Assembly (NCBI GenBank): GCA_963851265.1
Contig: CAWKNZ010000007.1
Span: 160,001 to 224,000, forward strand
Source: an uncultured Gemmatimonadales bacterium
GTDB taxonomy: Bacteria > Gemmatimonadota > Gemmatimonadetes > Gemmatimonadales > Gemmatimonadaceae
DNA: 64,000 bases
Reading direction: 5' to 3'
The notes below the pieces were generated by a model. It made no database searches, was not told the DNA's origin, and saw only the letters and a list, made by a program, of their open reading frames with translations. This document shows, piece after piece, positions 1 to 64,000 of the stretch; position 1 is the first letter of the stretch; each line of letters begins with the position of its first letter. The translations under genes and the position numbers were made by a program.

Positions 1-2
1 CC

Positions 3-311
3 GACGTCGCGAGTCAGATCGCGACGGCGTCGGAGGTGCGCGTGAGCATCGCGTCGGCGTGGGAAATCGCCGTCAAGACCGCGTCCGGGAAGTTGCGCTT
101 GAGCGAGTCGTTCGCCGACGCGTTGGAGGAGAACCGCTTCGGGCTGCTCCCGATCACCCTTGACCACATCGGGGCCATTGCCTCGTTGCCCGTCCACCAC
201 CGGGACCCGTTCGACCGCATGCTGATCGCGCAGGCGGCGCACGAACGTCTGACGCTGGTTACGCACGACCGCCGGATGCGCGCGTACCCGATCGCCGTCG
301 TGTTCACGTGA
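3..311 (+). CDS. PIN-domain (VapC-like) type II toxin, 5' end outside the window
   Basis: Motifs SIASAWEIAVK and LPVHHRDPFDRMLIAQA..E.LTLVTHD are typical of PIN/VapC; the frame is open to the window edge. Confidence 0.9.
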   Translation, partial: DVASQIATASEVRVSIASAWEIAVKTASGKLRLSESFADALEENRFGLLPITLDHIGAIASLPVHHRDPFDRMLIAQAAHERLTLVTHDRRMRAYPIAVVFT

Positions 312-2482
312 CGCCCAACGTCGGGCGCATCGCGTGCGCGGCCCTCGCCGTCGTCGCCCCGTCGGCGGCGCGCGCGCAGGCGGCGCGCCCGGACACCGTC
401 CGCGCCGACACCGCGCGCCTCGCCCCCGTCACGGTCACCGTCACGCGCACGCCCACCGCGCGCGACCGGGCGCCGTGGGCCGTCGATGTGTTAGGCGCAG
501 GGGCCGTGCGCGGCGCGCGGCTCACCAACGGCGTGGCCGACGCGCTGGCGGAAGTGCCGGGCGTCTACGCCGCCGACCGCGGCAACTACTCGGTCGACCA
601 GCGCATCTCGATCCGCGGCTTCGGCGCGCGCGCCAACTTCGGCCTGCGCGGCGTGCGCGTGACGCTCGACGGCGTGCCGCAGACGCTCCCCGACGGCCAG
701 TCGCAGCTCACCAACCTGGACCTCGCCAGCATCGGCCGGGTCGAGGTGCTGCGCGGGGCGGCGGCCTCGCTCTACGGCAACGCCTCGGGCGGGGTGCTCG
801 CCTTCACCACCGACCTCAGCGCGCCGCCGCGCGGCCTCGCGTTCGGGGGCCGCGTCGAGGAGAGCGCGTACGACACGCAGAAGTACCAGCTGCGCGGCGC
901 CACGCAGTTCGGCAGCACGATCGCCGCGCTCTCCGCCTCTCGGCTCACGACGAACGAGTACCGCCAGCACGCCGACGCCGAGCAGCGGCGGCTGTCGCTC
1001 GTCGCGGACCACGCGTTCACGCCCGCGACCACGGGCACCGTGCGCCTGTACCTCGCCGACGACCCGCAGGCGCAGAACCCGGGCGCGCTCACCCCCGCCG
1101 AGTACGCGCTGCGCCCCGATTCCGCCGCGGGCGTCAACATCCTGCGCGGGGCCGACAAGCACGTGAACCAGCAGCAGCTCGCGCTCGGACTCCGCCACGT
1201 CGGCGACGACGGCGCGCGCGCCGACGTGACCGTGTACGGCGTCGTGCGCGACCTCTGGAACCCGCTCGCCACGCCGCCCCCGGGGGCACCGACCGGCGCG
1301 GCCGGGCTCCGCATCGGCACGCTGACGACCATCTCGCGCCACGCGGGCGGCGCGCGCGCATCCATCGCCCGCCGCCTGCCGTTCGGCGCGGACCCGAGTC
1401 GCGCCCCACTCCTCGCGGTCGGCGCCGAGTACCAGGAGATGCGCGACCTGCGGCAGAACGCGCGAGACACGGGTGGGGAGCGGGTCGGCCGCGCCGACAC
1501 CCTGCTGCTCAACCAGCTCGAGCTGGTGAACAATCTCGCGCCCTTCGCGCAGCTGACGTGGAGCCCGGCGTCGCGCCTGCTCGTCGACGCGGGCGCGCGC
1601 TACGACCGCGTGCGCTTCGCCGTGCGCGACCGCTTTCTCGCCGACGGCGTCAACAACAGCGGCGCGCGCACGATGGCCGCCGCGAGCGGACACGCCGGCC
1701 TGAGCGTCGCGGTCGCCGACGCGTTCACGCCGTACGGCAACGTGTCGACCGACTTCGAGACGCCGACGACCACGGAGCTGCAGGCCCAGCCGGGGAACGT
1801 CGGCGGCTTCTCGCCGACGTTAGGCCCGCAGCGCTCCGCCGGCGCCGAGTTCGGCGCGCGCGGCGAAGGGTTCGGCGCCCGCCTCCGCTACTCCGCCGCG
1901 CTGTTCGCGCTGCGGACGCGCGACGCGATCGTGCAGTGGCAGGAGGTGAACGGGCGCGCGTACTACCGCAACGCCGGCCGCACGCGCACGAGCGGCGGCG
2001 AGTTCGGGCTCGGCGCGCGCGCGCCGCTGCACGGCGTCGCCGACGCGCTCGGGTTGGACGTCGCGTACACGCTGACGCGCGTGCGCTTCGCCGACTACGT
2101 CGTGCAGAACGGTACCTCCGTCACGTCGTTGGGCGGCCGCACGCTGCCGGGCGTTCCCGAGCGCTTCGTGCGCGTCACGGCCCGGGCCCGGCCGCTCACG
2201 GGCGTGCTGGCCCCCCTGGCGCTCGAGGCCGACCACACGTGGGCGTCCGCGCTCTACGGCGACGACGCGAACACCATCCGCGTCGCCGGCTACGGCCGCG
2301 GCGTGCTCAACCTGCGCACGCGCTGGAGTGCCGGACGCGTGCGCCCGTTCATCGCCGTGCAGAACGCGTTCGACCAGCGCTACGTGGGGTCGCTCACGGT
2401 CAACGGGCTCGGCGGACGCGTGCTCGAGCCCGCGCCGGGGCGCACGGCCTACGCGGGGCTGTCGGTCGAGCCCGCGCACTAA
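308..2482 (+). CDS. TonB-dependent receptor (YncD/PqqU-like)
   Basis: Signal peptide, TonB-box-like VTVTVTR, plug motifs ISIRGFGAR and IGRVEVLRGAAASLYGNASGGV, C-terminal NAFDQRY..PAPGRTAYAGLS. Confidence 0.9.
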   Translation: MTPNVGRIACAALAVVAPSAARAQAARPDTVRADTARLAPVTVTVTRTPTARDRAPWAVDVLGAGAVRGARLTNGVADALAEVPGVYAADRGNYSVDQRISIRGFGARANFGLRGVRVTLDGVPQTLPDGQSQLTNLDLASIGRVEVLRGAAASLYGNASGGVLAFTTDLSAPPRGLAFGGRVEESAYDTQKYQLRGATQFGSTIAALSASRLTTNEYRQHADAEQRRLSLVADHAFTPATTGTVRLYLADDPQAQNPGALTPAEYALRPDSAAGVNILRGADKHVNQQQLALGLRHVGDDGARADVTVYGVVRDLWNPLATPPPGAPTGAAGLRIGTLTTISRHAGGARASIARRLPFGADPSRAPLLAVGAEYQEMRDLRQNARDTGGERVGRADTLLLNQLELVNNLAPFAQLTWSPASRLLVDAGARYDRVRFAVRDRFLADGVNNSGARTMAAASGHAGLSVAVADAFTPYGNVSTDFETPTTTELQAQPGNVGGFSPTLGPQRSAGAEFGARGEGFGARLRYSAALFALRTRDAIVQWQEVNGRAYYRNAGRTRTSGGEFGLGARAPLHGVADALGLDVAYTLTRVRFADYVVQNGTSVTSLGGRTLPGVPERFVRVTARARPLTGVLAPLALEADHTWASALYGDDANTIRVAGYGRGVLNLRTRWSAGRVRPFIAVQNAFDQRYVGSLTVNGLGGRVLEPAPGRTAYAGLSVEPAH

Positions 2483-2495
2483 CCAATAGGGCCTC

Positions 2496-3257
2496 ATGCC
2501 GCACGACCTGCTCCTGCTCCTCGCGCACCCGGACGACGAGAGCTTCTTCATCGCCGGCACGGTCGCCAAGCTCGCCGCGGCCGGGCAGCGTGCGGGGCTC
2601 GTGTGTGCGACGCGCGGGCAGGCCGGCGCGCTCGGGGCGCCCGACGCGCCCCCGCTGGCGACGCGCGAGACGATCGGTGCCGTGCGCGAGCAGGAGCTGC
2701 GCGACGCGTGCACCGCGATCGACCTCGACCTCGTCGCGCTCCTCGACTACCACGACCGGCAGCTATCCGACGCCGACCCCGACGAGATCCGCGCGACGCT
2801 GGTACGCGTGATCCGCGCGGAGCGGCCGCGCGTGGTCGCGACGTTCGATCCCAACGGCATCACGCGACACCCGGACCACATCGCGATCAGCCGCTTCGCC
2901 GCCGACGCCGTCCCCGCGGCGGCCGACCCGCGCTGGGCGCCGGCACTCGGCCCCGCGCACCGCGTCCGCCGCGTCGTCTGGCCGTCGCCCGCGGAGCCGT
3001 GGACCGAGTGGCGCCCGGATCGGCTCCGGGCGATCGGCGGCGTGGACTACGTGGTCGACGTCTCGGCGCACGCCGCGCAGAAGGAGGCTGCGCTCGCGGC
3101 GCACCGCACGCAGCAGGGCTCCGTGCGCCCGCTCTGGTACGACCGGGCCGCTGCCTCGGGCGCGGGGCGGAAGGTGTTCGACACCGAAGCGTTCCGCCAC
3201 GCGTGGGGCGACGGCGTTCCAGGGGTCGCGCCGGACCTCTTCGCAGGGCTCGAGTAG
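2496..3257 (+). CDS. PIG-L family deacetylase (MshB/BshB/Mca-like)
   Basis: AHPDDES, ATRGQAG, REQEL, HPDH and AHRTQ motifs. Confidence 0.9.
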   Translation: MPHDLLLLLAHPDDESFFIAGTVAKLAAAGQRAGLVCATRGQAGALGAPDAPPLATRETIGAVREQELRDACTAIDLDLVALLDYHDRQLSDADPDEIRATLVRVIRAERPRVVATFDPNGITRHPDHIAISRFAADAVPAAADPRWAPALGPAHRVRRVVWPSPAEPWTEWRPDRLRAIGGVDYVVDVSAHAAQKEAALAAHRTQQGSVRPLWYDRAAASGAGRKVFDTEAFRHAWGDGVPGVAPDLFAGLE

Positions 3258-3289
3258 CCGTCCCGCCACCCGCGCGGGCGCGCCGCAGC

Positions 3290-3610
3290 TTACGCCACGA
3301 GTAGCTCGCCGGCGACCATCGGCAGCGGCGGCGCGTGCAGCGTGCGCTGCAGGATCGCGCGAGCCGCGTCGTCGCACCGCGCGCGCATCGCGCCGACGAT
3401 CTGCAGCGTCCCGCTACGGCGCGCGCTCAGGTAGTCCTGCGCCTCGCGACGGACCGTCGCCGCACGCGCGGCCGGCGTCTCCTGGGTGAGCCCGTTCGCG
3501 GCGGCGGTGAGCCGGCCCGCGAGCGTACGCGCGACCGCATCGGGGAGGGGGTGACTCGCCGCAGGGAGCGGCAGGCCGAACAGAGTCTGGACGGGCAGTG
3601 TGGCAGGCAT
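3290..3610 (-). CDS. hypothetical protein
   Basis: 106-aa ATG ORF filling a gap, plausible composition, no recognised motif. Confidence 0.5.
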   Translation of the reverse strand: MPATLPVQTLFGLPLPAASHPLPDAVARTLAGRLTAAANGLTQETPAARAATVRREAQDYLSARRSGTLQIVGAMRARCDDAARAILQRTLHAPPLPMVAGELLVA

Positions 3611-3964
3611 CGTCTGTGAGGCAGAGAGTTGGGACGGGCACTACGACGTGGGCCCGTCCGGGCTGCCCACCTGTAATGCGAGCGCGGTGCCCCACATCTC
3701 TGCCGTGTCCGCAGCTTGCAGGCGACGTTCTGTTGGTCGCGCCTGCCGCGGCGGCGCGCGACGCGCCGGAACGGCGGGTCGACTCGCAGCGCTGCCGGTC
3801 GGCCCGCCGAACCCGAGGTCCACCAGCGGCCCGCCGGGGTGACGACCATACCGCCGCCGCGGTATGCTGTTGCAGCCGGCCGAGCACCCGTCCGGGCGCC
3901 CGCGTCTTCGCTTCCACCATTCGTCTCCGACGTGCGTCATCGCTCCCTGCACCGCCCGCACGGT

Positions 3965-4465
3965 GTGACCATCGCCCTCGCGGCGTGCACGTTGGCGAGC
4001 GTCGCGCCGCGGCACATGCCGGCGCAGGCTGCGGCAACCGGTGACCTCCCGGGGCTCAGCGCCGTGCGCGTGGCCGGACAACTTGGCACCGGGGTGCTGC
4101 TCGGCCCGATCGGCTACGTCGGCGGCGGTCTCGCGACTCGCTTCGTCGTGCGCCGGCTTGGCGGGTCGCAGGGCACCGCGTCGACCGCCGCGGAGCGCGC
4201 CGCCTACGTCGGGGTAGCGGCGGCCACTGCGGTCGGCCCCACGCTCATCGGCGCGCGCGGTCCGGGGCACGGGCTGTACGTCGCGTCCCTCGGAGGCGCT
4301 GCGGTGGGGATGCTCGGGACGGCGCTCGTCGCGCGTCTCAACCGGACGTCCGACGATCGCCCCGACCCGCCGTGTCGACTGACCTGTCGTTTGTCCGCCG
4401 TCGCTGCCTTCACATTGCCGAGCATCGGGGCCACGCTCGGTTACAACCTGTCGCGGCGCCGGTAG
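3965..4465 (+). CDS. hypothetical membrane/secreted protein (Gly-rich hydrophobic segments)
   Basis: In-frame GTG at 3965 gives a signal-like N-terminus (..PAQA) and glycine-zipper-like helices, ending GATLGYNLSRRR. Confidence 0.6.
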   Translation: MTIALAACTLASVAPRHMPAQAAATGDLPGLSAVRVAGQLGTGVLLGPIGYVGGGLATRFVVRRLGGSQGTASTAAERAAYVGVAAATAVGPTLIGARGPGHGLYVASLGGAAVGMLGTALVARLNRTSDDRPDPPCRLTCRLSAVAAFTLPSIGATLGYNLSRRR

Positions 4466-4533
4466 GACTGCCCCGCGAGATCGCGATCACTCTCGATGCG
4501 TCGATACCCTTGCGCGCGCGCGTCCAAGCCCGC

Positions 4534-4926
4534 GTGTCGACACCGTCAGACCCGCTGACCCGACTCCGCGCGCTGTGCCTCGCGCTCCCCGAGGCGCACG
4601 AGGCGCTCGCGTGGGGTGAGCCGACGTTTCGCGTTCGAAACAAGCTGTTCGCCATGTACGCGGGCGCGGCCCGTCACGGGCGGGGGCGCGACGCAGTGTG
4701 GGTCAAGGCGACGCCCGAGAACCAGGCGTTCCTTGTAGCGGCGTCTCCCGCGCGCTACTTCGTGCCGCCCTACGTGGGGGTGAGCGGTTGGGTGGGCATC
4801 CGGCTCGACCGTCGGCCGCCGTGGCGCGAGGTGGCGGCCATGCTGCGCGACGCGTATCAGCGGACCGCGCCGAAGCGGCTCGCGGCGCAGCTCGAGGACA
4901 GCACACCGCACCACGAGACGGAGTGA
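4534..4926 (+). CDS. MmcQ/YjbR family protein
   Basis: LRALCLALPEA..WGEPTFRVRNKLFA..YFVPPYVGVSGWVGIRL..AYQRTAPKRL. Confidence 0.88.
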   Translation: MSTPSDPLTRLRALCLALPEAHEALAWGEPTFRVRNKLFAMYAGAARHGRGRDAVWVKATPENQAFLVAASPARYFVPPYVGVSGWVGIRLDRRPPWREVAAMLRDAYQRTAPKRLAAQLEDSTPHHETE

Positions 4927-5029
4927 TCTTTGCCGCTGAACGGATTCTACACGCGACGCGCATAGCTCCCGTCGCGACGTCGTCCACCTCCGTCCTCGTC
5001 ACGTGCGGCAACGCACCCAGCTCGGTTCG

Positions 5030-5551
5030 ATGCTTCCGGTCGCCTGCGTACTTGCCGTCGGCGCGTGTGGCACGATCGTCTCGTCGGTCCAGCCACGCGT
5101 TGGCGCGCCGGGCACGGCGGTCGCGGGCAGCACGGGCCTGACGACAGGCTCCAGCACTGGCCCCGGGCGCATCGGCGCCGGCGCCGACTCCGGGCTGCTC
5201 GGACGACCGCGCGACCGCGCCGACCGCGGCGCGATCGCCGGCGCCACGCTCGAGCAACGCCGGCAGTGTCGCACGGCGGGCGTGCCGCGCGGCTACATCG
5301 CGATCGCGTACGAGCGCTCGACGAGCGAATGTCCGAGCGTGGCCGCACGCGGCGACAGCACCGCGTCGGTGGCCGTGATCGTCCACTACGCGACGGCCGC
5401 CGTCGGGACGCGCCTGGACATCTGCGCCGACCAGCCCATTCCGTCGGGCTGGAACCAGGTGGGTGACGAAGGTCCTGGTGATCCCGGCGCGTGCCCTGGA
5501 GCCGCGGCGAACGGGAACGACACCGCGCTCCGAATCCGCCGCGACAACTGA
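5030..5551 (+). CDS. hypothetical Cys-containing lipoprotein
   Basis: Lipobox-like VLAVGAC plus four further Cys (possible disulfides). Confidence 0.55.
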   Translation: MLPVACVLAVGACGTIVSSVQPRVGAPGTAVAGSTGLTTGSSTGPGRIGAGADSGLLGRPRDRADRGAIAGATLEQRRQCRTAGVPRGYIAIAYERSTSECPSVAARGDSTASVAVIVHYATAAVGTRLDICADQPIPSGWNQVGDEGPGDPGACPGAAANGNDTALRIRRDN

Positions 5552-5590
5552 ATCCAGGGCGCACGGCGGCGGTGCCGCCGTGCGCGCGCG

Positions 5591-7123
5591 TCAGGCGCGA
5601 AGGAGCGCCGACGCGTAATCGAAGTAGTCGAGGCTGGCGTCGGCGCGCGCCATCAACCCCTCCGCGATACCGATGCGCGCGTGAGGCAGTTCGGTGACCT
5701 GCGGGCGCACGACGTGGTCCAGCCATCCTTCCGCGTGCCCCACGTCGATGATCGCGTGCGCGGCGTAGTAGGCCATCGCCTTCCGCGGAATGCCCACGCG
5801 CTGCGCGCCGGTCACGAGCCGCGTGCACCGCTGCGGCGCGAGCAGCTCGACGGCGCCGAGGGTTCCCTGGGCGCGGAACGCGTTGCGGCGCGGGATGCAG
5901 CTCCAGAGCATCACGTTCACCCCCCCGAGCACCTGCCAGGGCAGTTCGTGCGCTTCGGGCGCGGTGATCGCGAGGGTTTCGGTCAGCTTGTGGAAGAGGT
6001 GGGTGTGTACGGCGTGGCTCTTCCCGTTGCCCAGCTCGTCCCAGTAGTTGCGCCCCATCTCGATCTTCACCTCGCCGCGCGTGCCCACCTGGCCGAGCGC
6101 GACGAGATCGTCGAACGCCGCCTCGCCCGCCGCCTCGAGGCGCAGGAAGCGCTCGAGCTGCTCGCGGGTGGCCTCGCCGGCGAGGAAGCCGTAGAGCGGG
6201 TGTTCGTAGAGTGGGTGCGTGAACGCGGCGCGCTTGAACCACTCGCAGAACGCGTCGGGGTCGGCGGGCAGGGCGTCGGCCGTGAGCGAGTCGCCCACGG
6301 CGCGCTGCGCCGAACGGCGCGCGCGCGCCAGCAGGTCGCGCTCCCACGCACCTTCGAGCACGCGCAGCAGCTGCATCGTGAACGGGTGGAACTGGTTCTC
6401 GCTCATCCCGTGCTGCGGCAGGCGCACGTGCGGCTGATAGCACGCGAGCAGCGCGCGGTGCATCTCGTCGCGCGCGGCGTGGTCGACCCAGCGGTCGGTC
6501 GAGCGGTCGCTCACGCGGTCCGCCGGGTAGGCGCGTGCCGCGAGACGCCGCGCCTGATCGAGCACCTCGCGTTCGAGCGCGGGCCGGTCGGCCAGCACCT
6601 CGTCGAGCGGTCCGCCGAACAACAGCCCCGCGACCACGTTCGCGAACGAGGGCGACGCGTCCGCGAGGGGCGCGGCGACTGCGCCCGTTGCGACCGCGTC
6701 GGCGGCACGGGGCGTGCCCGCGGTGAGCGCGCGACCGGGCGCGGGCCGGTCGATGTACGTGGTGATCTGCCGTTCGGCGTCCAGCCGCGATGCGGAGAGC
6801 AGGGCGCGATTCGCCGGGCGCACGAGTGGCAGCTCGACATGTGCGGCGGAGCTCGGCGAACTCGACTCCGCCGTGAGGGCGCGGCGGCGCTCGATGCCGG
6901 ACTGAACCGCGCGCCGCACCGGTACGTCATCCGGACTGGCGGGCGTGGCGTCGGTGTGCGACGCGTCCGCCGGGCCGTCGACTCGGGCGAGCGGAACCTC
7001 GGCGTCCGGACCGCGTCGCGACGGCAAGGAAGGGGAAGAGAGAGTCGGTGCGCGGGGCGCGTCCATGTCGGGCGCGAGCGACGGATCAGACGAATCGAAC
7101 GACGAGAATGCAGCAGACGACAT
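5591..7123 (-). CDS. heme-oxygenase-like diiron oxidase (iron-containing redox enzyme family)
   Basis: FDDLVALGQ..NYWDELGNG..HTHLF..E..YYAAHAIIDVGHAEGWL diiron ligand pattern; start uncertain, ATG 7123 chosen. Confidence 0.85.
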   Translation of the reverse strand: MSSAAFSSFDSSDPSLAPDMDAPRAPTLSSPSLPSRRGPDAEVPLARVDGPADASHTDATPASPDDVPVRRAVQSGIERRRALTAESSSPSSAAHVELPLVRPANRALLSASRLDAERQITTYIDRPAPGRALTAGTPRAADAVATGAVAAPLADASPSFANVVAGLLFGGPLDEVLADRPALEREVLDQARRLAARAYPADRVSDRSTDRWVDHAARDEMHRALLACYQPHVRLPQHGMSENQFHPFTMQLLRVLEGAWERDLLARARRSAQRAVGDSLTADALPADPDAFCEWFKRAAFTHPLYEHPLYGFLAGEATREQLERFLRLEAAGEAAFDDLVALGQVGTRGEVKIEMGRNYWDELGNGKSHAVHTHLFHKLTETLAITAPEAHELPWQVLGGVNVMLWSCIPRRNAFRAQGTLGAVELLAPQRCTRLVTGAQRVGIPRKAMAYYAAHAIIDVGHAEGWLDHVVRPQVTELPHARIGIAEGLMARADASLDYFDYASALLRA

Positions 7124-7352
7124 CACAGCACCACGGATGGTGGCCCACGGCGCGACCGACCGGGATCCGGGGTGGATCGAGCCGCTCCAGCCAGGCCGTC
7201 GCCACCACATCCTTCCCCCACCCCACACGCCGGCCGGCCGCTCTCCGCGTGCAGTGGCGCACGCCGGGAGCTCCGGCGCGGCCCGCAAGTGCAAGACGTA
7301 CACCCAACTTGTGTTGGCCCGCGCGGCGGTTTTGGCACGCGGGGGCACGCTC

Positions 7353-8408
7353 GTGACGGTCGCGCCCGCTGTGCCCAACGCGGCGACGGACGCGCCCGCG
7401 CCCGCCGTCGACCTGACGCGCCCAACGCCGACCGCGGTCGCGCTGCCGTCGCTCGCCGACGAGGCGCTGTGGCTCGCGCGCCTCACGCCGCCGTTCGCGT
7501 TCGGCGACTTCTTCGCACCGGAGGACACGGTGCTCTGCGCGCTCGCGACGCGCGCCGCGCTCGCGCGCGCGCGGCCGCGGGGAGGCGGGCGCGTCGCCGA
7601 GCTCACCGCGGGGAGCGCGGTCGTGCTCGCCGACGCGTTGCTCATCGATCGACGCGTGCGCGGCGGCGCGACCGAGCTCGATCCGGCGGCGATCCGGCGC
7701 GCGCGCGCGAATCTGGCCGACCTCGCGCTCGGGCGGCGTGCATCGGTGGTACGGTCGGGGCTGTTCAGCCGCAGTCTGCCGCGCTGGCTGCGCGCGTTCG
7801 ACGCGGACGTGGTCGCCTGCAACCCGCCCTACATCCCGGAGCCGCCCGGGAACGCGCTCGCGCTCGTGGCCGGCGCGGGCGCGGACGGGGCGCGTCACCC
7901 GCGGCGCGCGCTGCACGTGGCCGCGCGCGCCGGCGTGCCGCGCCTCGTGCTGTCGTGGTGCAGCCTCGGCGACCCCACGGGCGTGGTGCGCACCGCGGCG
8001 CGTGCCGGCTACCGGCTCGGCGCGCTCTGGACCACGCTCATCGCCGACGGCGAGTACTCGGGAGGGGTGCATGCGTATCTCCGCACCCTCCCGACCGCGT
8101 TCCTGCACGAAGGTGCCGACACGCTCCACGCGCTCGGGCCCGACGGTTCCGCGCGGTTCGCCTACCTCCTGCTCGCCGGCGAGTTCGTGCGCCTCCCGGG
8201 TCGTCGCGCCGACGCGCGCCGGGCAGCCAGGGCCGGCGTCGCGGCCGTGCACGCCCTCTGCCGGGATTTCGCGCGCGAGGGCGCGGCGGCGCTCGAACGG
8301 CGTGCGGTCGCGGCGTCGGCGTCGGGCGCGGTCGAGTCGCACTGGTACGTGGCCGACCGGTGGGACGAACTCCGCATGCGTGCGCTCGCGCACGGCGCGG
8401 CGGTCTAA
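7353..8408 (+). CDS. class I SAM-dependent methyltransferase, HemK/PrmC-like (NPPY)
   Basis: Degenerate motif I VAELTAGS, ELDPAAIRRARAN, DVVACNPPYIP, GAGADG; start uncertain (GTG 7311 or 7353). Confidence 0.75.
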   Translation: MTVAPAVPNAATDAPAPAVDLTRPTPTAVALPSLADEALWLARLTPPFAFGDFFAPEDTVLCALATRAALARARPRGGGRVAELTAGSAVVLADALLIDRRVRGGATELDPAAIRRARANLADLALGRRASVVRSGLFSRSLPRWLRAFDADVVACNPPYIPEPPGNALALVAGAGADGARHPRRALHVAARAGVPRLVLSWCSLGDPTGVVRTAARAGYRLGALWTTLIADGEYSGGVHAYLRTLPTAFLHEGADTLHALGPDGSARFAYLLLAGEFVRLPGRRADARRAARAGVAAVHALCRDFAREGAAALERRAVAASASGAVESHWYVADRWDELRMRALAHGAAV

Positions 8409-8826
8409 CGCGACCGGGGGCCCGAGGGCGGGTCCGCGTCGGGCGCGCCCTGGCCCGGTTGTGCGTCGCCGTGGAGGTCGCCGGGCCGGCGTCCGCGCTG
8501 CGGATCGGTGACCGTCGCCGAGGCCGTCGCGCGTCGATTCGGACTTCGTGGCCGCCGGTGGCCCGGGCGGGACGCAGCGGCCGAGGTGGCAATCCTACCT
8601 TGGGCTGCCCATATTGTGACGACGGCGCTCCGTCAACCCGCACACCTGCGGTTCCGCGAGCGCGCTACGCCCGTGTGTCAGACGGCCCCGGCGACGACAG
8701 AAGTCGGGGCCCTTATGCGTCTGCCGTCCGCTCCGCCTCGTTCGCCCGCCGTGTATCAGCGCGGGCCTGGGCCGTCGGACATCGCCGGATGAGCACACCG
8801 TCCCGGCGCCGCATCCTCGACGTCTC

Positions 8827-11298
8827 ATGTCCGTTCAAGAATCCGCCCATATCGAGGGCTCGCCCGACCTCGCCGCCGCGCCCGACGCGCCGGCCGTGAC
8901 CGATCAGCACGATACCCCCGCGCCGCCGTCCGACGCGGAACACGCCGAGGTGGACGCTAACGCGGACGCTGAAGCCTCCACCGCGGCCTTCGCCGCCCTT
9001 GGCCTCCGCCCCGAGCTCTGCGACGCCCTCGCCGCCCTCGGCTACGAGGAGCCCACGCCCATCCAGCGCGAGGCGATCCCGGTGCTGCTGAGCGGCCGCG
9101 ACGTGCTCGGCCTTGCGGCCACCGGCACCGGCAAGACCGCCGCGTTCGCCCTCCCGCTCCTACAGCGCATCGTCGAGGCGCCGCGCGCCGAAGGGGTCCG
9201 CGGCGCCGCCCCGCGCGCGCTCATCCTCGTCCCCACCCGCGAACTCTGCATGCAGGTCGCGGAGGCCGTGCACAAGTACGGCCGCGGCTTCCGTACGCGT
9301 GTGCTCGCGGTCTATGGGGGCGCCGCGATGAGCCAGCAGCTGCGCGCGCTCGAGCGCGGCGTTGACGTCGTCGTCGGCACGCCCGGGCGCGCACTCGACC
9401 ACATCAATCGCAAGGCGCTCAACCTCGGTCAGGTGCAGGTGCTGGTGCTCGACGAGGCCGACGAGATGCTCGACATGGGCTTCGAGGAGGACCTCACGGC
9501 GATCGTCGGCGCCACGCCCACCGAGGGCCGGCAGACGGCCATGTTCTCGGCGACGATGGCCCCGCGCGTCGCACGCGCGGCCGACAACTACCTGAAGGAC
9601 CCCGCGCGCGTCGAAGTCGCGCGCCAGGCCCTCGTCGCGGGCGAGATGCCCAAGGTGCGCCAGACGGCGTACCTCGTGCCCCGTGCGCACAAGGTGGCCG
9701 CGCTCGGCCGCGTGCTCGACATGGAGCAGCCGACGAGCGCGATCGTGTTCTGTCGCACGCGCACCGAGGCCGACTCGCTCACCGAGACGCTGGCCGCCCG
9801 CGGCTTCGGCGCCGAGGCGCTGCACGGCGGCATGGGGCAGGAGGCGCGCGACCGCGTGATGCGCCGGTTCCGCGGCGGCCAGATCGAGCTGCTCATCGCG
9901 ACCGACGTCGCCGCGCGCGGGCTCGACATCGACCACGTCTCCCACGTGGTCAACTACGACGTGCCGAGCGCGCCGGACGCGTACGTGCACCGCATCGGGC
10001 GCACGGGACGCGCCGGCCGCGAGGGCGCGGCGATCACGATCGCCGAGCCGCGCGAGCGCGGCCTGCTCCGCAACATCGAGCGCGTCACCAAGCAGCGCCT
10101 CGACCTGGCGCCCGTGCCGACCTCGGCCGACATCAAGGCGCGCCGCTTCGAGCGCACCGCCACGATGCTGCGTGACGCCCTGACCGCCGCGCAGGGCGAA
10201 CGCCGCACCCCCGGCGACGGGCAGTCGAGTGACGACGGCGACGATACGCTCGCGCCGTACCGCGCCGTGGCGGAGATGCTCGCCGGCGAGTTCGACCTCG
10301 CCGACGTCGCCGCCGCGGCGGTGCGTCTCGCCCACGACGCCGCGGGGAACGCCCCCGCCGCCGAGGACGAAGTCGAGATCCCGTCGTTCCACGAGCCCGC
10401 CGCGCGCCCGCGCGATCGCGGCGCCGAGCGCCCGCGCGCCGACCGCGGACGCGACGAGCGCGGACGCGACGAGCGGGGGGGCCGCGCCGAGTCCGGCCGC
10501 GGGGATTACGCTCGCGCCGAGGGCGGACGCGACGCGGGACGCGCGGAACGCCCGCGGCGCGAGCCGTCGCGCGGCGGGAGTGCCGGCGCCAGCACGAAGC
10601 TCTACGTGGGCGTCGGGCGCCGCGCCGGCGTACGCCCGGGCGACCTCGTCGGGGCGATCGCGAACGAGGCCGGCATCGACGCATCGCGCATCGGGGCGAT
10701 CAACATCGCCGAGCGCTTCTCCATCGTCGAGGTGCCCTCGGGCGACGCGGACGCGGTGATCGCCGCGCTGCGCGAGACGACCATCCGCGGCGAGCGCCCG
10801 GTCGTCCGCCACGACGACGGGACCAACAGCTACCCGCCGCGCAGCGAGACCGCGCGCGAGTACGACCGCGGCGCGCCGACCCGCGAGCGCTTCGGCTCCC
10901 GTGCATCGTTCGACCGCGGGACCGAGGACGGCGAGTTCCCGCGCGGCGACCGCGGTGATCGTGGCGCGCGTGGACCGCGCGACGAACCGCGCGGCGGCGG
11001 CCGCTTCTTCGATCGCGGCCCGACGGGCGGAGGGCAGGGCGGCTACCCGCGGGCCCGGCGCGACGAAGGCGCGCCCCGCGACCGCGCGGACGAGCGCGGC
11101 GGGAGCTTCGAGCGCCCGCGCCGATTCGACAGCTTCGACCGTCCGGCGCGAGGCGGCGCCGGCGGGTCGGGCGGATTCGGCGGTGGGCGCGGCGGCTTCG
11201 ACCGAGGCCCGCGCCAGGGCGGTCCGTCGCGCGACGCCGGCGACGGCGGGCGGAGCGAACGGTTCCCCGGCCCGCGCCGCGGGCGCGATCGGGGCTGA
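8827..11298 (+). CDS. deaD: DEAD-box RNA helicase DeaD/CsdA with DbpA RNA-binding domain and RGG-rich tail
   Basis: Q motif PTPIQ, ATGTGKT, PTREL, DEAD, SAT, ARGLD, HRIGRTGRAG, LYVGVGRRAGVRPGDLVGAIANE. Confidence 0.95.
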   Translation: MSVQESAHIEGSPDLAAAPDAPAVTDQHDTPAPPSDAEHAEVDANADAEASTAAFAALGLRPELCDALAALGYEEPTPIQREAIPVLLSGRDVLGLAATGTGKTAAFALPLLQRIVEAPRAEGVRGAAPRALILVPTRELCMQVAEAVHKYGRGFRTRVLAVYGGAAMSQQLRALERGVDVVVGTPGRALDHINRKALNLGQVQVLVLDEADEMLDMGFEEDLTAIVGATPTEGRQTAMFSATMAPRVARAADNYLKDPARVEVARQALVAGEMPKVRQTAYLVPRAHKVAALGRVLDMEQPTSAIVFCRTRTEADSLTETLAARGFGAEALHGGMGQEARDRVMRRFRGGQIELLIATDVAARGLDIDHVSHVVNYDVPSAPDAYVHRIGRTGRAGREGAAITIAEPRERGLLRNIERVTKQRLDLAPVPTSADIKARRFERTATMLRDALTAAQGERRTPGDGQSSDDGDDTLAPYRAVAEMLAGEFDLADVAAAAVRLAHDAAGNAPAAEDEVEIPSFHEPAARPRDRGAERPRADRGRDERGRDERGGRAESGRGDYARAEGGRDAGRAERPRREPSRGGSAGASTKLYVGVGRRAGVRPGDLVGAIANEAGIDASRIGAINIAERFSIVEVPSGDADAVIAALRETTIRGERPVVRHDDGTNSYPPRSETAREYDRGAPTRERFGSRASFDRGTEDGEFPRGDRGDRGARGPRDEPRGGGRFFDRGPTGGGQGGYPRARRDEGAPRDRADERGGSFERPRRFDSFDRPARGGAGGSGGFGGGRGGFDRGPRQGGPSRDAGDGGRSERFPGPRRGRDRG

Positions 11299-11388
11299 GC
11301 CCCGGGCTGCGTTAGGCGAACGTGGACGTCCGCGCGAGCGGCGTCCACGCCGCCGGCCCGATCACGAGGCGCACGACTACAACCGCAC

Positions 11389-12207
11389 ATGCCGGGCGCG
11401 AATGGCGTCTTCATCATCGCCCCGGTCGGCGGACCGGCGGGCGCGCGCATCGCCGAGGTGCAGCGCCGCTACGACCCGAAACTCGCGACCGAGGCACGGC
11501 CGCACGTCACGCTCGTCGGCTCGTCGGGAACCGGGCCCATCGATCCGGGCACGCCGCGCGAGCGGATCCGCGAGCTACTCGAACCGGTGCTCGCCGGGGC
11601 CGAGCCGCTCGTGCTGCCGTTCGGCCCGCCCGAGCGGTTCCCGGGCACGAACGTGATCGCGCTCCCGCTCTCGCCGCACGGCCCGATCCGCGCGCTGCAC
11701 GACCGCATCGTCGAGGCGCTGTCGCGCGGCGGGGTGTCGACGGCGCGCGGGCGGTTCACGTTCACCCCGCACGCGACGCTCAGCTTCTACCCGACCCTCC
11801 CGCCCGCCCGGGTGCGCGAGCTGCTGGCGATGCGCTTCGCCGAGCCCGGGGAGCTCGACCGCGTCGAGGTGAGCTACACGCGGGCGCCGCAACCCCCCGT
11901 CACGTGGTGGGAGGCGCCGTTAGGCGGACGACCCCTGAGCGCCGGCGGTCGACCGCGCGACGTTAGGCCGCGCCGCCGCGGTCACCGCAGCCCCGGCACC
12001 CGCTTCACCAGCCGGAGCAGCCCCGCGGTGAATTCCGCGGCCTTGCCCGCGTCCGCGGGCCCGCTCGCCGGTGCGCCGCGCTGCGCGGCGATGGTCTGCG
12101 TCTCGGTGTACTTCAACAGCCCCTCGCTCCCGTGCCGGCGCCCGCCGAGCCCCGAGATCCCCATGCCGCCGATCGGCGCGTCTACCGACGCCCACGTGGC
12201 GGCGTAG
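11389..12207 (+). CDS. 2H phosphoesterase (2'-5' RNA ligase family)
   Basis: Two HxT motifs (PHVTL, PHATL); the domain seems to end near 11930 but the ORF runs on into the convergent gene. Confidence 0.8.
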   Translation: MPGANGVFIIAPVGGPAGARIAEVQRRYDPKLATEARPHVTLVGSSGTGPIDPGTPRERIRELLEPVLAGAEPLVLPFGPPERFPGTNVIALPLSPHGPIRALHDRIVEALSRGGVSTARGRFTFTPHATLSFYPTLPPARVRELLAMRFAEPGELDRVEVSYTRAPQPPVTWWEAPLGGRPLSAGGRPRDVRPRRRGHRSPGTRFTSRSSPAVNSAALPASAGPLAGAPRCAAMVCVSVYFNSPSLPCRRPPSPEIPMPPIGASTDAHVAA

Positions 12208-13604
12208 GTCTCGTTGACGTTCACGCTCCCCGACCGGATGCGCGCCGCGAGCGCGACCGCGCGGCGCACGTCGCGCGACCACACGCTCGCGTTGAGTCCG
12301 TAGCGCGTGTCGTTCGCGCGCTCGACCGCCTCGTCGGCCGAGTCGACGGCGTACAGCGCGACCACCGGGCCGAACGTCTCTTCCGCGTACAGCTCCATCT
12401 CGGGCGTCGCCCCGACCAGGAGCGTGGGCTCGTAGCAGTACGGCCCCAGGTCGGGTCGCGCCACCCCGCCGGTCAGGATCGTCGCGCCCTTCGCGCGCGC
12501 GTCGTCGACGTGCCGCACCACCGTCGCGAGCTGCCGCGGCCCGGTCAGGCTGCCGACGTCGAGGTCCCACCCGAGCGACGCACCCACGGTGAGCGCGCGC
12601 GTGCGCTCGACGGCCAGGCGCGTGAACGCGTCGTACACGGGGCGGAGGACGTAACAGCGCTCGATCGAGACGCACACCTGGCCCGCCCCCACGAACGCGC
12701 CGCGTACGAGCCCCTCCGCTGCCGCGGGCAGGTTGGCGTCGGCGAGCACGAGCAGCGGGTTCTTGCCGCCCAACTCGAGCGAGCAGTTGACGAGCCGCGC
12801 GGCCGCCTGGGCCGCCACGACGCGCCCGGTCCGCGTGCTCCCCGTGTACATCACGAAATCCACCGCGTCGATGAGCGGCGGTCCGACGAGCGGCCCCTCG
12901 CCGGTCACCACCGGCATCACGTCGCGGGGCAGTCCCGCCTCGTACAGCAACTCCGCCGCCCAGAGCGCCGTGAACGACGTCTGGTGGTCGGGCTTGAGCA
13001 CTGCGGCGTTGCCCGCCGCGAGCGCGGGCAGCGTGTCGGTCACCGACAGGTTCAACGGGTAGTTCCACGGCACGATCACCCCGACGACGCCGATCGGGTG
13101 GTGAAACTCCCACGCGCGGGTGAGGCCGGGGTACGCGCCGCGTCGGCGACGCGGCTTCAGCAGGCCCGGCGCGCGCACGCCGTAGTAGCGCGCGACGTTG
13201 GCGACGTCGAGCACCTCCTGAAACGCGTCGCGACGCGCCTTCCCCGCCTCGAGTTGCGCGAGGTCGAGCCCGGTCTCGCGTTCGCGGAGAATCAGGTCGT
13301 GGTAGCGCAGCAGGACAGCCGCGCGCTCGGTCGCGGGCCGGGCTGCCCACGCGCGTTGCGCGGATCGCGCGCGGGCCACGGCGGCCTGCACATCGTCCGC
13401 GGTCGCGCGTGGGATGGCGCCGAGCCGCTCCCCGGTGAACGGCGCGTGCACCTCGATCGACTCGCGGCCGGCGGCGTCCACGGCGAGTCGCGCTTCGATC
13501 GCCGCGATCGCCGCGCGCGCGCGCGGCGTCGCGAGCGGAGGGCGAGACCGCGCCGGCGAGGGGGGTGATACCTGATCGAGCGCGCGGTCGAGCGTGGTGG
13601 ACAC
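11982..13604 (-). CDS. aldehyde dehydrogenase (succinate-semialdehyde dehydrogenase-like)
   Basis: PWNYP, YTGSTRTG, LELGGKNP, GQVCVS, EETFGPV. Confidence 0.92.
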   Translation of the reverse strand: MSTTLDRALDQVSPPSPARSRPPLATPRARAAIAAIEARLAVDAAGRESIEVHAPFTGERLGAIPRATADDVQAAVARARSAQRAWAARPATERAAVLLRYHDLILRERETGLDLAQLEAGKARRDAFQEVLDVANVARYYGVRAPGLLKPRRRRGAYPGLTRAWEFHHPIGVVGVIVPWNYPLNLSVTDTLPALAAGNAAVLKPDHQTSFTALWAAELLYEAGLPRDVMPVVTGEGPLVGPPLIDAVDFVMYTGSTRTGRVVAAQAAARLVNCSLELGGKNPLLVLADANLPAAAEGLVRGAFVGAGQVCVSIERCYVLRPVYDAFTRLAVERTRALTVGASLGWDLDVGSLTGPRQLATVVRHVDDARAKGATILTGGVARPDLGPYCYEPTLLVGATPEMELYAEETFGPVVALYAVDSADEAVERANDTRYGLNASVWSRDVRRAVALAARIRSGSVNVNETYAATWASVDAPIGGMGISGLGGRRHGSEGLLKYTETQTIAAQRGAPASGPADAGKAAEFTAGLLRLVKRVPGLR

Positions 13605-13620
13605 GTGGCCCTCTCGGATG

Positions 13621-13649
13621 GGCGGGGCCGCGCGCCGCGCGGCCCCGCC
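13621..13649. repeat. 14-bp perfect inverted repeat (hairpin) between tandem minus-strand genes
   Basis: GGCGGGGCCGCGCG-C-CGCGCGGCCCCGCC. Confidence 0.7.
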
Positions 13650-13653
13650 AGGA

Positions 13654-14226
13654 TCAGGTCGCGCCGGGGCGTGCCTTGCGGTACGTCTCGACTCCCTGCT
13701 TCAGCAACAGCAGAGCCGACGCTTCCAGATCGTAGTCCAGCGCGAGTTCGGCGAGGCGCGCGCTCGATCGGTCGCCGCGCTCGCCGATGCCCTTCGACGC
13801 GCGCGCGCTCGTGCGGTAGCGGCGCGTCAGCTCGCGCGCGGCATGCCAGAGCCCGTTCGCGGCGTGCCAGCACGCGTCGCCCGCGACGTCGCCGGGCACC
13901 GGACGCGCGCGCGTCGCGGCCCGCTCGTAGCTCGCCGCTAGTTCGTCGAGCGCGGTGTCGCAGAGCGCCGCGAGCGCCTGCGCCGCGCGGCGCTCGGGGG
14001 CGAGCGCACCGACGCGGTCGAGGTCGGCGACGCGCTCGTGCTGGCGGCAGCACTCGATCGCGCAGCGGTAGAGCGCGTCCGCGCGCGCGTAGAACGCCTC
14101 GACCGGATCGACCGGGGCCGCGTCCAACGCGGGCGGCGCGAACGTGGTGGCGGGGTCGGCGGTCGTTCCGGCGGCGACGGCGCCGTTGCGGGAGGGGACG
14201 GCCGGCGAGGGGGCGCTGCTCGACAT
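13654..14226 (-). CDS. hypothetical alpha-helical protein
   Basis: Helical ORF with ADALYRCAIECCRQHER, WHAARE, LDYDLEASALL; ATG 14226. Confidence 0.7.
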   Translation of the reverse strand: MSSSAPSPAVPSRNGAVAAGTTADPATTFAPPALDAAPVDPVEAFYARADALYRCAIECCRQHERVADLDRVGALAPERRAAQALAALCDTALDELAASYERAATRARPVPGDVAGDACWHAANGLWHAARELTRRYRTSARASKGIGERGDRSSARLAELALDYDLEASALLLLKQGVETYRKARPGAT

Positions 14227-14339
14227 GGGCGGGCTCGACGCGGGGAGGGCGCGCGGGCGGACACCACCGCACGTGCGCAGACCGCGTAGTATATCGGCCG
14301 CCCGCCGTCCGAGGCACTCCGCCACCCGCCCGCATCCAC

Positions 14340-15146
14340 ATGCGCCCGTTCGCTACGCTCGCCGTCGACACCACGCCCGACGGCGTGTGCACCATCACGC
14401 TCGACCGCCCCGAGCGACTCAACGCGGTCAACCCGGCGCTGGCCGAGGAACTGCCCGCCGCGCTGCTACGGGCGGCGGGCGACGACGCCGTGCGCGTGGT
14501 CGTCGTGACCGGTGCGGGGCGCGGCTTCTGCGCGGGGCTCGACCTCAACGAGCCGGCCGGCGCTGCGGTCCTCGGTGGTGGCGGCACGCGTGCCGAACGC
14601 CTCGACGTCTACGGTTGGGTCGGGCGATGGGTGCAGGCGGTCGTCGGCTGCGAGAAGCCGGTGATCGCCGCCGTGAACGGGGCCGCGGCCGGCGCAGGGT
14701 TCGGACTCGCGCTCGCCTGCGACCTGCGCCTCGTCGCGGACGCCGCGACGATGACCGCCGGGTACGTGCGCCGCGGGCTGAGCCCGGACGCGGGCGTCTC
14801 GTACTTCCTGCCGCGGCTGGTCGGGCTGTCGCGGGCGATGGACATCACGCTCACCGGCCGCGACATCCCGGCTGCGGAAGCCGAACGCATCGGCCTCGCG
14901 AGCGCGGTGCTGCCGACCGACGGGTTCGCCGACGCGGTCGTCGCGTACGCGCGCCGCATCGCGGCCGGGCCGCCGGTCGCGCTCGCCCTCACCAAACGAT
15001 TGCTGACGGCCAGCTTCGACCGCACGCTGGACGCCCAGCTCCGCGACGAGCTCGCGCACATCAAGACCGCGTTCGGCACGGCCGACGTGCGCGAGGCGAT
15101 GACCGCGTTCAGGGAGAAGCGCGCCCCGACGTTCCGGGGCGCCTGA
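14340..15146 (+). CDS. enoyl-CoA hydratase/isomerase (crotonase family)
   Basis: ITLDRPERLNA, GRGFCAGLDL, KPVIAAVNGAAAGAG, AFREKRAPTF. Confidence 0.95.
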   Translation: MRPFATLAVDTTPDGVCTITLDRPERLNAVNPALAEELPAALLRAAGDDAVRVVVVTGAGRGFCAGLDLNEPAGAAVLGGGGTRAERLDVYGWVGRWVQAVVGCEKPVIAAVNGAAAGAGFGLALACDLRLVADAATMTAGYVRRGLSPDAGVSYFLPRLVGLSRAMDITLTGRDIPAAEAERIGLASAVLPTDGFADAVVAYARRIAAGPPVALALTKRLLTASFDRTLDAQLRDELAHIKTAFGTADVREAMTAFREKRAPTFRGA

Positions 15147-16422
15147 CGTCGTCGGGCAGCTGGTCGAGCAGCGGGCGGAGTTCGGTCGCGCGGTCGAGCG
15201 TGGTCACGAACGTTAGGCCCGGGCGCGTGACGACGAGTACCCCCGACACCCCGTACGCGACCACGATGCCGCCCTCGGCGTGCACCACGCACCCGGACGC
15301 GTCCACCAGGTGCGCCCGCCCCCACACGCCGTTGCCGGTGTCGTCGAGCTCGCGCACGCGGCGGAGCGCGGCCCACGTGCCGACGTCGTCCCATCCGCAC
15401 GCCGCCGGCAGCACGACCAGGTCGGCCACGCGTTCGAGCACGCCGCGCTCGAGCGAGATGCTCTGGACCATCCCGACGAAGCGCTCGAAATCGCCCGCCT
15501 CGAGCGCGTCGAGGCCGGGCGCCAGTTCGGGCGTGCGCGCGGCCACCACTTCGAGCACGGCCCCGGCGCGCGCGACGAGGATACCGGTGTGCCACAGGGC
15601 GCCCTGGCCGATGAGTTCCTCGGCGAGCAACGGTCCGGGCTTCTCGACGAACCGCGCGACGCGCTGCGGCGCGTCGGGCCCGGTCACCTCGGCGTCGAGC
15701 GGGTGCGAGGGCAGCACGTACCCGAACCCGGTTTCGGGGCGCGTGGGTTCGGCGCCGAGGACGACGATGGGTGGCCCCGCCGCGGTGACGCGGGCGGCGC
15801 GGCCGAGCAGCTGACGGAGCGCGCCCGGGTAGGCCACCGCGAGGTCCGCGTGCATCGCGACGAACGTGGTGCGCGGTCCCGCGCGCCGCGCGATCTCGTG
15901 CGCGCCCCACGCGAGCGCCGCCGCCGTACCGGATGGGTGCGGTTCGACGAGGAAGTTGACCGCCGGGACCTCGGGTATCGCGGCGCGCAGGGCGTCCGCG
16001 ATGTCCGCGCTCGTCACGACGAGCACCTGGCTCGCCGGGACCGTCGGCGCGAGCCGCGCGACCGTTTCGGCGATGAGCGGGCGCTCGCCGACGAGGGCGA
16101 GCAGCTGCTTGGGGCGCGCGGGCGAGCTGAGCGGCCAGAAGCGTGACCCGATGCCTCCGGCGAAGATCACCGCCCAGAGCGTGAGTCCCGTCTCGAGCGC
16201 GTCGTCCTCCTCCATCTGCTCCGCCGGCAGCGTGCCGACGGACTCGAGCACGTCACCGGTCGGCGCATCGTCCGCCGCATCGGTCCCGACGGTCGTTCCC
16301 ACGCCCGGCGCGCCGTCCGGTTCTGCCGGATCGTACGGCAGCGTGCCGCCGGCTGCCGGCCTGGAGTTCGGGATCGTGGCGGGAACGCCGTGGAGCGACG
16401 ACAGGTTCGCAGAGCGGGCCAT
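15109..16422 (-). CDS. manC: mannose-1-phosphate guanylyltransferase
   Basis: AGGIGSRFWPLS..PKQLL, PTRPETGFGY, FVEKP, GWDDVGTW; acidic N-terminal extension. Confidence 0.88.
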   Translation of the reverse strand: MARSANLSSLHGVPATIPNSRPAAGGTLPYDPAEPDGAPGVGTTVGTDAADDAPTGDVLESVGTLPAEQMEEDDALETGLTLWAVIFAGGIGSRFWPLSSPARPKQLLALVGERPLIAETVARLAPTVPASQVLVVTSADIADALRAAIPEVPAVNFLVEPHPSGTAAALAWGAHEIARRAGPRTTFVAMHADLAVAYPGALRQLLGRAARVTAAGPPIVVLGAEPTRPETGFGYVLPSHPLDAEVTGPDAPQRVARFVEKPGPLLAEELIGQGALWHTGILVARAGAVLEVVAARTPELAPGLDALEAGDFERFVGMVQSISLERGVLERVADLVVLPAACGWDDVGTWAALRRVRELDDTGNGVWGRAHLVDASGCVVHAEGGIVVAYGVSGVLVVTRPGLTFVTTLDRATELRPLLDQLPDDVRRPGTSGRASP

Positions 16423-16632
16423 GACGCGGATGATCGATGACGAGGGCGGACGGTGGCGGGCGTGACCGACGAACCCGCGTGGCGCGTGCGTGCGCGGCCG
16501 GCGCAGAACGTTACCCGCCGCTCCCCCTGGCGGGGAGCGGATCGCACCCTCAGGATACGGGTGGGGTAACAAGACTCGTGCGGCCCCGTGCCCGTCGGAG
16601 CCGTCGTCGCTCCTGCTTCGTGGTGTAGGCCC

Positions 16633-17841
16633 ATGACTCCGACGTCTCTCGTACGGCGTGTGCCACAACTGGTGGCGCTCGCGTGCTTCGGCCTCGTCTC
16701 GCCGGCGCGCGAAGCGGTCGCGCAAAGTTCCGCGCCGCCTTCGGCCGCGGTGCCGGCTGCGGCGCCGCAGCCGGCTCTCACGACGCAGGTCGTCTCCGGC
16801 ACGATCCGCGGCGCGAACCACACGGTCGTCGTCGGCGCGCAGGTCACCATCACGCCGGTCGCCGCGCGCGGTGGGTCCCCGACCGCCGTCGCGCGCGCGA
16901 CGATGACGGACGACGACGGGCGCTTCCGCGTGCCCGGCGTGCCGACCGGGCTCGTCACGATCGCCGTCAAGCGAATCGGCTACAAGGCCGTCACGATCGA
17001 TACGATCGCGGGTCCGCTCCCGGCACTCGACATCGCGCTCGTGCCGGTCCCGCAGCGCCTCGCTGCCGTGGTCGTCCGCGAGCGGCGCCGCGCGACGCGG
17101 TACACGGGGCCGCTCGCCGACTTCAACCGCCGGCGCGACATGGGGTTCGGCCACTTCATCACGGCCACCGAGATCGACGAGCGACACCCGCTGCGCACGA
17201 CGGACCTGTTGCGCATGGTGCCCGGCGTGAACGTGGTCGGGGCCGGACCGCTCAACTCGATTCGGCTGCGCAACGCGTCGTGTCCACCGCTCGTCTGGCT
17301 CGACGGCATGCCCGCGCTCTCGGGCTACCTCGACCCCGACTCTTTCGACCCGGCGTCGTTCGGCGGCATCGAGGTCTACACGGGCGTCGCGACCGTTCCC
17401 GTCGAACTGCGCGGCACGCGGGGCGAGGAATCGTGCGGCGTGATCGCGCTCTGGTCGCGCCTGCCCGACCTGCGCCCGAAGAAGTCCGGGCGCACGTACA
17501 CCGCGGCCGACCTCGAGCGCCTCGTCGACGCCGCGACGGTCTATACCGCCGACCAGGTGGACCGCCCCGCGCGCCTCGACTCGACGGCAACCCTGGCGGT
17601 GACCTACCCCGACTCGTTGCGCAACACGCACACGCCCGGCGAGGCGACCGTCGAGTTCGTGGTCGACACGACCGGCGCGGTCGAGGTCGCGACGGTCGGC
17701 GTGGTCGCGGCGTCGCACCCGCGGTTCGCCGACGCGGCGCGCCTCGCCGCGAACGACGCGCGCTTCATCCCCGCGGAGCGCGGCGGGCACACGGTGCGGC
17801 AGCTCGTGCAGCTGCCGCTACGCTGGGAAACGGGCCGGTAG
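16633..17841 (+). CDS. secreted protein: carboxypeptidase-regulatory-like + TonB plug-like + TonB C-terminal domains
   Basis: TDDDGRFRV..KRIGY; DLLRMVPGV..WLDG..IEVY..CGVIALW; YPDSLR..GEATVEFVVDTTG..RFIPAERGG..VRQLVQLP. Confidence 0.75.
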   Translation: MTPTSLVRRVPQLVALACFGLVSPAREAVAQSSAPPSAAVPAAAPQPALTTQVVSGTIRGANHTVVVGAQVTITPVAARGGSPTAVARATMTDDDGRFRVPGVPTGLVTIAVKRIGYKAVTIDTIAGPLPALDIALVPVPQRLAAVVVRERRRATRYTGPLADFNRRRDMGFGHFITATEIDERHPLRTTDLLRMVPGVNVVGAGPLNSIRLRNASCPPLVWLDGMPALSGYLDPDSFDPASFGGIEVYTGVATVPVELRGTRGEESCGVIALWSRLPDLRPKKSGRTYTAADLERLVDAATVYTADQVDRPARLDSTATLAVTYPDSLRNTHTPGEATVEFVVDTTGAVEVATVGVVAASHPRFADAARLAANDARFIPAERGGHTVRQLVQLPLRWETGR

Positions 17842-17842
17842 A

Positions 17843-17906
17843 CGAGCGCGCCCGCCGTCGCGGCGTCCCACACGGCGGCGGGTCGACGCGACGGCGGGCG
17901 CGCTCG
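17843..17906. terminator. 20-bp perfect inverted repeat between convergent genes (probable bidirectional terminator/stabiliser)
   Basis: CGAGCGCGCCCGCCGTCGCG (17843-17862) / CGCGACGGCGGGCGCGCTCG (17887-17906); no U-tract. Confidence 0.65.
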
Positions 17907-17922
17907 CGCGTCCCGCTGCGCC

Positions 17923-19932
17923 TCAGGTGTCCTTCAACGTCGCCAGCAGCGTGTCGTTGTTGGGCGTGTTCGCGATGCGCTTGGTGAGCCAGTTCATCGC
18001 GGCCGAGGGCGGGAGCGATTGGAGCCCGCGGCGCAGAAGGTAGACCGCGTCGAGCTGATCGGGGCGGAAGAGCTTGTCCTCGCGCCGCGTCCCGCTCGCC
18101 GGCACGTCGATCGCCGGGAAGATGCGCTGCTCGGCCAGATTGCGGTCGAGCTTGATCTCGCAGTTGCCGGTCCCCTTGAACTCCTCGAAGATCACGTCGT
18201 CCATGCGTGAGCCCGTCTCGACGAGCGCCGTGCCGATGATCGTGATCGACCCGCCGCCGTGCGAGGCCGCGACCGAGCGCGCCGAGCCGAAGAACGCCTT
18301 CGGCACCGCCATCGCCTGCGCGTCGAGGCCGCCGGACAACGTCCGCCCGATGCCCTTGGTCGCGTTGAACGCGCGCGCCATCCGGGTGATCGAGTCGAGC
18401 ACGATGACCACGTCCTTGCCCGCCTCGACGAGGCGTTGGGCGCGGTGCATCACCATGGTCACCACGTCGCGGTGACGCTCGGCGGGCATGTCGAACGAGC
18501 TCGCGACCACCTCGCCGAAACCACATGCGACCATCTCGCTCACCTCCTCCGGCCGCTCGTCGACGAGGAGGAGGATGAGTTCCGCGTCTGGGTGGTTGAG
18601 CGCGACCCCCTCGACGATGTTCTGCAGCAGGATCGTCTTGCCCGACCGCGCCGGCGCCACGATCAGCGCGCGCTGTCCAAATCCGATCGGCGCGATGAGG
18701 TCGATGATGCGCCGCGTCAACTCGGGCCCGCTCTTCGCGACCTTGCCCGTCTCGAGCGTCAGCTTGCGTTCGGGATAGGTGGCGAGGAGCTGCTGGAAGT
18801 CCGGGCGCTTCACGCCGGGCTGTGGCGGCGCGCCGTTCACGGTGCGCACCTCGACCACGACCGGGCGCTGCCGGAAGTCGCGTCCGGCCCCGACCACCAC
18901 GCCGTCGCCGGCGCGCAGGTTGTTGGCGCGCACCATCCCGACCGGAAGAAACGGGTCGTTCGGACCGACGAGGTAGCTGTTGGCGGCCTGCCGCACGAAG
19001 CCGCTTCCGTCACGCGCGAGCTCGACCCAACCGGTGATTTCGATATCGGCAACGAGCGCGGGGACCGGGCGCTGCTCGCGGAACTCCGCACCCCCGTTGT
19101 TGCCCGCGTTCCCCTCACGGAACCGCCCACGCTGGCGCTGGCGCTGGCGACGGCCACCGCCGCCACCCTCGAAGAACTCGCGGCGCGGCTGCTGGCCACC
19201 TTGCGCGTCCGGACTGGCATGCGCGCCATTCGAGCGCTCGTGAGCCCGGTCGTGCGGCGGCCGTTCCTGCTGCGCTGCCCGATCCGGCTGTCGATCCGGT
19301 CGGTCGAAGCGTTCGTGCCGCGGATGCCGCCCGTCGTGGCGGCCGTCGCGTCGCCCGTCCTGACGTCCATCCGAACGCCCGTCGTGTCGCGCGTGCGGAC
19401 GGCCCGGCCCGTCCTGCGGCCGCGGCGTGTGAGGCGGAGGCGAGGCAGGGGCCGGCGCGGCAGGCGCTGCGAGCGCCGCCGCGGCGATCGCGTCTCCCGA
19501 CTCTACGCGCGGCGGCGACGTCGGCGTTTGCACGACCGACGGCTCGGCGGGCGCAGGCGGCGCGACGGGGGACTCGGGTGCGGTCGGCGCCGCGGAGCTC
19601 GGCGCACCGCTTGGTGCGCCGTCGTGATTCGCTTCCCCATTCGCGTTCGCGCCCTCGGCGTCGTCCGCGACGCGCGCGGCGCGCGGTCGACGGGCCGGGC
19701 GCGGCGACCGCGCCGGTCGCGTCGCGGGTGCGGACGCGTCGTCCACCCCGGGCTCGCTCGCGGGGCCGCCGGGCGCTGCGGGTGCGGGCGCCGCGGCCGC
19801 GCTCACGGTCGGTGGGGCGGCGATCACGGCCGCGTCGTCGTCCCGGTAGGGATTGAGGTCCAGGCCCTCGGCGGACGGCTGGTCGGCCACGGCTTGCGTG
19901 CGCCGCCGCGACGGACGACGGGGTTCGGTCAT
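17923..19932 (-). CDS. rho: transcription termination factor Rho with long low-complexity N-terminus
   Basis: RIIDLIAPIGFGQRALIVAPARSGKT, LLVDERPEEV, DSITRMARAFN, LSGG, FFGSAR, VIFEEFKGTGNCE. Confidence 0.96.
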   Translation of the reverse strand: MTEPRRPSRRRTQAVADQPSAEGLDLNPYRDDDAAVIAAPPTVSAAAAPAPAAPGGPASEPGVDDASAPATRPARSPRPARRPRAARVADDAEGANANGEANHDGAPSGAPSSAAPTAPESPVAPPAPAEPSVVQTPTSPPRVESGDAIAAAALAAPAAPAPASPPPHTPRPQDGPGRPHARHDGRSDGRQDGRRDGRHDGRHPRHERFDRPDRQPDRAAQQERPPHDRAHERSNGAHASPDAQGGQQPRREFFEGGGGGRRQRQRQRGRFREGNAGNNGGAEFREQRPVPALVADIEITGWVELARDGSGFVRQAANSYLVGPNDPFLPVGMVRANNLRAGDGVVVGAGRDFRQRPVVVEVRTVNGAPPQPGVKRPDFQQLLATYPERKLTLETGKVAKSGPELTRRIIDLIAPIGFGQRALIVAPARSGKTILLQNIVEGVALNHPDAELILLLVDERPEEVSEMVACGFGEVVASSFDMPAERHRDVVTMVMHRAQRLVEAGKDVVIVLDSITRMARAFNATKGIGRTLSGGLDAQAMAVPKAFFGSARSVAASHGGGSITIIGTALVETGSRMDDVIFEEFKGTGNCEIKLDRNLAEQRIFPAIDVPASGTRREDKLFRPDQLDAVYLLRRGLQSLPPSAAMNWLTKRIANTPNNDTLLATLKDT

Positions 19933-20542
19933 GCAGCAATCATGTGAAGGAGCGAAACGCGCCGCGCGTGACGTTCGGCAGCGGGTGAGCGACTCGCGCG
20001 GTGGCCGGACGACCACCTGCGGGGCGGCGTAGCCGGTCGGCTACGCGAACGGGCGATCGAGGCGTCTACAGAAGCCGCGGCCCACGACGGACACGCCGCG
20101 TCACACGCGGGCGCTTCCCAGGAAAAGATCTCGACTCGTGCCGGCGGACGAAGCGTCGGACATCGCCGCGGTCCGGCCGGGAATCGGCTACGAACCCACG
20201 GGAGAACAGAGGACAGTCGGGCGGCGCTCCGGCCGGTGGTAGCCTTCCGCCGTCGTCGGGCGCCGGTCGGGCACGCGTTCGGGCGACCACCAAAATCCAC
20301 GACTGCATCCGGCGGGCGTCCTGGGACGATCGCGACGTCGAATGCTCGTTCTCAACCGCGAGCGCTGGAAAAGTGACGAGTTGCGCACGGTCGCGCAACC
20401 CGCACGGCCACACAGCGACGCACATTCGCATACCCGCGCACCGCCCGATGGTGCCGCCACATCCCGACGAGTCTCCGCACGAGACGCAGACACGCGAGCG
20501 GCCGTCCTCCCCGTGCCGAACGGCCGTAACTTAGGCCGCATC

Positions 20543-21310
20543 ATGGGCACCACGTCTTCCCCGCACGCGCCCGACGTCGGCGCAACGCTCGCGGCGGCCG
20601 TCGCCGACATCGCGGCCCGCTACGAAGGTGACGCCAACGTCGCCGCACTCCACGAACGCCTCGCCGCCGCGATGGACGCCGCGGCTGCCGAATGGCCGCG
20701 CCACGCCCAACCGGCCGACGTCGCCTCGGCCGACCCCGCCTCGGCCGACCCGTCCTCGGGCCGCCCGCCGGCCTCCGGCCCATCCTCGGCCGGAATCGCC
20801 GCCGCCGCACTCGGGCGCGCGACGCCGCGCACGCTCGCCGATGCGCTCGTCGCGGCCGCGCGCCCGTTCGAGCAGGTCCCCGAGATCGCCGGCCCGCTGT
20901 ACGAGCGGGTCGTCGCGCTCCGCCCCGACGACGCGCGCGCGCTCGTCGTGCTCGGCAATGCGTACTGGCTCCACGGACGCGGCCCCGACGTCGTCGGCGA
21001 TCTCGCCGCGCGCGCGATCGCTGCCGACCCCGCGAGCCGCGGCGCGTGGCACCTCTGGGCGCTCACCGAAGCCGACCCGCGCCAGCGCATGTTGCGCTGG
21101 CAGCAGGTCACGGTCCGGTTCCCAACCGACGACCTCGCCCGCGCGCTCTTCGCCGACGCGGCGGCGAGCGTCGCCGGCGCCGAGCACGACGACGAGGCCC
21201 TCGTGCTCGCCGTCGACGCCTACGAACAGCTGCTCGCGCGCGCCGAACGTCCGGAGCAGCGCGCCGCGCTCGAAACCGCCCTCGACACGCTCCGGAAGTG
21301 GAAGCTGTGA
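20543..21310 (+). CDS. TPR-like hypothetical protein
   Basis: LYERVVALRPDDARALVVLGNAY helical repeat pattern. Confidence 0.7.
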   Translation: MGTTSSPHAPDVGATLAAAVADIAARYEGDANVAALHERLAAAMDAAAAEWPRHAQPADVASADPASADPSSGRPPASGPSSAGIAAAALGRATPRTLADALVAAARPFEQVPEIAGPLYERVVALRPDDARALVVLGNAYWLHGRGPDVVGDLAARAIAADPASRGAWHLWALTEADPRQRMLRWQQVTVRFPTDDLARALFADAAASVAGAEHDDEALVLAVDAYEQLLARAERPEQRAALETALDTLRKWKL

Positions 21311-21385
21311 GCCGCGCCCGCCGCGCGCCACGTTAGGCAGACCGGCGCCCGGAGCGAGCGCCGCCGGGCGCGGCCGCCGCCGTGG

Positions 21386-22408
21386 TCACTTCACGAACCG
21401 CGAGTTCCCCTTCGCCATCCGCTCCAGCTGCGTCGGGATGTCGTTCCCGATCGCCTCGATGCGGTTGATGCTGTGCGCGTTGAACTGCGGATCGTACGGC
21501 GACCGCGCCGCGCCGCCCGCGACCTCCAGCACGGCCTCGAAGTGGTATGGGTGCGCCTTGCCCGTCTTCGGGTCGGTCCACGATCCCTGCCACGCGAGCG
21601 GGCGGTTCTTCGGCCAGAGCCCGTACGGCAGCGCCATCGTCCGGATGCGGTAGCCGGGCACGGCCGAATCGATCCCCATCGCGTTGCGCGCGATCTGCTC
21701 CTGCACCACGGCGTCCGAGTACTTGTTGAGCATCGCGTGCCACACCGTGTGGTCGCACAGCTCGAAGCCGTTCTTGGCGAGCCACTGCACCTTCGGGAAC
21801 CGCCACTCGCGGCGCTGCCCGTCGAACTTGGCCGGGTCCTTGGGCGGCGCGTCGCCGAAGAAGTTGTGGCCGGCCGCGCCGCCGTTCAGCAGGCAGTAGG
21901 TGCCGCGGAGCTTCCAGTCCGGGTGCCGCCGGTTGAAATCGACGAGCACGCCGGTCGCGCTGGTCGGGTCGATCTCGAGCCGTCCGCCGCGGTCGAGGTA
22001 GCGGAACTGCGAGGGCGACGCGTCGTCGAACACGAGCACGACCGGCGACATCCCGGCGGGCACGTCGCGGAAGTCCTTGTCGAGCATCTGCGCCACGGTG
22101 ATCGGCCGGTAGCCGAGGCGGTAGGCGGTCTCGAGGTCGCTCTTGAAGCTGTCGAGGGTGCGCGAGTAGAGCGTGTTCTTGGGCGCGCCGATCACGTGAT
22201 ACTCGAGCACCGGGATGCGACCCTGCGGGTTGGCGACCCCGGCGGCGGTGGAGGGCACGTCGCCGCCGCGTGCGGCGGACGGCGTGACCGGGCGCGCATC
22301 GGCCGATGGCTGGCCGCACGCGGCGAGCACGCCGGCGGCGGTGGCGGACAGAAAGAGGGCTGCCGTGCGGCGGATGGCGCGCGGCGCGAACGGGAATCGG
22401 GCGGGCAT
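21386..22408 (-). CDS. polysaccharide deacetylase family lipoprotein
   Basis: Lipobox LAAC, IPVLEYH, VLVFDD, HTVWH, ALPYG. Confidence 0.85.
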   Translation of the reverse strand: MPARFPFAPRAIRRTAALFLSATAAGVLAACGQPSADARPVTPSAARGGDVPSTAAGVANPQGRIPVLEYHVIGAPKNTLYSRTLDSFKSDLETAYRLGYRPITVAQMLDKDFRDVPAGMSPVVLVFDDASPSQFRYLDRGGRLEIDPTSATGVLVDFNRRHPDWKLRGTYCLLNGGAAGHNFFGDAPPKDPAKFDGQRREWRFPKVQWLAKNGFELCDHTVWHAMLNKYSDAVVQEQIARNAMGIDSAVPGYRIRTMALPYGLWPKNRPLAWQGSWTDPKTGKAHPYHFEAVLEVAGGAARSPYDPQFNAHSINRIEAIGNDIPTQLERMAKGNSRFVK

Positions 22409-22580
22409 CGGGTGCTGCGGCTGCGATACGGGGCGTGAGCGAGGGGCGCCGCGGGGTAGGGCGCGGCGCATCGGGCTCGCACAAGTGTAGCGCCGTGAGG
22501 CGGCCCGGACCGGGCGCCTGCCGAACGCCTGAAACTCTCGGGGCGTCGTGGCGTAACGCGTGCGTCGCCTCGCGTCACTC

Positions 22581-24812
22581 ATGGCCGTTTCCGCTCCGCC
22601 TCGACCTCCCGCACCACACGTAGCGCCCGTGCCACCGGCCGCGCCGCCCCATCCTCCCGGGTGGTGGCGCGAGCGCCGGGACCGACTGCGCGCGCGCCTG
22701 CGCCCCCCGCCGGGCCGGTCGCAGTGGGGCCGGCGTCACTGGTTGCTCATCCCCGCGCTGCTCGCGCTCATCGCGGCCGTGTGGGCCGGCGACGCGTGGG
22801 TGCTCACGTGCGGCTTCGAGGGCTGTCCGAGCGCGGCGGACATCCGCGCCTTCCGCCCCAGCGAGGGCGGGCGCATCCTCGACCGGTCGGGACAGCTGAT
22901 GGGACGGGTGCGCCTCGTGCGCCGCGTCAACGTGCCGCTCGCTGCGGTGCCGCCCGCGGTCCGCAACGCCTTCGTCGCGGTCGAGGATCGCCGCTTCTAC
23001 GAGCACCGCGGCGTGGACTGGCGGGGCGGCGTGCGCGCCCTCGTCGCCAACCTGCGCGCCGGCGGCGTGCGCGAGGGCTTCAGCACGATCACGATGCAGG
23101 TGGTGCGCAACACCTTCGCGGTCGAGCGGCAGGGCGAACGCTCGGTGCGCCGCAAGCTGCTCGAGCTGCGCCTCTCCCGGCTGCTCGAGGGCACGCTCAC
23201 CAAGGACCAGATCCTCGAGCTCTACCTGAACGTCATCTACCTCGGCAACGGCGTGTACGGGGTCGAGGCGGCGAGCCGCGACCTGTTCGGGCGGAGCGTC
23301 GGGCAGCTCACGCTCGCGCAGGCGGCCACCCTCGCCGCGCTTCCCAAAGGTCCGAGCGCGTACACGCCCCGGCGCTTTCCGGCGCGCGCGCGGCGGCGGC
23401 GCGACCTCGTGCTCTCGCGCATGGCGCGCGACGGCTACGTGAGCGAGGACGCCGCGCGGCGGGCGATGGTCGAACCGGTGCGCGTGACGCGCGACGGTTG
23501 GACGCCCGAGGGGCAGGGCAACTCGTACGCGCTCGACGCGGTGCGGCAGATGGTCGACTCGATCAAGGAGGCGAGCGGAATCGAGTCGAACGACCTGATT
23601 GTCACGACCACGCTCGACGCGGTCGCGCAGGGCGCGGCCGAGCGCGCGGTGCGACGCCGGGCCGCCGCGATCGGCCCGGACGTCGAAGGCGCAATGGTGG
23701 CGATCGACCCGCGCACCGGCGCCGTGCGCGCGCTCGTCGGCGGCGTCGAGTCGGGCGACGACTACGCGCGTGGCAGCTTCAACCGCGCCACCGGCGCGCA
23801 CCGACAGCCGGGGTCCGCGTTCAAGCCGTTCGTCTACGCGACCGCCCTTGCCGCGGGCATGACGCCGGCCACGCAGGTCGACGACGAGCCGATCACGATC
23901 GACCTCGGCCACGGGCAGGTCTGGCGACCCGGGAACTCCGAAGGCCACTACCTCGGCGAGACCACGCTGCGCGAGGCCCTCGCGCATTCGGCGAACGGCG
24001 CGACCGTGCGCGTCGCCGAGCGGATCGGCGAGCCCAAGATCATCCAGACCGCGCGCGCCGACGGCATCGTGAGCCCGCTTCCGGCGGTGCCGTCGATGGT
24101 ACTCGGCTCGGTCGAGGTGACGCCGATGGAGCTGGTCACCGCGTACGCGCCGTTCGCGAACGGCGGGTTCCGCGTCGCGCCCCGGCTCGTCGCGCGCGTG
24201 GCGACCGTCGACGGAATGGTGCTCTGGACGGGCGACGTGCGTCGCACCGCGGCCATGGACCCGCGCGACGCGTTCCTGCTCACCTCGATGCTGCGGTCCG
24301 TGGTCCAGGAGGGCACCGGGCGCGCGGTGATCGACGCCGGGGTGCGCGACCCCGTCGCCGGCAAGACGGGCACGACCAACGACGGCGCCGACGTCTGGTT
24401 CGTCGGCTACACGCCGTCGCTCGTCGCGGGGTTCTGGTTCGGCGCGGACGACCCGCGTCCGTTAGGCGCCGGCGCCACGGGCGGCCGGCTGGCGGCGCCG
24501 GCGTGGGCCGACTTCTACCTGACGGGCTGGCACGAGCGTGCCGGCGATTGGACGCCGCCGGCGGGGCTCGTGCGGCGCAAGATCGACGCCGACAACGGCT
24601 ACCTCGCCAACACGTACTGCCCGACCGTGCGCGACGAGTGGTTCAAGGCCGGGACCGAGCCCACCGAGGTGTGCCCGGTCCACAGCGCGCCCCCGGAGCC
24701 GGCGGCCAGCGACTCGGTGCCGAGCGATCAGGGCCCGCCGCCGGTGATCGAGGACGTGAAGAAGGCCGGGTCCGCGGTGGGCCGCTTCTTCAAGCACCTG
24801 TTCAAGTTCTAG
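22581..24812 (+). CDS. class A penicillin-binding protein (PBP1A family)
   Basis: EDRRFYEHRG, GFSTITMQ, RKLLE, ILELYLN; SAFK, SAN, KTG. Confidence 0.95.
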   Translation: MAVSAPPRPPAPHVAPVPPAAPPHPPGWWRERRDRLRARLRPPPGRSQWGRRHWLLIPALLALIAAVWAGDAWVLTCGFEGCPSAADIRAFRPSEGGRILDRSGQLMGRVRLVRRVNVPLAAVPPAVRNAFVAVEDRRFYEHRGVDWRGGVRALVANLRAGGVREGFSTITMQVVRNTFAVERQGERSVRRKLLELRLSRLLEGTLTKDQILELYLNVIYLGNGVYGVEAASRDLFGRSVGQLTLAQAATLAALPKGPSAYTPRRFPARARRRRDLVLSRMARDGYVSEDAARRAMVEPVRVTRDGWTPEGQGNSYALDAVRQMVDSIKEASGIESNDLIVTTTLDAVAQGAAERAVRRRAAAIGPDVEGAMVAIDPRTGAVRALVGGVESGDDYARGSFNRATGAHRQPGSAFKPFVYATALAAGMTPATQVDDEPITIDLGHGQVWRPGNSEGHYLGETTLREALAHSANGATVRVAERIGEPKIIQTARADGIVSPLPAVPSMVLGSVEVTPMELVTAYAPFANGGFRVAPRLVARVATVDGMVLWTGDVRRTAAMDPRDAFLLTSMLRSVVQEGTGRAVIDAGVRDPVAGKTGTTNDGADVWFVGYTPSLVAGFWFGADDPRPLGAGATGGRLAAPAWADFYLTGWHERAGDWTPPAGLVRRKIDADNGYLANTYCPTVRDEWFKAGTEPTEVCPVHSAPPEPAASDSVPSDQGPPPVIEDVKKAGSAVGRFFKHLFKF

Positions 24813-25120
24813 CGAACCGCCACGCCGCCGGACGGGTGCGCGGCACCGTCCGGCGGGCCGGCGACTTCGGGCGGGGGGAACCGCCCCATCGCGTGGGCGC
24901 ACATGACGGCCCCGACGCAGACGAGCAGGATCCCGTGAAACACGGCCAGGCCTCCCGTCTCCCGCACGTACACGGGCTTCGCGAACGGCCAGCGGCTGCG
25001 CACGTCGCTCATGTCCCGCCGCACGAACCCGTAATAGCAGCCCGAAACGATACACCACGCGCCTAACGGACCGCAGAGGTACGGCCGTTCGAAGATGACG
25101 TCCGCGAGCCGATGGATCAT
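24809..25120 (-). CDS. small membrane protein
   Basis: Two hydrophobic segments; lies downstream of the DAGK-like gene. Confidence 0.5.
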   Translation of the reverse strand: MIHRLADVIFERPYLCGPLGAWCIVSGCYYGFVRRDMSDVRSRWPFAKPVYVRETGGLAVFHGILLVCVGAVMCAHAMGRFPPPEVAGPPDGAAHPSGGVAVR

Positions 25121-25177
25121 GCCCGCCGGACGACCGCGCGGGCGCGACCGCAACGCGTCGCCGGCGACGGCGCCGCG

Positions 25178-26128
25178 TCAGGTCGGGCCGCGTGCCGGGG
25201 GCGGCTCGGCTGCGGGCGGCGGCGGAGGCCCCACCGCGACGAAGGCGTCGCGCGCCATGCGATAGCGCAGCGGCGCGATCATCGGCACGAGCTCGCCGTC
25301 GATCGCGACCCGGCCGCGGGGCCGCCGCAGGCGGATCTCGCACGCGTCGACGAGGGCCACGTCGACGGCGTCGCTCTCCGCCGCGACGCTCTCGAGACCC
25401 TCGACCGCCGCCCGCGCCGCGAGGGCGAGCACGCGCGCCCGCGTCGAGGCGCGGACGACGACCACGTGGAGCGCACGGGCGCCGCCCGCCACGCGCGCGC
25501 CGTGCCCCGCGGCGGTGAAGTCGCGCTCGCCCACGCCGAGGAAGACGAGCGGGCTCTCCGCATACTGGTGCGTCGGGTCCTCGCCGCGCTCGCCCTCGCG
25601 GATGGTCACCGTGAAGCCGTGTAGCCCGGCCCACGTCCGCCCCGCTGCGAGAATGCTCGCCAAGCGGTACCCCGACCATCGTTCGAGGCGCTCGCGCGTC
25701 CGCACGAACGTGACGTACGCGCCGACCGCGCTCGTGTTCAGGATCGCGTGGTCGTTCACGTACGCGAGGTCGGCCGGGCGCGCCGCGCCCTCGGCGGCAA
25801 TCGCGAGGCATGCGGCCGCGTCGGAGGCCGGGAGGCCCAGGTCGACGGCGAAGTGGTTCAGCGTCCCGCCCGGCAGGATCGCCAGCTCCTGCCGGGTCTC
25901 GGCGGCGACGGCGGCGGCGGTCGCGACGGTGCCGTCGCCCCCCGACACGAGCACGCGCGCGTGCCCCGCGCCGGCGGCCGCGCGCATCGCCGCGCCTAAC
26001 GCCGAGGGGTCGACCTCGCGCAGCGCGAAGCGCGCGTCGGCGCCGATCGCGGTGCGCGCGGCGTCGGCGCTCCCGCCGCGCGGGTTGACGAACGCGGGCA
26101 CGACGCCGTCCGGCACCGGGGCGGTCAC
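25178..26128 (-). CDS. diacylglycerol/lipid kinase family protein
   Basis: VNPRGG, SGGDGT, ILPGGTLNHFA, IDGE; GTG overlaps the upstream stop. Confidence 0.9.
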   Translation of the reverse strand: MTAPVPDGVVPAFVNPRGGSADAARTAIGADARFALREVDPSALGAAMRAAAGAGHARVLVSGGDGTVATAAAVAAETRQELAILPGGTLNHFAVDLGLPASDAAACLAIAAEGAARPADLAYVNDHAILNTSAVGAYVTFVRTRERLERWSGYRLASILAAGRTWAGLHGFTVTIREGERGEDPTHQYAESPLVFLGVGERDFTAAGHGARVAGGARALHVVVVRASTRARVLALAARAAVEGLESVAAESDAVDVALVDACEIRLRRPRGRVAIDGELVPMIAPLRYRMARDAFVAVGPPPPPAAEPPPARGPT

Positions 26129-26961
26129 GCCGGCCCCCGGTCCGCCAGCTGCTCGGCGGAGGTGAAGAACGCGGCGCGGTACCGCCGCACGACCACCGAC
26201 GCGGTCGCCGCCGTCGCGCCCGCGAGCATGAACACGACGACGAGTTGGTAGCGCACCGCGAGCAGGGGTGATTGTCCCGCGAGGATTTGACCGGTCATCA
26301 TGCCTGGCAATTGCACGATCCCGACCACCGCCAGGGCGTTCGCCGCCGGCAGGAGCGCGGCCGTCATCGCCTGCCGCGACGCCTCCGCCGTCGCCTGCGC
26401 GGGCGACGCGCCGAGCGCGAGCCACGCCTCGACCTCGCCGCGGCGCAGCTGCAGCTCGCTCGCGAGGCGCTCCGCCGCGAGCGCGGCGCCGTTCATCGCG
26501 TTTCCCAGGATCATCCCGAACAGCGGGATGAGGTAGCGGGCGTCGTACCACGGGCGCACGCGGAGCACGACCGCGTCGACGTAGGCGAGCGTGAGCCCCG
26601 CGCCGAGCAGGAGCGCGAGCCCACTCGCCTGCACCAGCGCGCCGCGCCGCCCGCCGCCCGCTGCCTCGCCGCCCAGCTTCGGCCGCGACGACGCGGTGTA
26701 CGTCGCGGCCGCGAGCATCGCCGCGAGCGCGATCACGACGAGCCACCACTGGTCGGTGGCGAACAGCCCGGTGAGCACGTATCCGACGGCGACGAGCTGC
26801 ACAGTCGCGCGCACGGCGCCGACCGCGAACCGGCGCGCGAGCCCGAGGCGCTCCCAGCGCGCGATCGCGACGGCGACGAGGACGAGCGCGGCCGCCAACG
26901 CCAGCGCCGGCCACGGCACGTCGAGTGGGCCGGCGTTCGCCGCCGCGCCGCGCGCGATCAC
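26125..26961 (-). CDS. fetB: ABC permease, FetB/YbbM (UPF0014)
   Basis: RATVQLVAVGY, YLIPLFGMILGNAM, GIVQLPGMMTGQILAG.SPLLAVRYQ. Confidence 0.9.
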   Translation of the reverse strand: MIARGAAANAGPLDVPWPALALAAALVLVAVAIARWERLGLARRFAVGAVRATVQLVAVGYVLTGLFATDQWWLVVIALAAMLAAATYTASSRPKLGGEAAGGGRRGALVQASGLALLLGAGLTLAYVDAVVLRVRPWYDARYLIPLFGMILGNAMNGAALAAERLASELQLRRGEVEAWLALGASPAQATAEASRQAMTAALLPAANALAVVGIVQLPGMMTGQILAGQSPLLAVRYQLVVVFMLAGATAATASVVVRRYRAAFFTSAEQLADRGPA

Positions 26962-27632
26962 GCGCTCGCCAGATACTCGCGCACGCGCGGGTGCGCGGCG
27001 CCGCCGAACAGCGCGGCCGACGCGCCCGCCTCGAGCACGCGTCCGCCCTCGAGCGCGACGAGGTAGGTGCTCGTCGACCGCGCCTCGCGCAGGCGGTGCG
27101 TCACCATCACGACGTCGACCGACCGCTCGGCCGGGAGGCGGGCCACCGTCCGCATGAGCCGCTCGCCGACCTCGGGGTCGAGCGCGGCGGTGGGCTCGTC
27201 GAGGAGCAGCGTCGCGGGCGCCGCGGCGAGCGCGCGGGCCAGCGCCACGCGCTGCCGCTCGCCGCCGGAGAGGCGCGACGCGTCGCGGTCGGCGTAGGCG
27301 CGCGGCAACTCGGCCGCGTCGAGCGCGCGCAGCACCTCGGCCGCGGCGGCCGCGCCGCCGGCCTCCGCGCCGCCTAACGCGATCGCCGCGCGCAGGTTGT
27401 CGGCCACCGTGCCCGCGAACATCGCCGGCGCCTGGAACACGAACCCCACGCGCCGCCGGAGCGCGCGTACCGGATAGCTCGAGACCGGCCGGCCGTCGTA
27501 CGCGACTTCGCCCGCCGTCGGATCGTCGAGGCGGTTGAGCAGGCGCAGCAGCGACGTCTTGCCGGCGCCCGACGGCCCAACGAGGGCCGTGACCTCTCCA
27601 GGGGGGATGGCGAGCGTGACGTCGTGCAGCAC
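26958..27632 (-). CDS. fetA: ABC ATP-binding subunit, FetA/YbbL-like
   Basis: GPSGAGKT, LSGGERQR, LLLDEPT; coupled to fetB; the true start may lie further upstream. Confidence 0.85.
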   Translation of the reverse strand: MLHDVTLAIPPGEVTALVGPSGAGKTSLLRLLNRLDDPTAGEVAYDGRPVSSYPVRALRRRVGFVFQAPAMFAGTVADNLRAAIALGGAEAGGAAAAAEVLRALDAAELPRAYADRDASRLSGGERQRVALARALAAAPATLLLDEPTAALDPEVGERLMRTVARLPAERSVDVVMVTHRLREARSTSTYLVALEGGRVLEAGASAALFGGAAHPRVREYLASA

Positions 27633-27705
27633 GGCCGCGGCGCCGCGCGTCTGCGAGACGCCGCGGAGCGCGAAACGGGGTGGGGCCGCCGACGCCGGAA
27701 TGCGA

Positions 27706-28677
27706 CTACCGCGCGCCGGCCGCGGCGCGCCGAGCGCCGCGCCCGCGCGCCGGCGAGAGCTGCGCCTGCACCACCGTCTGCGCGATCGCGCGCGTCGACG
27801 CGTCCGACAGCGTCCGCGCGGGCAGCACGAGGTGCCCGGGCAGACGGTGCCGTCCGATGCGCTCGCGTGCGGCTTCGGTGATGTACGTCGGCGCGTCCGG
27901 CGGAATGACGGACAGGTCGTCCCGGCCGGCGACGAGCACGCGCAGGTTCCGCGCGCCCTCCGCGCCGTCGACGAACGCCTGCACGAGCGCGCCGAAGCGC
28001 GCGTCGGCGATGACGGCGTAGGTCACGCGCGTCAGCAACAGGCGCCAGTCGGGGCTCAGCAGGTCGGGGCGCATGTCGATGATGACGTGCGGCACGCCGA
28101 GCCGATCGGCGAGTCGCGCGACCTGCGGTTCGCTCGCTTCCGTGCCGACGACGAAATGCGCGCGCGTGATCGCGCGCGGCAGGTCGTGGTCGTCGCCGCG
28201 CGCGGGCAGGTCCTCGACGACGATGCCGGTCGCCTGCACGCCGAAGTCGTCGCGCAACTCGCGCGCGAGTCCCGCGGCCTGGTCGGTGGTCGCCGCGACG
28301 ATCGCCGCCGCGAGGGAGCGCGAACGCGTGGCCGCGGCGAACGCGTCGACGATCGCGGGTGCGCTCACGCCGCGCCGGATGCCGTCCGCGATCACGTCGG
28401 CCAGCCACTGCGGGCTCGCGCCCTGCGGTGACGGCGTCGTTCCGGCGGCCGGGCGCGTCGAGAGAAATACGCCAGACCGCGGCCGCAGCTCGACCAACCC
28501 CTCGCCTGCCAGCACGCGGTACGCTTCGGCCACGACGCGCGGATCGGCCTTCAGGTCTCGCGCGAGTTCGCGCGTCGACGGCAGGCGCGCCCCGTCGCGG
28601 AGCGCGCCCGACGCGAGCGCCCCGAGGAGCCGTTGGCGGAGCGCGTCGGTGATTCCCTGACGGCGTGGTTGCGGCAT
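27706..28677 (-). CDS. GntR-family regulator with atypical C-terminal domain
   Basis: GARLPSTRELA..VAEAYRVLAGEGLVELRPRSGVFL wHTH. Confidence 0.85.
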   Translation of the reverse strand: MPQPRRQGITDALRQRLLGALASGALRDGARLPSTRELARDLKADPRVVAEAYRVLAGEGLVELRPRSGVFLSTRPAAGTTPSPQGASPQWLADVIADGIRRGVSAPAIVDAFAAATRSRSLAAAIVAATTDQAAGLARELRDDFGVQATGIVVEDLPARGDDHDLPRAITRAHFVVGTEASEPQVARLADRLGVPHVIIDMRPDLLSPDWRLLLTRVTYAVIADARFGALVQAFVDGAEGARNLRVLVAGRDDLSVIPPDAPTYITEAARERIGRHRLPGHLVLPARTLSDASTRAIAQTVVQAQLSPARGRGARRAAAGAR

Positions 28678-28904
28678 CCAGACCTCGACGGCGTTGAAGC
28701 GGGCGCGCCTGATCCGACGAGGCGGAAGCCGTCGGCGGTCAGTGGCGTGTTCAACCGAACGCCCCCGCCCCCGGAGCGCAACTGCTGCGGACGCGATCGC
28801 GGCAGTTGGCGTCGGCGTGCGAGCGTCCGCGAACGCGTTAGCCACCGCACTCGTTACACTGCGGTCATGATGCACCCGCGCGCGTACCGCGCTCCGACCG
28901 TCGC

Positions 28905-29459
28905 ATGACGCCGCCCGAAGTATGGCTGCGCGGGCCCGTCGCCGACGTGGCACCCGTGCTCCAGCCTGTTGCCCACGCGCTGTTGCAGGCGCGTGAGGAG
29001 GTCGACGCGGTCATGGCCGACTTCCCCGACTCGCGCCTGTGGGACCGCCCGGCAGGCGTCGCGTCGGTGGCGTTCCACCTGCGCCACGTCGCGGGCGTGC
29101 TCGATCGGTTGACGACGTACGCCCGCGGCGAGGCGCTCTCGCCCGACCAGCACGCCGCACTCGCGGCCGAGGAGGCACCCGACGCCACGCTCACCGGTGA
29201 CGCGATGGCGCAGGCGTTTGCGGGGGCGGTCGCGCGCGCGCTCGCCCAACTCCGCGCCACCGACCCCGCGACCGTGTTCGAGCCGCGCGGTGTGGGGCGC
29301 GCGGGGCTGCCGTCGACGGTGCTCGGCTTGCTCGTGCACGCCGCCGAGCACACGATGCGTCACGTGGGCCAACTCACGGTGACGGCGCGCGTCGTGCGCG
29401 CCGCCCCCGTCGCCACTCAGCCGAGCACGCCGAGCCAGTCGCGCGAACCGCCGGCGTAA
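28905..29459 (+). CDS. DinB family protein
   Basis: SVAFHLRH..LDRL, HAAEHTMRHVGQ metal-binding His pattern. Confidence 0.88.
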   Translation: MTPPEVWLRGPVADVAPVLQPVAHALLQAREEVDAVMADFPDSRLWDRPAGVASVAFHLRHVAGVLDRLTTYARGEALSPDQHAALAAEEAPDATLTGDAMAQAFAGAVARALAQLRATDPATVFEPRGVGRAGLPSTVLGLLVHAAEHTMRHVGQLTVTARVVRAAPVATQPSTPSQSREPPA

Positions 29460-30748
29460 CCGGGGAACAGCCGCGACGTGGTGACCGCGCCGAGGTGCTT
29501 CTCGGCGACCTCGCTGAACACGGCGCGGAAGTCGGTCGTGAGCGCGAGGTCGCGTCCCTCGTTCAACTGCTCGGGTGCGAGCCCGGGCCAGCGGCCGTGC
29601 ACCCTGTGCCCCCGCACGCCGCCGCCGATCGCGAACATGCTGCCCGCGTGCCCGTGGTCGGTGCCGCCGTTCCCGTTCTGGCGCGCGGTGCGTCCGAACT
29701 CGCTCATCGTCAACACGAGCACGTCTTCCATCCGGTCGCCCAGGTCGGCGACGAACGCCGCGATGCTCGCCCCGAAGTCGCCGAGGCGATTGGCGAGCTG
29801 CCCCGTCGCGCCGCCCTGGTTCACGTGCGTGTCCCAGCCGCCGATGTCGGCGAACGCGATCTCCATGCCGACGTTCGCCTTGATCAGCTGCGCGATCTGG
29901 AGCAGGCGCTGACCGAACTGCGACTTCGGGTAGTCCGCGCCGTTCTCGGGCGCGTATTTGCGCGGGTCGGCCGCTCGCAGCACCTTCATCGCCTCGAACA
30001 TCTCGGTGCCCGACGCGTGGATCAGATCGGCCGACCCCGTCGTGTAGAGCGCCTCGAGCCGGCGTTCGGCGTCGCCGCCGGCCGCTCGGATCGTGAACTC
30101 GTCGATCGAGTTCATCGCCACCGTCGGCGCCGGCCCCTCCATCGTGCGCGGGGTCTGCTGCGTCATCGCGACGGCGCGGAAGGGCGAGTCCTTCACCGGG
30201 TGGCCGTGCGCGTCGACGAGGCCCGCGTTGGGCCCGCCCGCCGCGTGCGTCGCGCAGCCGTCCTCGCAGGTGCCCTTCAGGGCGAGGTAGCGGTTGAGCC
30301 ACCCGTCGCGCGTGCCCTTCACGTCGGGCGTCCCCGTCTCCATGAAATCCTGCGCGTCGAAGTGCGACCGCGTCGCGCTCGGGCTGCCGACGGCGTGAAT
30401 GGGCGCGAGGAGGCCGCGGTCCCAGACCGGCTTGAGTGCGCCTAACGCCGGGTGCAGTCCGAAGTGCCCGTCCAGGTCGAGCGCGCCGTTCGGGCGGCCG
30501 GGCTCTGGCACCGCGATGTTCGGGCGCAGCCCGTAGTAGTCGCGGTCGCCGAACGGCACGACCACGTTGAGCGCGTCGGCCGCGCCGCGCTGGAACAGGC
30601 AGACGAGCACCTTGCCGCCGCGCGCGCCGCGGGTCGCGGCGCCGCGGGTGAGTTCCTGCGCGAACGCGCTGCGGCGCAGGAAGCTGGGCGAGAGGCCCAT
30701 CGTCACGAGCGCGAGGGCGCCCGACTTGAGGAAGGTGCGGCGTTGCAT
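29417..30748 (-). CDS. DUF1501 domain protein (Tat signal)
   Basis: MQRRTFLK, FQRGAADALN, RSHFDAQ, GWDTH, SEFGRT, GTDHG. Confidence 0.92.
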   Translation of the reverse strand: MQRRTFLKSGALALVTMGLSPSFLRRSAFAQELTRGAATRGARGGKVLVCLFQRGAADALNVVVPFGDRDYYGLRPNIAVPEPGRPNGALDLDGHFGLHPALGALKPVWDRGLLAPIHAVGSPSATRSHFDAQDFMETGTPDVKGTRDGWLNRYLALKGTCEDGCATHAAGGPNAGLVDAHGHPVKDSPFRAVAMTQQTPRTMEGPAPTVAMNSIDEFTIRAAGGDAERRLEALYTTGSADLIHASGTEMFEAMKVLRAADPRKYAPENGADYPKSQFGQRLLQIAQLIKANVGMEIAFADIGGWDTHVNQGGATGQLANRLGDFGASIAAFVADLGDRMEDVLVLTMSEFGRTARQNGNGGTDHGHAGSMFAIGGGVRGHRVHGRWPGLAPEQLNEGRDLALTTDFRAVFSEVAEKHLGAVTTSRLFPGYAGGSRDWLGVLG

Positions 30749-30780
30749 GGGGGGACGTCCGGAGGGACGGAGGTGTGAGC

Positions 30781-32796
30781 CTAACGACGCTGGAACTCGG
30801 GCGCGCCCAGCGCGAGCCCGACGAGTTGGGCGAACGGGTCGAGCCGCGCGACGGGACCGGCGAACGGCGGGCGCGCCGTGCCCGGTTTGATCGCCTCGCG
30901 CGCGACGGCGCCCGCGCCGGGCGTGCGCGCGCCGCCGCGCCCGGCCGCCGCGTCCATCATCGAGTCGGCGGTGCGGCCGGACGCGCTGTCGTCGAGCGCC
31001 GGCGCCGCACGCCCCGCCTGTGCGGCGAGCGGGTTCTCCCCTTTCGCGAGCACCGCCCGGGTGTCGGGCGACGCCTCGCCGCCGAGAAACGCGCCGAGCA
31101 CGCCGTCGATCTGCGCGGGCCGGTCTTCGGCCCGGAGCGTCGCGTAGAGCGGCCACGCCGGGAGCGGCGCACCGGGCAGGCGGTTGGCGGCGACCGCCTC
31201 GCCGAAGTTGATCCGGTTGAGGATCGCGCCCGTGTTCAGCCACGCCGCCCCGTAGTCGGGCCAGCCATCGGGCGCCTGGTGTCCGAACATCGGCTGCCCG
31301 AGCCGCGCCACGAGCTGCGCCGTCCGCGGCGTCGTGTCGACCGCGGCGCCGAGCGCGCGCGCCGCGCTGGCGACGAGCTCGAACGGCGTCTTCACCTTCG
31401 CGCGGTATGCGGCGCGGCTGAAGAACTCGGGGCTGTGGAGGATCACGGCGAGCGTCGCGCGGACGTCGCCGTCGCTCCGCGTGAACGCGTCCGCCGCCCG
31501 CGCCACGAGCGCCGTGCTCGGCGAGTCGCTCACGAAGTGCACGCAGAGCTTGCGCGCGATGAAGCGCGCCGTGCTCGGGTGGCGCGCGACGAGGTCGAGC
31601 ACGCGCTCGCCCTCCTCTTCGCCGCGGCCGGCCGGGAACTGCTGGCCGAGGATGACCTTCGCGTCGGCGTCGTGCCACTCGGGGCGGAAGAGAAAGCCGC
31701 CGCCCTGCGCCGGCGGCGCGATCGTCCACCCGGTGAGCGCGCGCGCGACCGCGATCACGTCCTGCTGCGTGTACCCGCCGTCCACGCCTAACGTGTGCAG
31801 CTCCAGCAGCTCGCGGCCGTAGTTCTCGTTGAGCCCGCGCCGGCGCGGCGCGGCGGCGGCCGGCTGCGCCGTCGGCGCGCCGTCCGCGCCGGTGCGACCG
31901 TCGAGCGTGCGGACACCCCCGGCGCCGAACGGCCGCGCGAAGATGCCGCGGCCGCCGAGGACGGGGCGGACGCGCACGCCGGCAAACTGCCCGCCGCCGC
32001 GCCGCGGCGCGAGCGTCGCGTGCGTGCTGTCGGCCTGGCTCTGGAAGTTGTCGAGGTACTGCAGCATCGCCGGGCTGTGCGCGACCGCGCCCAGCAGGTC
32101 ACGGAAGTGCCCCATCGCGTGCTCGCGGACGGTCGCGTCGTACTCCGGCAGGTAGTACCGGAGCCGGTCCTTGCCGGCGAAGACGTTGAAGTGGTTCTCC
32201 CAGAAGTCGACCATCACCTCCTGGAGCTGCCGCTCGCTGCCCACCGCGCGGGCCGTTCGCGCGGCCTGCAACTCGCCGACGAAGACGTAGGACTTGCGCG
32301 CCATCTGCTTGGCCTGCGCGGTGTCCTGCGCCGTCATGGGCGTGCCCTGCACGGCGCGCTTGATCAGCAACTGTCCCGGGGGCGGGTTGTCGGCCAGGAG
32401 TTGGGCGCCGCGCTCGCCGAGCGCGGGCCAGCGCACGGCGATTGCCTGCCCCACGCTGTCGGGCAGCCGCTCGGGGAAGAGCTGTTGGTCGATCCATCGG
32501 TCGACGCCCTCGGCCCGCACGCGCTCGTAATCACCCGGACGCGCGCCGAACGTCAACCGCGACAGCGCGTGGCGCGCCTGCTGGTCGGCCGTGAGTTCAC
32601 GGCCCTCGGTGGTGTAGTGCGCGGCGAAGGCGGGCAGCGGCGGCGGGTCGGCGCGGCGGACGCCGTCGACGCGCCGCGCACCGTCGGCGTTCGCGCCCCC
32701 CGTCGCGCAACCGGCCGCGCAGAGTGACGCGCCGAGCGCGACGGCCGCGACGCGGCGGGCGAGCGGCGAGGGATGGGATCGGAAGGAGGAAGCCAT
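30781..32796 (-). CDS. DUF1800 domain protein
   Basis: LSRLTFG, QLQEVMVDFWENHF, PAMLQYLDN, NENYGRELLELHTLG, KVKTP, PEFQRR. Confidence 0.92.
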   Translation of the reverse strand: MASSFRSHPSPLARRVAAVALGASLCAAGCATGGANADGARRVDGVRRADPPPLPAFAAHYTTEGRELTADQQARHALSRLTFGARPGDYERVRAEGVDRWIDQQLFPERLPDSVGQAIAVRWPALGERGAQLLADNPPPGQLLIKRAVQGTPMTAQDTAQAKQMARKSYVFVGELQAARTARAVGSERQLQEVMVDFWENHFNVFAGKDRLRYYLPEYDATVREHAMGHFRDLLGAVAHSPAMLQYLDNFQSQADSTHATLAPRRGGGQFAGVRVRPVLGGRGIFARPFGAGGVRTLDGRTGADGAPTAQPAAAAPRRRGLNENYGRELLELHTLGVDGGYTQQDVIAVARALTGWTIAPPAQGGGFLFRPEWHDADAKVILGQQFPAGRGEEEGERVLDLVARHPSTARFIARKLCVHFVSDSPSTALVARAADAFTRSDGDVRATLAVILHSPEFFSRAAYRAKVKTPFELVASAARALGAAVDTTPRTAQLVARLGQPMFGHQAPDGWPDYGAAWLNTGAILNRINFGEAVAANRLPGAPLPAWPLYATLRAEDRPAQIDGVLGAFLGGEASPDTRAVLAKGENPLAAQAGRAAPALDDSASGRTADSMMDAAAGRGGARTPGAGAVAREAIKPGTARPPFAGPVARLDPFAQLVGLALGAPEFQRR

Positions 32797-32976
32797 GCGC
32801 AACACGCAGATCAGGACCGGAGCGAGACGGGCCGAGCGGAAGGCGGGCCGGCGCGCGACAAGCGACGCGAACGCGCGCGAACATGCGTCACTCCGGCCAC
32901 ACCCGATAGACGCGCGCGCCGCCCGGGTGTTAACCCCGTCCGCTCGCCGACGTTGCGACCCGGCTTACTTCCCGAC

Positions 32977-33471
32977 GTGCAACCCGCGGCCGCGCCGTCC
33001 TCATCTCCGCTCGTTCGCGCCGCCGCGCTCGCTGCGGCCGCGGCGCTCGGCGTGATGGTCGGCTTCGGGCTGCGCGGCGTCGGCGCCGACGGGTGGACGA
33101 CCGCGCTCTCGCGTCTGGCGGTAGTCGCGCTGCGCCTGCGCGGCGTGCCGGAGTTCGTGACGCCCGACCGCGACTCCGGTGCGGGGTCGATCATGGGCGG
33201 CCTGCAGGTGGCAGGGATCGCTGCCGCCTGGGGCGCGATCCTGGCCGCGGTGCGACGCCGGCTCTCCGCTCGGGGTACCGCGCCCGGGGCGTGCACGGCC
33301 GCGCTGGCCGGCGTGCTCGCCGCGCTCGCGGGCGCCGACACGGTCCTGCCTGCGTCGTTGCGCCTGGCCGCCGGCACGCTTACCGGAGCCGAGTGGGTGG
33401 TGATGGTCGCGGTGGTGGCGACGGCCGCGTGGATCGGCGCGCGCGTGCCCGCGCCCCGCGCCGTGACGTAG
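32977..33471 (+). CDS. hypothetical membrane protein
   Basis: About four hydrophobic segments; start uncertain. Confidence 0.55.
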   Translation: MQPAAAPSSSPLVRAAALAAAAALGVMVGFGLRGVGADGWTTALSRLAVVALRLRGVPEFVTPDRDSGAGSIMGGLQVAGIAAAWGAILAAVRRRLSARGTAPGACTAALAGVLAALAGADTVLPASLRLAAGTLTGAEWVVMVAVVATAAWIGARVPAPRAVT

Positions 33472-33722
33472 TCGAAACTGCCGCACGCCGCGTCCGTCAC
33501 CGCGTCGTGACGCGCCCTGCGCTTCGTGCGTCGTGCCCACGTTGCGACGGACGTGGGCGCGCGCCCTCGGGTGACTCCTCGGCGTCCTGCCGGGTCTGCC
33601 GTAATGGGAGACTCGTGCGACGCGCCCCTCGGCGGCGCTTCCTCTTTCTCGCCGGGCGGACGCCGCGACGCCCCACGTGTGAGTCGCCCCAAGATGCCGA
33701 GCCAGGCTCGGCGGAGGCCCGT

Positions 33723-34313
33723 GTGGACGTTCTCGTTCTCCTCGCCGATTCCGACGACGCGGTCGACACGACCGCGACTGCCACTGGCGTTCCGATCGCC
33801 CACGTGCGGTCCACGCCCGACCCGCGGTGCTTCGACAGCCGGCCCGGCCGCGGCGCTCGTGAGGTCGTGACCCTGTACGGCTCGGCCGAACCTGACCGCA
33901 TCGCGGTGGCGGTCGCGGCCGCGTTCGAGAGCCGCCGCGCCAGCGGCGTGCCGCCCGATGCGGTGCGGCAGATCGGCGTGTGGGCCGACCGTGGCGCCGT
34001 GGGCGACGTTGCCTGGCGCGATCGCACCACCGGACTCGTGGTCACGCTCGACGTCGCGATCTCGGCGGCGGCCATCGCCGGAACCGCCGGCCAACTCCTC
34101 ATGGAGCAGGGCCGCGCCATCCGGCAGACGGCCGCCGGACTGACGATGCCCGACTGGCCCGAGGGGACGCGACGCGCGATCCAGGTGAGCTTCGCCGACG
34201 TCGGCGCGCCTGTGGCCGCAGCGGGCGCTCACGACGCGTTGCTCGCGTCGCTTCGCGAGGCCGACGGGTACGACGACCTGCACGACGACGCCTACGGCGA
34301 AGTCGTGGGGTGA
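33723..34313 (+). CDS. hypothetical protein
   Basis: GGAGG at 33713-33717 before GTG; protein-like composition with an acidic C-terminus. Confidence 0.5.
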   Translation: MDVLVLLADSDDAVDTTATATGVPIAHVRSTPDPRCFDSRPGRGAREVVTLYGSAEPDRIAVAVAAAFESRRASGVPPDAVRQIGVWADRGAVGDVAWRDRTTGLVVTLDVAISAAAIAGTAGQLLMEQGRAIRQTAAGLTMPDWPEGTRRAIQVSFADVGAPVAAAGAHDALLASLREADGYDDLHDDAYGEVVG

Positions 34314-34392
34314 CGCACGCGGCCGCAGCATGCGGCCGCGTCGCGTGTCGGACGGGCGACGACGAGTGTCGCCGCCCTTTGTAGCTTCAGGG

Positions 34393-36060
34393 ATGCCGAA
34401 CGCACCCGTTCGCGACGCGCGTCATGTCGATCCGCGTTCGCCCGCCGTCGTCGAACCGGCGCCTCCGCTGCCGGGCGAGGACGTGCTCGCCGCCCTCCTC
34501 GACGACGCGCGGTTCGACGCCGCGCTTCCGTTCACCGCCGTCGTGGCGCGTTACTTCGAAGACGCCGGCGCCGGGCGCGGTCCTGTGAGTTCGGCCCGGC
34601 CAGCCGCCGAGCTGGCCGCCCGCTTCGACGAACCGCTTCCGCGGGGGCGTCGCCCACTCGCCGACGTGGCCGCGCGCCTCGCGCGCGACGTCGTCGCCGA
34701 CGCCAACCGGCTCACGCACCCGATGTCGCTCGGGCATCAGGTCGCGCCGCCGCTGCCGGCAACGGTGTGGGCCGACACGGTCGTCGCGGCCCTCAACCAG
34801 TCGGTCGCCGTTCAGGAGATGTCGCCCACCGGCACCGCGGTCGAGTTGCGCGTGATCCGGTGGATGTGCGACCTCGCGGGCTTCGGACCGAAGGCGGGCG
34901 GAACGTTCACGTCGGGCGGCACGGAGGCCACGTTCGCCGCGCTCCTGGCCGCGCGCAGCCGGGCGGTGCCCGACGTCTGGGCCAACGGACTCGGCGCCGA
35001 CCCGCCGGTGATCGTGTGCGGCGAACACGCGCACTACGCCGTCACGCGCGCGGCGGGCGCGATGGGCCTGGGACTGCGCAACGTGGCGTGCGTCCCCTCG
35101 CGCGACCCCACCGGCGGGGACTTCGCGATGGACACCGGCGCCCTCGGCCGCACGCTCGGCGACCTGAGCGCGAGTGGCCGGCGCGTGATGGCCGTCGTCG
35201 CGACCGCTGGGTCGACGGCGACTGGGAGCTTCGACGACATCGACGCCGTCGCGGACGCGTGCGCCGCGCACGACCACTGGCTGCACGTCGACGGCGCGCA
35301 CGGCGCGTCGGCGCTGCTCTCGGACACGCACCGCCGCCGCCTGCGTGGGCTCGCGCGGGCGCACTCGCTCGCGTGGGACCCGCACAAGATGTTGCTGGTG
35401 CCGCTGGCCGCGGGCGTCGTGCTCGTGCGAGACGAGCGGTGGCTCGACGGCGCGTTCGCGCAGGCGGCGCCGTACCTCTTCCACGCGCCGACCGAGCGCG
35501 ACGCCGAAGAGTTCGATGCTGGGGAGTCCGACGGCGTGCCGCCGCGCGGGTGGGATCAGGGCGTCCGCACGTTCCAGTGCTCGCGGCGCGTCGACGCGCT
35601 CAAGCTGTGGGTGGCGCTCCAGCGCTACGGCGCCGACGGACTGGGCGCACTGTACGACCGGCTCTGCGCGCTGGCGGCGCGCCTGCACGCCCGACTGGTG
35701 GCCCACCCAGCGTTCGAGGTGCTACACGCGCCCGAATCCAACATCCTCTGCTTTCGTCGCACCGCCGCATCGCTCGATCTCGAGACCGCCCCCGACGCGG
35801 ACGGTGCGCGAACGCGCGTCGGCGGTACGGTCGGTCCCGACGCGCTCGACGCCGCGCAGTCGGCCATCCGGGCGAACTACAACGCGTCGGGGGCGGGGTG
35901 GATCACGTCGACGGTGCTCGACGGCCGTCGGGTCCTGCGGGTGACCGTGATGAACCCACGGACCACCGATTCGCACCTCGCCGCGCTCGTCGACGGGCTG
36001 GCGAACACGAGCATTGGGGGCACCGGAGGGAGTGAGTCGGGGCGCACGCGAGGTGGATGA
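34393..36060 (+). CDS. group II PLP-dependent amino-acid decarboxylase
   Basis: FTSGGTEA, AHYAV, TAGSTATGSFD, WLHVDGAHG, DPHK. Confidence 0.92.
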   Translation: MPNAPVRDARHVDPRSPAVVEPAPPLPGEDVLAALLDDARFDAALPFTAVVARYFEDAGAGRGPVSSARPAAELAARFDEPLPRGRRPLADVAARLARDVVADANRLTHPMSLGHQVAPPLPATVWADTVVAALNQSVAVQEMSPTGTAVELRVIRWMCDLAGFGPKAGGTFTSGGTEATFAALLAARSRAVPDVWANGLGADPPVIVCGEHAHYAVTRAAGAMGLGLRNVACVPSRDPTGGDFAMDTGALGRTLGDLSASGRRVMAVVATAGSTATGSFDDIDAVADACAAHDHWLHVDGAHGASALLSDTHRRRLRGLARAHSLAWDPHKMLLVPLAAGVVLVRDERWLDGAFAQAAPYLFHAPTERDAEEFDAGESDGVPPRGWDQGVRTFQCSRRVDALKLWVALQRYGADGLGALYDRLCALAARLHARLVAHPAFEVLHAPESNILCFRRTAASLDLETAPDADGARTRVGGTVGPDALDAAQSAIRANYNASGAGWITSTVLDGRRVLRVTVMNPRTTDSHLAALVDGLANTSIGGTGGSESGRTRGG

Positions 36061-36421
36061 CGGGCCGTGACGGGGCGCCCGTCCACGTCGTCCCGGCCGG
36101 CAACCGCTGAGCGTGGCATGTGCGTTGCGCTTCGTTCAACTCGTCCCGGTCGCTCGTGTCCCTGTTCGCGCGGACCGTGGAGCCCCGAGCCGCCGTATGC
36201 CGCATCCCGTCAACCCCCCGACCCCGACATCGTCCGTGCTCCCGTCCGATGCTGCTGCGCAGCGCGATGCGGTCGCCGGTGATCGCTCCGCCTGCGAAGT
36301 ACCCGACGCGCAACTGTGGCGCGACGCGATCGGCGCCGCCCGTCGCGCGGCCGCGGCGGCTGCGGAGCTTCGCCTCGCGTTGGACGCGACGAGGCTGGGG
36401 CGGCCGTCGTAGCCGGGCGCG

Positions 36422-36991
36422 TCAGCGAAGCGCCTGGCGGACCGCGGCGTCGAGATTCTGTTCGGCGCCCTGACCCGTGTACACGACCTTCCCGGCGCGG
36501 TCGAGCACCACGACGTACGACGTGGCCGGGACGTCGTACGCCGACGTCGCTTTCCCGTCACGATCGTAGTACAGCTCGAGGGGCAGCTGGTACTTGGCGG
36601 CGTAGGCCCGCACGCGATCGGGCGACTGGTTGACCGAGACTGCGACGCCGACGAGGCGGACACGTCCGGCGTAGCGCGCGGCGATCTGCTTCACCTGCGG
36701 TTCGAGCGCCTTGCAGTTGGGGCACCAGGTCGCCCAGAACTCGATCAGCGTGGGCCCGCGTCCCGTCACGGCGCTCAGATTGGCGGGTCGGCCGTCCAGC
36801 GACTCGACCGCCGCCGCGGGCGCCCGCGTGCCTACCGGGAGCCCAAGCTCCTGCGCGCTGGCGCCGCGTGCCGCGAGCGTGCCGCCGAGGAGGGCCGAGA
36901 CGACGGCGAGCGCGAGGGCGCGCCCGACTGAACGCACGCGAAGGGCCCGCGGCGTGAGCCGGCGCTCGGAGAACAGCAGGTGTGCGGTCAT
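36422..36991 (-). CDS. TlpA/ResA-like thiol-disulfide oxidoreductase
   Basis: Signal peptide, EFWATWCPNC, YDVPATSYVVVLD. Confidence 0.9.
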   Translation of the reverse strand: MTAHLLFSERRLTPRALRVRSVGRALALAVVSALLGGTLAARGASAQELGLPVGTRAPAAAVESLDGRPANLSAVTGRGPTLIEFWATWCPNCKALEPQVKQIAARYAGRVRLVGVAVSVNQSPDRVRAYAAKYQLPLELYYDRDGKATSAYDVPATSYVVVLDRAGKVVYTGQGAEQNLDAAVRQALR

Positions 36992-37022
36992 GAGGTGAGG
37001 AGAAAGGGCGGGCGCGCGACGT

Positions 37023-37766
37023 TCAGATGAGAACGGTGCCCATCTGCACGAGGTAGTACTCGGCCGCGCCGAGCATGAGGAGCGCGAATCCGCGCTTGAC
37101 CCACACCATCCACATCCCCGCGCGCGGCATTCGGGCGAGCGTGCCGCTCGAGAGCCCGACGACCGCGAGCAGGGCGCACATGCCGAGCGAGAACGTGAAC
37201 AGGTAGAGAAAGCCGAGTGCCGCCGAGTGCGTCGTGCTCACCCACGTGAGCACCGCGGCCATCACCGGGGCGGAGCAGGGGGCGGCGACGAGCCCGGACA
37301 TCGCGCCCATCACGAGCGCGCCCGTCACGCGCCCCGCGGTGCCTGCCGTGGCCGCGCGCTGCATGAGCGCCGCCGGGAGCCGCACCGGGATGACGTCGAG
37401 CATCGAGAGCGCGGCGACCAAGAGCAGGTTGGCCATCGCGAAGAACAGCCACGGGTTGGTACTGACGCTGCCGAACAGCGTGCCCGTGAGGCCGGCGAAC
37501 AGCCCGAGCGCCGAGTAGACGAGCGCCAGCCCGACGACGTAGGCGAGGGTGAGCAGGGCCACCCGGGCCCGCGCGCCGCGCCGTGTCCGGGGCGCCCCGT
37601 CCGCGGGCACTCCGTCCGCAGCCGCGGCCGTCTGCCCTCCCACGATCGCCGCCGTGATCGGGATCATCGGGTAGACGCACGGCGTGAGGGAGGTGAGCAC
37701 GCCCGCGCCGAACAGGGCGGGCAGGGCGGCCGCGGGGTGCGCGGAGAGTTGGGCGGCGAGGTCCAC
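37023..37766 (-). CDS. ccdA: CcdA / DsbD transmembrane-domain protein
   Basis: SLTPCVYPMIP and AAPCSAP redox Cys motifs, about six TM helices. Confidence 0.88.
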   Translation of the reverse strand: MDLAAQLSAHPAAALPALFGAGVLTSLTPCVYPMIPITAAIVGGQTAAAADGVPADGAPRTRRGARARVALLTLAYVVGLALVYSALGLFAGLTGTLFGSVSTNPWLFFAMANLLLVAALSMLDVIPVRLPAALMQRAATAGTAGRVTGALVMGAMSGLVAAPCSAPVMAAVLTWVSTTHSAALGFLYLFTFSLGMCALLAVVGLSSGTLARMPRAGMWMVWVKRGFALLMLGAAEYYLVQMGTVLI

Positions 37767-37856
37767 GGGCGAAACGTACACGGCCGCGGCGGGCGCGGCC
37801 GGCGGCGCTAGATTGCTACCCTGCACACGTTCGCTAACTCCGCCGGAGGTATACAG

Positions 37857-39527
<1,671 letters not shown>

Positions 39528-39531
39528 CGAC

Positions 39532-39592
39532 GGCGCACCAGCGACGCGGGCCGCCGGCCGCAACGGTCGGCGGCCCGCGTCGCTGGTGCGCC
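39532..39592. terminator. 25-bp perfect inverted repeat between convergent ettA and GH31 genes
   Basis: GGCGCACCAGCGACGCGGGCCGCCG (39532-39556) / CGGCGGCCCGCGTCGCTGGTGCGCC (39568-39592). Confidence 0.7.
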
Positions 39593-39606
39593 CCCCGGCG
39601 CGCCCG

Positions 39607-42000
39607 TCAGCGCGCCGTCGGACCCGTCACCCGGAACGCGACGCGACCGCCTAACGGGTCGCGCACCAGCCGGCCGCCCTCCACCCGCACGGCCGACACG
39701 CCGCCCTCCGGCGTCGTCACGCTGCCCTCGGCCGGCGCGCCGTCGCTGCTGAACGTGCGAAGCTCCATCGTGCGCCAGTCGATGGCCGCCGTGTTCTGCG
39801 CCACGGCCACGTGCGGAATCACCGTGTGGTCGCGCACCAGCAACACGATCGGGATCTGCCCCGCGGCGATGTCGTGCCACCGTGCGCCCGCGTACACCCG
39901 TCCCGTCTGGTAGTCCGTCCACGCGCCCGGCGGGACGTACACGCGCCGTGCGCTCGCGGTGTCCGCGAACAGCGGCGCGACGAGCAGGTCCGAGCCGAAC
40001 AGGTACTCGTCGTCCACCAGCCACGACGTCGGGTCGCCCGGATACTCGAAGAAGAGCGCGCGCATCATCGGCCAGCCGTGCGCGGACGACGTCCTGGCCT
40101 GCGCGTAGATGTACGGCATGAGCGCGTACTTGAGCCCGATGCCGCGGCGGAAGTCGTCCTCGAACGCGGCGTCGTACTCCCAGGGCTCGCGCGGCGGCGC
40201 GCCGTGCGTGCGGGTGTGCGAGGTGAGCGCGCCGAACGGCAGCCACCGGCGGTACAGGTCGCGCGGCGCCCGGCCGACGAATCCGCCCACGTCGTGGCTC
40301 CAGTACGTGAACCCCGAGAGGCCCATCGAGAGCCCCGCCCGCAGTTCGGCGGCCATGGCCTGGTTCGTGTTCTCCGCGTCGCCGCCCCAGTGCAGCGGAT
40401 AGCGCTGACTCCCCGCCCACGCGCTCCGCCCCCAGATGATGCCGCCGCCGGTGACGCGTTTCGTCACGTCGTAGACCGCGGCGTTGTAGCGAACGGGGTA
40501 GAGGTTGTGCTCGTACCACCCGGTCTCGCCCGAATGGTAGACGCCGTCGACGGGCGCGTTCTCGCCGAAGTCGGCCTTGATCACGCTCACGCCCATGCGG
40601 AGCAGCGCGGCGAGCTTCGCCTGGTACCACGCGACCGCGGCCGGGTTGCTGAAGTCGAGGACCGCGTCCTCGGCCGGCAGCCGCCCGCCGGCGTCTCGCA
40701 CGTGGTAGCCGTGGTCGACGATCTCCTTCCACAGCGGGTTCTTCGGCGTGAAATACGTGTACTGCCAGAGGCTGACGTGGAAGCCGTCGCGCCCGAGATC
40801 ACGAATCATCCCCGCCGGGTCGGTGAAACGGGATTTCGAGAACTGGTAGTCGCTCCGCCAGTCCGTCTCGAACCACCCCGTGTCGAGGTGGAGCACGTCG
40901 GTCGGGATGCGGTGCTCGCGCAGCTTGCGGGCGACGTCCCGGACCTGCGCCTCGGCGTTGTACGTGATTCGGCTCATCCAGAGTCCGAACGACCACAGCG
41001 GCGGCACCGGGCTGCGCCCGGTGAGCGCGGTGTACTCCGAGACGACGTCCTTGGGCTCGCCGAGAAAGACGAAGATGTCGGAGAGCTCGTCGCCCGAGTA
41101 GATCGTGTTGTGCGCGTCGTACTGCGCGCCGACGTCGAACGTCACCGGCGCGCTCGTGTGCGCGAACATGCCATACCCGTTGCTGCTGACGAAGAACGGC
41201 ACCGCCTTGTACTGCAGCCGACTCTGCGCCCCCATCGCATCGCGCAGGTACGAGACGATCCGCTGCCCGCGCTTGTTCAATCGTGTGAACGACTCGCCGA
41301 GTCCGAAGATCTTCTCGTCGGGCGCAAGTTCGAACGTGGCCGCCGTGCTCCGCCCGAGGTCGCGGGTGCGGCGCACGAACGAGAACGGCACGTAGGGCAG
41401 GAACGACGCGGGCTGGCCGAGCCGCTGTGTGCGGGTCAGCAGGCGGCCCGCGGCGTCCCGGAACTCGATGCTCCACGGATTCCGCACGAGGCGCACGGAC
41501 CCGTAGCTGCTCGTATACGTCACCACGCTGTCAGTGCTCGCCACGCGCCACGTGCGATCCGCCGGCACCGGCCCTGCGAGCATCAGCGACGGGCCGTGCA
41601 CCTGGTCGAACCGCACGTCGCGCGTCGAGAAGCGCAGGCGCACGGTTCGCGGACTCACGAAATCGATGCGGAAGGGCAGCGTCGGGTCCCGGTCGTACTC
41701 GGTCGACGGGAACTCGGTCGCGGGGCCGCGCACGAACCCCGCGTCGAGCTTGTTGAAGTTGAGCCCGGACTGGCGGACGTAGCGGTCCCACTGCAGCGCG
41801 CCCTGCCCCGTGGCGGGGTCGAACCGCGCGACCCGGCTCGCCACGAAGTAGGTCTGGTCGACCGGCTGGAAGTCGCCCGCGACGTCGATCGGGTCGCCGA
41901 GTCGTTCGGCGACCGAGGCCGCCCCGGGCTGCGCGATCGCGACGCCGGGCGCGGCGGCGCAGACGAAGACGAACGCGGCGGCGCGTCGCCAGGCGGGCAT
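39607..42000 (-). CDS. secreted GH31 glycosidase (alpha-xylosidase-like)
   Basis: FGLGESF, PPLWSFGLWMS, HLDTGW, KADFGE nucleophile, WGGD, WSHDVGGF. Confidence 0.9.
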   Translation of the reverse strand: MPAWRRAAAFVFVCAAAPGVAIAQPGAASVAERLGDPIDVAGDFQPVDQTYFVASRVARFDPATGQGALQWDRYVRQSGLNFNKLDAGFVRGPATEFPSTEYDRDPTLPFRIDFVSPRTVRLRFSTRDVRFDQVHGPSLMLAGPVPADRTWRVASTDSVVTYTSSYGSVRLVRNPWSIEFRDAAGRLLTRTQRLGQPASFLPYVPFSFVRRTRDLGRSTAATFELAPDEKIFGLGESFTRLNKRGQRIVSYLRDAMGAQSRLQYKAVPFFVSSNGYGMFAHTSAPVTFDVGAQYDAHNTIYSGDELSDIFVFLGEPKDVVSEYTALTGRSPVPPLWSFGLWMSRITYNAEAQVRDVARKLREHRIPTDVLHLDTGWFETDWRSDYQFSKSRFTDPAGMIRDLGRDGFHVSLWQYTYFTPKNPLWKEIVDHGYHVRDAGGRLPAEDAVLDFSNPAAVAWYQAKLAALLRMGVSVIKADFGENAPVDGVYHSGETGWYEHNLYPVRYNAAVYDVTKRVTGGGIIWGRSAWAGSQRYPLHWGGDAENTNQAMAAELRAGLSMGLSGFTYWSHDVGGFVGRAPRDLYRRWLPFGALTSHTRTHGAPPREPWEYDAAFEDDFRRGIGLKYALMPYIYAQARTSSAHGWPMMRALFFEYPGDPTSWLVDDEYLFGSDLLVAPLFADTASARRVYVPPGAWTDYQTGRVYAGARWHDIAAGQIPIVLLVRDHTVIPHVAVAQNTAAIDWRTMELRTFSSDGAPAEGSVTTPEGGVSAVRVEGGRLVRDPLGGRVAFRVTGPTAR

Positions 42001-42010
42001 CGCGCGCACG

Positions 42011-42319
42011 TCAGGCGTCGACGGTGACGGCGTCGTAGATCCGCACCTGGCGCCACAGCCGCGCGCACTCGTCGCGGAACCGGTCGTGCACCGGGTCCAC
42101 CTGGTAGGCGTCGTGCGCCGCCTGGTCGGCGAAGATGGCGACGAGCGCGTACGAGTAGCTGCGGTCGATGATCTCGCGGTTGGTGGCCGCGGGCGTGCCG
42201 AGGTAGCCGTGCTGCACGCTCCCGATGGTCGTGAGCGATCGCGCGCCGGCGACGAACGCTGCGGTTTCGGCCGCGGAGAGGTCGTCGCGGAGCCAGAACA
42301 AGACGGTATGGATGAACAT
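42011..42319 (-). CDS. Dabb family stress-responsive A/B barrel protein
   Basis: HTVLFWL..SYALVAIF..DAYQVDPVH..VRIYD. Confidence 0.9.
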   Translation of the reverse strand: MFIHTVLFWLRDDLSAAETAAFVAGARSLTTIGSVQHGYLGTPAATNREIIDRSYSYALVAIFADQAAHDAYQVDPVHDRFRDECARLWRQVRIYDAVTVDA

Positions 42320-42602
42320 GCGCGCACACTCTAATGGCGTGCGCGCCGCGGCGCGCGGCCATCGTCGGGGCGGCGCTCGGGATGGGGAGGGAGGCGTGCG
42401 GCGGTGACCGATGTTGCACGCGCGCGTCCGTGTTGCAACCGGGCCACACTCGGCCCATTCCCCTCCGCCCCCGCGCCGTGCCGCGGGGGTCGACCCGCCC
42501 GCCTCTCGCGTGATCCTCGCACTCCGCCCTCACTCGGCCGATCGATGCCGCTCGTCCCGAGCTCGATTCGGTGTTCCCCCCGCTCTCCGGGCGCGTCCCC
42601 GG

Positions 42603-43322
42603 GTGACCCTCGCGGCCTCACGCGCCGCCGCTCTCGCTGCCGCACTCACTGCCACATTCGTGGCTGGCTCGCCGCTCCACGCGCAGACGCCCGACAGCGC
42701 GGTCGCGTCGCCGCGCGCTCACGGCGCGCGGTTCGCCGGCGAGTGGCTTCAGGCGAATGGTGGCCCCATCGACCGCCACGCACTGCCGAGTCTGGCCGCG
42801 ACGGTCAGCCGGCGGCTGGACCGAGGCGTCTTCTCCGGCGCAGAACTGGAGGTCGGCTGGCTGCGCGCGGCGCGCCCGACGACCACGGCGCAGGGCGTGA
42901 CCGCGGGACTCGCGCGCGCGCTGCGCGCCGGCCCGCTCACCCTGCGCCCCGCCATTGCGGCGCTCGCGGGGCAGGCACTCAGTACGGTCGATTCCGGCGG
43001 CTACGACTGGCGCGGCATCAACGCGCCGTATCTCGGGCAGACCGGCTACCAGGACCGGCCGCGCCTCACGCGCGGCGCGACCGTCGGGGCCGGGTTGCAA
43101 CTCGGCGCGGACGTCGCCCTCTACCGCGGACTGCACCTGACGGGGTCGGTGCGGCAGTGGACGTACACGGGCCGCGTGATCGCCGCCAACCGCTCGCCGC
43201 TGCTCGCCGGCTTCGGGCTCGCGTTTGACCGTGCCGCACGGAATGCGGGTTCCGCGCGTGCGAGCGGCGCGATCGTTCGGCCGACGGTGAGCGCGATCGC
43301 GCCAGAGGACACGGCACGATGA
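42603..43322 (+). CDS. secreted, probable small outer-membrane beta-barrel protein
   Basis: Signal peptide (..PLHA), alternating amphipathic strands, GFGLAF near the C-terminus; ATGA overlap with the next gene. Confidence 0.55.
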   Translation: MTLAASRAAALAAALTATFVAGSPLHAQTPDSAVASPRAHGARFAGEWLQANGGPIDRHALPSLAATVSRRLDRGVFSGAELEVGWLRAARPTTTAQGVTAGLARALRAGPLTLRPAIAALAGQALSTVDSGGYDWRGINAPYLGQTGYQDRPRLTRGATVGAGLQLGADVALYRGLHLTGSVRQWTYTGRVIAANRSPLLAGFGLAFDRAARNAGSARASGAIVRPTVSAIAPEDTAR

Positions 43323-46300
43323 TCACCACGACGACGCGACGCGTTCGCGCGGCCGCCGGCGGGGCAATCCTGACCGCGGCGGCTCTGCTTTCGGGCGGCT
43401 GCGGCGAGGACCTGCACACCGGACCCGAGAAGTTCCACGCCACCCTCGAGCCGCGGAACTGGGCCGACACCCTCGTCGTGGGCGACGGGCGCCCGGTGGC
43501 GGTCCGCGTGATCGACGACAAGGGGCGGGAGGTGCTCGACGCGTCCGTCCACTGGGCGGTCGCCACGCCGACGATCCTCGGTGCCGCGGCCCTACGCGCA
43601 CCCGTGTCGGCAGGCGCGGCTTCTGAAAGCGTCGCCGCGGGAGGCGTCGATGCTCAGGGCGGCGACAGCGTGCACGTCGACGCGCGCCAGCCGGGCGCCA
43701 CGGACGTCGTGATCACGCTCACCGATCCGCGGTTCTACCCCACCGCGATGACTCGCCGCGCGACCGTGGTCGTGGCCGGGGTGCGCGCCGCGAGCGCGCG
43801 CGACACGACGATCACGGCACTCGGCGACACCGCCGTCGTACTCGGCACTGGCCTCGTCCGCTCGACGAGCACGTCCGGCGCCCTCGTCCCGCGGGCGGGG
43901 CTCGGTGTCCAGTGGACGCGCGTCGGCGCGGGCGCGGTGCAGTTCGCCGGGCCGGTGGGTGACTCCGTGCGCGCCGTTGGGCAGCAGGGCGGCACCGACA
44001 CGCTCGTCGCGACGCATCCGTTCTGCCTCGCCGGCGCGCGCTGCGCGGATACCGTTCTCGTGCACGTCGCGCAGCGCGGATCGCTCGGCGTCAATGCGCC
44101 GGATTTTCGCGCGTGGAGCTTCGGCGATTCCGTCGTGCCGACGGTCGTGCTGCAGGATGCGCGCGGCCACGCCGTCGCGGGCGCTACGCTGCAGGCCGCG
44201 CCGCTCACCGCGGCCGACTCGGCCATCGTGAGCGTCGGCGCCCCCGCTGCCCAACTCGTGCAGGGTGCCGCGCCGAGCGCGGCGCCGGCCCTGCGCGCCG
44301 TACGCGCCGGCGCGAGGGTCGCGGCTCTCCGCGCCGGCCTCGCCCCGACGCCGTTGCGCATGGTGGTGCGGTCGACCGCGGCCTCCACGCCGGCGGCCTC
44401 CTTCACGCAGGCCGCGCCCGTCGCCGTCGCGCCGCTGGTGGCGCAGGGGAACGGGACGGCGCGGGTCGCCCTCCGCGCCGTCGCCGCCGACGGCACCGTG
44501 CTCGCGGTCGACACGATCGCGGTCGTGGTGCGGCAGATCGCCGCGGTGGTGCACGTGACGCCGCCGCAGTCCCTGCTCACGCCCGGCGACTCGATCCCGG
44601 TGCGGATGGAAGCGCGCGATGCGCGCGGGTACGTGATCGCCGACGCGGCGTTCGTGCCCGCGGCCGCCGGTGTCACCGTTTCGGCCGCGGGCATCGTGCA
44701 CGTCGCGCCCGGCGCCGCGGCCGGCACGGCAAGCGTGCTCGCCGCCGTCACCGGCCCCGCCAATCCAGCCGGGTACACCGCGGCGCCGATCCAGGCGCCC
44801 GCCCAGGACACGGCGTGGGTGCGCGTGCGCACGCCACCCGCGATCGTCGCAGGCGACACCACCGGTACGGCGCTCGACGCGCCCGTGTTCAGCCCCGACG
44901 GGCATCCCGTCGCCGGGGCGTGGGTGCGCTTCGTCGTTCCGGCGGGCCGCGTCACGCCGGACTCCGCGCAGACGGGCAGCGACGGCGTCGCGCACGCGGT
45001 GTGGAACCTGCCGACGCGCGCCGGTTCGTACACCGCGTCGGCCGTACTGTTAGGCATCGCGCAGGGCGCGGCAGGCGCCGGGCCGACGGCTGGCGGCGCG
45101 TCGGCGTCCGACTCGGCCGGCCGTATCGTGCTGCGTCGCACGCTCGGTGTGCAGCCCGGTGCGGCGGCCGCGCTGGCGTTGGCGGCCGCGCCGCCCGCGT
45201 CGGCGGCCGCGGGCGCGATCCTCGGCGCCGCTCCGGCGGTTCAGGTGACCGACTCGTCGGGGAACCCGGTGCACGTCGCCGGCCTTCCGGTCGTCGCGTC
45301 GTTAGGCGCCGGCGCGGTCGGGACGCTCGCCGGCACCCTCACCGTGCCGACGGATTCCGCCGGCGTCGCGCACTTCGCCGACCTCGTGCTGAGCGGCGCT
45401 GCCGGGGCACGTACGCTGCGCTTCAGCGCGCCGTCGCTCGCGCCGGTGACCTCGGGCGCGATCGTGGTCACGGTCGGCTCGGTCAGCGCCGGGCAGATCG
45501 TCGTCACGCTCTCCGCTCCGACGGTCGCGAGCGGCGCGACGGCGACGGTGACCGTCACCCCGCGCGACGAGGGCGGCAACCCGATCGGCGCGGGGCGCAC
45601 CGTCGTGATCTCCGTCGGGGGCGGCGCCGGGAACGCCGCGGCGAGCACCGCGACGGTGTCGGCCGTCCGCGACGCGGGCGACGGCACCTACGTCGCGACG
45701 CTGACGGGCGTGCGCGCCGGCAGCGCGGTCCCGATCAGCGCCACCGTCGACGGCGTGGCCGCGACCAGCACGCCGGCGCTGCAGGTCACCGGAGGCACGG
45801 CCGCGCGCTTGACACTCTCGCCGGCCACGCTGCACTTCGCCTCGCTCGGCGCCACGGCGACGTTAACGGTCACGAGCGCGACGGACGCGGCCGGGAACGC
45901 GGTCCCGACCATAGGCCTCGTCTGGTCGTCGGCCAGCGGCGTGGCCGCGGTCGTCGGCGGCGGTGACGCGACCGGGACCGTCACTGCGGTAGGCGGCGGC
46001 ACGACCACGATCACCGCCACCCTCGGCACCGTGACGGCCACTTCGGCCGTGACCGTGCAGCAGGTCACGGCGCAGCTGGTGCGCGTCGCCGGCGACGGCG
46101 GAACGGCCGTCCTCGGCACCGCGCTCCCCACGGCGCCGTCGGTGCGCGCGGTCGACGCGGGTGGCGCGAACGTGGCCGGCGTGCCGGTGACGTTCTCGAT
46201 CGGCACCGGCGCCGGACCGGGCGCGACCATCGGTGGCGGCACCACGCAGACGGTCACGACCGGCGCGAACGGCGTCGCCACGGCGGGCAGCTGGACGCTC

Positions 46301-48256
46301 GGGACCGTCCCGGGCGCGTACGCCCTCGCGGCGAGTGCGCCTAACGTGGCGACGGTCGCCTTCTCGGCGACGGCCACCGCGGGCGCGGTGAACGCGTCGC
46401 AGTCGACCCTCACGCTCTCCGCCGCCGCGGTGGCGAGCGGCGCGACGGTGACCGCGACGGTCACGCCGAAGGATGCGTACGGCAACCGCGTGGGCGCCGG
46501 CCACGCGGTCGCCGTGATGTTCGGGAGCGGCTCGCCGGGCGCAGGTGTCGCGACGGGCACCGTCTCCGCCGCAACTGACCGCGGCGACGGTACCTACGCG
46601 GCCACCATCACCGGCGTGCGCGCCGGCACCGCCACGGCGGTGACTGCCACGGCCGACGGGACCGCGATCCCGGCGACCGCGCCCACGCTCACGGTCACGG
46701 CCGGCGCCCCCGCGGCGCTTGCGGTCACGGCGGGCAACGCACAATCGGCGACGGTGCTCACGGCGGTCGCGATCGCTCCGGCGGTCACGGTGACCGATGC
46801 CGCCGGCAACGCAGTCCCAGGTGTGAGTGTCACCTTCGCCGCCGGGACCGGACAGGGCACGCTCACGGGTGCGACGGCGACGACGAATGCGTCGGGTGTC
46901 GCGACGCTCGGCAGATGGACGCTCGGGCAGACGGCGGGCGCGCAGGCCATCACGGCAACGGTGACCGGTGTCGCGCAGGCCGCGACCATCGGTGCGACGG
47001 CGGTGGCCGGTGCGCCGTACCAGATCGTGATGGGGCGTGATTCGCTCTCGCTCGCGGCGCTGAGTGCGGGCGACACCGTGACCGCGGTGGTCAAGGATGC
47101 GGGCGGGAACGTACTGTCTGCCGCGACCGTGACGTGGACGCTCTCGACAACCGGCCCCGTGTCGCTCGGTACGAGCGGAACGCGCCCCGACGGGACGAAG
47201 TGGGTCGGCATCACCTCGACCGGGAACGGCGCGACGCAGATCCGGGCGGCCGTCGGCGGCCTGCAAGGGGTGACGGCCGCGGCCGTCCGCCAGATCGCGA
47301 CGCAGATCGCCGCGACCGGGCCGAGCGTCGCGATGGACATCGGAGACACGACGTCGCTCGCCGTCACCGCCACGGATGCGAACGGTGTCACGGTTCCGCG
47401 CCGCCTGCTCACGTTCACTTCGACCAACGGCGGTGTGGTGCTGGTCGACACGCTGGGGGCGCTGCGCGGCATCGCCCCGGGCACGGCAGCGCTCACGGTC
47501 TCGAGCGGCGTCGCGGGCGGCGCGTCGGCTACGACGAGCGCGACCACGGTGACGACGACCATCGCGTACCATGACTTCTGCACCCTGGCGGGCCTGAATA
47601 CGAGCGGTTCGACGACGCGTTCGGGGTGCGCGATGCGCCTCACGGGCACTTCGGCGAGTCAGACGGGCGGCGTGTGGCAGCCGGTCGCGCAGAAGCTCTC
47701 CGCGAGCTTCGAGACCACGTTCAAGTTCCAGATCTCATCGCCGGGCGGCTATTCGCCCGGGGGCGCCGACGGGCTCGCACTGGTCATCCAGAGCACGAGC
47801 AACACGGCGACCGGGCAGTACGGCGGCGGCATCGGGTACCCGGGGTTGACCAACGCGCTCGCCATCGAGCTCGACACCTGGCAGAACACCGAGAACAACG
47901 ATCCCGACGCCAACCACGTCGCGGTGCAGTCGTGCGGCACGGCGGCGATCACCGCGGTTCACAACACGGCCACTTCGGGCAGCGGCTGCACGTGGGGTTC
48001 GCCCGTCACGCCGAGCATCAACTTCAAGGACGGGCAGGTGCACACGGTACGGGTGACGTACGTCCCGGGCGCCCTCTCGGTCTACTTCGACGGTGCGACG
48101 ACGCCGGCAATCACCTCCGCGATCACGCTGACCAACGTGAAGGGGAACAGCATCCTCGACGCACAGGGTCGCGCGTGGATCGGCTTCACGGGCGCGACGG
48201 GCGGGGCGTGGGAAAACCACGACATCCTGACGTGGAACTTCACCCCGTCGCCGTGA
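43319..48256 (+). CDS. giant surface lipoprotein with Ig-like/invasin repeats and C-terminal L-type lectin domain
   Basis: Lipobox-like LLSGGC, repeated V.D..GN and D.GDGTY.AT motifs, C-terminal GADGLALVIQ..GGGIGY..AIELDTWQN..NHVA..AWIGFTGATG..HDILTWNF. Confidence 0.88.
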   Translation: MITTTTRRVRAAAGGAILTAAALLSGGCGEDLHTGPEKFHATLEPRNWADTLVVGDGRPVAVRVIDDKGREVLDASVHWAVATPTILGAAALRAPVSAGAASESVAAGGVDAQGGDSVHVDARQPGATDVVITLTDPRFYPTAMTRRATVVVAGVRAASARDTTITALGDTAVVLGTGLVRSTSTSGALVPRAGLGVQWTRVGAGAVQFAGPVGDSVRAVGQQGGTDTLVATHPFCLAGARCADTVLVHVAQRGSLGVNAPDFRAWSFGDSVVPTVVLQDARGHAVAGATLQAAPLTAADSAIVSVGAPAAQLVQGAAPSAAPALRAVRAGARVAALRAGLAPTPLRMVVRSTAASTPAASFTQAAPVAVAPLVAQGNGTARVALRAVAADGTVLAVDTIAVVVRQIAAVVHVTPPQSLLTPGDSIPVRMEARDARGYVIADAAFVPAAAGVTVSAAGIVHVAPGAAAGTASVLAAVTGPANPAGYTAAPIQAPAQDTAWVRVRTPPAIVAGDTTGTALDAPVFSPDGHPVAGAWVRFVVPAGRVTPDSAQTGSDGVAHAVWNLPTRAGSYTASAVLLGIAQGAAGAGPTAGGASASDSAGRIVLRRTLGVQPGAAAALALAAAPPASAAAGAILGAAPAVQVTDSSGNPVHVAGLPVVASLGAGAVGTLAGTLTVPTDSAGVAHFADLVLSGAAGARTLRFSAPSLAPVTSGAIVVTVGSVSAGQIVVTLSAPTVASGATATVTVTPRDEGGNPIGAGRTVVISVGGGAGNAAASTATVSAVRDAGDGTYVATLTGVRAGSAVPISATVDGVAATSTPALQVTGGTAARLTLSPATLHFASLGATATLTVTSATDAAGNAVPTIGLVWSSASGVAAVVGGGDATGTVTAVGGGTTTITATLGTVTATSAVTVQQVTAQLVRVAGDGGTAVLGTALPTAPSVRAVDAGGANVAGVPVTFSIGTGAGPGATIGGGTTQTVTTGANGVATAGSWTLGTVPGAYALAASAPNVATVAFSATATAGAVNASQSTLTLSAAAVASGATVTATVTPKDAYGNRVGAGHAVAVMFGSGSPGAGVATGTVSAATDRGDGTYAATITGVRAGTATAVTATADGTAIPATAPTLTVTAGAPAALAVTAGNAQSATVLTAVAIAPAVTVTDAAGNAVPGVSVTFAAGTGQGTLTGATATTNASGVATLGRWTLGQTAGAQAITATVTGVAQAATIGATAVAGAPYQIVMGRDSLSLAALSAGDTVTAVVKDAGGNVLSAATVTWTLSTTGPVSLGTSGTRPDGTKWVGITSTGNGATQIRAAVGGLQGVTAAAVRQIATQIAATGPSVAMDIGDTTSLAVTATDANGVTVPRRLLTFTSTNGGVVLVDTLGALRGIAPGTAALTVSSGVAGGASATTSATTVTTTIAYHDFCTLAGLNTSGSTTRSGCAMRLTGTSASQTGGVWQPVAQKLSASFETTFKFQISSPGGYSPGGADGLALVIQSTSNTATGQYGGGIGYPGLTNALAIELDTWQNTENNDPDANHVAVQSCGTAAITAVHNTATSGSGCTWGSPVTPSINFKDGQVHTVRVTYVPGALSVYFDGATTPAITSAITLTNVKGNSILDAQGRAWIGFTGATGGAWENHDILTWNFTPSP

Positions 48257-48270
48257 TCGGAGCCGACGCG

Positions 48271-48792
48271 ATGATCCGCGCGTACGCCGCCGCCGTGTTC
48301 CTTACCGGAACCGGCGTCGGCGTGCCGGCCGGACGCGCGCCGGCCGCCCTCCCCGCGCCCGACGACGCCCGGGTCGCGGGCGTCTACCGCCTCGAGCGCG
48401 TCAACGGGCGTGCGCTGCCCGCGGCCGACCGCCTCGTCGGCGCGGCCGGCTACGAACTCGTCGGCCGGGTCGACCGGGTGCTGCTCAACCTCCACCCGTC
48501 CGGCCGGTTCACCGTCGACGTGCACTACCAGTACGCGCACGTGGTTGCCGGCACGCCGTTGCCGATCGGCGACGACTGGTCGGACGCCGACGCGCGCGGA
48601 AGCTGGACGGTGCGTGACGGACATCTCACGCTCCGCCCGGATCCGTCGAAGCGCGGGCACACGCCCCCGGCACTCGCCGGCGACTGGAAGCGGGACCGCA
48701 TCGTGATGGACCTTCGTTACGCGGGCCGCTACACCGCAGGCCGGGAACGGCAGTACGTCGTGCGCCTCGAGCGCGCCGCGAACGTGTTCTGA
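48271..48792 (+). CDS. secreted hypothetical protein (lipocalin-like)
   Basis: VAGVYRLERVNG..LP and GSWTV motifs of small beta-barrel proteins. Confidence 0.6.
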   Translation: MIRAYAAAVFLTGTGVGVPAGRAPAALPAPDDARVAGVYRLERVNGRALPAADRLVGAAGYELVGRVDRVLLNLHPSGRFTVDVHYQYAHVVAGTPLPIGDDWSDADARGSWTVRDGHLTLRPDPSKRGHTPPALAGDWKRDRIVMDLRYAGRYTAGRERQYVVRLERAANVF

Positions 48793-48815
48793 CGGCTCGA
48801 CCCGAAGCGGCCCGT

Positions 48816-50723
48816 GTGACACCGCGGCGTCTGGCGCGTCGGAGGGAGAGTGTGGCGACCACGCCACACCCCCCCTCGTCGCATCCGACCTCCCCACCGC
48901 CGGTCCCGCCTCGCGTGCTCGTTGCCCCCGCCGCCATCGCCCTCGTCCGGCGTGCGTTCGCGCTGTTCGTCCGCCCCAACCGGCGCCGCGTCGCGATCAC
49001 GTTCGCCGGCGCGCTCAGCGTCGCGGTCGCCGCAGCGGCCGAGCCGCTCGTCTTTCGCTCGCTCGTCGACTTCCTCACGAGCGCGGCGCGCGCGGGTGGG
49101 GTGGGCGCGTCGCCGGCGGCGCTGCGTGGACTCGCGCAGGCGGTGGGCGCGATCGCGGTCGTGCTCGCGTGGCGTACGCTCGCCGGCGCGCGCGTCACCG
49201 TGGCGACGTGGCAGGTGCGGCTCGGCGTCGAGTACCAGCTCCGCCGACACGTCGCGGCCAAGCTGAGCGTGCTCTCGCCGCACACGCAGGCCGAGATCGG
49301 CACGGGCGGCCTGCGCTACGCCATCGAGAGCAGTGCGCCGCAGACCGCGGGCGCGTTCACGGACGTCGCCTACCGCCTGTTACCGACCGTCGTCTACGTC
49401 ACCGTCGCGGCGTGGGGCATGTGGCGGCTGCAGCCCGCGCTCGCCGCGGCCGTGCTCTGCCTCGTCCCGATCCCGGCCGCGCTCGCCGCCGCCGCCGCGC
49501 CGCAACAGGCCGCGCGCGACGCGATGCACCACACGTTCTGGACCCGGCTCTGGGCCTGGTACGGCGAGGTGCTGCACGGAATGGGCACCGTGCGCGCGTT
49601 CACCAACGAGCGCGCCGAGGAGCACCGCTTCCTGCGCCGCACGCGCTGGGCGTTCGCGAGCATCCGCCGCGGGGTGCACTCCGACGCCCGCGTCACGGCC
49701 GCCGCGGGCGCGGCCGAACTCGTCGCGCGCCTCGCGGTGCTCGGCTACGGCGGCTGGCTCGTGCTCCGCGGCGCGCTCACGTTAGGCGCTCTCCTCGCGC
49801 TGTGGGGCTACGTCGGCGGCGTGTTCGCGCCGGTGTCGCTGCTGGTCGAGACGTACCCGGCCGTGCGCAAGGCCGTCGTCGCGCTCGAGTCGGTGTTCCG
49901 AGTGCTCGACGCCGAAGAGGAGTCGCCCGACCTGCCCGACGCCGTGCCCGCGCCCGTACTCCGTGGGCGCGTGACGTTCGAGAACGTCCGCTTCTCGTAC
50001 GACGGCGCGCGCGCCGCGCTCGACGGGCTGCGCGTGGACGTCGCGCCGGGCGAGACCGTCGCGCTCGTCGGCCCGTCGGGCGGCGGCAAGTCGACCGTGC
50101 TGCGCCTGGTGCAGCGCGTGCACCAGCCGACGAGCGGGCGGGTTCTGCTCGACGGCCATGACCTGCGCGGGCTGCAGGTGGCGAGCGTCCGGCGCCAACT
50201 CGGCGTCGTGCCGCAGGAGGTGGTGCTCTTCGCGGGTTCGATCGCCGCGAACATCGCGTACGGGCGTCCGACGGCCACGCGCGCCGAGGTCGAGGCGGCC
50301 GCGCGTGCCGCGAACGCGGACGAGTTCATCCGGGCCATGCCCGGCGGCTACGAGCATCGCGTGGGCGAGGGCGGCCGCGGACTCTCGGGCGGTCAGCGCC
50401 AGCGGATCGCCATCGCGCGTGCGTTCCTCGTCGACCCCGCGGTGCTCCTGCTCGACGAGGCCACGGCCGCGCTCGATGCAGAGAGCGAGCGCGCGGTGCA
50501 GGACGCGTTGCGCGCGCTCCGGCGCGGGCGCACGACGTTCGTCGTCGCACACCGTCTCAACACCGTGCGCGACGCCGACCGGATCCTCGTCGTGCAGGGC
50601 GGCCGGATCGTCGGCGACGGGCCGCACGAGCGCCTGCTCACGGACTGCCCCACGTACGCCGCGCTGGTCGCGCAGCAGCTCGGGGCGGCGGAGCGACCGC
50701 CGGCGCTGCGACTGGCCGCGTGA
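48816..50723 (+). CDS. ABC exporter, fused permease-ATPase (MsbA/MdlB-like)
   Basis: N-terminal TMD, GPSGGGKS, LSGGQRQR, LLLDEAT, AHRL. Confidence 0.93.
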   Translation: MTPRRLARRRESVATTPHPPSSHPTSPPPVPPRVLVAPAAIALVRRAFALFVRPNRRRVAITFAGALSVAVAAAAEPLVFRSLVDFLTSAARAGGVGASPAALRGLAQAVGAIAVVLAWRTLAGARVTVATWQVRLGVEYQLRRHVAAKLSVLSPHTQAEIGTGGLRYAIESSAPQTAGAFTDVAYRLLPTVVYVTVAAWGMWRLQPALAAAVLCLVPIPAALAAAAAPQQAARDAMHHTFWTRLWAWYGEVLHGMGTVRAFTNERAEEHRFLRRTRWAFASIRRGVHSDARVTAAAGAAELVARLAVLGYGGWLVLRGALTLGALLALWGYVGGVFAPVSLLVETYPAVRKAVVALESVFRVLDAEEESPDLPDAVPAPVLRGRVTFENVRFSYDGARAALDGLRVDVAPGETVALVGPSGGGKSTVLRLVQRVHQPTSGRVLLDGHDLRGLQVASVRRQLGVVPQEVVLFAGSIAANIAYGRPTATRAEVEAAARAANADEFIRAMPGGYEHRVGEGGRGLSGGQRQRIAIARAFLVDPAVLLLDEATAALDAESERAVQDALRALRRGRTTFVVAHRLNTVRDADRILVVQGGRIVGDGPHERLLTDCPTYAALVAQQLGAAERPPALRLAA

Positions 50724-50879
50724 CGTAGCGCGCGGTCCGGCGCCCGGGCCGCGCGATCCGACGCGCCCGCCGCCGATGCGGGCGGCGGCCGGTCTTGCGG
50801 GCGGGTGCCGCGCGCCGTACAACAGCGCCGGGGGAGCCTGCCGCGCCCCGCCTGCGTCCGCCACCCCGACCCGCCGCCC

Positions 50880-52238
50880 ATGCCGCCTGTCGGTCCCCGC
50901 ACGGCCCTCGCGCCGGGCGAGCGCGTCTGCATCGTGGGTGCGGGGTGCTCGGGGATCGCCACGGCCAAGGCTCTCGCCGAGCGCGGCGTGCCGTTCGACT
51001 GCTACGAACAGGGCTCGGCGTTAGGCGGCCTCTGGCCGTACGAGAACGACAACGGCCGGAGCGGGGCGTACGAGTCGCTCCACCTCGACTCGAGCACGCG
51101 GAACACGCAGTTCTCCGACTTTCCGATGCCGGAGAACTACGCCGACTTCCCGCAACACGCCGACGTGCTGCGGTACCTCGAAGCGTACGCCGAGCACTTC
51201 GGCGTGACGCCGCACGTCCGCTTCCGCACCGACGTGGTGCGCGTCGTCCCGACCCGCGACGCGGCCCGGAACTCGAGCGCGATCGCCTGGGACGTGACCC
51301 TGCGCGACCGCGACGGCGCGCACGAGACGCGGCGGTTCGGGGCCGTCGCGGTGTGCACGGGGCACCACTGGAACCCGCGCGTCCCCGACTACCCGGGCCA
51401 CTTCGACGGCGAAACGCTGCACTCGCACGACTACCGCCGTCCGGACGCGTACGCGAAGCGGCGCGTGCTCGTCGTCGGCATCGGCAACTCCGCCGTCGAC
51501 ATCGCGGTCGACCTCGTGGGTGTGGCCGGACGCGTGACGCTTTCGACGCGCTCGAGCGCGTGGATCGTCCCGAAATACCTGCTGGGTCGTCCGGCCGACC
51601 GCTGGATCACGCGCGCGAGCGAGCGCGTCCCGCGGTGGATCCGGGCGTGCGCGTACCGCGTGCTCGTCTACCTCGCGGCCGGCGACCAGACGCGCCACGG
51701 CATCCTCGCCGCGCACCCGACGCTGACCCAGGACCTGCTCACACACGTCGCGCACGGGCGCGTCGCGGTGCGGCCGAACGTCGCCGAGTTGGACGGATCG
51801 GAGGTCGTGTTCGAGGACGGCACGCGCGAGCCGTTCGACGCCATCGTCTATGCGACGGGGTACCGCGTGACGTTCCCGTTCCTCGCGCCCGACGTGGTCG
51901 CGGTCGACGAGAATCGCGTGGCGCTCTATCAGCACGTGGTCGAGCCGCGGGTCCCCGGGCTCTACTTCGTCGGGCTCGTCCAGCCGGCCGGGTCGGTGGT
52001 CCCGATCGCCGAGCGGCAGGGGCGGTGGGTCGCCGGGCTCGTCGCCGGCGACTGGATCCTGCCCGACGTCGACACGATGCGGCGCTCGATCGCGGCCGAG
52101 GCCCGGGCGGTCGCCGCGCGCCACCGTGCGTCGGCGCGGCACGCGATGCAGGTCGACTTCTGGACGTACGCGGGCCAGATCGAGCGCGAGATGCGCGACG
52201 GCGCGCGGCGGATCGGCGCGCGCCGCGCCGTCGCCTAA
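50880..52238 (+). CDS. flavin-containing monooxygenase (class B FMO)
   Basis: GAGCSG, GGLW, FDGETLHSHDYR fingerprint, GIGNSA, ATGY. Confidence 0.92.
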   Translation: MPPVGPRTALAPGERVCIVGAGCSGIATAKALAERGVPFDCYEQGSALGGLWPYENDNGRSGAYESLHLDSSTRNTQFSDFPMPENYADFPQHADVLRYLEAYAEHFGVTPHVRFRTDVVRVVPTRDAARNSSAIAWDVTLRDRDGAHETRRFGAVAVCTGHHWNPRVPDYPGHFDGETLHSHDYRRPDAYAKRRVLVVGIGNSAVDIAVDLVGVAGRVTLSTRSSAWIVPKYLLGRPADRWITRASERVPRWIRACAYRVLVYLAAGDQTRHGILAAHPTLTQDLLTHVAHGRVAVRPNVAELDGSEVVFEDGTREPFDAIVYATGYRVTFPFLAPDVVAVDENRVALYQHVVEPRVPGLYFVGLVQPAGSVVPIAERQGRWVAGLVAGDWILPDVDTMRRSIAAEARAVAARHRASARHAMQVDFWTYAGQIEREMRDGARRIGARRAVA

Positions 52239-52257
52239 CGCGGAATCGCGTCCCGCG

Positions 52258-53184
52258 TCAGTGTGCGGGCCACAGCCACGCCGCGCCGCGCACGCCGCTG
52301 GAGTCACCGTGGAGCGCGCGCACGACGCGCGTGGCGAGCGGCGGCGCGCCCGCCGCCCCGCCCGTGGCGGAGAAGACGTTCGCCCCCAGTCGCGCCCCCG
52401 CGGCCTCGGCCATGCCGGGCACGTTCGACATGCCGCCGCCGAGCACGACGACGTCGGGGTCGAGCAGGTTCACGACCGTCCCGAGCGCGCGAGCGAGCCG
52501 GTCGTGGTAGCGCTCGAGCGACGCGACGGCCCCGGGTTCGCCGCGGGCCGCCGCCGCGACGATCTCGACGGTCGTGCGCGATTCCCCCGTGTGCGCGGCG
52601 TGGTCGCGCGCGAAGGCCGGCCCCGACACGAACTGCTCGACGCAGCCGGTGCGGCCGCAGTAGCAGGGCGGCCCGGGCAGCTCGTCGGCGCGCGCCCACG
52701 GCAGCGGGTTGTGGCCCCACTCGCCGCCGAGCGAGTTCGCGCCGGTGAGGCAGGCGCCGTCGACGACCACGCCGCCCCCCACGCCGGTCCCGAGAATCAC
52801 GCCGAAGACCACCGGCGCGCCGGCGCCCGCGCCGTCGGCCGCCTCGGAGAGCGCGAAGCAGTTGGCGTCGTTGGTCAGCCGCACGCGGCGGCCCAGCGCG
52901 AGCGCGAGGTCGTCGCCTAACGGACGGCCGTTGAGCCACGTCGAGTTCGCGTTCTTGACGAGGCCCGTGGCGGGGACGACCGCGCCGGGGATTCCGATGC
53001 CGACCGGCGCGTCACCCGCCACGTCCGCGGCGCGCGCGACATCCGCGACGAGGGACGCCACGGCGGCGAGCGTTCCGGCGTAGTCACGCGGCGTCGGTAC
53101 GCGCCGCCGAACCACCTCGCCGCCGTCGTCCGCGAGGGCGAGCGCTTCGATCTTGGTACCGCCGAGGTCTATGCCGAGCCGCAT
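52258..53184 (-). CDS. ROK family sugar kinase (Mak/fructokinase-like)
   Basis: GIDLGGTK, NDANCFALSE, LGTGVGGG, GEWGH, CYCGRTGC, GDSSGVRGAA. Confidence 0.92.
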   Translation of the reverse strand: MRLGIDLGGTKIEALALADDGGEVVRRRVPTPRDYAGTLAAVASLVADVARAADVAGDAPVGIGIPGAVVPATGLVKNANSTWLNGRPLGDDLALALGRRVRLTNDANCFALSEAADGAGAGAPVVFGVILGTGVGGGVVVDGACLTGANSLGGEWGHNPLPWARADELPGPPCYCGRTGCVEQFVSGPAFARDHAAHTGESRTTVEIVAAAARGEPGAVASLERYHDRLARALGTVVNLLDPDVVVLGGGMSNVPGMAEAAGARLGANVFSATGGAAGAPPLATRVVRALHGDSSGVRGAAWLWPAH

Positions 53185-53448
53185 CTCGCGCGTGGGTGTG
53201 ATGGAAACGGGGCGGACGCACCGATAATGGCTGAGTCCGCCGTGTCTGGTCCGCCGGCTGCGGAAAGCTACGTCGGCGTCGGCACCTCGGGCCCCTGCCG
53301 CGCGCGGGCATGCGGCCGTCGCCCGGCGCGGCCGGTCCTGCCCGAACGACGGCCGAACCCGCCATTTGCGCGGTGCGTAGCACCGATAATGCTCGGAGGG
53401 CTCGCCTATGCGCGGCGAACGGCACGCGCCCGTCTCAACCCACGAGAA

Positions 53449-54507
53449 ATGATCCCGACACACGGTTACGCGGCATACGACGCGACGTCCCCCCTGGCCC
53501 CGTGGCGCTTCGAGCGCCGCGACCCGGGGCCGCGCGACGTCCGCATCGACATCCTGTTCTGCGGCATCTGCCACTCCGACCTCCACACCGTCCGCGGCGA
53601 GTGGGGCCCGATCAAGTACCCGCAGGTCCCGGGGCACGAGATCGTCGGACGCGTCGCGTCGGTCGGCGGCGACGTGCGCGGCTTCCGCGAGGGCGACCTC
53701 GTGGGCGTGGGGTGCATGGTCGACAGCTGCCAGGCGTGCGACAGCTGCCGCGACGGGCTGGAACAGTACTGCGAGGTGGGCTTCACCGGGACGTACGGGG
53801 GCACCGAGAAGGAGACCGGCCGCCCGACGCAAGGCGGCTACTCGAACACGATCGTCGTCGACGAGAAGTTCGTGCTCCGCGTGCCCGACGGTCTCGACCC
53901 GGCATCCGCCGCGCCGCTCCTGTGCGCCGGGATCACCACATACTCGCCGCTGCACGAGTGGCGCGTCGGCCCCGGCCAGCGCGTCGGCGTCGTGGGCCTC
54001 GGCGGCCTCGGGCACATGGCCGTGAAGATCGCGCGGGCGATGGGCGCGGAGGTCACGCTGTTCACCACCTCGCCCAACAAGGCGGAGGACGCGCGGCGCC
54101 TCGGCGCGACCGACGTCGTCGTCTCGCGCGACGAGGCGCAGATGAAATCCACGGTGAACTCGCTCGACCTGATCATCGACACGGTTTCGGCGCCGCACGA
54201 CCTCGGCCCCGAACTCAATGCGCTGCGGCGCGACGGTACGCTCGTGCTCCTCGGCGGCTCGCCCGAGCCGCACGTCGTCCCCCAGGTGTGGCCGTTCATC
54301 ACGGGCCGGCGGCGGCTCGCCGGCTCGCTCATCGGCGGCATCCGCGAGACGCAGGACATGCTGGACTTCTGCGCCTCGCACGGGTTCGGCGCCGACATCG
54401 AGGTGATCCCGGTGCAGCGGATCGACGAGGGCTACACCCGGATGCTGAAGGGCGACGTGAAGTACCGGTTCGTGATCGACATGGCGTCGCTCGACGCGAC
54501 GGCGTGA
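53449..54507 (+). CDS. Zn-dependent NAD(P)H alcohol dehydrogenase (YahK/AdhC-like)
   Basis: CGICHSD, GHEIVG, structural Zn Cys cluster, APLLCAGITTYSPL, GLGGLG, KYRFVID. Confidence 0.95.
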   Translation: MIPTHGYAAYDATSPLAPWRFERRDPGPRDVRIDILFCGICHSDLHTVRGEWGPIKYPQVPGHEIVGRVASVGGDVRGFREGDLVGVGCMVDSCQACDSCRDGLEQYCEVGFTGTYGGTEKETGRPTQGGYSNTIVVDEKFVLRVPDGLDPASAAPLLCAGITTYSPLHEWRVGPGQRVGVVGLGGLGHMAVKIARAMGAEVTLFTTSPNKAEDARRLGATDVVVSRDEAQMKSTVNSLDLIIDTVSAPHDLGPELNALRRDGTLVLLGGSPEPHVVPQVWPFITGRRRLAGSLIGGIRETQDMLDFCASHGFGADIEVIPVQRIDEGYTRMLKGDVKYRFVIDMASLDATA

Positions 54508-54546
54508 CCTGACGGGCGCCGGCGCGCCGCCCGGGGCCTTCGGCCC

Positions 54547-55863
54547 TCAGGCGTCCGCCGGCGCGTGCGCGGAAGGGCGGTCGCGCAGCCCCCACCACAC
54601 CGGCACCCCCGCGAGCACCGTCGCGAGTCCGAGCAGCGACTCGCGCGGCCGCTCCGCGAGCACGAACCCCAACGTCCAGAGCGACACCGCCACGTAGACG
54701 AGCGGTGTCACAGGGTAGCCCCACGCCCGGTACGGCCGCGGAAGCGCCGGCTCGCGAACGCGGAGCACCAACAGCCCCACCACGGCGAGCAGCGAGGTGA
54801 GCGTGAGCGTGAACCCGGTGTAGGCCATCACGCGCTCGAACGAGTTGGTGAGCAGGAGCAGCGCGACGAGCGCGGCCTGCGCGAACACGGCGTTCCGGGG
54901 CGTACCCCCGGCGGTCCGGGCGGAGAGCACGCCGGCACGCTGCATCCCGCCCGCGACCGCCTGCGTCACGCGCGAGCCGGCGAGCACCATCGCGCTCACC
55001 GTCGCCACGAGCAGGAGGGCGATCGTCGCGCTCACCACCGTCGCGCCGGCGGGGCCGAACGCGTGGCGCGCGGCGAGCGCGCCGACCTCGACGACCCCCT
55101 CGAGGTCGGCGAGCGGGGCGAGCCGCAGGAACGTGTAGTTGAGCAGCAGGTAGCACCACGCGACCAGTCCGGTGCCTAACGCCGCGGCGAGTGGCACGGC
55201 GCGCCGCGGGTCGCGCACCTCGCCCGCGACGTAGCCGGCGGCGTTCCACCCCGTGTAAGCGTACCCCACGTAGACGAGCGACACGGCGAACGCGGGGCTC
55301 GCCACCTCGCGCCACGCGTCGGGCGTGGGCGCGAGCGGGACTGGCTGGCCTCCGCGCGCGAGCCCGGCCGCGACGAACCCGACGATCAGCAGCAGGTTGG
55401 CCACGGTGAGCGCCACCTGCACGCGGCGCCCGGCCGTGAGGTTGGTGGCATGGAGCAGCGCGGCCGCACCAACGAGGACGAGCGAGGCGGGCAGCGGCGC
55501 CACCGGGACGACCGCGCCGACGTAGCGACCGAACGCGATGCCTGCCAGGGCGATAGGCGCGGCGAAACCCGCGGTCATCGACACCCATCCGCCGAGGAAA
55601 CCGACGAGCGGATGGTACGCGCGCCCGAGGTAGACGTACTCGCCGCCCGAGCGCGGCAGAGCGGCGCCGAGCTCGGCGTACGACAAGGCGCCGCAGGCGG
55701 CGGCGACGCCGCCCACCACCCAGAGCAGCAGGAGGGCGAACGTCGTGTGCAGGCCGCGCGCCTGGAAGCCGAGCGACGTGAACACGCCGGTGCCGACCAT
55801 GTTGCTCACGAGCAGCGCCGTGAGCGTGACGCGACCGATGCCGTCGCCGACCGCGCCGGTCAC
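54547..55863 (-). CDS. APC family amino-acid permease
   Basis: NMVGTGVF, YAELG..PRSGGEY, YAYTGWN, RPYRAWGYP. Confidence 0.92.
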   Translation of the reverse strand: MTGAVGDGIGRVTLTALLVSNMVGTGVFTSLGFQARGLHTTFALLLLWVVGGVAAACGALSYAELGAALPRSGGEYVYLGRAYHPLVGFLGGWVSMTAGFAAPIALAGIAFGRYVGAVVPVAPLPASLVLVGAAALLHATNLTAGRRVQVALTVANLLLIVGFVAAGLARGGQPVPLAPTPDAWREVASPAFAVSLVYVGYAYTGWNAAGYVAGEVRDPRRAVPLAAALGTGLVAWCYLLLNYTFLRLAPLADLEGVVEVGALAARHAFGPAGATVVSATIALLLVATVSAMVLAGSRVTQAVAGGMQRAGVLSARTAGGTPRNAVFAQAALVALLLLTNSFERVMAYTGFTLTLTSLLAVVGLLVLRVREPALPRPYRAWGYPVTPLVYVAVSLWTLGFVLAERPRESLLGLATVLAGVPVWWGLRDRPSAHAPADA

Positions 55864-55887
55864 GCGGGGGAGGGGTTCACGCCGGGG

Positions 55888-57612
55888 TCACGCCGGGGTC
55901 GTGCTCGCGGGCGGGTCGTCGCGCAGCACGCGGCGGAGCACCTTCCCCACGGTGGAACGCGGCAGCGTGTCGCGCAGCTCGATGGTGCGTGGCACCTTGA
56001 ACGACGCGAGCCCGGTGCGGCAGTGCGCGACGAGCTCTTCGGCGGTCGCGGCCGCGCCGGGGCGGAGCACGACCGCGGCACGCACCACCTCGCCCATGTA
56101 CGCGTCGGGTGCGGCGAACGCCGCCGCCTCCTGCACCGCCGGGTGTTCGTGCAGCAACTCCTCGATTTCGCGCGGATAGACGTTGTAGCCGCCGACGAGG
56201 ATCAGGTCCTTCTTGCGATCGACGATGCGCACGTAACCGTCGCCGTCCATTACGCCGACGTCGCCGGTGTGGAGCCACGGCGAACCGCCGTCGCCGTGGT
56301 CGCGCAACGCCGCCGCGGTCTCGTCGGGCCGGTCGTAGTACCCGAGCATGACGTTGGGCCCGCGCACGCAGACCTCGCCCGGCTCGCCCGCGCCCACCGG
56401 GCGGCCATCGTCGTCGACGAGCACGCAATCGACGTCGCTGATCGGCACGCCGACCGTGCCCTCGTGCGGCGCGCGGCCGGGCACCTGGGCGTGCGTCGTC
56501 GGCGCCGCCTCACTCAGCCCGTAGCCCTCCAGGATCGACACGCCCGTGCGCGCGGTGAACTCCCGCGCGACCTCGACGGGGAGCGGCGCGGAACCGGAGT
56601 TGACGAGCTTCAGGCGCGCGAACGCGGACGCCCGCGACGGGTCGGCCGCGAGCGCGGCGTTGAACGCGACGAACATCGCCGGCACGCCCGGAAACACCGT
56701 GGCCCGCGTGCGTTCGAGCAGGTCGAGCGCATCCGTCACGTCGAAGCGCGGCAGCAACGCGAGGGTCGCCCCGCCCGCGACCACGCTGAGGTTGAGCGCG
56801 CAGGTCAGTCCGTAGATGTGAAAGAAGGGGATGATCGCGACGCACGTCTCCGCGCCGTCCGTCAGCTGCGGGCACCAGGCGTGCGACTGGAGCGCGTTGG
56901 CCACCACGTTACGGTGCGAGAGCATGGCGCCCTTGCTCGCGCCGGTCGTGCCGCCCGTGTACTGCAGCACGGCGACGTCGCGGTCGACGTCCACCGCGAC
57001 GGGCGCGGCGGGGCCGCGCGCCTCGGCCAGCAGCGCCTCGAGCCGGTACACGCCCTCCCGCTCGGGAACCTCGATATAGGTGCCCTCCGCGCGCGCTCTG
57101 GCGACGTAGCCGGCCGCGACGGGCGCGGGCATCGCCTCTTCCAGCCCCGTCACGACCACGCGGCGTACCGGCGTTCCCCCGGCAATCGCGTCGAACACGC
57201 GCAGCATCGGCGCGAGCACGACGAACGTCTCCGCGCCCGAGTCGCGCAACACGTGGCCGAGTTCGCGCGGCGTGTAGAGCGGGTTGAGGCCGAGCACCGT
57301 CGCGCCCGCGCGCAGCGCGCCGTAGAACGCGACCGCGAACTGCGGGCAGTTGGGCAGCATGAGTGCCACGCGGTCGCCCTTGCGGATGCCTAACGACTGG
57401 AGCGCCGCGGCGAACCGCTCCACGCGGTCGTGCAGCTCGCGGAAGGACGTGGTCGCCCCGTAGAACAGGAAGAGCGCGCGGTCACCGAACCGTTCGGCCG
57501 CGGAGCGCACGTACGCGTGGAGCGGCAGGTCCGGGTAGGGCGCGAGACTGCGCGGCACGATGGCCGGGTACTGCGCGAGCCAGGGGCGGGTGCTCGGGAC
57601 GGTCGCAGTCAT
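55888..57612 (-). CDS. long-chain fatty acid-CoA ligase (FadD-like)
   Basis: YTGGTTGASKG, EGYGLSE, WLHTGD, DRKKDLI, VGKVLRR. Confidence 0.93.
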   Translation of the reverse strand: MTATVPSTRPWLAQYPAIVPRSLAPYPDLPLHAYVRSAAERFGDRALFLFYGATTSFRELHDRVERFAAALQSLGIRKGDRVALMLPNCPQFAVAFYGALRAGATVLGLNPLYTPRELGHVLRDSGAETFVVLAPMLRVFDAIAGGTPVRRVVVTGLEEAMPAPVAAGYVARARAEGTYIEVPEREGVYRLEALLAEARGPAAPVAVDVDRDVAVLQYTGGTTGASKGAMLSHRNVVANALQSHAWCPQLTDGAETCVAIIPFFHIYGLTCALNLSVVAGGATLALLPRFDVTDALDLLERTRATVFPGVPAMFVAFNAALAADPSRASAFARLKLVNSGSAPLPVEVAREFTARTGVSILEGYGLSEAAPTTHAQVPGRAPHEGTVGVPISDVDCVLVDDDGRPVGAGEPGEVCVRGPNVMLGYYDRPDETAAALRDHGDGGSPWLHTGDVGVMDGDGYVRIVDRKKDLILVGGYNVYPREIEELLHEHPAVQEAAAFAAPDAYMGEVVRAAVVLRPGAAATAEELVAHCRTGLASFKVPRTIELRDTLPRSTVGKVLRRVLRDDPPASTTPA

Positions 57613-57727
57613 GGGGGCGAGCGGGTGCCGGTGGGCGAAGGGCGGCGTGGTGTGCCGCGCGCGAAAGGTGGCCGCCGGCGCGCGCGGGCGGTACGTGGTG
57701 ACCGGGGGATGCGCTAGACTGCCCACC

Positions 57728-58567
57728 ATGGGTTCTCGCATCGCGCTCGTCTGCATCGACGTCGACGGCACGCTCGTCGGCAGCTCCGGCGTCGTGCCGG
57801 CGTCGGTCTGGCCCGCCGCCGCGCGCCTGCGCGCGCGCGGCGTGCGCCTCGCCATCTGCTCGGGGCGGGCGGCGCTCGGCAAGGCACGCGCCTTCGCCGA
57901 GCGGCTCGACGCCGACGGCTGGCACATCTTCCAGAATGGCGCGAGCGTCGTCCAGCTGCCCACCGGAACGTCGCGTTCGGTGCCGCTCCCCGCGGGTGCG
58001 GTCGACTTCCTCGTGCGGCGCACACGCGAGGCACGCGCGGCCGGGTCGGGGCGCATCCTCGAGCTCTACCGGGACGCATCGTACGTCGTCGACGACGCGC
58101 CGGGCGTGCCGGGCGACCGTGGCAGCCGACACGCCGACCTACTCGGCATTCCCTACGCGCCGCACCCGCTCGACCGGTTGGCGGCCGCGCTCGGCGGGCC
58201 GGCGGTGCGCGCGCAGTGGGTGGTCCCGATCGAGGAGACCGACGCGGTCGTGGCCGAGCAGCTGCCGGGGCTCGTCATCGGGCCCGCCGCGTCGCCCGCG
58301 ATGGGCGATTCGATGTTCCTCAACATCACGGCCGCCGGCATCGACAAGGCCAGCGCCGTGCGCACCGTGGCCGACGCCTACGGCGTCCCGATGGCCAGTG
58401 TGATGATGGTCGGCGACGGCGCGAACGACGTGGCCGCCCTGCGCGCGGTCGGCCTCGGCGTCGCCATGGGCAACGCCGAACCCGAGGCGATCGCCGCCGC
58501 GACGCGCACCGTGGCCGACGTCGACGACGGCGGGCTCCTCGAGGCGCTCGCCCTGGCGGGCGACTGA
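57728..58567 (+). CDS. Cof-type HAD-IIB hydrolase
   Basis: DVDGTL, SGR, K, GDGAND, AMGNA. Confidence 0.92.
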   Translation: MGSRIALVCIDVDGTLVGSSGVVPASVWPAAARLRARGVRLAICSGRAALGKARAFAERLDADGWHIFQNGASVVQLPTGTSRSVPLPAGAVDFLVRRTREARAAGSGRILELYRDASYVVDDAPGVPGDRGSRHADLLGIPYAPHPLDRLAAALGGPAVRAQWVVPIEETDAVVAEQLPGLVIGPAASPAMGDSMFLNITAAGIDKASAVRTVADAYGVPMASVMMVGDGANDVAALRAVGLGVAMGNAEPEAIAAATRTVADVDDGGLLEALALAGD

Positions 58568-58577
58568 GGGCCGCGCC

Positions 58578-59192
58578 GTGGCGTTAGGCGACATCATCCG
58601 CGCGGCCGCGGACCGGCTCGGCGTCCCGCTCCCGCCGCCCCGCGCCGTGTACTCGGTACAGGGCATGCGCGTCGCGGTCGAGAACACGCGGGCCGACGTG
58701 TCGACCCCGGCGGTGCTCGAGCGCCTCGACGAGGCCCTCCGGCTCATCGCCCACTACCAGCCGTGGCGCCTCGCGCACCTTCGCCGCGACGCGCGCGAGA
58801 TCCGCGTCGTGCGGTTCGCCTGCCGCGGCGCGTTCCTCCCCGCCGAACGCGCGGTGATCACCGAGCTCACGTTCCTCGCGCGGCGCGACATCACCGCCGC
58901 GCCCGTCGCGTCGTCGATCGTACACGAGGGGGTGCACGCGCGCCTGCACGCCGCGTCGGAGCGCTTCGGCTGGCGACGCGACGAGGAGCGGTGGGCGGCC
59001 GACCTGCCGCGCGAGGAGCGACTGTGCCGGCGTGCGGAGGTCGAGTTTGGGCGCGCGCTCCCGCCGGCGCTCGGCGCGCCGGTGATCGCGCGGGCGGCGG
59101 GGATGCTCGACCTCGCCGACGAGGACGTGGCGCCCGCCGTCGACTGGCAGCTGGCCGAGGAGCGGATTCGGGGCGCGGACCGCGGTGCCTGA
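58578..59192 (+). CDS. hypothetical protein with HExxH motif
   Basis: SIVHEGVHARL with downstream EERLC. Confidence 0.65.
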   Translation: MALGDIIRAAADRLGVPLPPPRAVYSVQGMRVAVENTRADVSTPAVLERLDEALRLIAHYQPWRLAHLRRDAREIRVVRFACRGAFLPAERAVITELTFLARRDITAAPVASSIVHEGVHARLHAASERFGWRRDEERWAADLPREERLCRRAEVEFGRALPPALGAPVIARAAGMLDLADEDVAPAVDWQLAEERIRGADRGA

Positions 59193-59223
59193 CCCGGAGC
59201 GCGCCGCGCGCCCGGGCGGACGG

Positions 59224-61113
59224 ATGCTGCTCCGCGCGTTCACCGCGACTGTGGGCCTCGCGGTAGCCGTGCCCGCGGCGACCGCGCAGCAGTCCGCCGT
59301 CCAGCAGTCGGACGCCCGCCAGGCCGCGCAGGCGAGCGGCACGCAACACGCGGCCCCACCGGCCGACAGCGCGCCCCGATTCACGCACGCCGACACCCTC
59401 CGCGGCACCGTCGGCCCCGCGCGTGCGTGGTGGGACGTGCGGCGCTACGACCTGCGCGTGCGCCTCTCGCCCTCCGACAGCAGCCTGTCCGGCTCGAGCG
59501 TGGTCACCTACCGCGTCACCGCCACCCCCCGCACCGAGACCGGCCGGCGCACCTCGCGCGGCGAACTGCAACTCGACCTGCAGGCCCCGCTCGTGCTCGA
59601 CAGCGTCGTCGCGGGCGACGGGTCGGGCCGCGGTGCGCGGCGCGCGTTGGGCGTCCGCCGGGACGGGAACGCGTACTTCGTCACGCCCGACGCGCCCCAA
59701 CCGATCGGCGCGCGCCGCGTCGTCACCGCGTACTACCACGGGCGACCGCGCGTCGCCCGCCACGCGCCCTGGGACGGCGGCGTCGTGTGGACCGCGGACT
59801 CGCTCGGCCACCCCTGGATCGCGACGGCGGTGCAGGGGCTCGGCGCGAGCGCCTGGTGGCCCGGTAAGGACACCCAGGCCGACGAACCCGACGAGGGGCA
59901 GACGATCGCCGTCACCGTGCCCGACTCGATGCAGGACGTGTCCAACGGGCGCCTCCGGTCGGTCGTGCCCAACGGCGACGGCACGACCACCTACACCTGG
60001 GTGGTCGCGAACCCGATCAACAATTACGACGTCACGGCCAACGCCGGCCGGTACGCGCACATCGCGGAGACGTACGACGGCGAGGCGGGGCGCCTCACGC
60101 TCGACTTCTGGCCGCTCGCCTACCACGCCGACACCGCGCGCGCGCAGTTCCAGCAGGTGCGGCCCATGCTCGCCTGCTTCGAGCACTGGTTCGGCCCCTA
60201 CCCGTGGTACGCCGACGGCTACAAGCTCGTCGAGACGCCACACCTCGGGATGGAGCACCAGAGCGCGGTCGCCTACGGCAACCATTATCAGAACGGCTAT
60301 CTCGGCCGCGACCTGTCGAAGACCGGGCTCGGGCTCGGCTGGGACTTCATCGTCGTGCACGAGAGCGGGCACGAGTGGTGGGGCAACAGTCTGACGTCGC
60401 GCGACATCGCCGACATGTGGGTGCACGAGTCGTTCACGAGCTACGCGGAGGCGCTGTACGTCGAGTGCCGCGACGGGCCCGCGGCCGGCGCGCGTTACGT
60501 GATCGGCACGCGCAACCGCATCCAGAACGACCGCCCGATCGTCGGGCCCTACGGCGTGAACGCCGAAGGCTCGGGCGACATGTACTTCAAGGGCGCCAAC
60601 ATGCTGCACACGATCCGGCAACTCGTCGGCGACGACGCGCGGTGGCGCGCGACGCTGCGCGGGTTGCAGGCGCGCTACCGGCACCAGGTCGTGACCGGCG
60701 CCGAGGTCGAGCGCTACATGAGCGCGCACCTCGGGCTCGACCTCGCGCCGGTGTTCGCGCAATACCTGACCACCACGCGCGTGCCCGTGCTCGAGTACCG
60801 GCGCGAGGGCGACGACTCGCTCGCCGTGCGTTGGGCCGAGGTCGTGCCGGGCTTCGCCATGCCAGTGCGCGTACTTTTCCCGAGCGGCACCGCGACCGTA
60901 CTGCACCCGCGCACGGCGTGGGGTCGCGTCGCCCTCCCCGCGTCGGCGCGCGCCGCGCCCGCCGACACCGCCGCGTGGACGCTCCACGTCGACGACAACT
61001 ACTACGCCGTCGCGCGGAACGTCGCGGCCGCGTCGGTCAGCGCGCGCCCGCGTCCCGCCGGTACACGAGGCGGTACACGACCGGCATCGGCAGTCGCGCG
61101 TGCGCTACCGTGA
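59224..61113 (+). CDS. secreted M1 family aminopeptidase
   Basis: GMEHQ, HESGHEWWGN..E (HExxH-18x-E), MYFKGA. Confidence 0.92.
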   Translation: MLLRAFTATVGLAVAVPAATAQQSAVQQSDARQAAQASGTQHAAPPADSAPRFTHADTLRGTVGPARAWWDVRRYDLRVRLSPSDSSLSGSSVVTYRVTATPRTETGRRTSRGELQLDLQAPLVLDSVVAGDGSGRGARRALGVRRDGNAYFVTPDAPQPIGARRVVTAYYHGRPRVARHAPWDGGVVWTADSLGHPWIATAVQGLGASAWWPGKDTQADEPDEGQTIAVTVPDSMQDVSNGRLRSVVPNGDGTTTYTWVVANPINNYDVTANAGRYAHIAETYDGEAGRLTLDFWPLAYHADTARAQFQQVRPMLACFEHWFGPYPWYADGYKLVETPHLGMEHQSAVAYGNHYQNGYLGRDLSKTGLGLGWDFIVVHESGHEWWGNSLTSRDIADMWVHESFTSYAEALYVECRDGPAAGARYVIGTRNRIQNDRPIVGPYGVNAEGSGDMYFKGANMLHTIRQLVGDDARWRATLRGLQARYRHQVVTGAEVERYMSAHLGLDLAPVFAQYLTTTRVPVLEYRREGDDSLAVRWAEVVPGFAMPVRVLFPSGTATVLHPRTAWGRVALPASARAAPADTAAWTLHVDDNYYAVARNVAAASVSARPRPAGTRGGTRPASAVARALP

Positions 61114-61555
61114 CGGCGACGTTCAGCGTGCGCCCGTCGGGCCCGGCGGTGAAGACGTTCTCCCGGCTACTCGCGTCGCGGCCGACGAACGTCTGCACGA
61201 GGCGCTGTCCCGTGAGCACCGCGTGTAGCTGAAACACGTCGCCGTTGTCGCGGACCCACGTCACGGGCGCGCCGCTCGCCGGACTTGAGATCGGCGGCAT
61301 GCGGTCGACCTGGGTCGCGATCTCGGTCGGTGTGATCGTCACGACCAGGTGCTCGTGCACCTCGTTCGCGCTGCGCAGACGCGAGCGTGCGATGGGGCGG
61401 ATGAAAAAGTTCATGCGCCCCGTCGCGGTGTCGATCGCGCGACGAACGTCGCCGCTGGCCGCGCGGTCGAGCGTCCAGTGCCCCGTGAGCGAGTCGCCGG
61501 CCGCCTGCCCGACGACCGCGTGAGGCGCGGGAGCCGCCGGGGCGGCCGACGGCAT
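61037..61555 (-). CDS. hypothetical protein (lipocalin-like)
   Basis: LTGHWTLDRAAS start and YRLVYRR end; start uncertain. Confidence 0.6.
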   Translation of the reverse strand: MPSAAPAAPAPHAVVGQAAGDSLTGHWTLDRAASGDVRRAIDTATGRMNFFIRPIARSRLRSANEVHEHLVVTITPTEIATQVDRMPPISSPASGAPVTWVRDNGDVFQLHAVLTGQRLVQTFVGRDASSRENVFTAGPDGRTLNVAVTVAHARLPMPVVYRLVYRRDAGAR

Positions 61556-61562
61556 CACGGGG

Positions 61563-61793
61563 TCAGGCGGCCTGCCACGCGCCGCGCACCTGCTCGGCCG
61601 GCTGCGACAGGCGCACCTGTGTGTCGACGCTCTGGACGAGGCTGGTCGGAACGATGTGGTGCTCGCCACCCGCCGCCGGGTCCTTGCGGGTGAGCTTGAT
61701 CTGGTCGCCGTTCACGTGGTCGACGGTACCGACGTGCTGGCCGTCGCTGCCGACGACCTCCATGTGCTCGCGAATTGCCGACGTGTCTGCCAC
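61563..61793 (-). CDS. DUF2171 family small protein
   Basis: IREHMEVVGSDGQHVGTVDHV.G..IKLTRKD..G.HH. Confidence 0.9.
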   Translation of the reverse strand: MADTSAIREHMEVVGSDGQHVGTVDHVNGDQIKLTRKDPAAGGEHHIVPTSLVQSVDTQVRLSQPAEQVRGAWQAA

Positions 61794-61865
61794 GGGTCGC
61801 TCCGGTTCGGGGGTGAGCCCGAACGCCAGGCAGGGGCCGTACCAGCGCCCGCCCGCGCCGCGTGG

Positions 61866-63296
61866 TCAGAGCAGCGTCCCGCGCAGGATCACGACGGCCA
61901 CCGAGAAATAGATGATCAGCCCCGTCACGTCGACGAGCGTCGCCACGAACGGCGCGGACGCGCTCGCCGGGTCGAAGCCGAGCCGCTTGAGCAGGAACGG
62001 CAGCATGCTCCCGGCGAGCGAGCCGAACGCGACGATGCCGACGAGCGCGGTGCCGACCGTGAGCGCGACGAGCCAGTGGTGCACGCCGTAGTTGAACAGC
62101 CCGAGGTGCTGCCACAGCTCGATCCGCACGAACCCGATCACGCCGAGGATGCCGCCTAACACGAGCCCTGTGGGGAGTTCGCGCACCGCCGTGCGCCACC
62201 AGTCCTTGAGCTGCAGCTCGCGCAGCGCGAGCGCGCGGATGATGAGCGACGTGGCCTGCGATCCCGAGTTTCCGCCGCTCGACATGACGAGCGGGATGAA
62301 CATCGAGAGCACGACGGCCTTCTCGATCGTCCCCTCGAAGCGCTGCATCGCCGTGGCGGTGAGCATTTCGGACAGGAAGAGCGCGCACAGCCACCCGCCG
62401 CGCTTTCGGATCATGGCCCAGAACCCGATGCGCGTGTACGGCACGTCGAGCGCCTCCACGCCGCCGAGCTGCTGGATGCTCCGCGTCTGCTCGCGCACGA
62501 TCGCGTCGATCACGTCGTCCACCGTCACGATCCCGAGCACGCGCCCGCCCTCGTCCACCACCGGGACCGCGAGCAGGTTGTACTTGCCGACGATCCGCGC
62601 GACGGCCGCGCGCGGCGCGTCGGCGCGCACGGTCACGGGCGCGCGGCGGACGCCGACGTCCAGCAGCGGCTGCTCGCGCGGGGCGACGAGCAGGTCGCGC
62701 AACGAGACCGCACGCACGAGCCGGCCGAGCGCCGGGTCCGTGCCGGCTTCGGTGCCGCGCGCGCCCGACTCGGTCACGTACGCCACGTAGACGGTTTCCT
62801 TGCCCTTGGCCACGCGCGCGATCTCGTCGAGCGCGGCACCCGCCGTGAGCGTGCTCGGGAGCGCGACGAACTCGGTGGTCATGATCCCGCCGGCCGTGTC
62901 GGGCGGGTAGCGCAGGAGCAACTCGAGCGTCCGGCGCGTCTCGGGTTCGACGCGGCCCAGCAGCCGACGCCGGTCGGCGTCGGAGAGTTCGCGGAAGACG
63001 TCGGCCTGCTGGTCCGCGCTCATCGCGTCGACGAGGGCGCCGGCCGAGGCGTCGTCCATCCGGCAGACGAGGTCCGCGCGCCGATCCGCCAGCTCCGGCT
63101 CGTCGAAGGTCTGCACCGCGAGGTCGAACGGGAGCGCCGCGAGCACCTTCGCGCCCGCGTCGGGCGGCAGCTGCAGCAGCGACTCCGCGATGTCGGCCGG
63201 TCGCATCCCGTTGCAGGCGTCGGCCAACTCCTCCGGATCGCGATGTACGAGGTAGAGCAGTTCGGCAGGTGAGTTGGACGGCGCGGCGGCTGGCAT
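61866..63296 (-). CDS. mgtE: magnesium transporter MgtE
   Basis: YPPDTAGGIMT, CBS pair, GIVTVDD, SSGGNSGSQ, DPASASAPFVATLVD. Confidence 0.96.
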   Translation of the reverse strand: MPAAAPSNSPAELLYLVHRDPEELADACNGMRPADIAESLLQLPPDAGAKVLAALPFDLAVQTFDEPELADRRADLVCRMDDASAGALVDAMSADQQADVFRELSDADRRRLLGRVEPETRRTLELLLRYPPDTAGGIMTTEFVALPSTLTAGAALDEIARVAKGKETVYVAYVTESGARGTEAGTDPALGRLVRAVSLRDLLVAPREQPLLDVGVRRAPVTVRADAPRAAVARIVGKYNLLAVPVVDEGGRVLGIVTVDDVIDAIVREQTRSIQQLGGVEALDVPYTRIGFWAMIRKRGGWLCALFLSEMLTATAMQRFEGTIEKAVVLSMFIPLVMSSGGNSGSQATSLIIRALALRELQLKDWWRTAVRELPTGLVLGGILGVIGFVRIELWQHLGLFNYGVHHWLVALTVGTALVGIVAFGSLAGSMLPFLLKRLGFDPASASAPFVATLVDVTGLIIYFSVAVVILRGTLL

Positions 63297-63360
63297 CAAA
63301 ACGGCGGGAAGGTCGGATGGCCGCGGCGGGAACTCCGGAGCGGCCCTCGGACGGTCGCGG

Positions 63361-63485
63361 CCCGCGGCGTGTAGTGACGAGGCCGGCTCGGCAAAGATCG
63401 CACAAAGGAGGCGTACCGCCCGCGGCGCCGATCGGCCGCATGGTTGACCGAGCCGGCCTCGAGGCTACCATGCCGCCCGGGCCCG
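63361..63485. promoter_or_regulatory. long hairpin in the mgtE / NRAMP divergent region (candidate cis-regulatory RNA)
   Basis: CGAGGCCGGCTCGG (63378-63391) / CCGAGCCGGCCTCG (63448-63461), extended by GTAG/CTAC and GCGGC/GCCGC pairing. Confidence 0.45.
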
Positions 63486-63638
63486 CGGGCGCTTCGCGGG
63501 GACCTGACCCACTCGGCCTTTCGATGAACGCCGACTCTCGACCACCACGCACGCCCGCGCTCCGCGGTGCGGGCGACTGCTACCGCGCGTCCGGCTGATC
63601 GACGAGGTCCGCCGCGCCGTGACGCCGGAGGACCGCGC

Positions 63639-64000
63639 ATGCCCATCGTCGAACCCCCGGTGCTCGTGCCGCCGGGCGTGGCGAATCTCGTGGGGCCTGA
63701 TGCCGACGGCGCCGACCGTCGCGCACGTCCCCGTCCGCCCGAGCCGCGCCGCGGCCCACTCCGCCGCTTCTGGCGCGCCCTCGGCCCCGGCGTCATCACC
63801 GGCGCGGCCGACGACGATCCGTCCGGGATCGCGACCTACTCCATAGCGGGCGCGCTGTTCGGGACGGCGTTCCTGTGGGTCGCCGTGGTCACCTGGCCGC
63901 TCATGGCGGCGGTGCAGACGATGTGCGCGCGCATCGGGATGGTCACCGGTCGGGGACTGACGGCCGCGCTCCAGCGCAAGTTCCCGCGCTCCGTGCTCGC
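63639..64000 (+). CDS. NRAMP-superfamily divalent metal transporter, 3' end outside the window (absent from the ORF track)
   Basis: Own translation from ATG 63639 (GGAGG upstream): LGPGVITGAADDDPSGIATYSIAGA..PLMAAVQTMCARIGMVTGRGL. Confidence 0.88.
   Translation, partial: MPIVEPPVLVPPGVANLVGPDADGADRRARPRPPEPRRGPLRRFWRALGPGVITGAADDDPSGIATYSIAGALFGTAFLWVAVVTWPLMAAVQTMCARIGMVTGRGLTAALQRKFPRSVL

What the first reader, a model, noticed from the sequence alone, without database searches (positions are those of the whole stretch)
489..62161. Highly iterated non-palindromic octamer YGTTAGGC: candidate DNA-uptake-like or other genome-wide signal
Seen: 27 copies of GTTAGGC/GCCTAAC counted by eye (14 plus, 13 minus; about 1 per 2.4 kb). 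All 27 have a pyrimidine 5' of the motif (23 CGTTAGGC, 4 TGTTAGGC). A rough base-composition expectation at about 75% GC is only 2-3 octamers. Twenty copies are read as TTA-GGC (Leu-Gly), using a codon normally avoided in high-GC genomes, even in ettA and mgtE. The other seven are read differently: GGC-CTA-ACG in manC (15212), CCT-AAC in the adhesin (46339), the TAG stop of DUF1800 (30779), the TAA stop of the FMO (52233), and 11311, 11962, 21332 outside core coding sequence. Known: Neisseria DUS and Pasteurellaceae USS are fitted into permissive frames on both strands in this way; HIP1 is palindromic; Chi and KOPS are strand-biased. Inference: selection acts on the DNA, implying a sequence-specific partner (uptake receptor, nucleoid organiser, or methyltransferase-linked repair bias). 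I know of no description of this motif.
Basis: partly seen in the sequence, partly recalled or inferred. Interest (0 to 1): 0.88.

Follow-up and report, generated by a model that had tools for sequence, protein, structure and literature searches.

The report
Genome-wide DNA word YGTTAGGC, reader unknown

Summary
The window holds 27 GTTAGGC (14+, 13-), all preceded by C or T, against about 1.7 expected. The genome holds 1762 against 96-160 (Markov) and, in coding DNA, 1261 against 70 after synonymous-codon shuffling. One-mismatch variants are not enriched. 981 of 1261 TTA codons lie in the word.

The word acts at DNA level:
- antisense Pro-Asn contexts are filled as often as sense Leu-Gly;
- spacers are twice as dense as genes, with no orientation bias;
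- 204 stop codons use the word;
- a 61%-GC relative carries it equally on both gene strands.

There is no replichore polarity, so it is not Chi- or KOPS-like. No C5 or N4/N6 methylase or Vsr was found. Enrichment is patchy: three families of one order, none in 103 genomes of the other families.

It does not follow the integron integrase, ComEC, ComP-type pilin, lamin-tail proteins or an extra FtsK. Yet the word equals the core of this genome's own attC sites.

Best reading (about 45%): a self-tag spread by biased DNA exchange, as DUS and USS are.

New here: filling rises 5-13 fold with gene GC3, and a 45-kb word-free zone surrounds parAB.

The scan has already reported this word on other windows of this genome and in another genome.

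The parts
489..496 (+). TGTTAGGC, read TTA-GGC in the TonB-dependent receptor gene 308-2482(+)
   Evidence: G004 has GCTCGAC at the orthologous place.
1818..1825 (+). CGTTAGGC, read TTA-GGC in the same TonB-dependent receptor gene
   Evidence: Not alignable to G004 or G001.
11310..11317 (+). CGTTAGGC outside called genes, 13 nt after the stop of ORF 8827-11298
11918..11925 (+). CGTTAGGC outside called genes; in frame as TTA-GGC only in the uncalled ORF 11389-12207
   Evidence: Conserved in G004.
11961..11968 (+). CGTTAGGC outside called genes, 43 nt after the previous copy
15211..15218 (+). CGTTAGGC antisense in the ManC-like nucleotidyl-transferase gene 15109-16251(-), read GC-CTA-AC
   Evidence: G004 and G001 have GTGAGCC.
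21331..21338 (+). CGTTAGGC outside called genes
24460..24467 (+). CGTTAGGC, read TTA-GGC in the class A penicillin-binding protein gene 22743-24812(+)
   Evidence: Conserved in G004 and G001.
25061..25068 (-). CGTTAGGC, read TTA-GGC in the small ORF 24809-25120(-), which has no Pfam match
25994..26001 (-). CGTTAGGC, read TTA-GGC in the diacylglycerol-kinase-like gene 25178-26128(-)
   Evidence: Conserved in G004 and G001.
27372..27379 (-). CGTTAGGC, read TTA-GGC in the ABC ATPase gene 26958-27632(-)
   Evidence: G004 has GCTCGGC and G001 has GTTGGGC, the same Leu-Gly.
30440..30447 (-). CGTTAGGC, read TTA-GGC in the DUF1501 gene 29417-30748(-)
   Evidence: Conserved in G004 but not in G001.
30779..30786 (-). 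CGTTAGGC that supplies the TAG stop of the DUF1800 gene 30781-32805(-)
   Evidence: Conserved in G004.
31786..31793 (-). CGTTAGGC, read TTA-GGC in the DUF1800 gene
   Evidence: G004 has GTTGGGC and G001 has GCTGGGC.
39019..39026 (+). TGTTAGGC, read TTA-GGC in the ABC-F (EttA-like) gene 37857-39527(+)
   Evidence: Conserved in G004 and G001.
39649..39656 (-). CGTTAGGC, read TTA-GGC in the GH31 glycosidase gene 39607-42009(-)
45048..45055 (+). TGTTAGGC, read TTA-GGC in the Big_1/invasin/lectin adhesin gene 43319-48256(+)
   Evidence: G004 has GCTCGGC.
45300..45307 (+). CGTTAGGC, read TTA-GGC in the adhesin gene
   Evidence: Conserved in G004.
46339..46346 (-). CGTTAGGC antisense in the adhesin gene, read CCT-AAC (Pro-Asn)
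   Evidence: G004 has GCCGGCC.
49780..49787 (+). CGTTAGGC, read TTA-GGC in the ABC exporter gene 48915-50723(+)
   Evidence: Conserved in G004 and G001.
51019..51026 (+). CGTTAGGC, read TTA-GGC in the flavin monooxygenase gene 50805-52238(+)
52233..52240 (-). CGTTAGGC on the minus strand; its complement GCC-TAA-C supplies the TAA stop of the monooxygenase gene
52915..52922 (-). CGTTAGGC, read TTA-GGC in the ROK-family gene 52258-53184(-)
   Evidence: Conserved in G004 and G001.
55174..55181 (-). CGTTAGGC, read TTA-GGC in the amino-acid permease gene 54547-55863(-)
57388..57395 (-). CGTTAGGC, read TTA-GGC in the AMP-binding enzyme gene 55888-57963(-)
   Evidence: Conserved in G004; G001 has GTTCGGC.
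58582..58589 (+). CGTTAGGC, read TTA-GGC at the very start of ORF 58578-59192(+); that start call is uncertain
   Evidence: Conserved in G004; G001 has GTTCGGC.
62154..62161 (-). TGTTAGGC, read TTA-GGC in the MgtE gene 61866-63227(-)
   Evidence: Conserved in G004.

Best explanation
YGTTAGGC (8 bp, with G, A or C favoured and T avoided at the next base) is a strand-symmetric signal read on the DNA, maintained as a whole word. The most likely mechanism is molecular drive through biased DNA exchange. Fragments that carry the word are preferentially taken up by recipients, or preferentially exported or packaged by donors. They then replace the homologous stretch by recombination. The word therefore spreads wherever coding and codon constraints allow, and mutation erodes it. 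This is how DUS and USS are thought to accumulate.

Shown: the whole-word enrichment, its DNA-level nature, its strand symmetry, its turnover by synonymous substitution, and its patchy clade distribution.

Inferred: No reader was identified and no uptake was measured.
For: Whole-word specificity.
- The genome holds 1762 copies against 96-160 expected.
- Coding DNA holds 1261 against 70 under a synonymous shuffle.
- Observed/expected by mismatch load is 18.9, 1.19, 1.05 and 1.02 for 0 to 3 mismatches. This steep non-linear fall is of the kind the Bakkali 2007 abstract describes for DUES.

DNA level, not codon level.
- Filling of compatible peptide contexts is 9.3% for sense x-Leu-Gly (981 of 10579), 13.5% for antisense x-Pro-Asn (190 of 1403) and 3.6% for antisense [GRSC]-Leu-Thr (65 of 1809).
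- The same -1 C/T and +1 not-T preferences hold in sense, antisense and non-coding copies.
- Non-coding DNA carries 0.75 per kb against 0.32 per kb in coding DNA.
- Spacers between tandem genes hold 90 sense and 92 antisense copies.
- 123 of 427 TAA stops and 81 of 743 TAG stops lie in the word.
- In 100 kb of relative G012 (61% GC), 57 copies are sense and 59 antisense.

No polarity.
- The strand choice per 100-kb bin is fully explained by peptide contexts: sum of z-squared 48.7 over 46 bins.
- There is no strand switch across the GC-skew origin at dnaA in G012 or G305.

Behaviour of a drive in balance with mutation.
- Orthologous places keep the word in 12 of 19 (window to G004) and 5 of 12 (window to G001) cases. 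All 7-mers are kept in 29% of cases, and the rare-codon word GTTGGGC in 4 of 20 and 1 of 13.
- Where the word is not shared, the other species mostly has GCTCGGC, GTTGGGC or GCTGGGC, which encode the same Leu-Gly.
- Pairs closer than 200 bp are depleted, 46 against 130 expected.
- Filling rises with gene GC3 from 3.4% to 18%, and from 1.6% to 20-22% in G004 and G001. By recalled literature, GC3 is a possible footprint of recombination-linked GC-biased conversion.

The machinery is permissive. ComEC, DprA, ComEA-type HHH_3 proteins and a PilQ-like secretin are present.
Against: - No uptake or transfer bias was measured, and no reader was found.
- ComEC is in 40 of 41 relatives whether enriched or not, so it says nothing.
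- A ComP_DUS-type pilin was not found in G000. The weak hits elsewhere do not follow enrichment.
- Inverted pairs in terminators, common for DUS according to the Helsem 2025 abstract, are rare here.
- The largest word-free stretches are core operons and a 45-kb zone around parAB, not foreign islands. A simple 'native DNA has it, foreign DNA lacks it' picture does not predict this.
- The identity of the word with the integron core site is unexplained by this model.
- The GC3 gradient could also reflect codon selection in expressed genes.
Confidence: 0.45

Rival explanations
1. The word is the binding site of an abundant chromosomal DNA-binding protein (nucleoid organiser, occlusion-type or loop-anchoring factor). 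It is kept at roughly one site per 1-3 kb by selection on chromosome function.
For: - Exact 8-bp specificity.
- Strand symmetry.
- Depletion of close pairs.
- A 45-kb word-free zone around gidA-parA-parB in G000. Its orthologous DNA is also word-poor in G004 (about 4 sites in 43 kb) and G001 (about 3 sites in 27 kb).
- dnaA lies in gaps of 15, 19, 7, 5 and 5 kb in five genomes.

Exclusion zones are typical of occlusion-type factors. That last point is recalled knowledge, not a tool result.
Against: - Density varies 25-fold among enriched genomes, from 0.05 to 1.25 per kb. It is near zero in 14 of 26 genomes of one genus. A housekeeping organiser would not be expected to do this.
- G012 shows no gap at parB, and G241 has a copy inside dnaA.
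- By recall, known organiser sites number tens to hundreds, not thousands.
- Half of the sites turn over between species of one genus.
Confidence: 0.2
2. The word is linked to integrons. It is a GTTRRRY core site, so the copies could be targets of the integron integrase or of a related tyrosine recombinase. They might serve as genome-wide landing pads, or as a source of new cassettes.
For: - GTTAGGC fits GTTRRRY and its complement fits RYYYAAC, the two ends of attC sites (passages of PMC3053210).
- G000 itself has 8 pairs of GCCTAAC...GTTAGGC lying 66-149 bp apart in spacers. Four of them fold as the typical imperfect palindrome (z of -2.3, -4.7, -5.95 and -1.9) and carry the same C/T at -1.
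- In non-enriched relatives most listed copies lie in same-strand arrays 500-700 bp apart.
- Integron integrases over the family cut-off are in 25 of 41 relatives.
Against: - Only 8 pairs (16 of the 1762 copies) have an attC-like partner.
- Differences between species at word sites are point substitutions in frame, not insertion scars.
- Indel borders in 64 kb of three-way synteny are not consistently at the word.
- The integrase does not follow enrichment. It is full-length in enriched G003, G004, G017, G023, G038 and G040. It is split, broken or not found in enriched G000, G001, G002, G008, G012 and G018. It is full-length in many non-enriched genomes.
- Insertion at copies inside genes would be harmful.
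Confidence: 0.12
3. The enrichment is a by-product of biased repair or gene conversion inside the cell. A nicking or mismatch enzyme, perhaps paired with a methylase, would correct near-cognate sequences toward the word.
For: - The synonymous neighbour CGTTGGGC is 2.3-fold over-represented (726 against 316).
- Filling follows GC3, which fits any recombination-linked conversion.
Against: - No PF00145 or PF01555 methylase and no Vsr were found in G000. The two PF02384 loci are broken into several frames.
- No one-mismatch class shows a deficit that could feed a surplus of about 1300 8-mers.
- Most gains need two substitutions, such as CTC to TTA.
Confidence: 0.08
4. The word is a polar recombination or translocation signal of the Chi, KOPS or SRS type.
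For: It is 8 bp long and occurs about once per 2.6 kb, which is similar to E. coli Chi (a recalled figure).
Against: - There is no polarity beyond gene orientation.
- There is no strand switch at the GC-skew origin. In G012 the counts are 27+/24- on the left and 27+/38- on the right. In G305 they are 12/12 and 15/13.
- FtsK is a single copy in all 26 genomes of genus g48, apart from extra partial hits in two assemblies, whether enriched or not.
Confidence: 0.02
5. The signal works at translation level, with the rare TTA codon followed by GGC acting as a regulatory or recoding site.
For: 981 of 1261 TTA codons lie in the word, and 989 TTA codons are followed by GGC.
Against: - Antisense Pro-Asn contexts are filled more often than sense Leu-Gly.
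- 28% of copies are not within coding sequence, and those show no orientation bias.
- Sense and antisense copies are equal in G012.
Confidence: 0.01

Closest known systems
USS of Pasteurellaceae (uptake signal sequence)
   Same: - A short exact core is written genome-wide on both strands.
- Most copies lie inside genes, in the frames that cost least.
- The word is shared by related species.
- There is a steep fall of over-representation from perfect to mismatched forms (abstracts).
   Different: - Another phylum and another word, with only 8-9 informative bases.
- No flanking AT-rich segments were seen.
- Uptake bias is untested.
- The enrichment is switched on and off within a single genus.
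DUS of Neisseriaceae, read by the minor pilin ComP
   Same: A genome-wide self-word that exists as clade-specific presence ('dialect'-like), together with generic type IV pilus, ComEC and DprA genes.
   Different: - No ComP_DUS-type protein was found in G000.
- Inverted pairs in terminators are rare, whereas about half of DUES lie in terminators according to the abstract.
- The largest gaps are in replication and translation operons. DUES, by contrast, are reported as biased toward genome-maintenance genes (abstract).
Integron core sites (GTTRRRY at cassette borders; RYYYAAC...GTTRRRY in attC)
   Same: The word is one of the 16 GTTRRRY heptamers. It is the actual R''/R' box of this genome's own attC-like sites, with the same base at -1.
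   Different: - More than 99% of copies stand alone, without an inverse core or palindrome.
- Most copies lie in frame inside housekeeping genes.
- The integrase does not follow enrichment.
Chi, KOPS and SRS (polar 8-mers read by RecBCD/AddAB or FtsK/SpoIIIE)
   Same: Length and density.
   Different: No replichore polarity.
HIP1 of cyanobacteria
   Same: A hyper-abundant octamer inside genes.
   Different: By recall, HIP1 is palindromic and tied to a methylase. This word is asymmetric, and no intact methylase of three major families was found.
TraB recognition sequences of Streptomyces conjugative plasmids
   Same: An 8-bp word read by a DNA translocase that can mobilise chromosomal DNA carrying it. 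This would be a donor-side form of the same drive.
   Different: No extra FtsK/TraB-type gene was seen in enriched genomes of genus g48.

Membership tests
DNA uptake sequences (DUS/USS, 'DUES') | Preferential uptake of DNA that carries the word | not testable with these tools
   This needs uptake or transformation assays with wild-type and scrambled word DNA.
DNA uptake sequences (DUS/USS, 'DUES') | Genome-wide over-representation of one exact word, with mismatched forms far less enriched | tested here: met
   1762 copies against 96-160 expected. Observed/expected is 18.9, 1.19, 1.05 and 1.02 for 0-3 mismatches.
DNA uptake sequences (DUS/USS, 'DUES') | Both strands used equally, with copies inside genes placed in the least costly frames | tested here: met
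   708 forward and 688 reverse copies. Filling is 9.3%, 13.5%, 3.6% and 0.7% in the four open frames. There is no polarity.
DNA uptake sequences (DUS/USS, 'DUES') | Transformation machinery present (ComEC, DprA, ComEA, pilus secretin) | tested here: met
   This is permissive only: ComEC is in 40 of 41 relatives regardless of enrichment.
DUS of Neisseriaceae | ComP-type minor pilin receptor | tested here: not met
   PF16732 gives no match in G000. Only 1 of 41 genomes is over the cut-off, and that genome is not enriched.
DUS of Neisseriaceae | Frequent inverted-repeat pairs that form terminators | tested here: not met
   Only 6 opposite-strand pairs are closer than 40 bp and 11 are at 40-160 bp, among 1750 neighbour gaps.
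Integron attC / attI sites | Core GTTRRRY | tested here: met
   The word fits the consensus quoted in PMC3053210.
Integron attC / attI sites | Inverse core RYYYAAC 57-141 bp upstream with an imperfect palindrome between | tested here: not met
   This holds for 8 pairs only (16 of the 1762 copies). Four of them fold clearly.
Integron attC / attI sites | Integron integrase present together with the sites | tested here: not met
   TIGR02249 is over the cut-off in 25 of 41 relatives, with no relation to enrichment. In G000 it is split by about 2.1 kb.
Chi / KOPS-type polar motifs | Strand skew that switches at origin and terminus | tested here: not met
Very-short-patch repair or methylase-driven word bias | Cognate C5 methylase plus Vsr-type endonuclease, and depletion of the one-step precursor word | tested here: not met
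   PF00145, PF01555 and PF03852 were not found in G000, which is 94% complete. No precursor deficit was seen. Other methylase families were not searched.

The most novel reading that the evidence does not exclude
This would be a third, independent self-tag system for DNA exchange, and the first outside Proteobacteria. Its word is deliberately the integron recombination core. In these Gemmatimonadaceae, chromosomal DNA exchange and cassette traffic would then share one recognition module. Any chromosomal gene bounded by the word would be a potential substrate for capture. That would offer a route to the unsolved origin of gene cassettes.
Probability: 0.1. Interest if true: 0.95.

Novelty: new variant of a known kind. 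Interest (0 to 1): 0.8.

Why it matters
Genome-wide self-words are so far known as working systems only in Neisseriaceae and Pasteurellaceae. A word with the same population-genetic footprint in an abundant, little-studied soil phylum has several uses.

- It would show that such tags are a recurrent solution and not a proteobacterial oddity.
In one genus, 12 genomes carry 1586-4141 copies and 14 carry 4-66.
- It raises the question why the word equals the integron core site.
- It is a practical marker. It overrides codon usage, accounting for 78% of all TTA codons and 29% of TAA stops, so it distorts codon-based inference in these genomes.

Tried and rejected
- Maximal-order Markov ranking hides the word, because its sub-words are dominated by it. 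I used orders 1-3 and codon shuffles instead.
- My first gene caller covered only 65% of the genome and was replaced.
- A parS consensus recalled from memory gave no match at up to 2 mismatches. No repeated 14-bp palindrome marks the parAB zone.
- 'Word excluded from the ParB zone' as a general rule is rejected. G012 has copies at -0.1 and +0.9 kb from parB.
- 'Deserts are foreign islands' is rejected. They are core operons.
- Indel borders between three syntenic genomes do not sit consistently at the word.
- An apparent run of about 45 plus-strand copies in G241 was an artefact of how one search lists places. Fetching the contig showed balanced strands.
- GTTGTAGA, a second 'enriched' word under low-order Markov models, is only the antisense of common Tyr-Asn codon pairs and has no flank signal.
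- PMC4670013 was opened to cite the word as an integron core, but the word is not in its held main text.
- Sequencing runs: only one soil metagenome run held a small share (0.13) of a 10-kb stretch, kept as contigs. I did not lay it.
- No structure or complex predictions were run, because no candidate reader emerged.

Full report
OBSERVATION

The window (G000, contig C7, 160001-224000) holds exactly 27 GTTAGGC, 14 on the plus and 13 on the minus strand. Dinucleotide shuffles give 1.68 +/- 1.37, and 0 of 100 shuffles reach 27. All 27 copies carry a pyrimidine in front, 23 C and 4 T. The window is 71-76% GC.

I made my own gene calls from a GC3/GC2 log-odds ORF picker. It gives 3675 genes and 86% coding. 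These calls are crude, and their starts in particular are uncertain. With them and Pfam, 19 copies are read TTA-GGC in called genes. These genes include a TonB receptor, a class A PBP, an ABC-F/EttA-like protein, GH31, an adhesin, an ABC exporter, FMO, ROK, a permease, an AMP-binding enzyme and MgtE.

- Site 11919 is in that frame only in an ORF I did not accept as a gene.

GENOME-WIDE CHECK AGAINST NULLS

The 4.60-Mb assembly (12 contigs, 73% GC) holds these counts, both strands counted:

- GTTAGGC: 1762
- CGTTAGGC: 1396
- TGTTAGGC: 243
- AGTTAGGC: 54
- GGTTAGGC: 69

Markov models of order 1-3 expect 96-160 heptamers and 50-82 octamers. Among heptamers with at least 150 copies, the word ranks first under order 2 and second under order 3, behind a heptamer that overlaps it. 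Maximal-order Markov hides it, because 98% of all TTAGGC are preceded by G.

Shuffling synonymous codons within each gene keeps the protein and the gene's codon usage, and it even keeps the TTA codons that the word contributes. It leaves 70.1 +/- 4.9 copies in coding DNA against 1261 observed, over 20 shuffles. Shuffling codon order gives 63.9. A dicodon-preserving null was not run.

None of the 21 one-mismatch changes within the seven core positions of the octamer is enriched in this way. The exception is the synonymous neighbour CGTTGGGC (726 against about 300) and, weakly, CGTTCGGC. Observed/expected by mismatch load is 18.9, 1.19, 1.05 and 1.02. All 12 contigs carry 0.33-0.55 copies per kb.

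THE WORD IS READ ON DNA, NOT AS A CODON

981 of 1261 TTA codons lie in the word. At first sight this suggests translation. Normalising by opportunity reverses that impression:

- sense x-Leu-Gly contexts are filled in 981 of 10579 cases (9.3%);
- antisense x-Pro-Asn in 190 of 1403 (13.5%);
- antisense [GRSC]-Leu-Thr in 65 of 1809 (3.6%);
- the two-rare-codon frame Val-Arg-x in 25 of 3389 (0.7%).

The 4:1 excess of sense copies is therefore a matter of which peptides are common.

Further points in the same direction:

- The preferences at -1 (C 79%, T 14%) and +1 (G 54%, A 22%, C 19%, T 5%) are the same in sense, antisense and non-coding copies. No further flank is conserved.
- Copies not wholly within coding sequence make up 488 of 1762. 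That is 0.75 per kb against 0.32 per kb in genes.
- In spacers between tandem genes, 90 copies point with the genes and 92 against.
- 123 of 427 TAA stops and 81 of 743 TAG stops are supplied by the word. 123 of 852 genes that end in Ala end GCC-TAA-C.
- In 100 kb of relative G012, which is only 61% GC, 57 copies are sense and 59 antisense, with the same -1 rule (105 C, 18 T, 2 other).

NO POLARITY

- The word's strand follows local gene orientation (Spearman 0.57) and not GC skew (0.07).
- Once peptide contexts are used to predict the plus fraction in each 100-kb bin, no excess variance remains: sum of z-squared is 48.7 over 46 bins.
- Genes on the locally minor strand show lower filling in both sense and antisense contexts. 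That is not the opposite shift that polarity would give.
- In G012 and G305 the GC skew changes sign at dnaA, and the word does not change strand there. G012 has 27+/24- on the left and 27+/38- on the right. G305 has 12/12 and 15/13.

This removes Chi, KOPS and SRS-like readings.

SPACING AND WORD-FREE STRETCHES

Gaps are close to exponential (mean 2592 bp), but close pairs are depleted. There are 46 gaps under 200 bp against 130 expected, and 193 under 500 bp against 307.

The largest gap is 45,086 bp (C1:182876-227962). The next largest is 22 kb, and the exponential expectation for a gap that long is about 5e-5. The stretch has normal GC and holds 134 Leu-Gly contexts and no copy. Its genes are core: chorismate mutase, PGM, MnmG/GidA, ParA, ParB, an ABC importer and kinases.

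The orthologous DNA is also word-poor in G004 (about 4 sites in 43 kb against 0.43 per kb genome-wide) and G001 (about 3 sites in 27 kb). This holds although part of it is rearranged between the genomes. Nucleotide identity there is the usual 75-83%. G012 shows no such gap.

Other large gaps cover dnaN-dnaA-rnpA-yidC, infC-rpmI-rplT-pheST, nusA-infB-rbfA-truB, his genes and a T6SS block. These are again core genes and not islands. dnaA lies in gaps of 15 kb (G000), 19 kb (G001), 7 kb (G004), 5 kb (G305) and 5 kb (G012). G241 has a copy inside dnaA.

A GRADIENT WITH GC3

With the word's own codons masked, filling of Leu-Gly plus Pro-Asn contexts climbs from 3.4% in the lowest-GC3 tenth of genes to 18.1% in the highest.

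- In about 255 kb each of G004 and G001 it climbs from 1.6% to 22% and 20% across tertiles.
- In 60 kb of G305 (59 genes) it is flat.
- Site density likewise rises with local GC, from 0.24 to 0.51 per kb.

I see two non-exclusive readings. The word may cost more where rare codons matter. Or both GC3 and the word may track local recombination. The second rests on the GC-biased gene conversion literature, which I recall and did not check. The word-free parAB zone has GC3 of 0.911 against 0.946 for the rest of its contig.

TURNOVER

The window is syntenic with G004 and G001 at about 82% identity. Exact retention of the word at aligned places is:

- window to G004: 12 of 19
- window to G001: 5 of 12
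- G004 to window: 12 of 32
- G001 to window: 5 of 24
- G004 and G001, either way: 14 of 29

For comparison, all heptamers are retained in 29-30% of cases. The common-codon counterpart GCTCGGC is retained in 25-42%. The rare-codon word GTTGGGC is retained in 1-4 of 7-20 cases.

Where the word is not shared, the partner usually has GCTCGGC, GCTGGGC or GTTGGGC. These encode the same Leu-Gly, one or two synonymous steps away. Sites are therefore kept better than chance but are gained and lost within a genus. This is what a drive in balance with mutation predicts. It also fits a function that needs density rather than fixed places.

DISTRIBUTION

I count a genome as enriched if it has at least twice the count of the reversed word and at least 150 copies.

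- Among 41 relatives, 13 are enriched. These include all 5 genomes of the window's genus and G012 with 6360 copies.
- In an even sample of 301 genomes of the phylum, 12 are enriched: 10 of 70 in family f1 and 2 of 125 in f2. None of the 3 f3 genomes in that sample, and none of 103 genomes of families f4-f12, is enriched.
- In genus g48, 12 genomes carry 1586-4141 copies and 14 carry 4-66.

These tallies include unpublished genomes G011, G086, G125, G204 and G342, all as non-enriched rows. No statement depends on any one of them. By the earlier notes of this scan, the organism is a Gemmatimonadaceae. I did not establish the name myself.

- Integron integrase (TIGR02249) is over the cut-off in 25 of 41 relatives, without relation to enrichment. 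In G000 it is in two pieces about 2.1 kb apart. In G001 and G012 it is broken. In G003, G004, G017, G023, G038 and G040 it is full-length.
- ComEC is in 40 of 41 relatives.
- ComP_DUS gives nothing in G000. Its only hit over the cut-off is in a non-enriched genome.
- The lamin-tail domain is in 8 of 41 relatives, with no relation to enrichment.
- FtsK/SpoIIIE is a single copy in all 26 g48 genomes, apart from extra partial hits in two assemblies.
- G000 has DprA, three HHH_3 (ComEA-type) matches and a PilQ-like secretin just under the cut-off.
- G000 has no PF00145 or PF01555 methylase and no Vsr. It has two PF02384 loci broken over several frames. Other methylase families were not searched.

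THE INTEGRON IDENTITY

attC sites are defined as an imperfect palindrome of 57-141 bp between RYYYAAC and GTTRRRY. Cassette borders are GTTRRRY sequences targeted by the integrase (passages of PMC3053210). GTTAGGC and its complement fit both consensus words.

G000 has 8 spacer pairs of GCCTAAC...GTTAGGC lying 66-149 bp apart. Four of them have the classic arms and fold well below shuffles, and they carry C or T at -1 as the dispersed copies do. In non-enriched relatives the listed copies form same-strand arrays with 500-700 bp spacing.

So the dispersed word is spelled like the local integron core. But the 8 pairs account for only 16 of the 1762 copies, and the integrase does not co-vary with enrichment. 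I cannot explain the identity. Only 16 of 16384 heptamers fit GTTRRRY, so chance is not a comfortable answer.

VERDICT

Real, genome-wide, DNA-level, strand-symmetric, whole-word enrichment is established. The mechanism is inferred.

- Biased DNA exchange (uptake-like or donor-side) is the best fit, at about 0.45.
- A chromosomal binding-site array is at about 0.2. It is favoured by the parAB and dnaA gaps.
- An integron-linked role is at about 0.12.
- Repair bias is at about 0.08.
- The polar-motif and translational readings are rejected.

LITERATURE

- The 7-mer search returned 4851 papers. The 20 listed were primers, DtxR/IdeR iron boxes and the like.
- 'Gemmatimon*' plus 'uptake sequence' returned 0 papers.
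- 'Gemmatimonad*' plus 'integron' returned 91 papers. Among the 15 titles listed, none is on this word.
- Of Bakkali 2007 and Helsem et al. 2025 I read the abstracts and outlines only.
- bioRxiv supplements were not seen.

The scan had already reported this word on other windows of this genome and in another genome. Those notes gave me the integron lead and the family name.

Noticed in passing
G000 contig C1:182876-227962 (outside the window): A 45-kb stretch without a single copy of the word, around gidA-parA-parB. It has normal GC and consists of core genes. The orthologous DNA in G004 and G001 is also word-poor, but G012 shows no gap. The cause is unknown. It could be a recombination-cold or ParB-covered zone.
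   Followed up: partly
G000 C1:2107-17073 and the dnaA loci of G001, G004, G012, G305 and G241: dnaA sits in a local gap of the word in five of six genomes examined (15, 19, 7, 5 and 5 kb). G241 has a copy inside dnaA.
   Followed up: partly
G000, all genes; G004 and G001 samples: Filling of word-compatible contexts rises 5-fold with gene GC3 in G000 and 13-fold in G004 and G001. It is flat in a small G305 sample.
   Followed up: partly
G000 C6:3005-6044 (-): The integron integrase gene is in two pieces (model positions 2-265 and 260-313) separated by about 2.1 kb, as if interrupted by an insertion. Several spacer copies of the word lie next to it.
   Followed up: no
G000 C10:188936-203792, C6:1592-1708 and 34252-34324, C9:56165, C11:4066: Eight attC-like sites bounded by GCCTAAC and GTTAGGC. 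Four of them lie on C10 within 15 kb, which is probably a cassette array without a nearby integrase.
   Followed up: partly
G000 C7:771474-772495 and C9:923-1858: The only two N6_Mtase (PF02384) loci are split over several reading frames. They are either pseudogenes or assembly indels.
   Followed up: no
window 37857-39527: The ABC-F/EttA-like gene is 93% identical in nucleotides to G003 and G004, while neighbouring genes are about 80% identical. This could be strong constraint or a recent exchange.
   Followed up: no
window 29403-29421: G004 and G001 carry a 1.2-1.3 kb insertion here that G000 lacks. Copies of the word lie inside it, and in G001 one copy abuts its right border.
   Followed up: partly
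non-enriched relatives: In genomes without the enrichment the word is 5-30 times rarer than its reversed control. Whether this exceeds what stop codons and rare codons impose was not tested.
   Followed up: no
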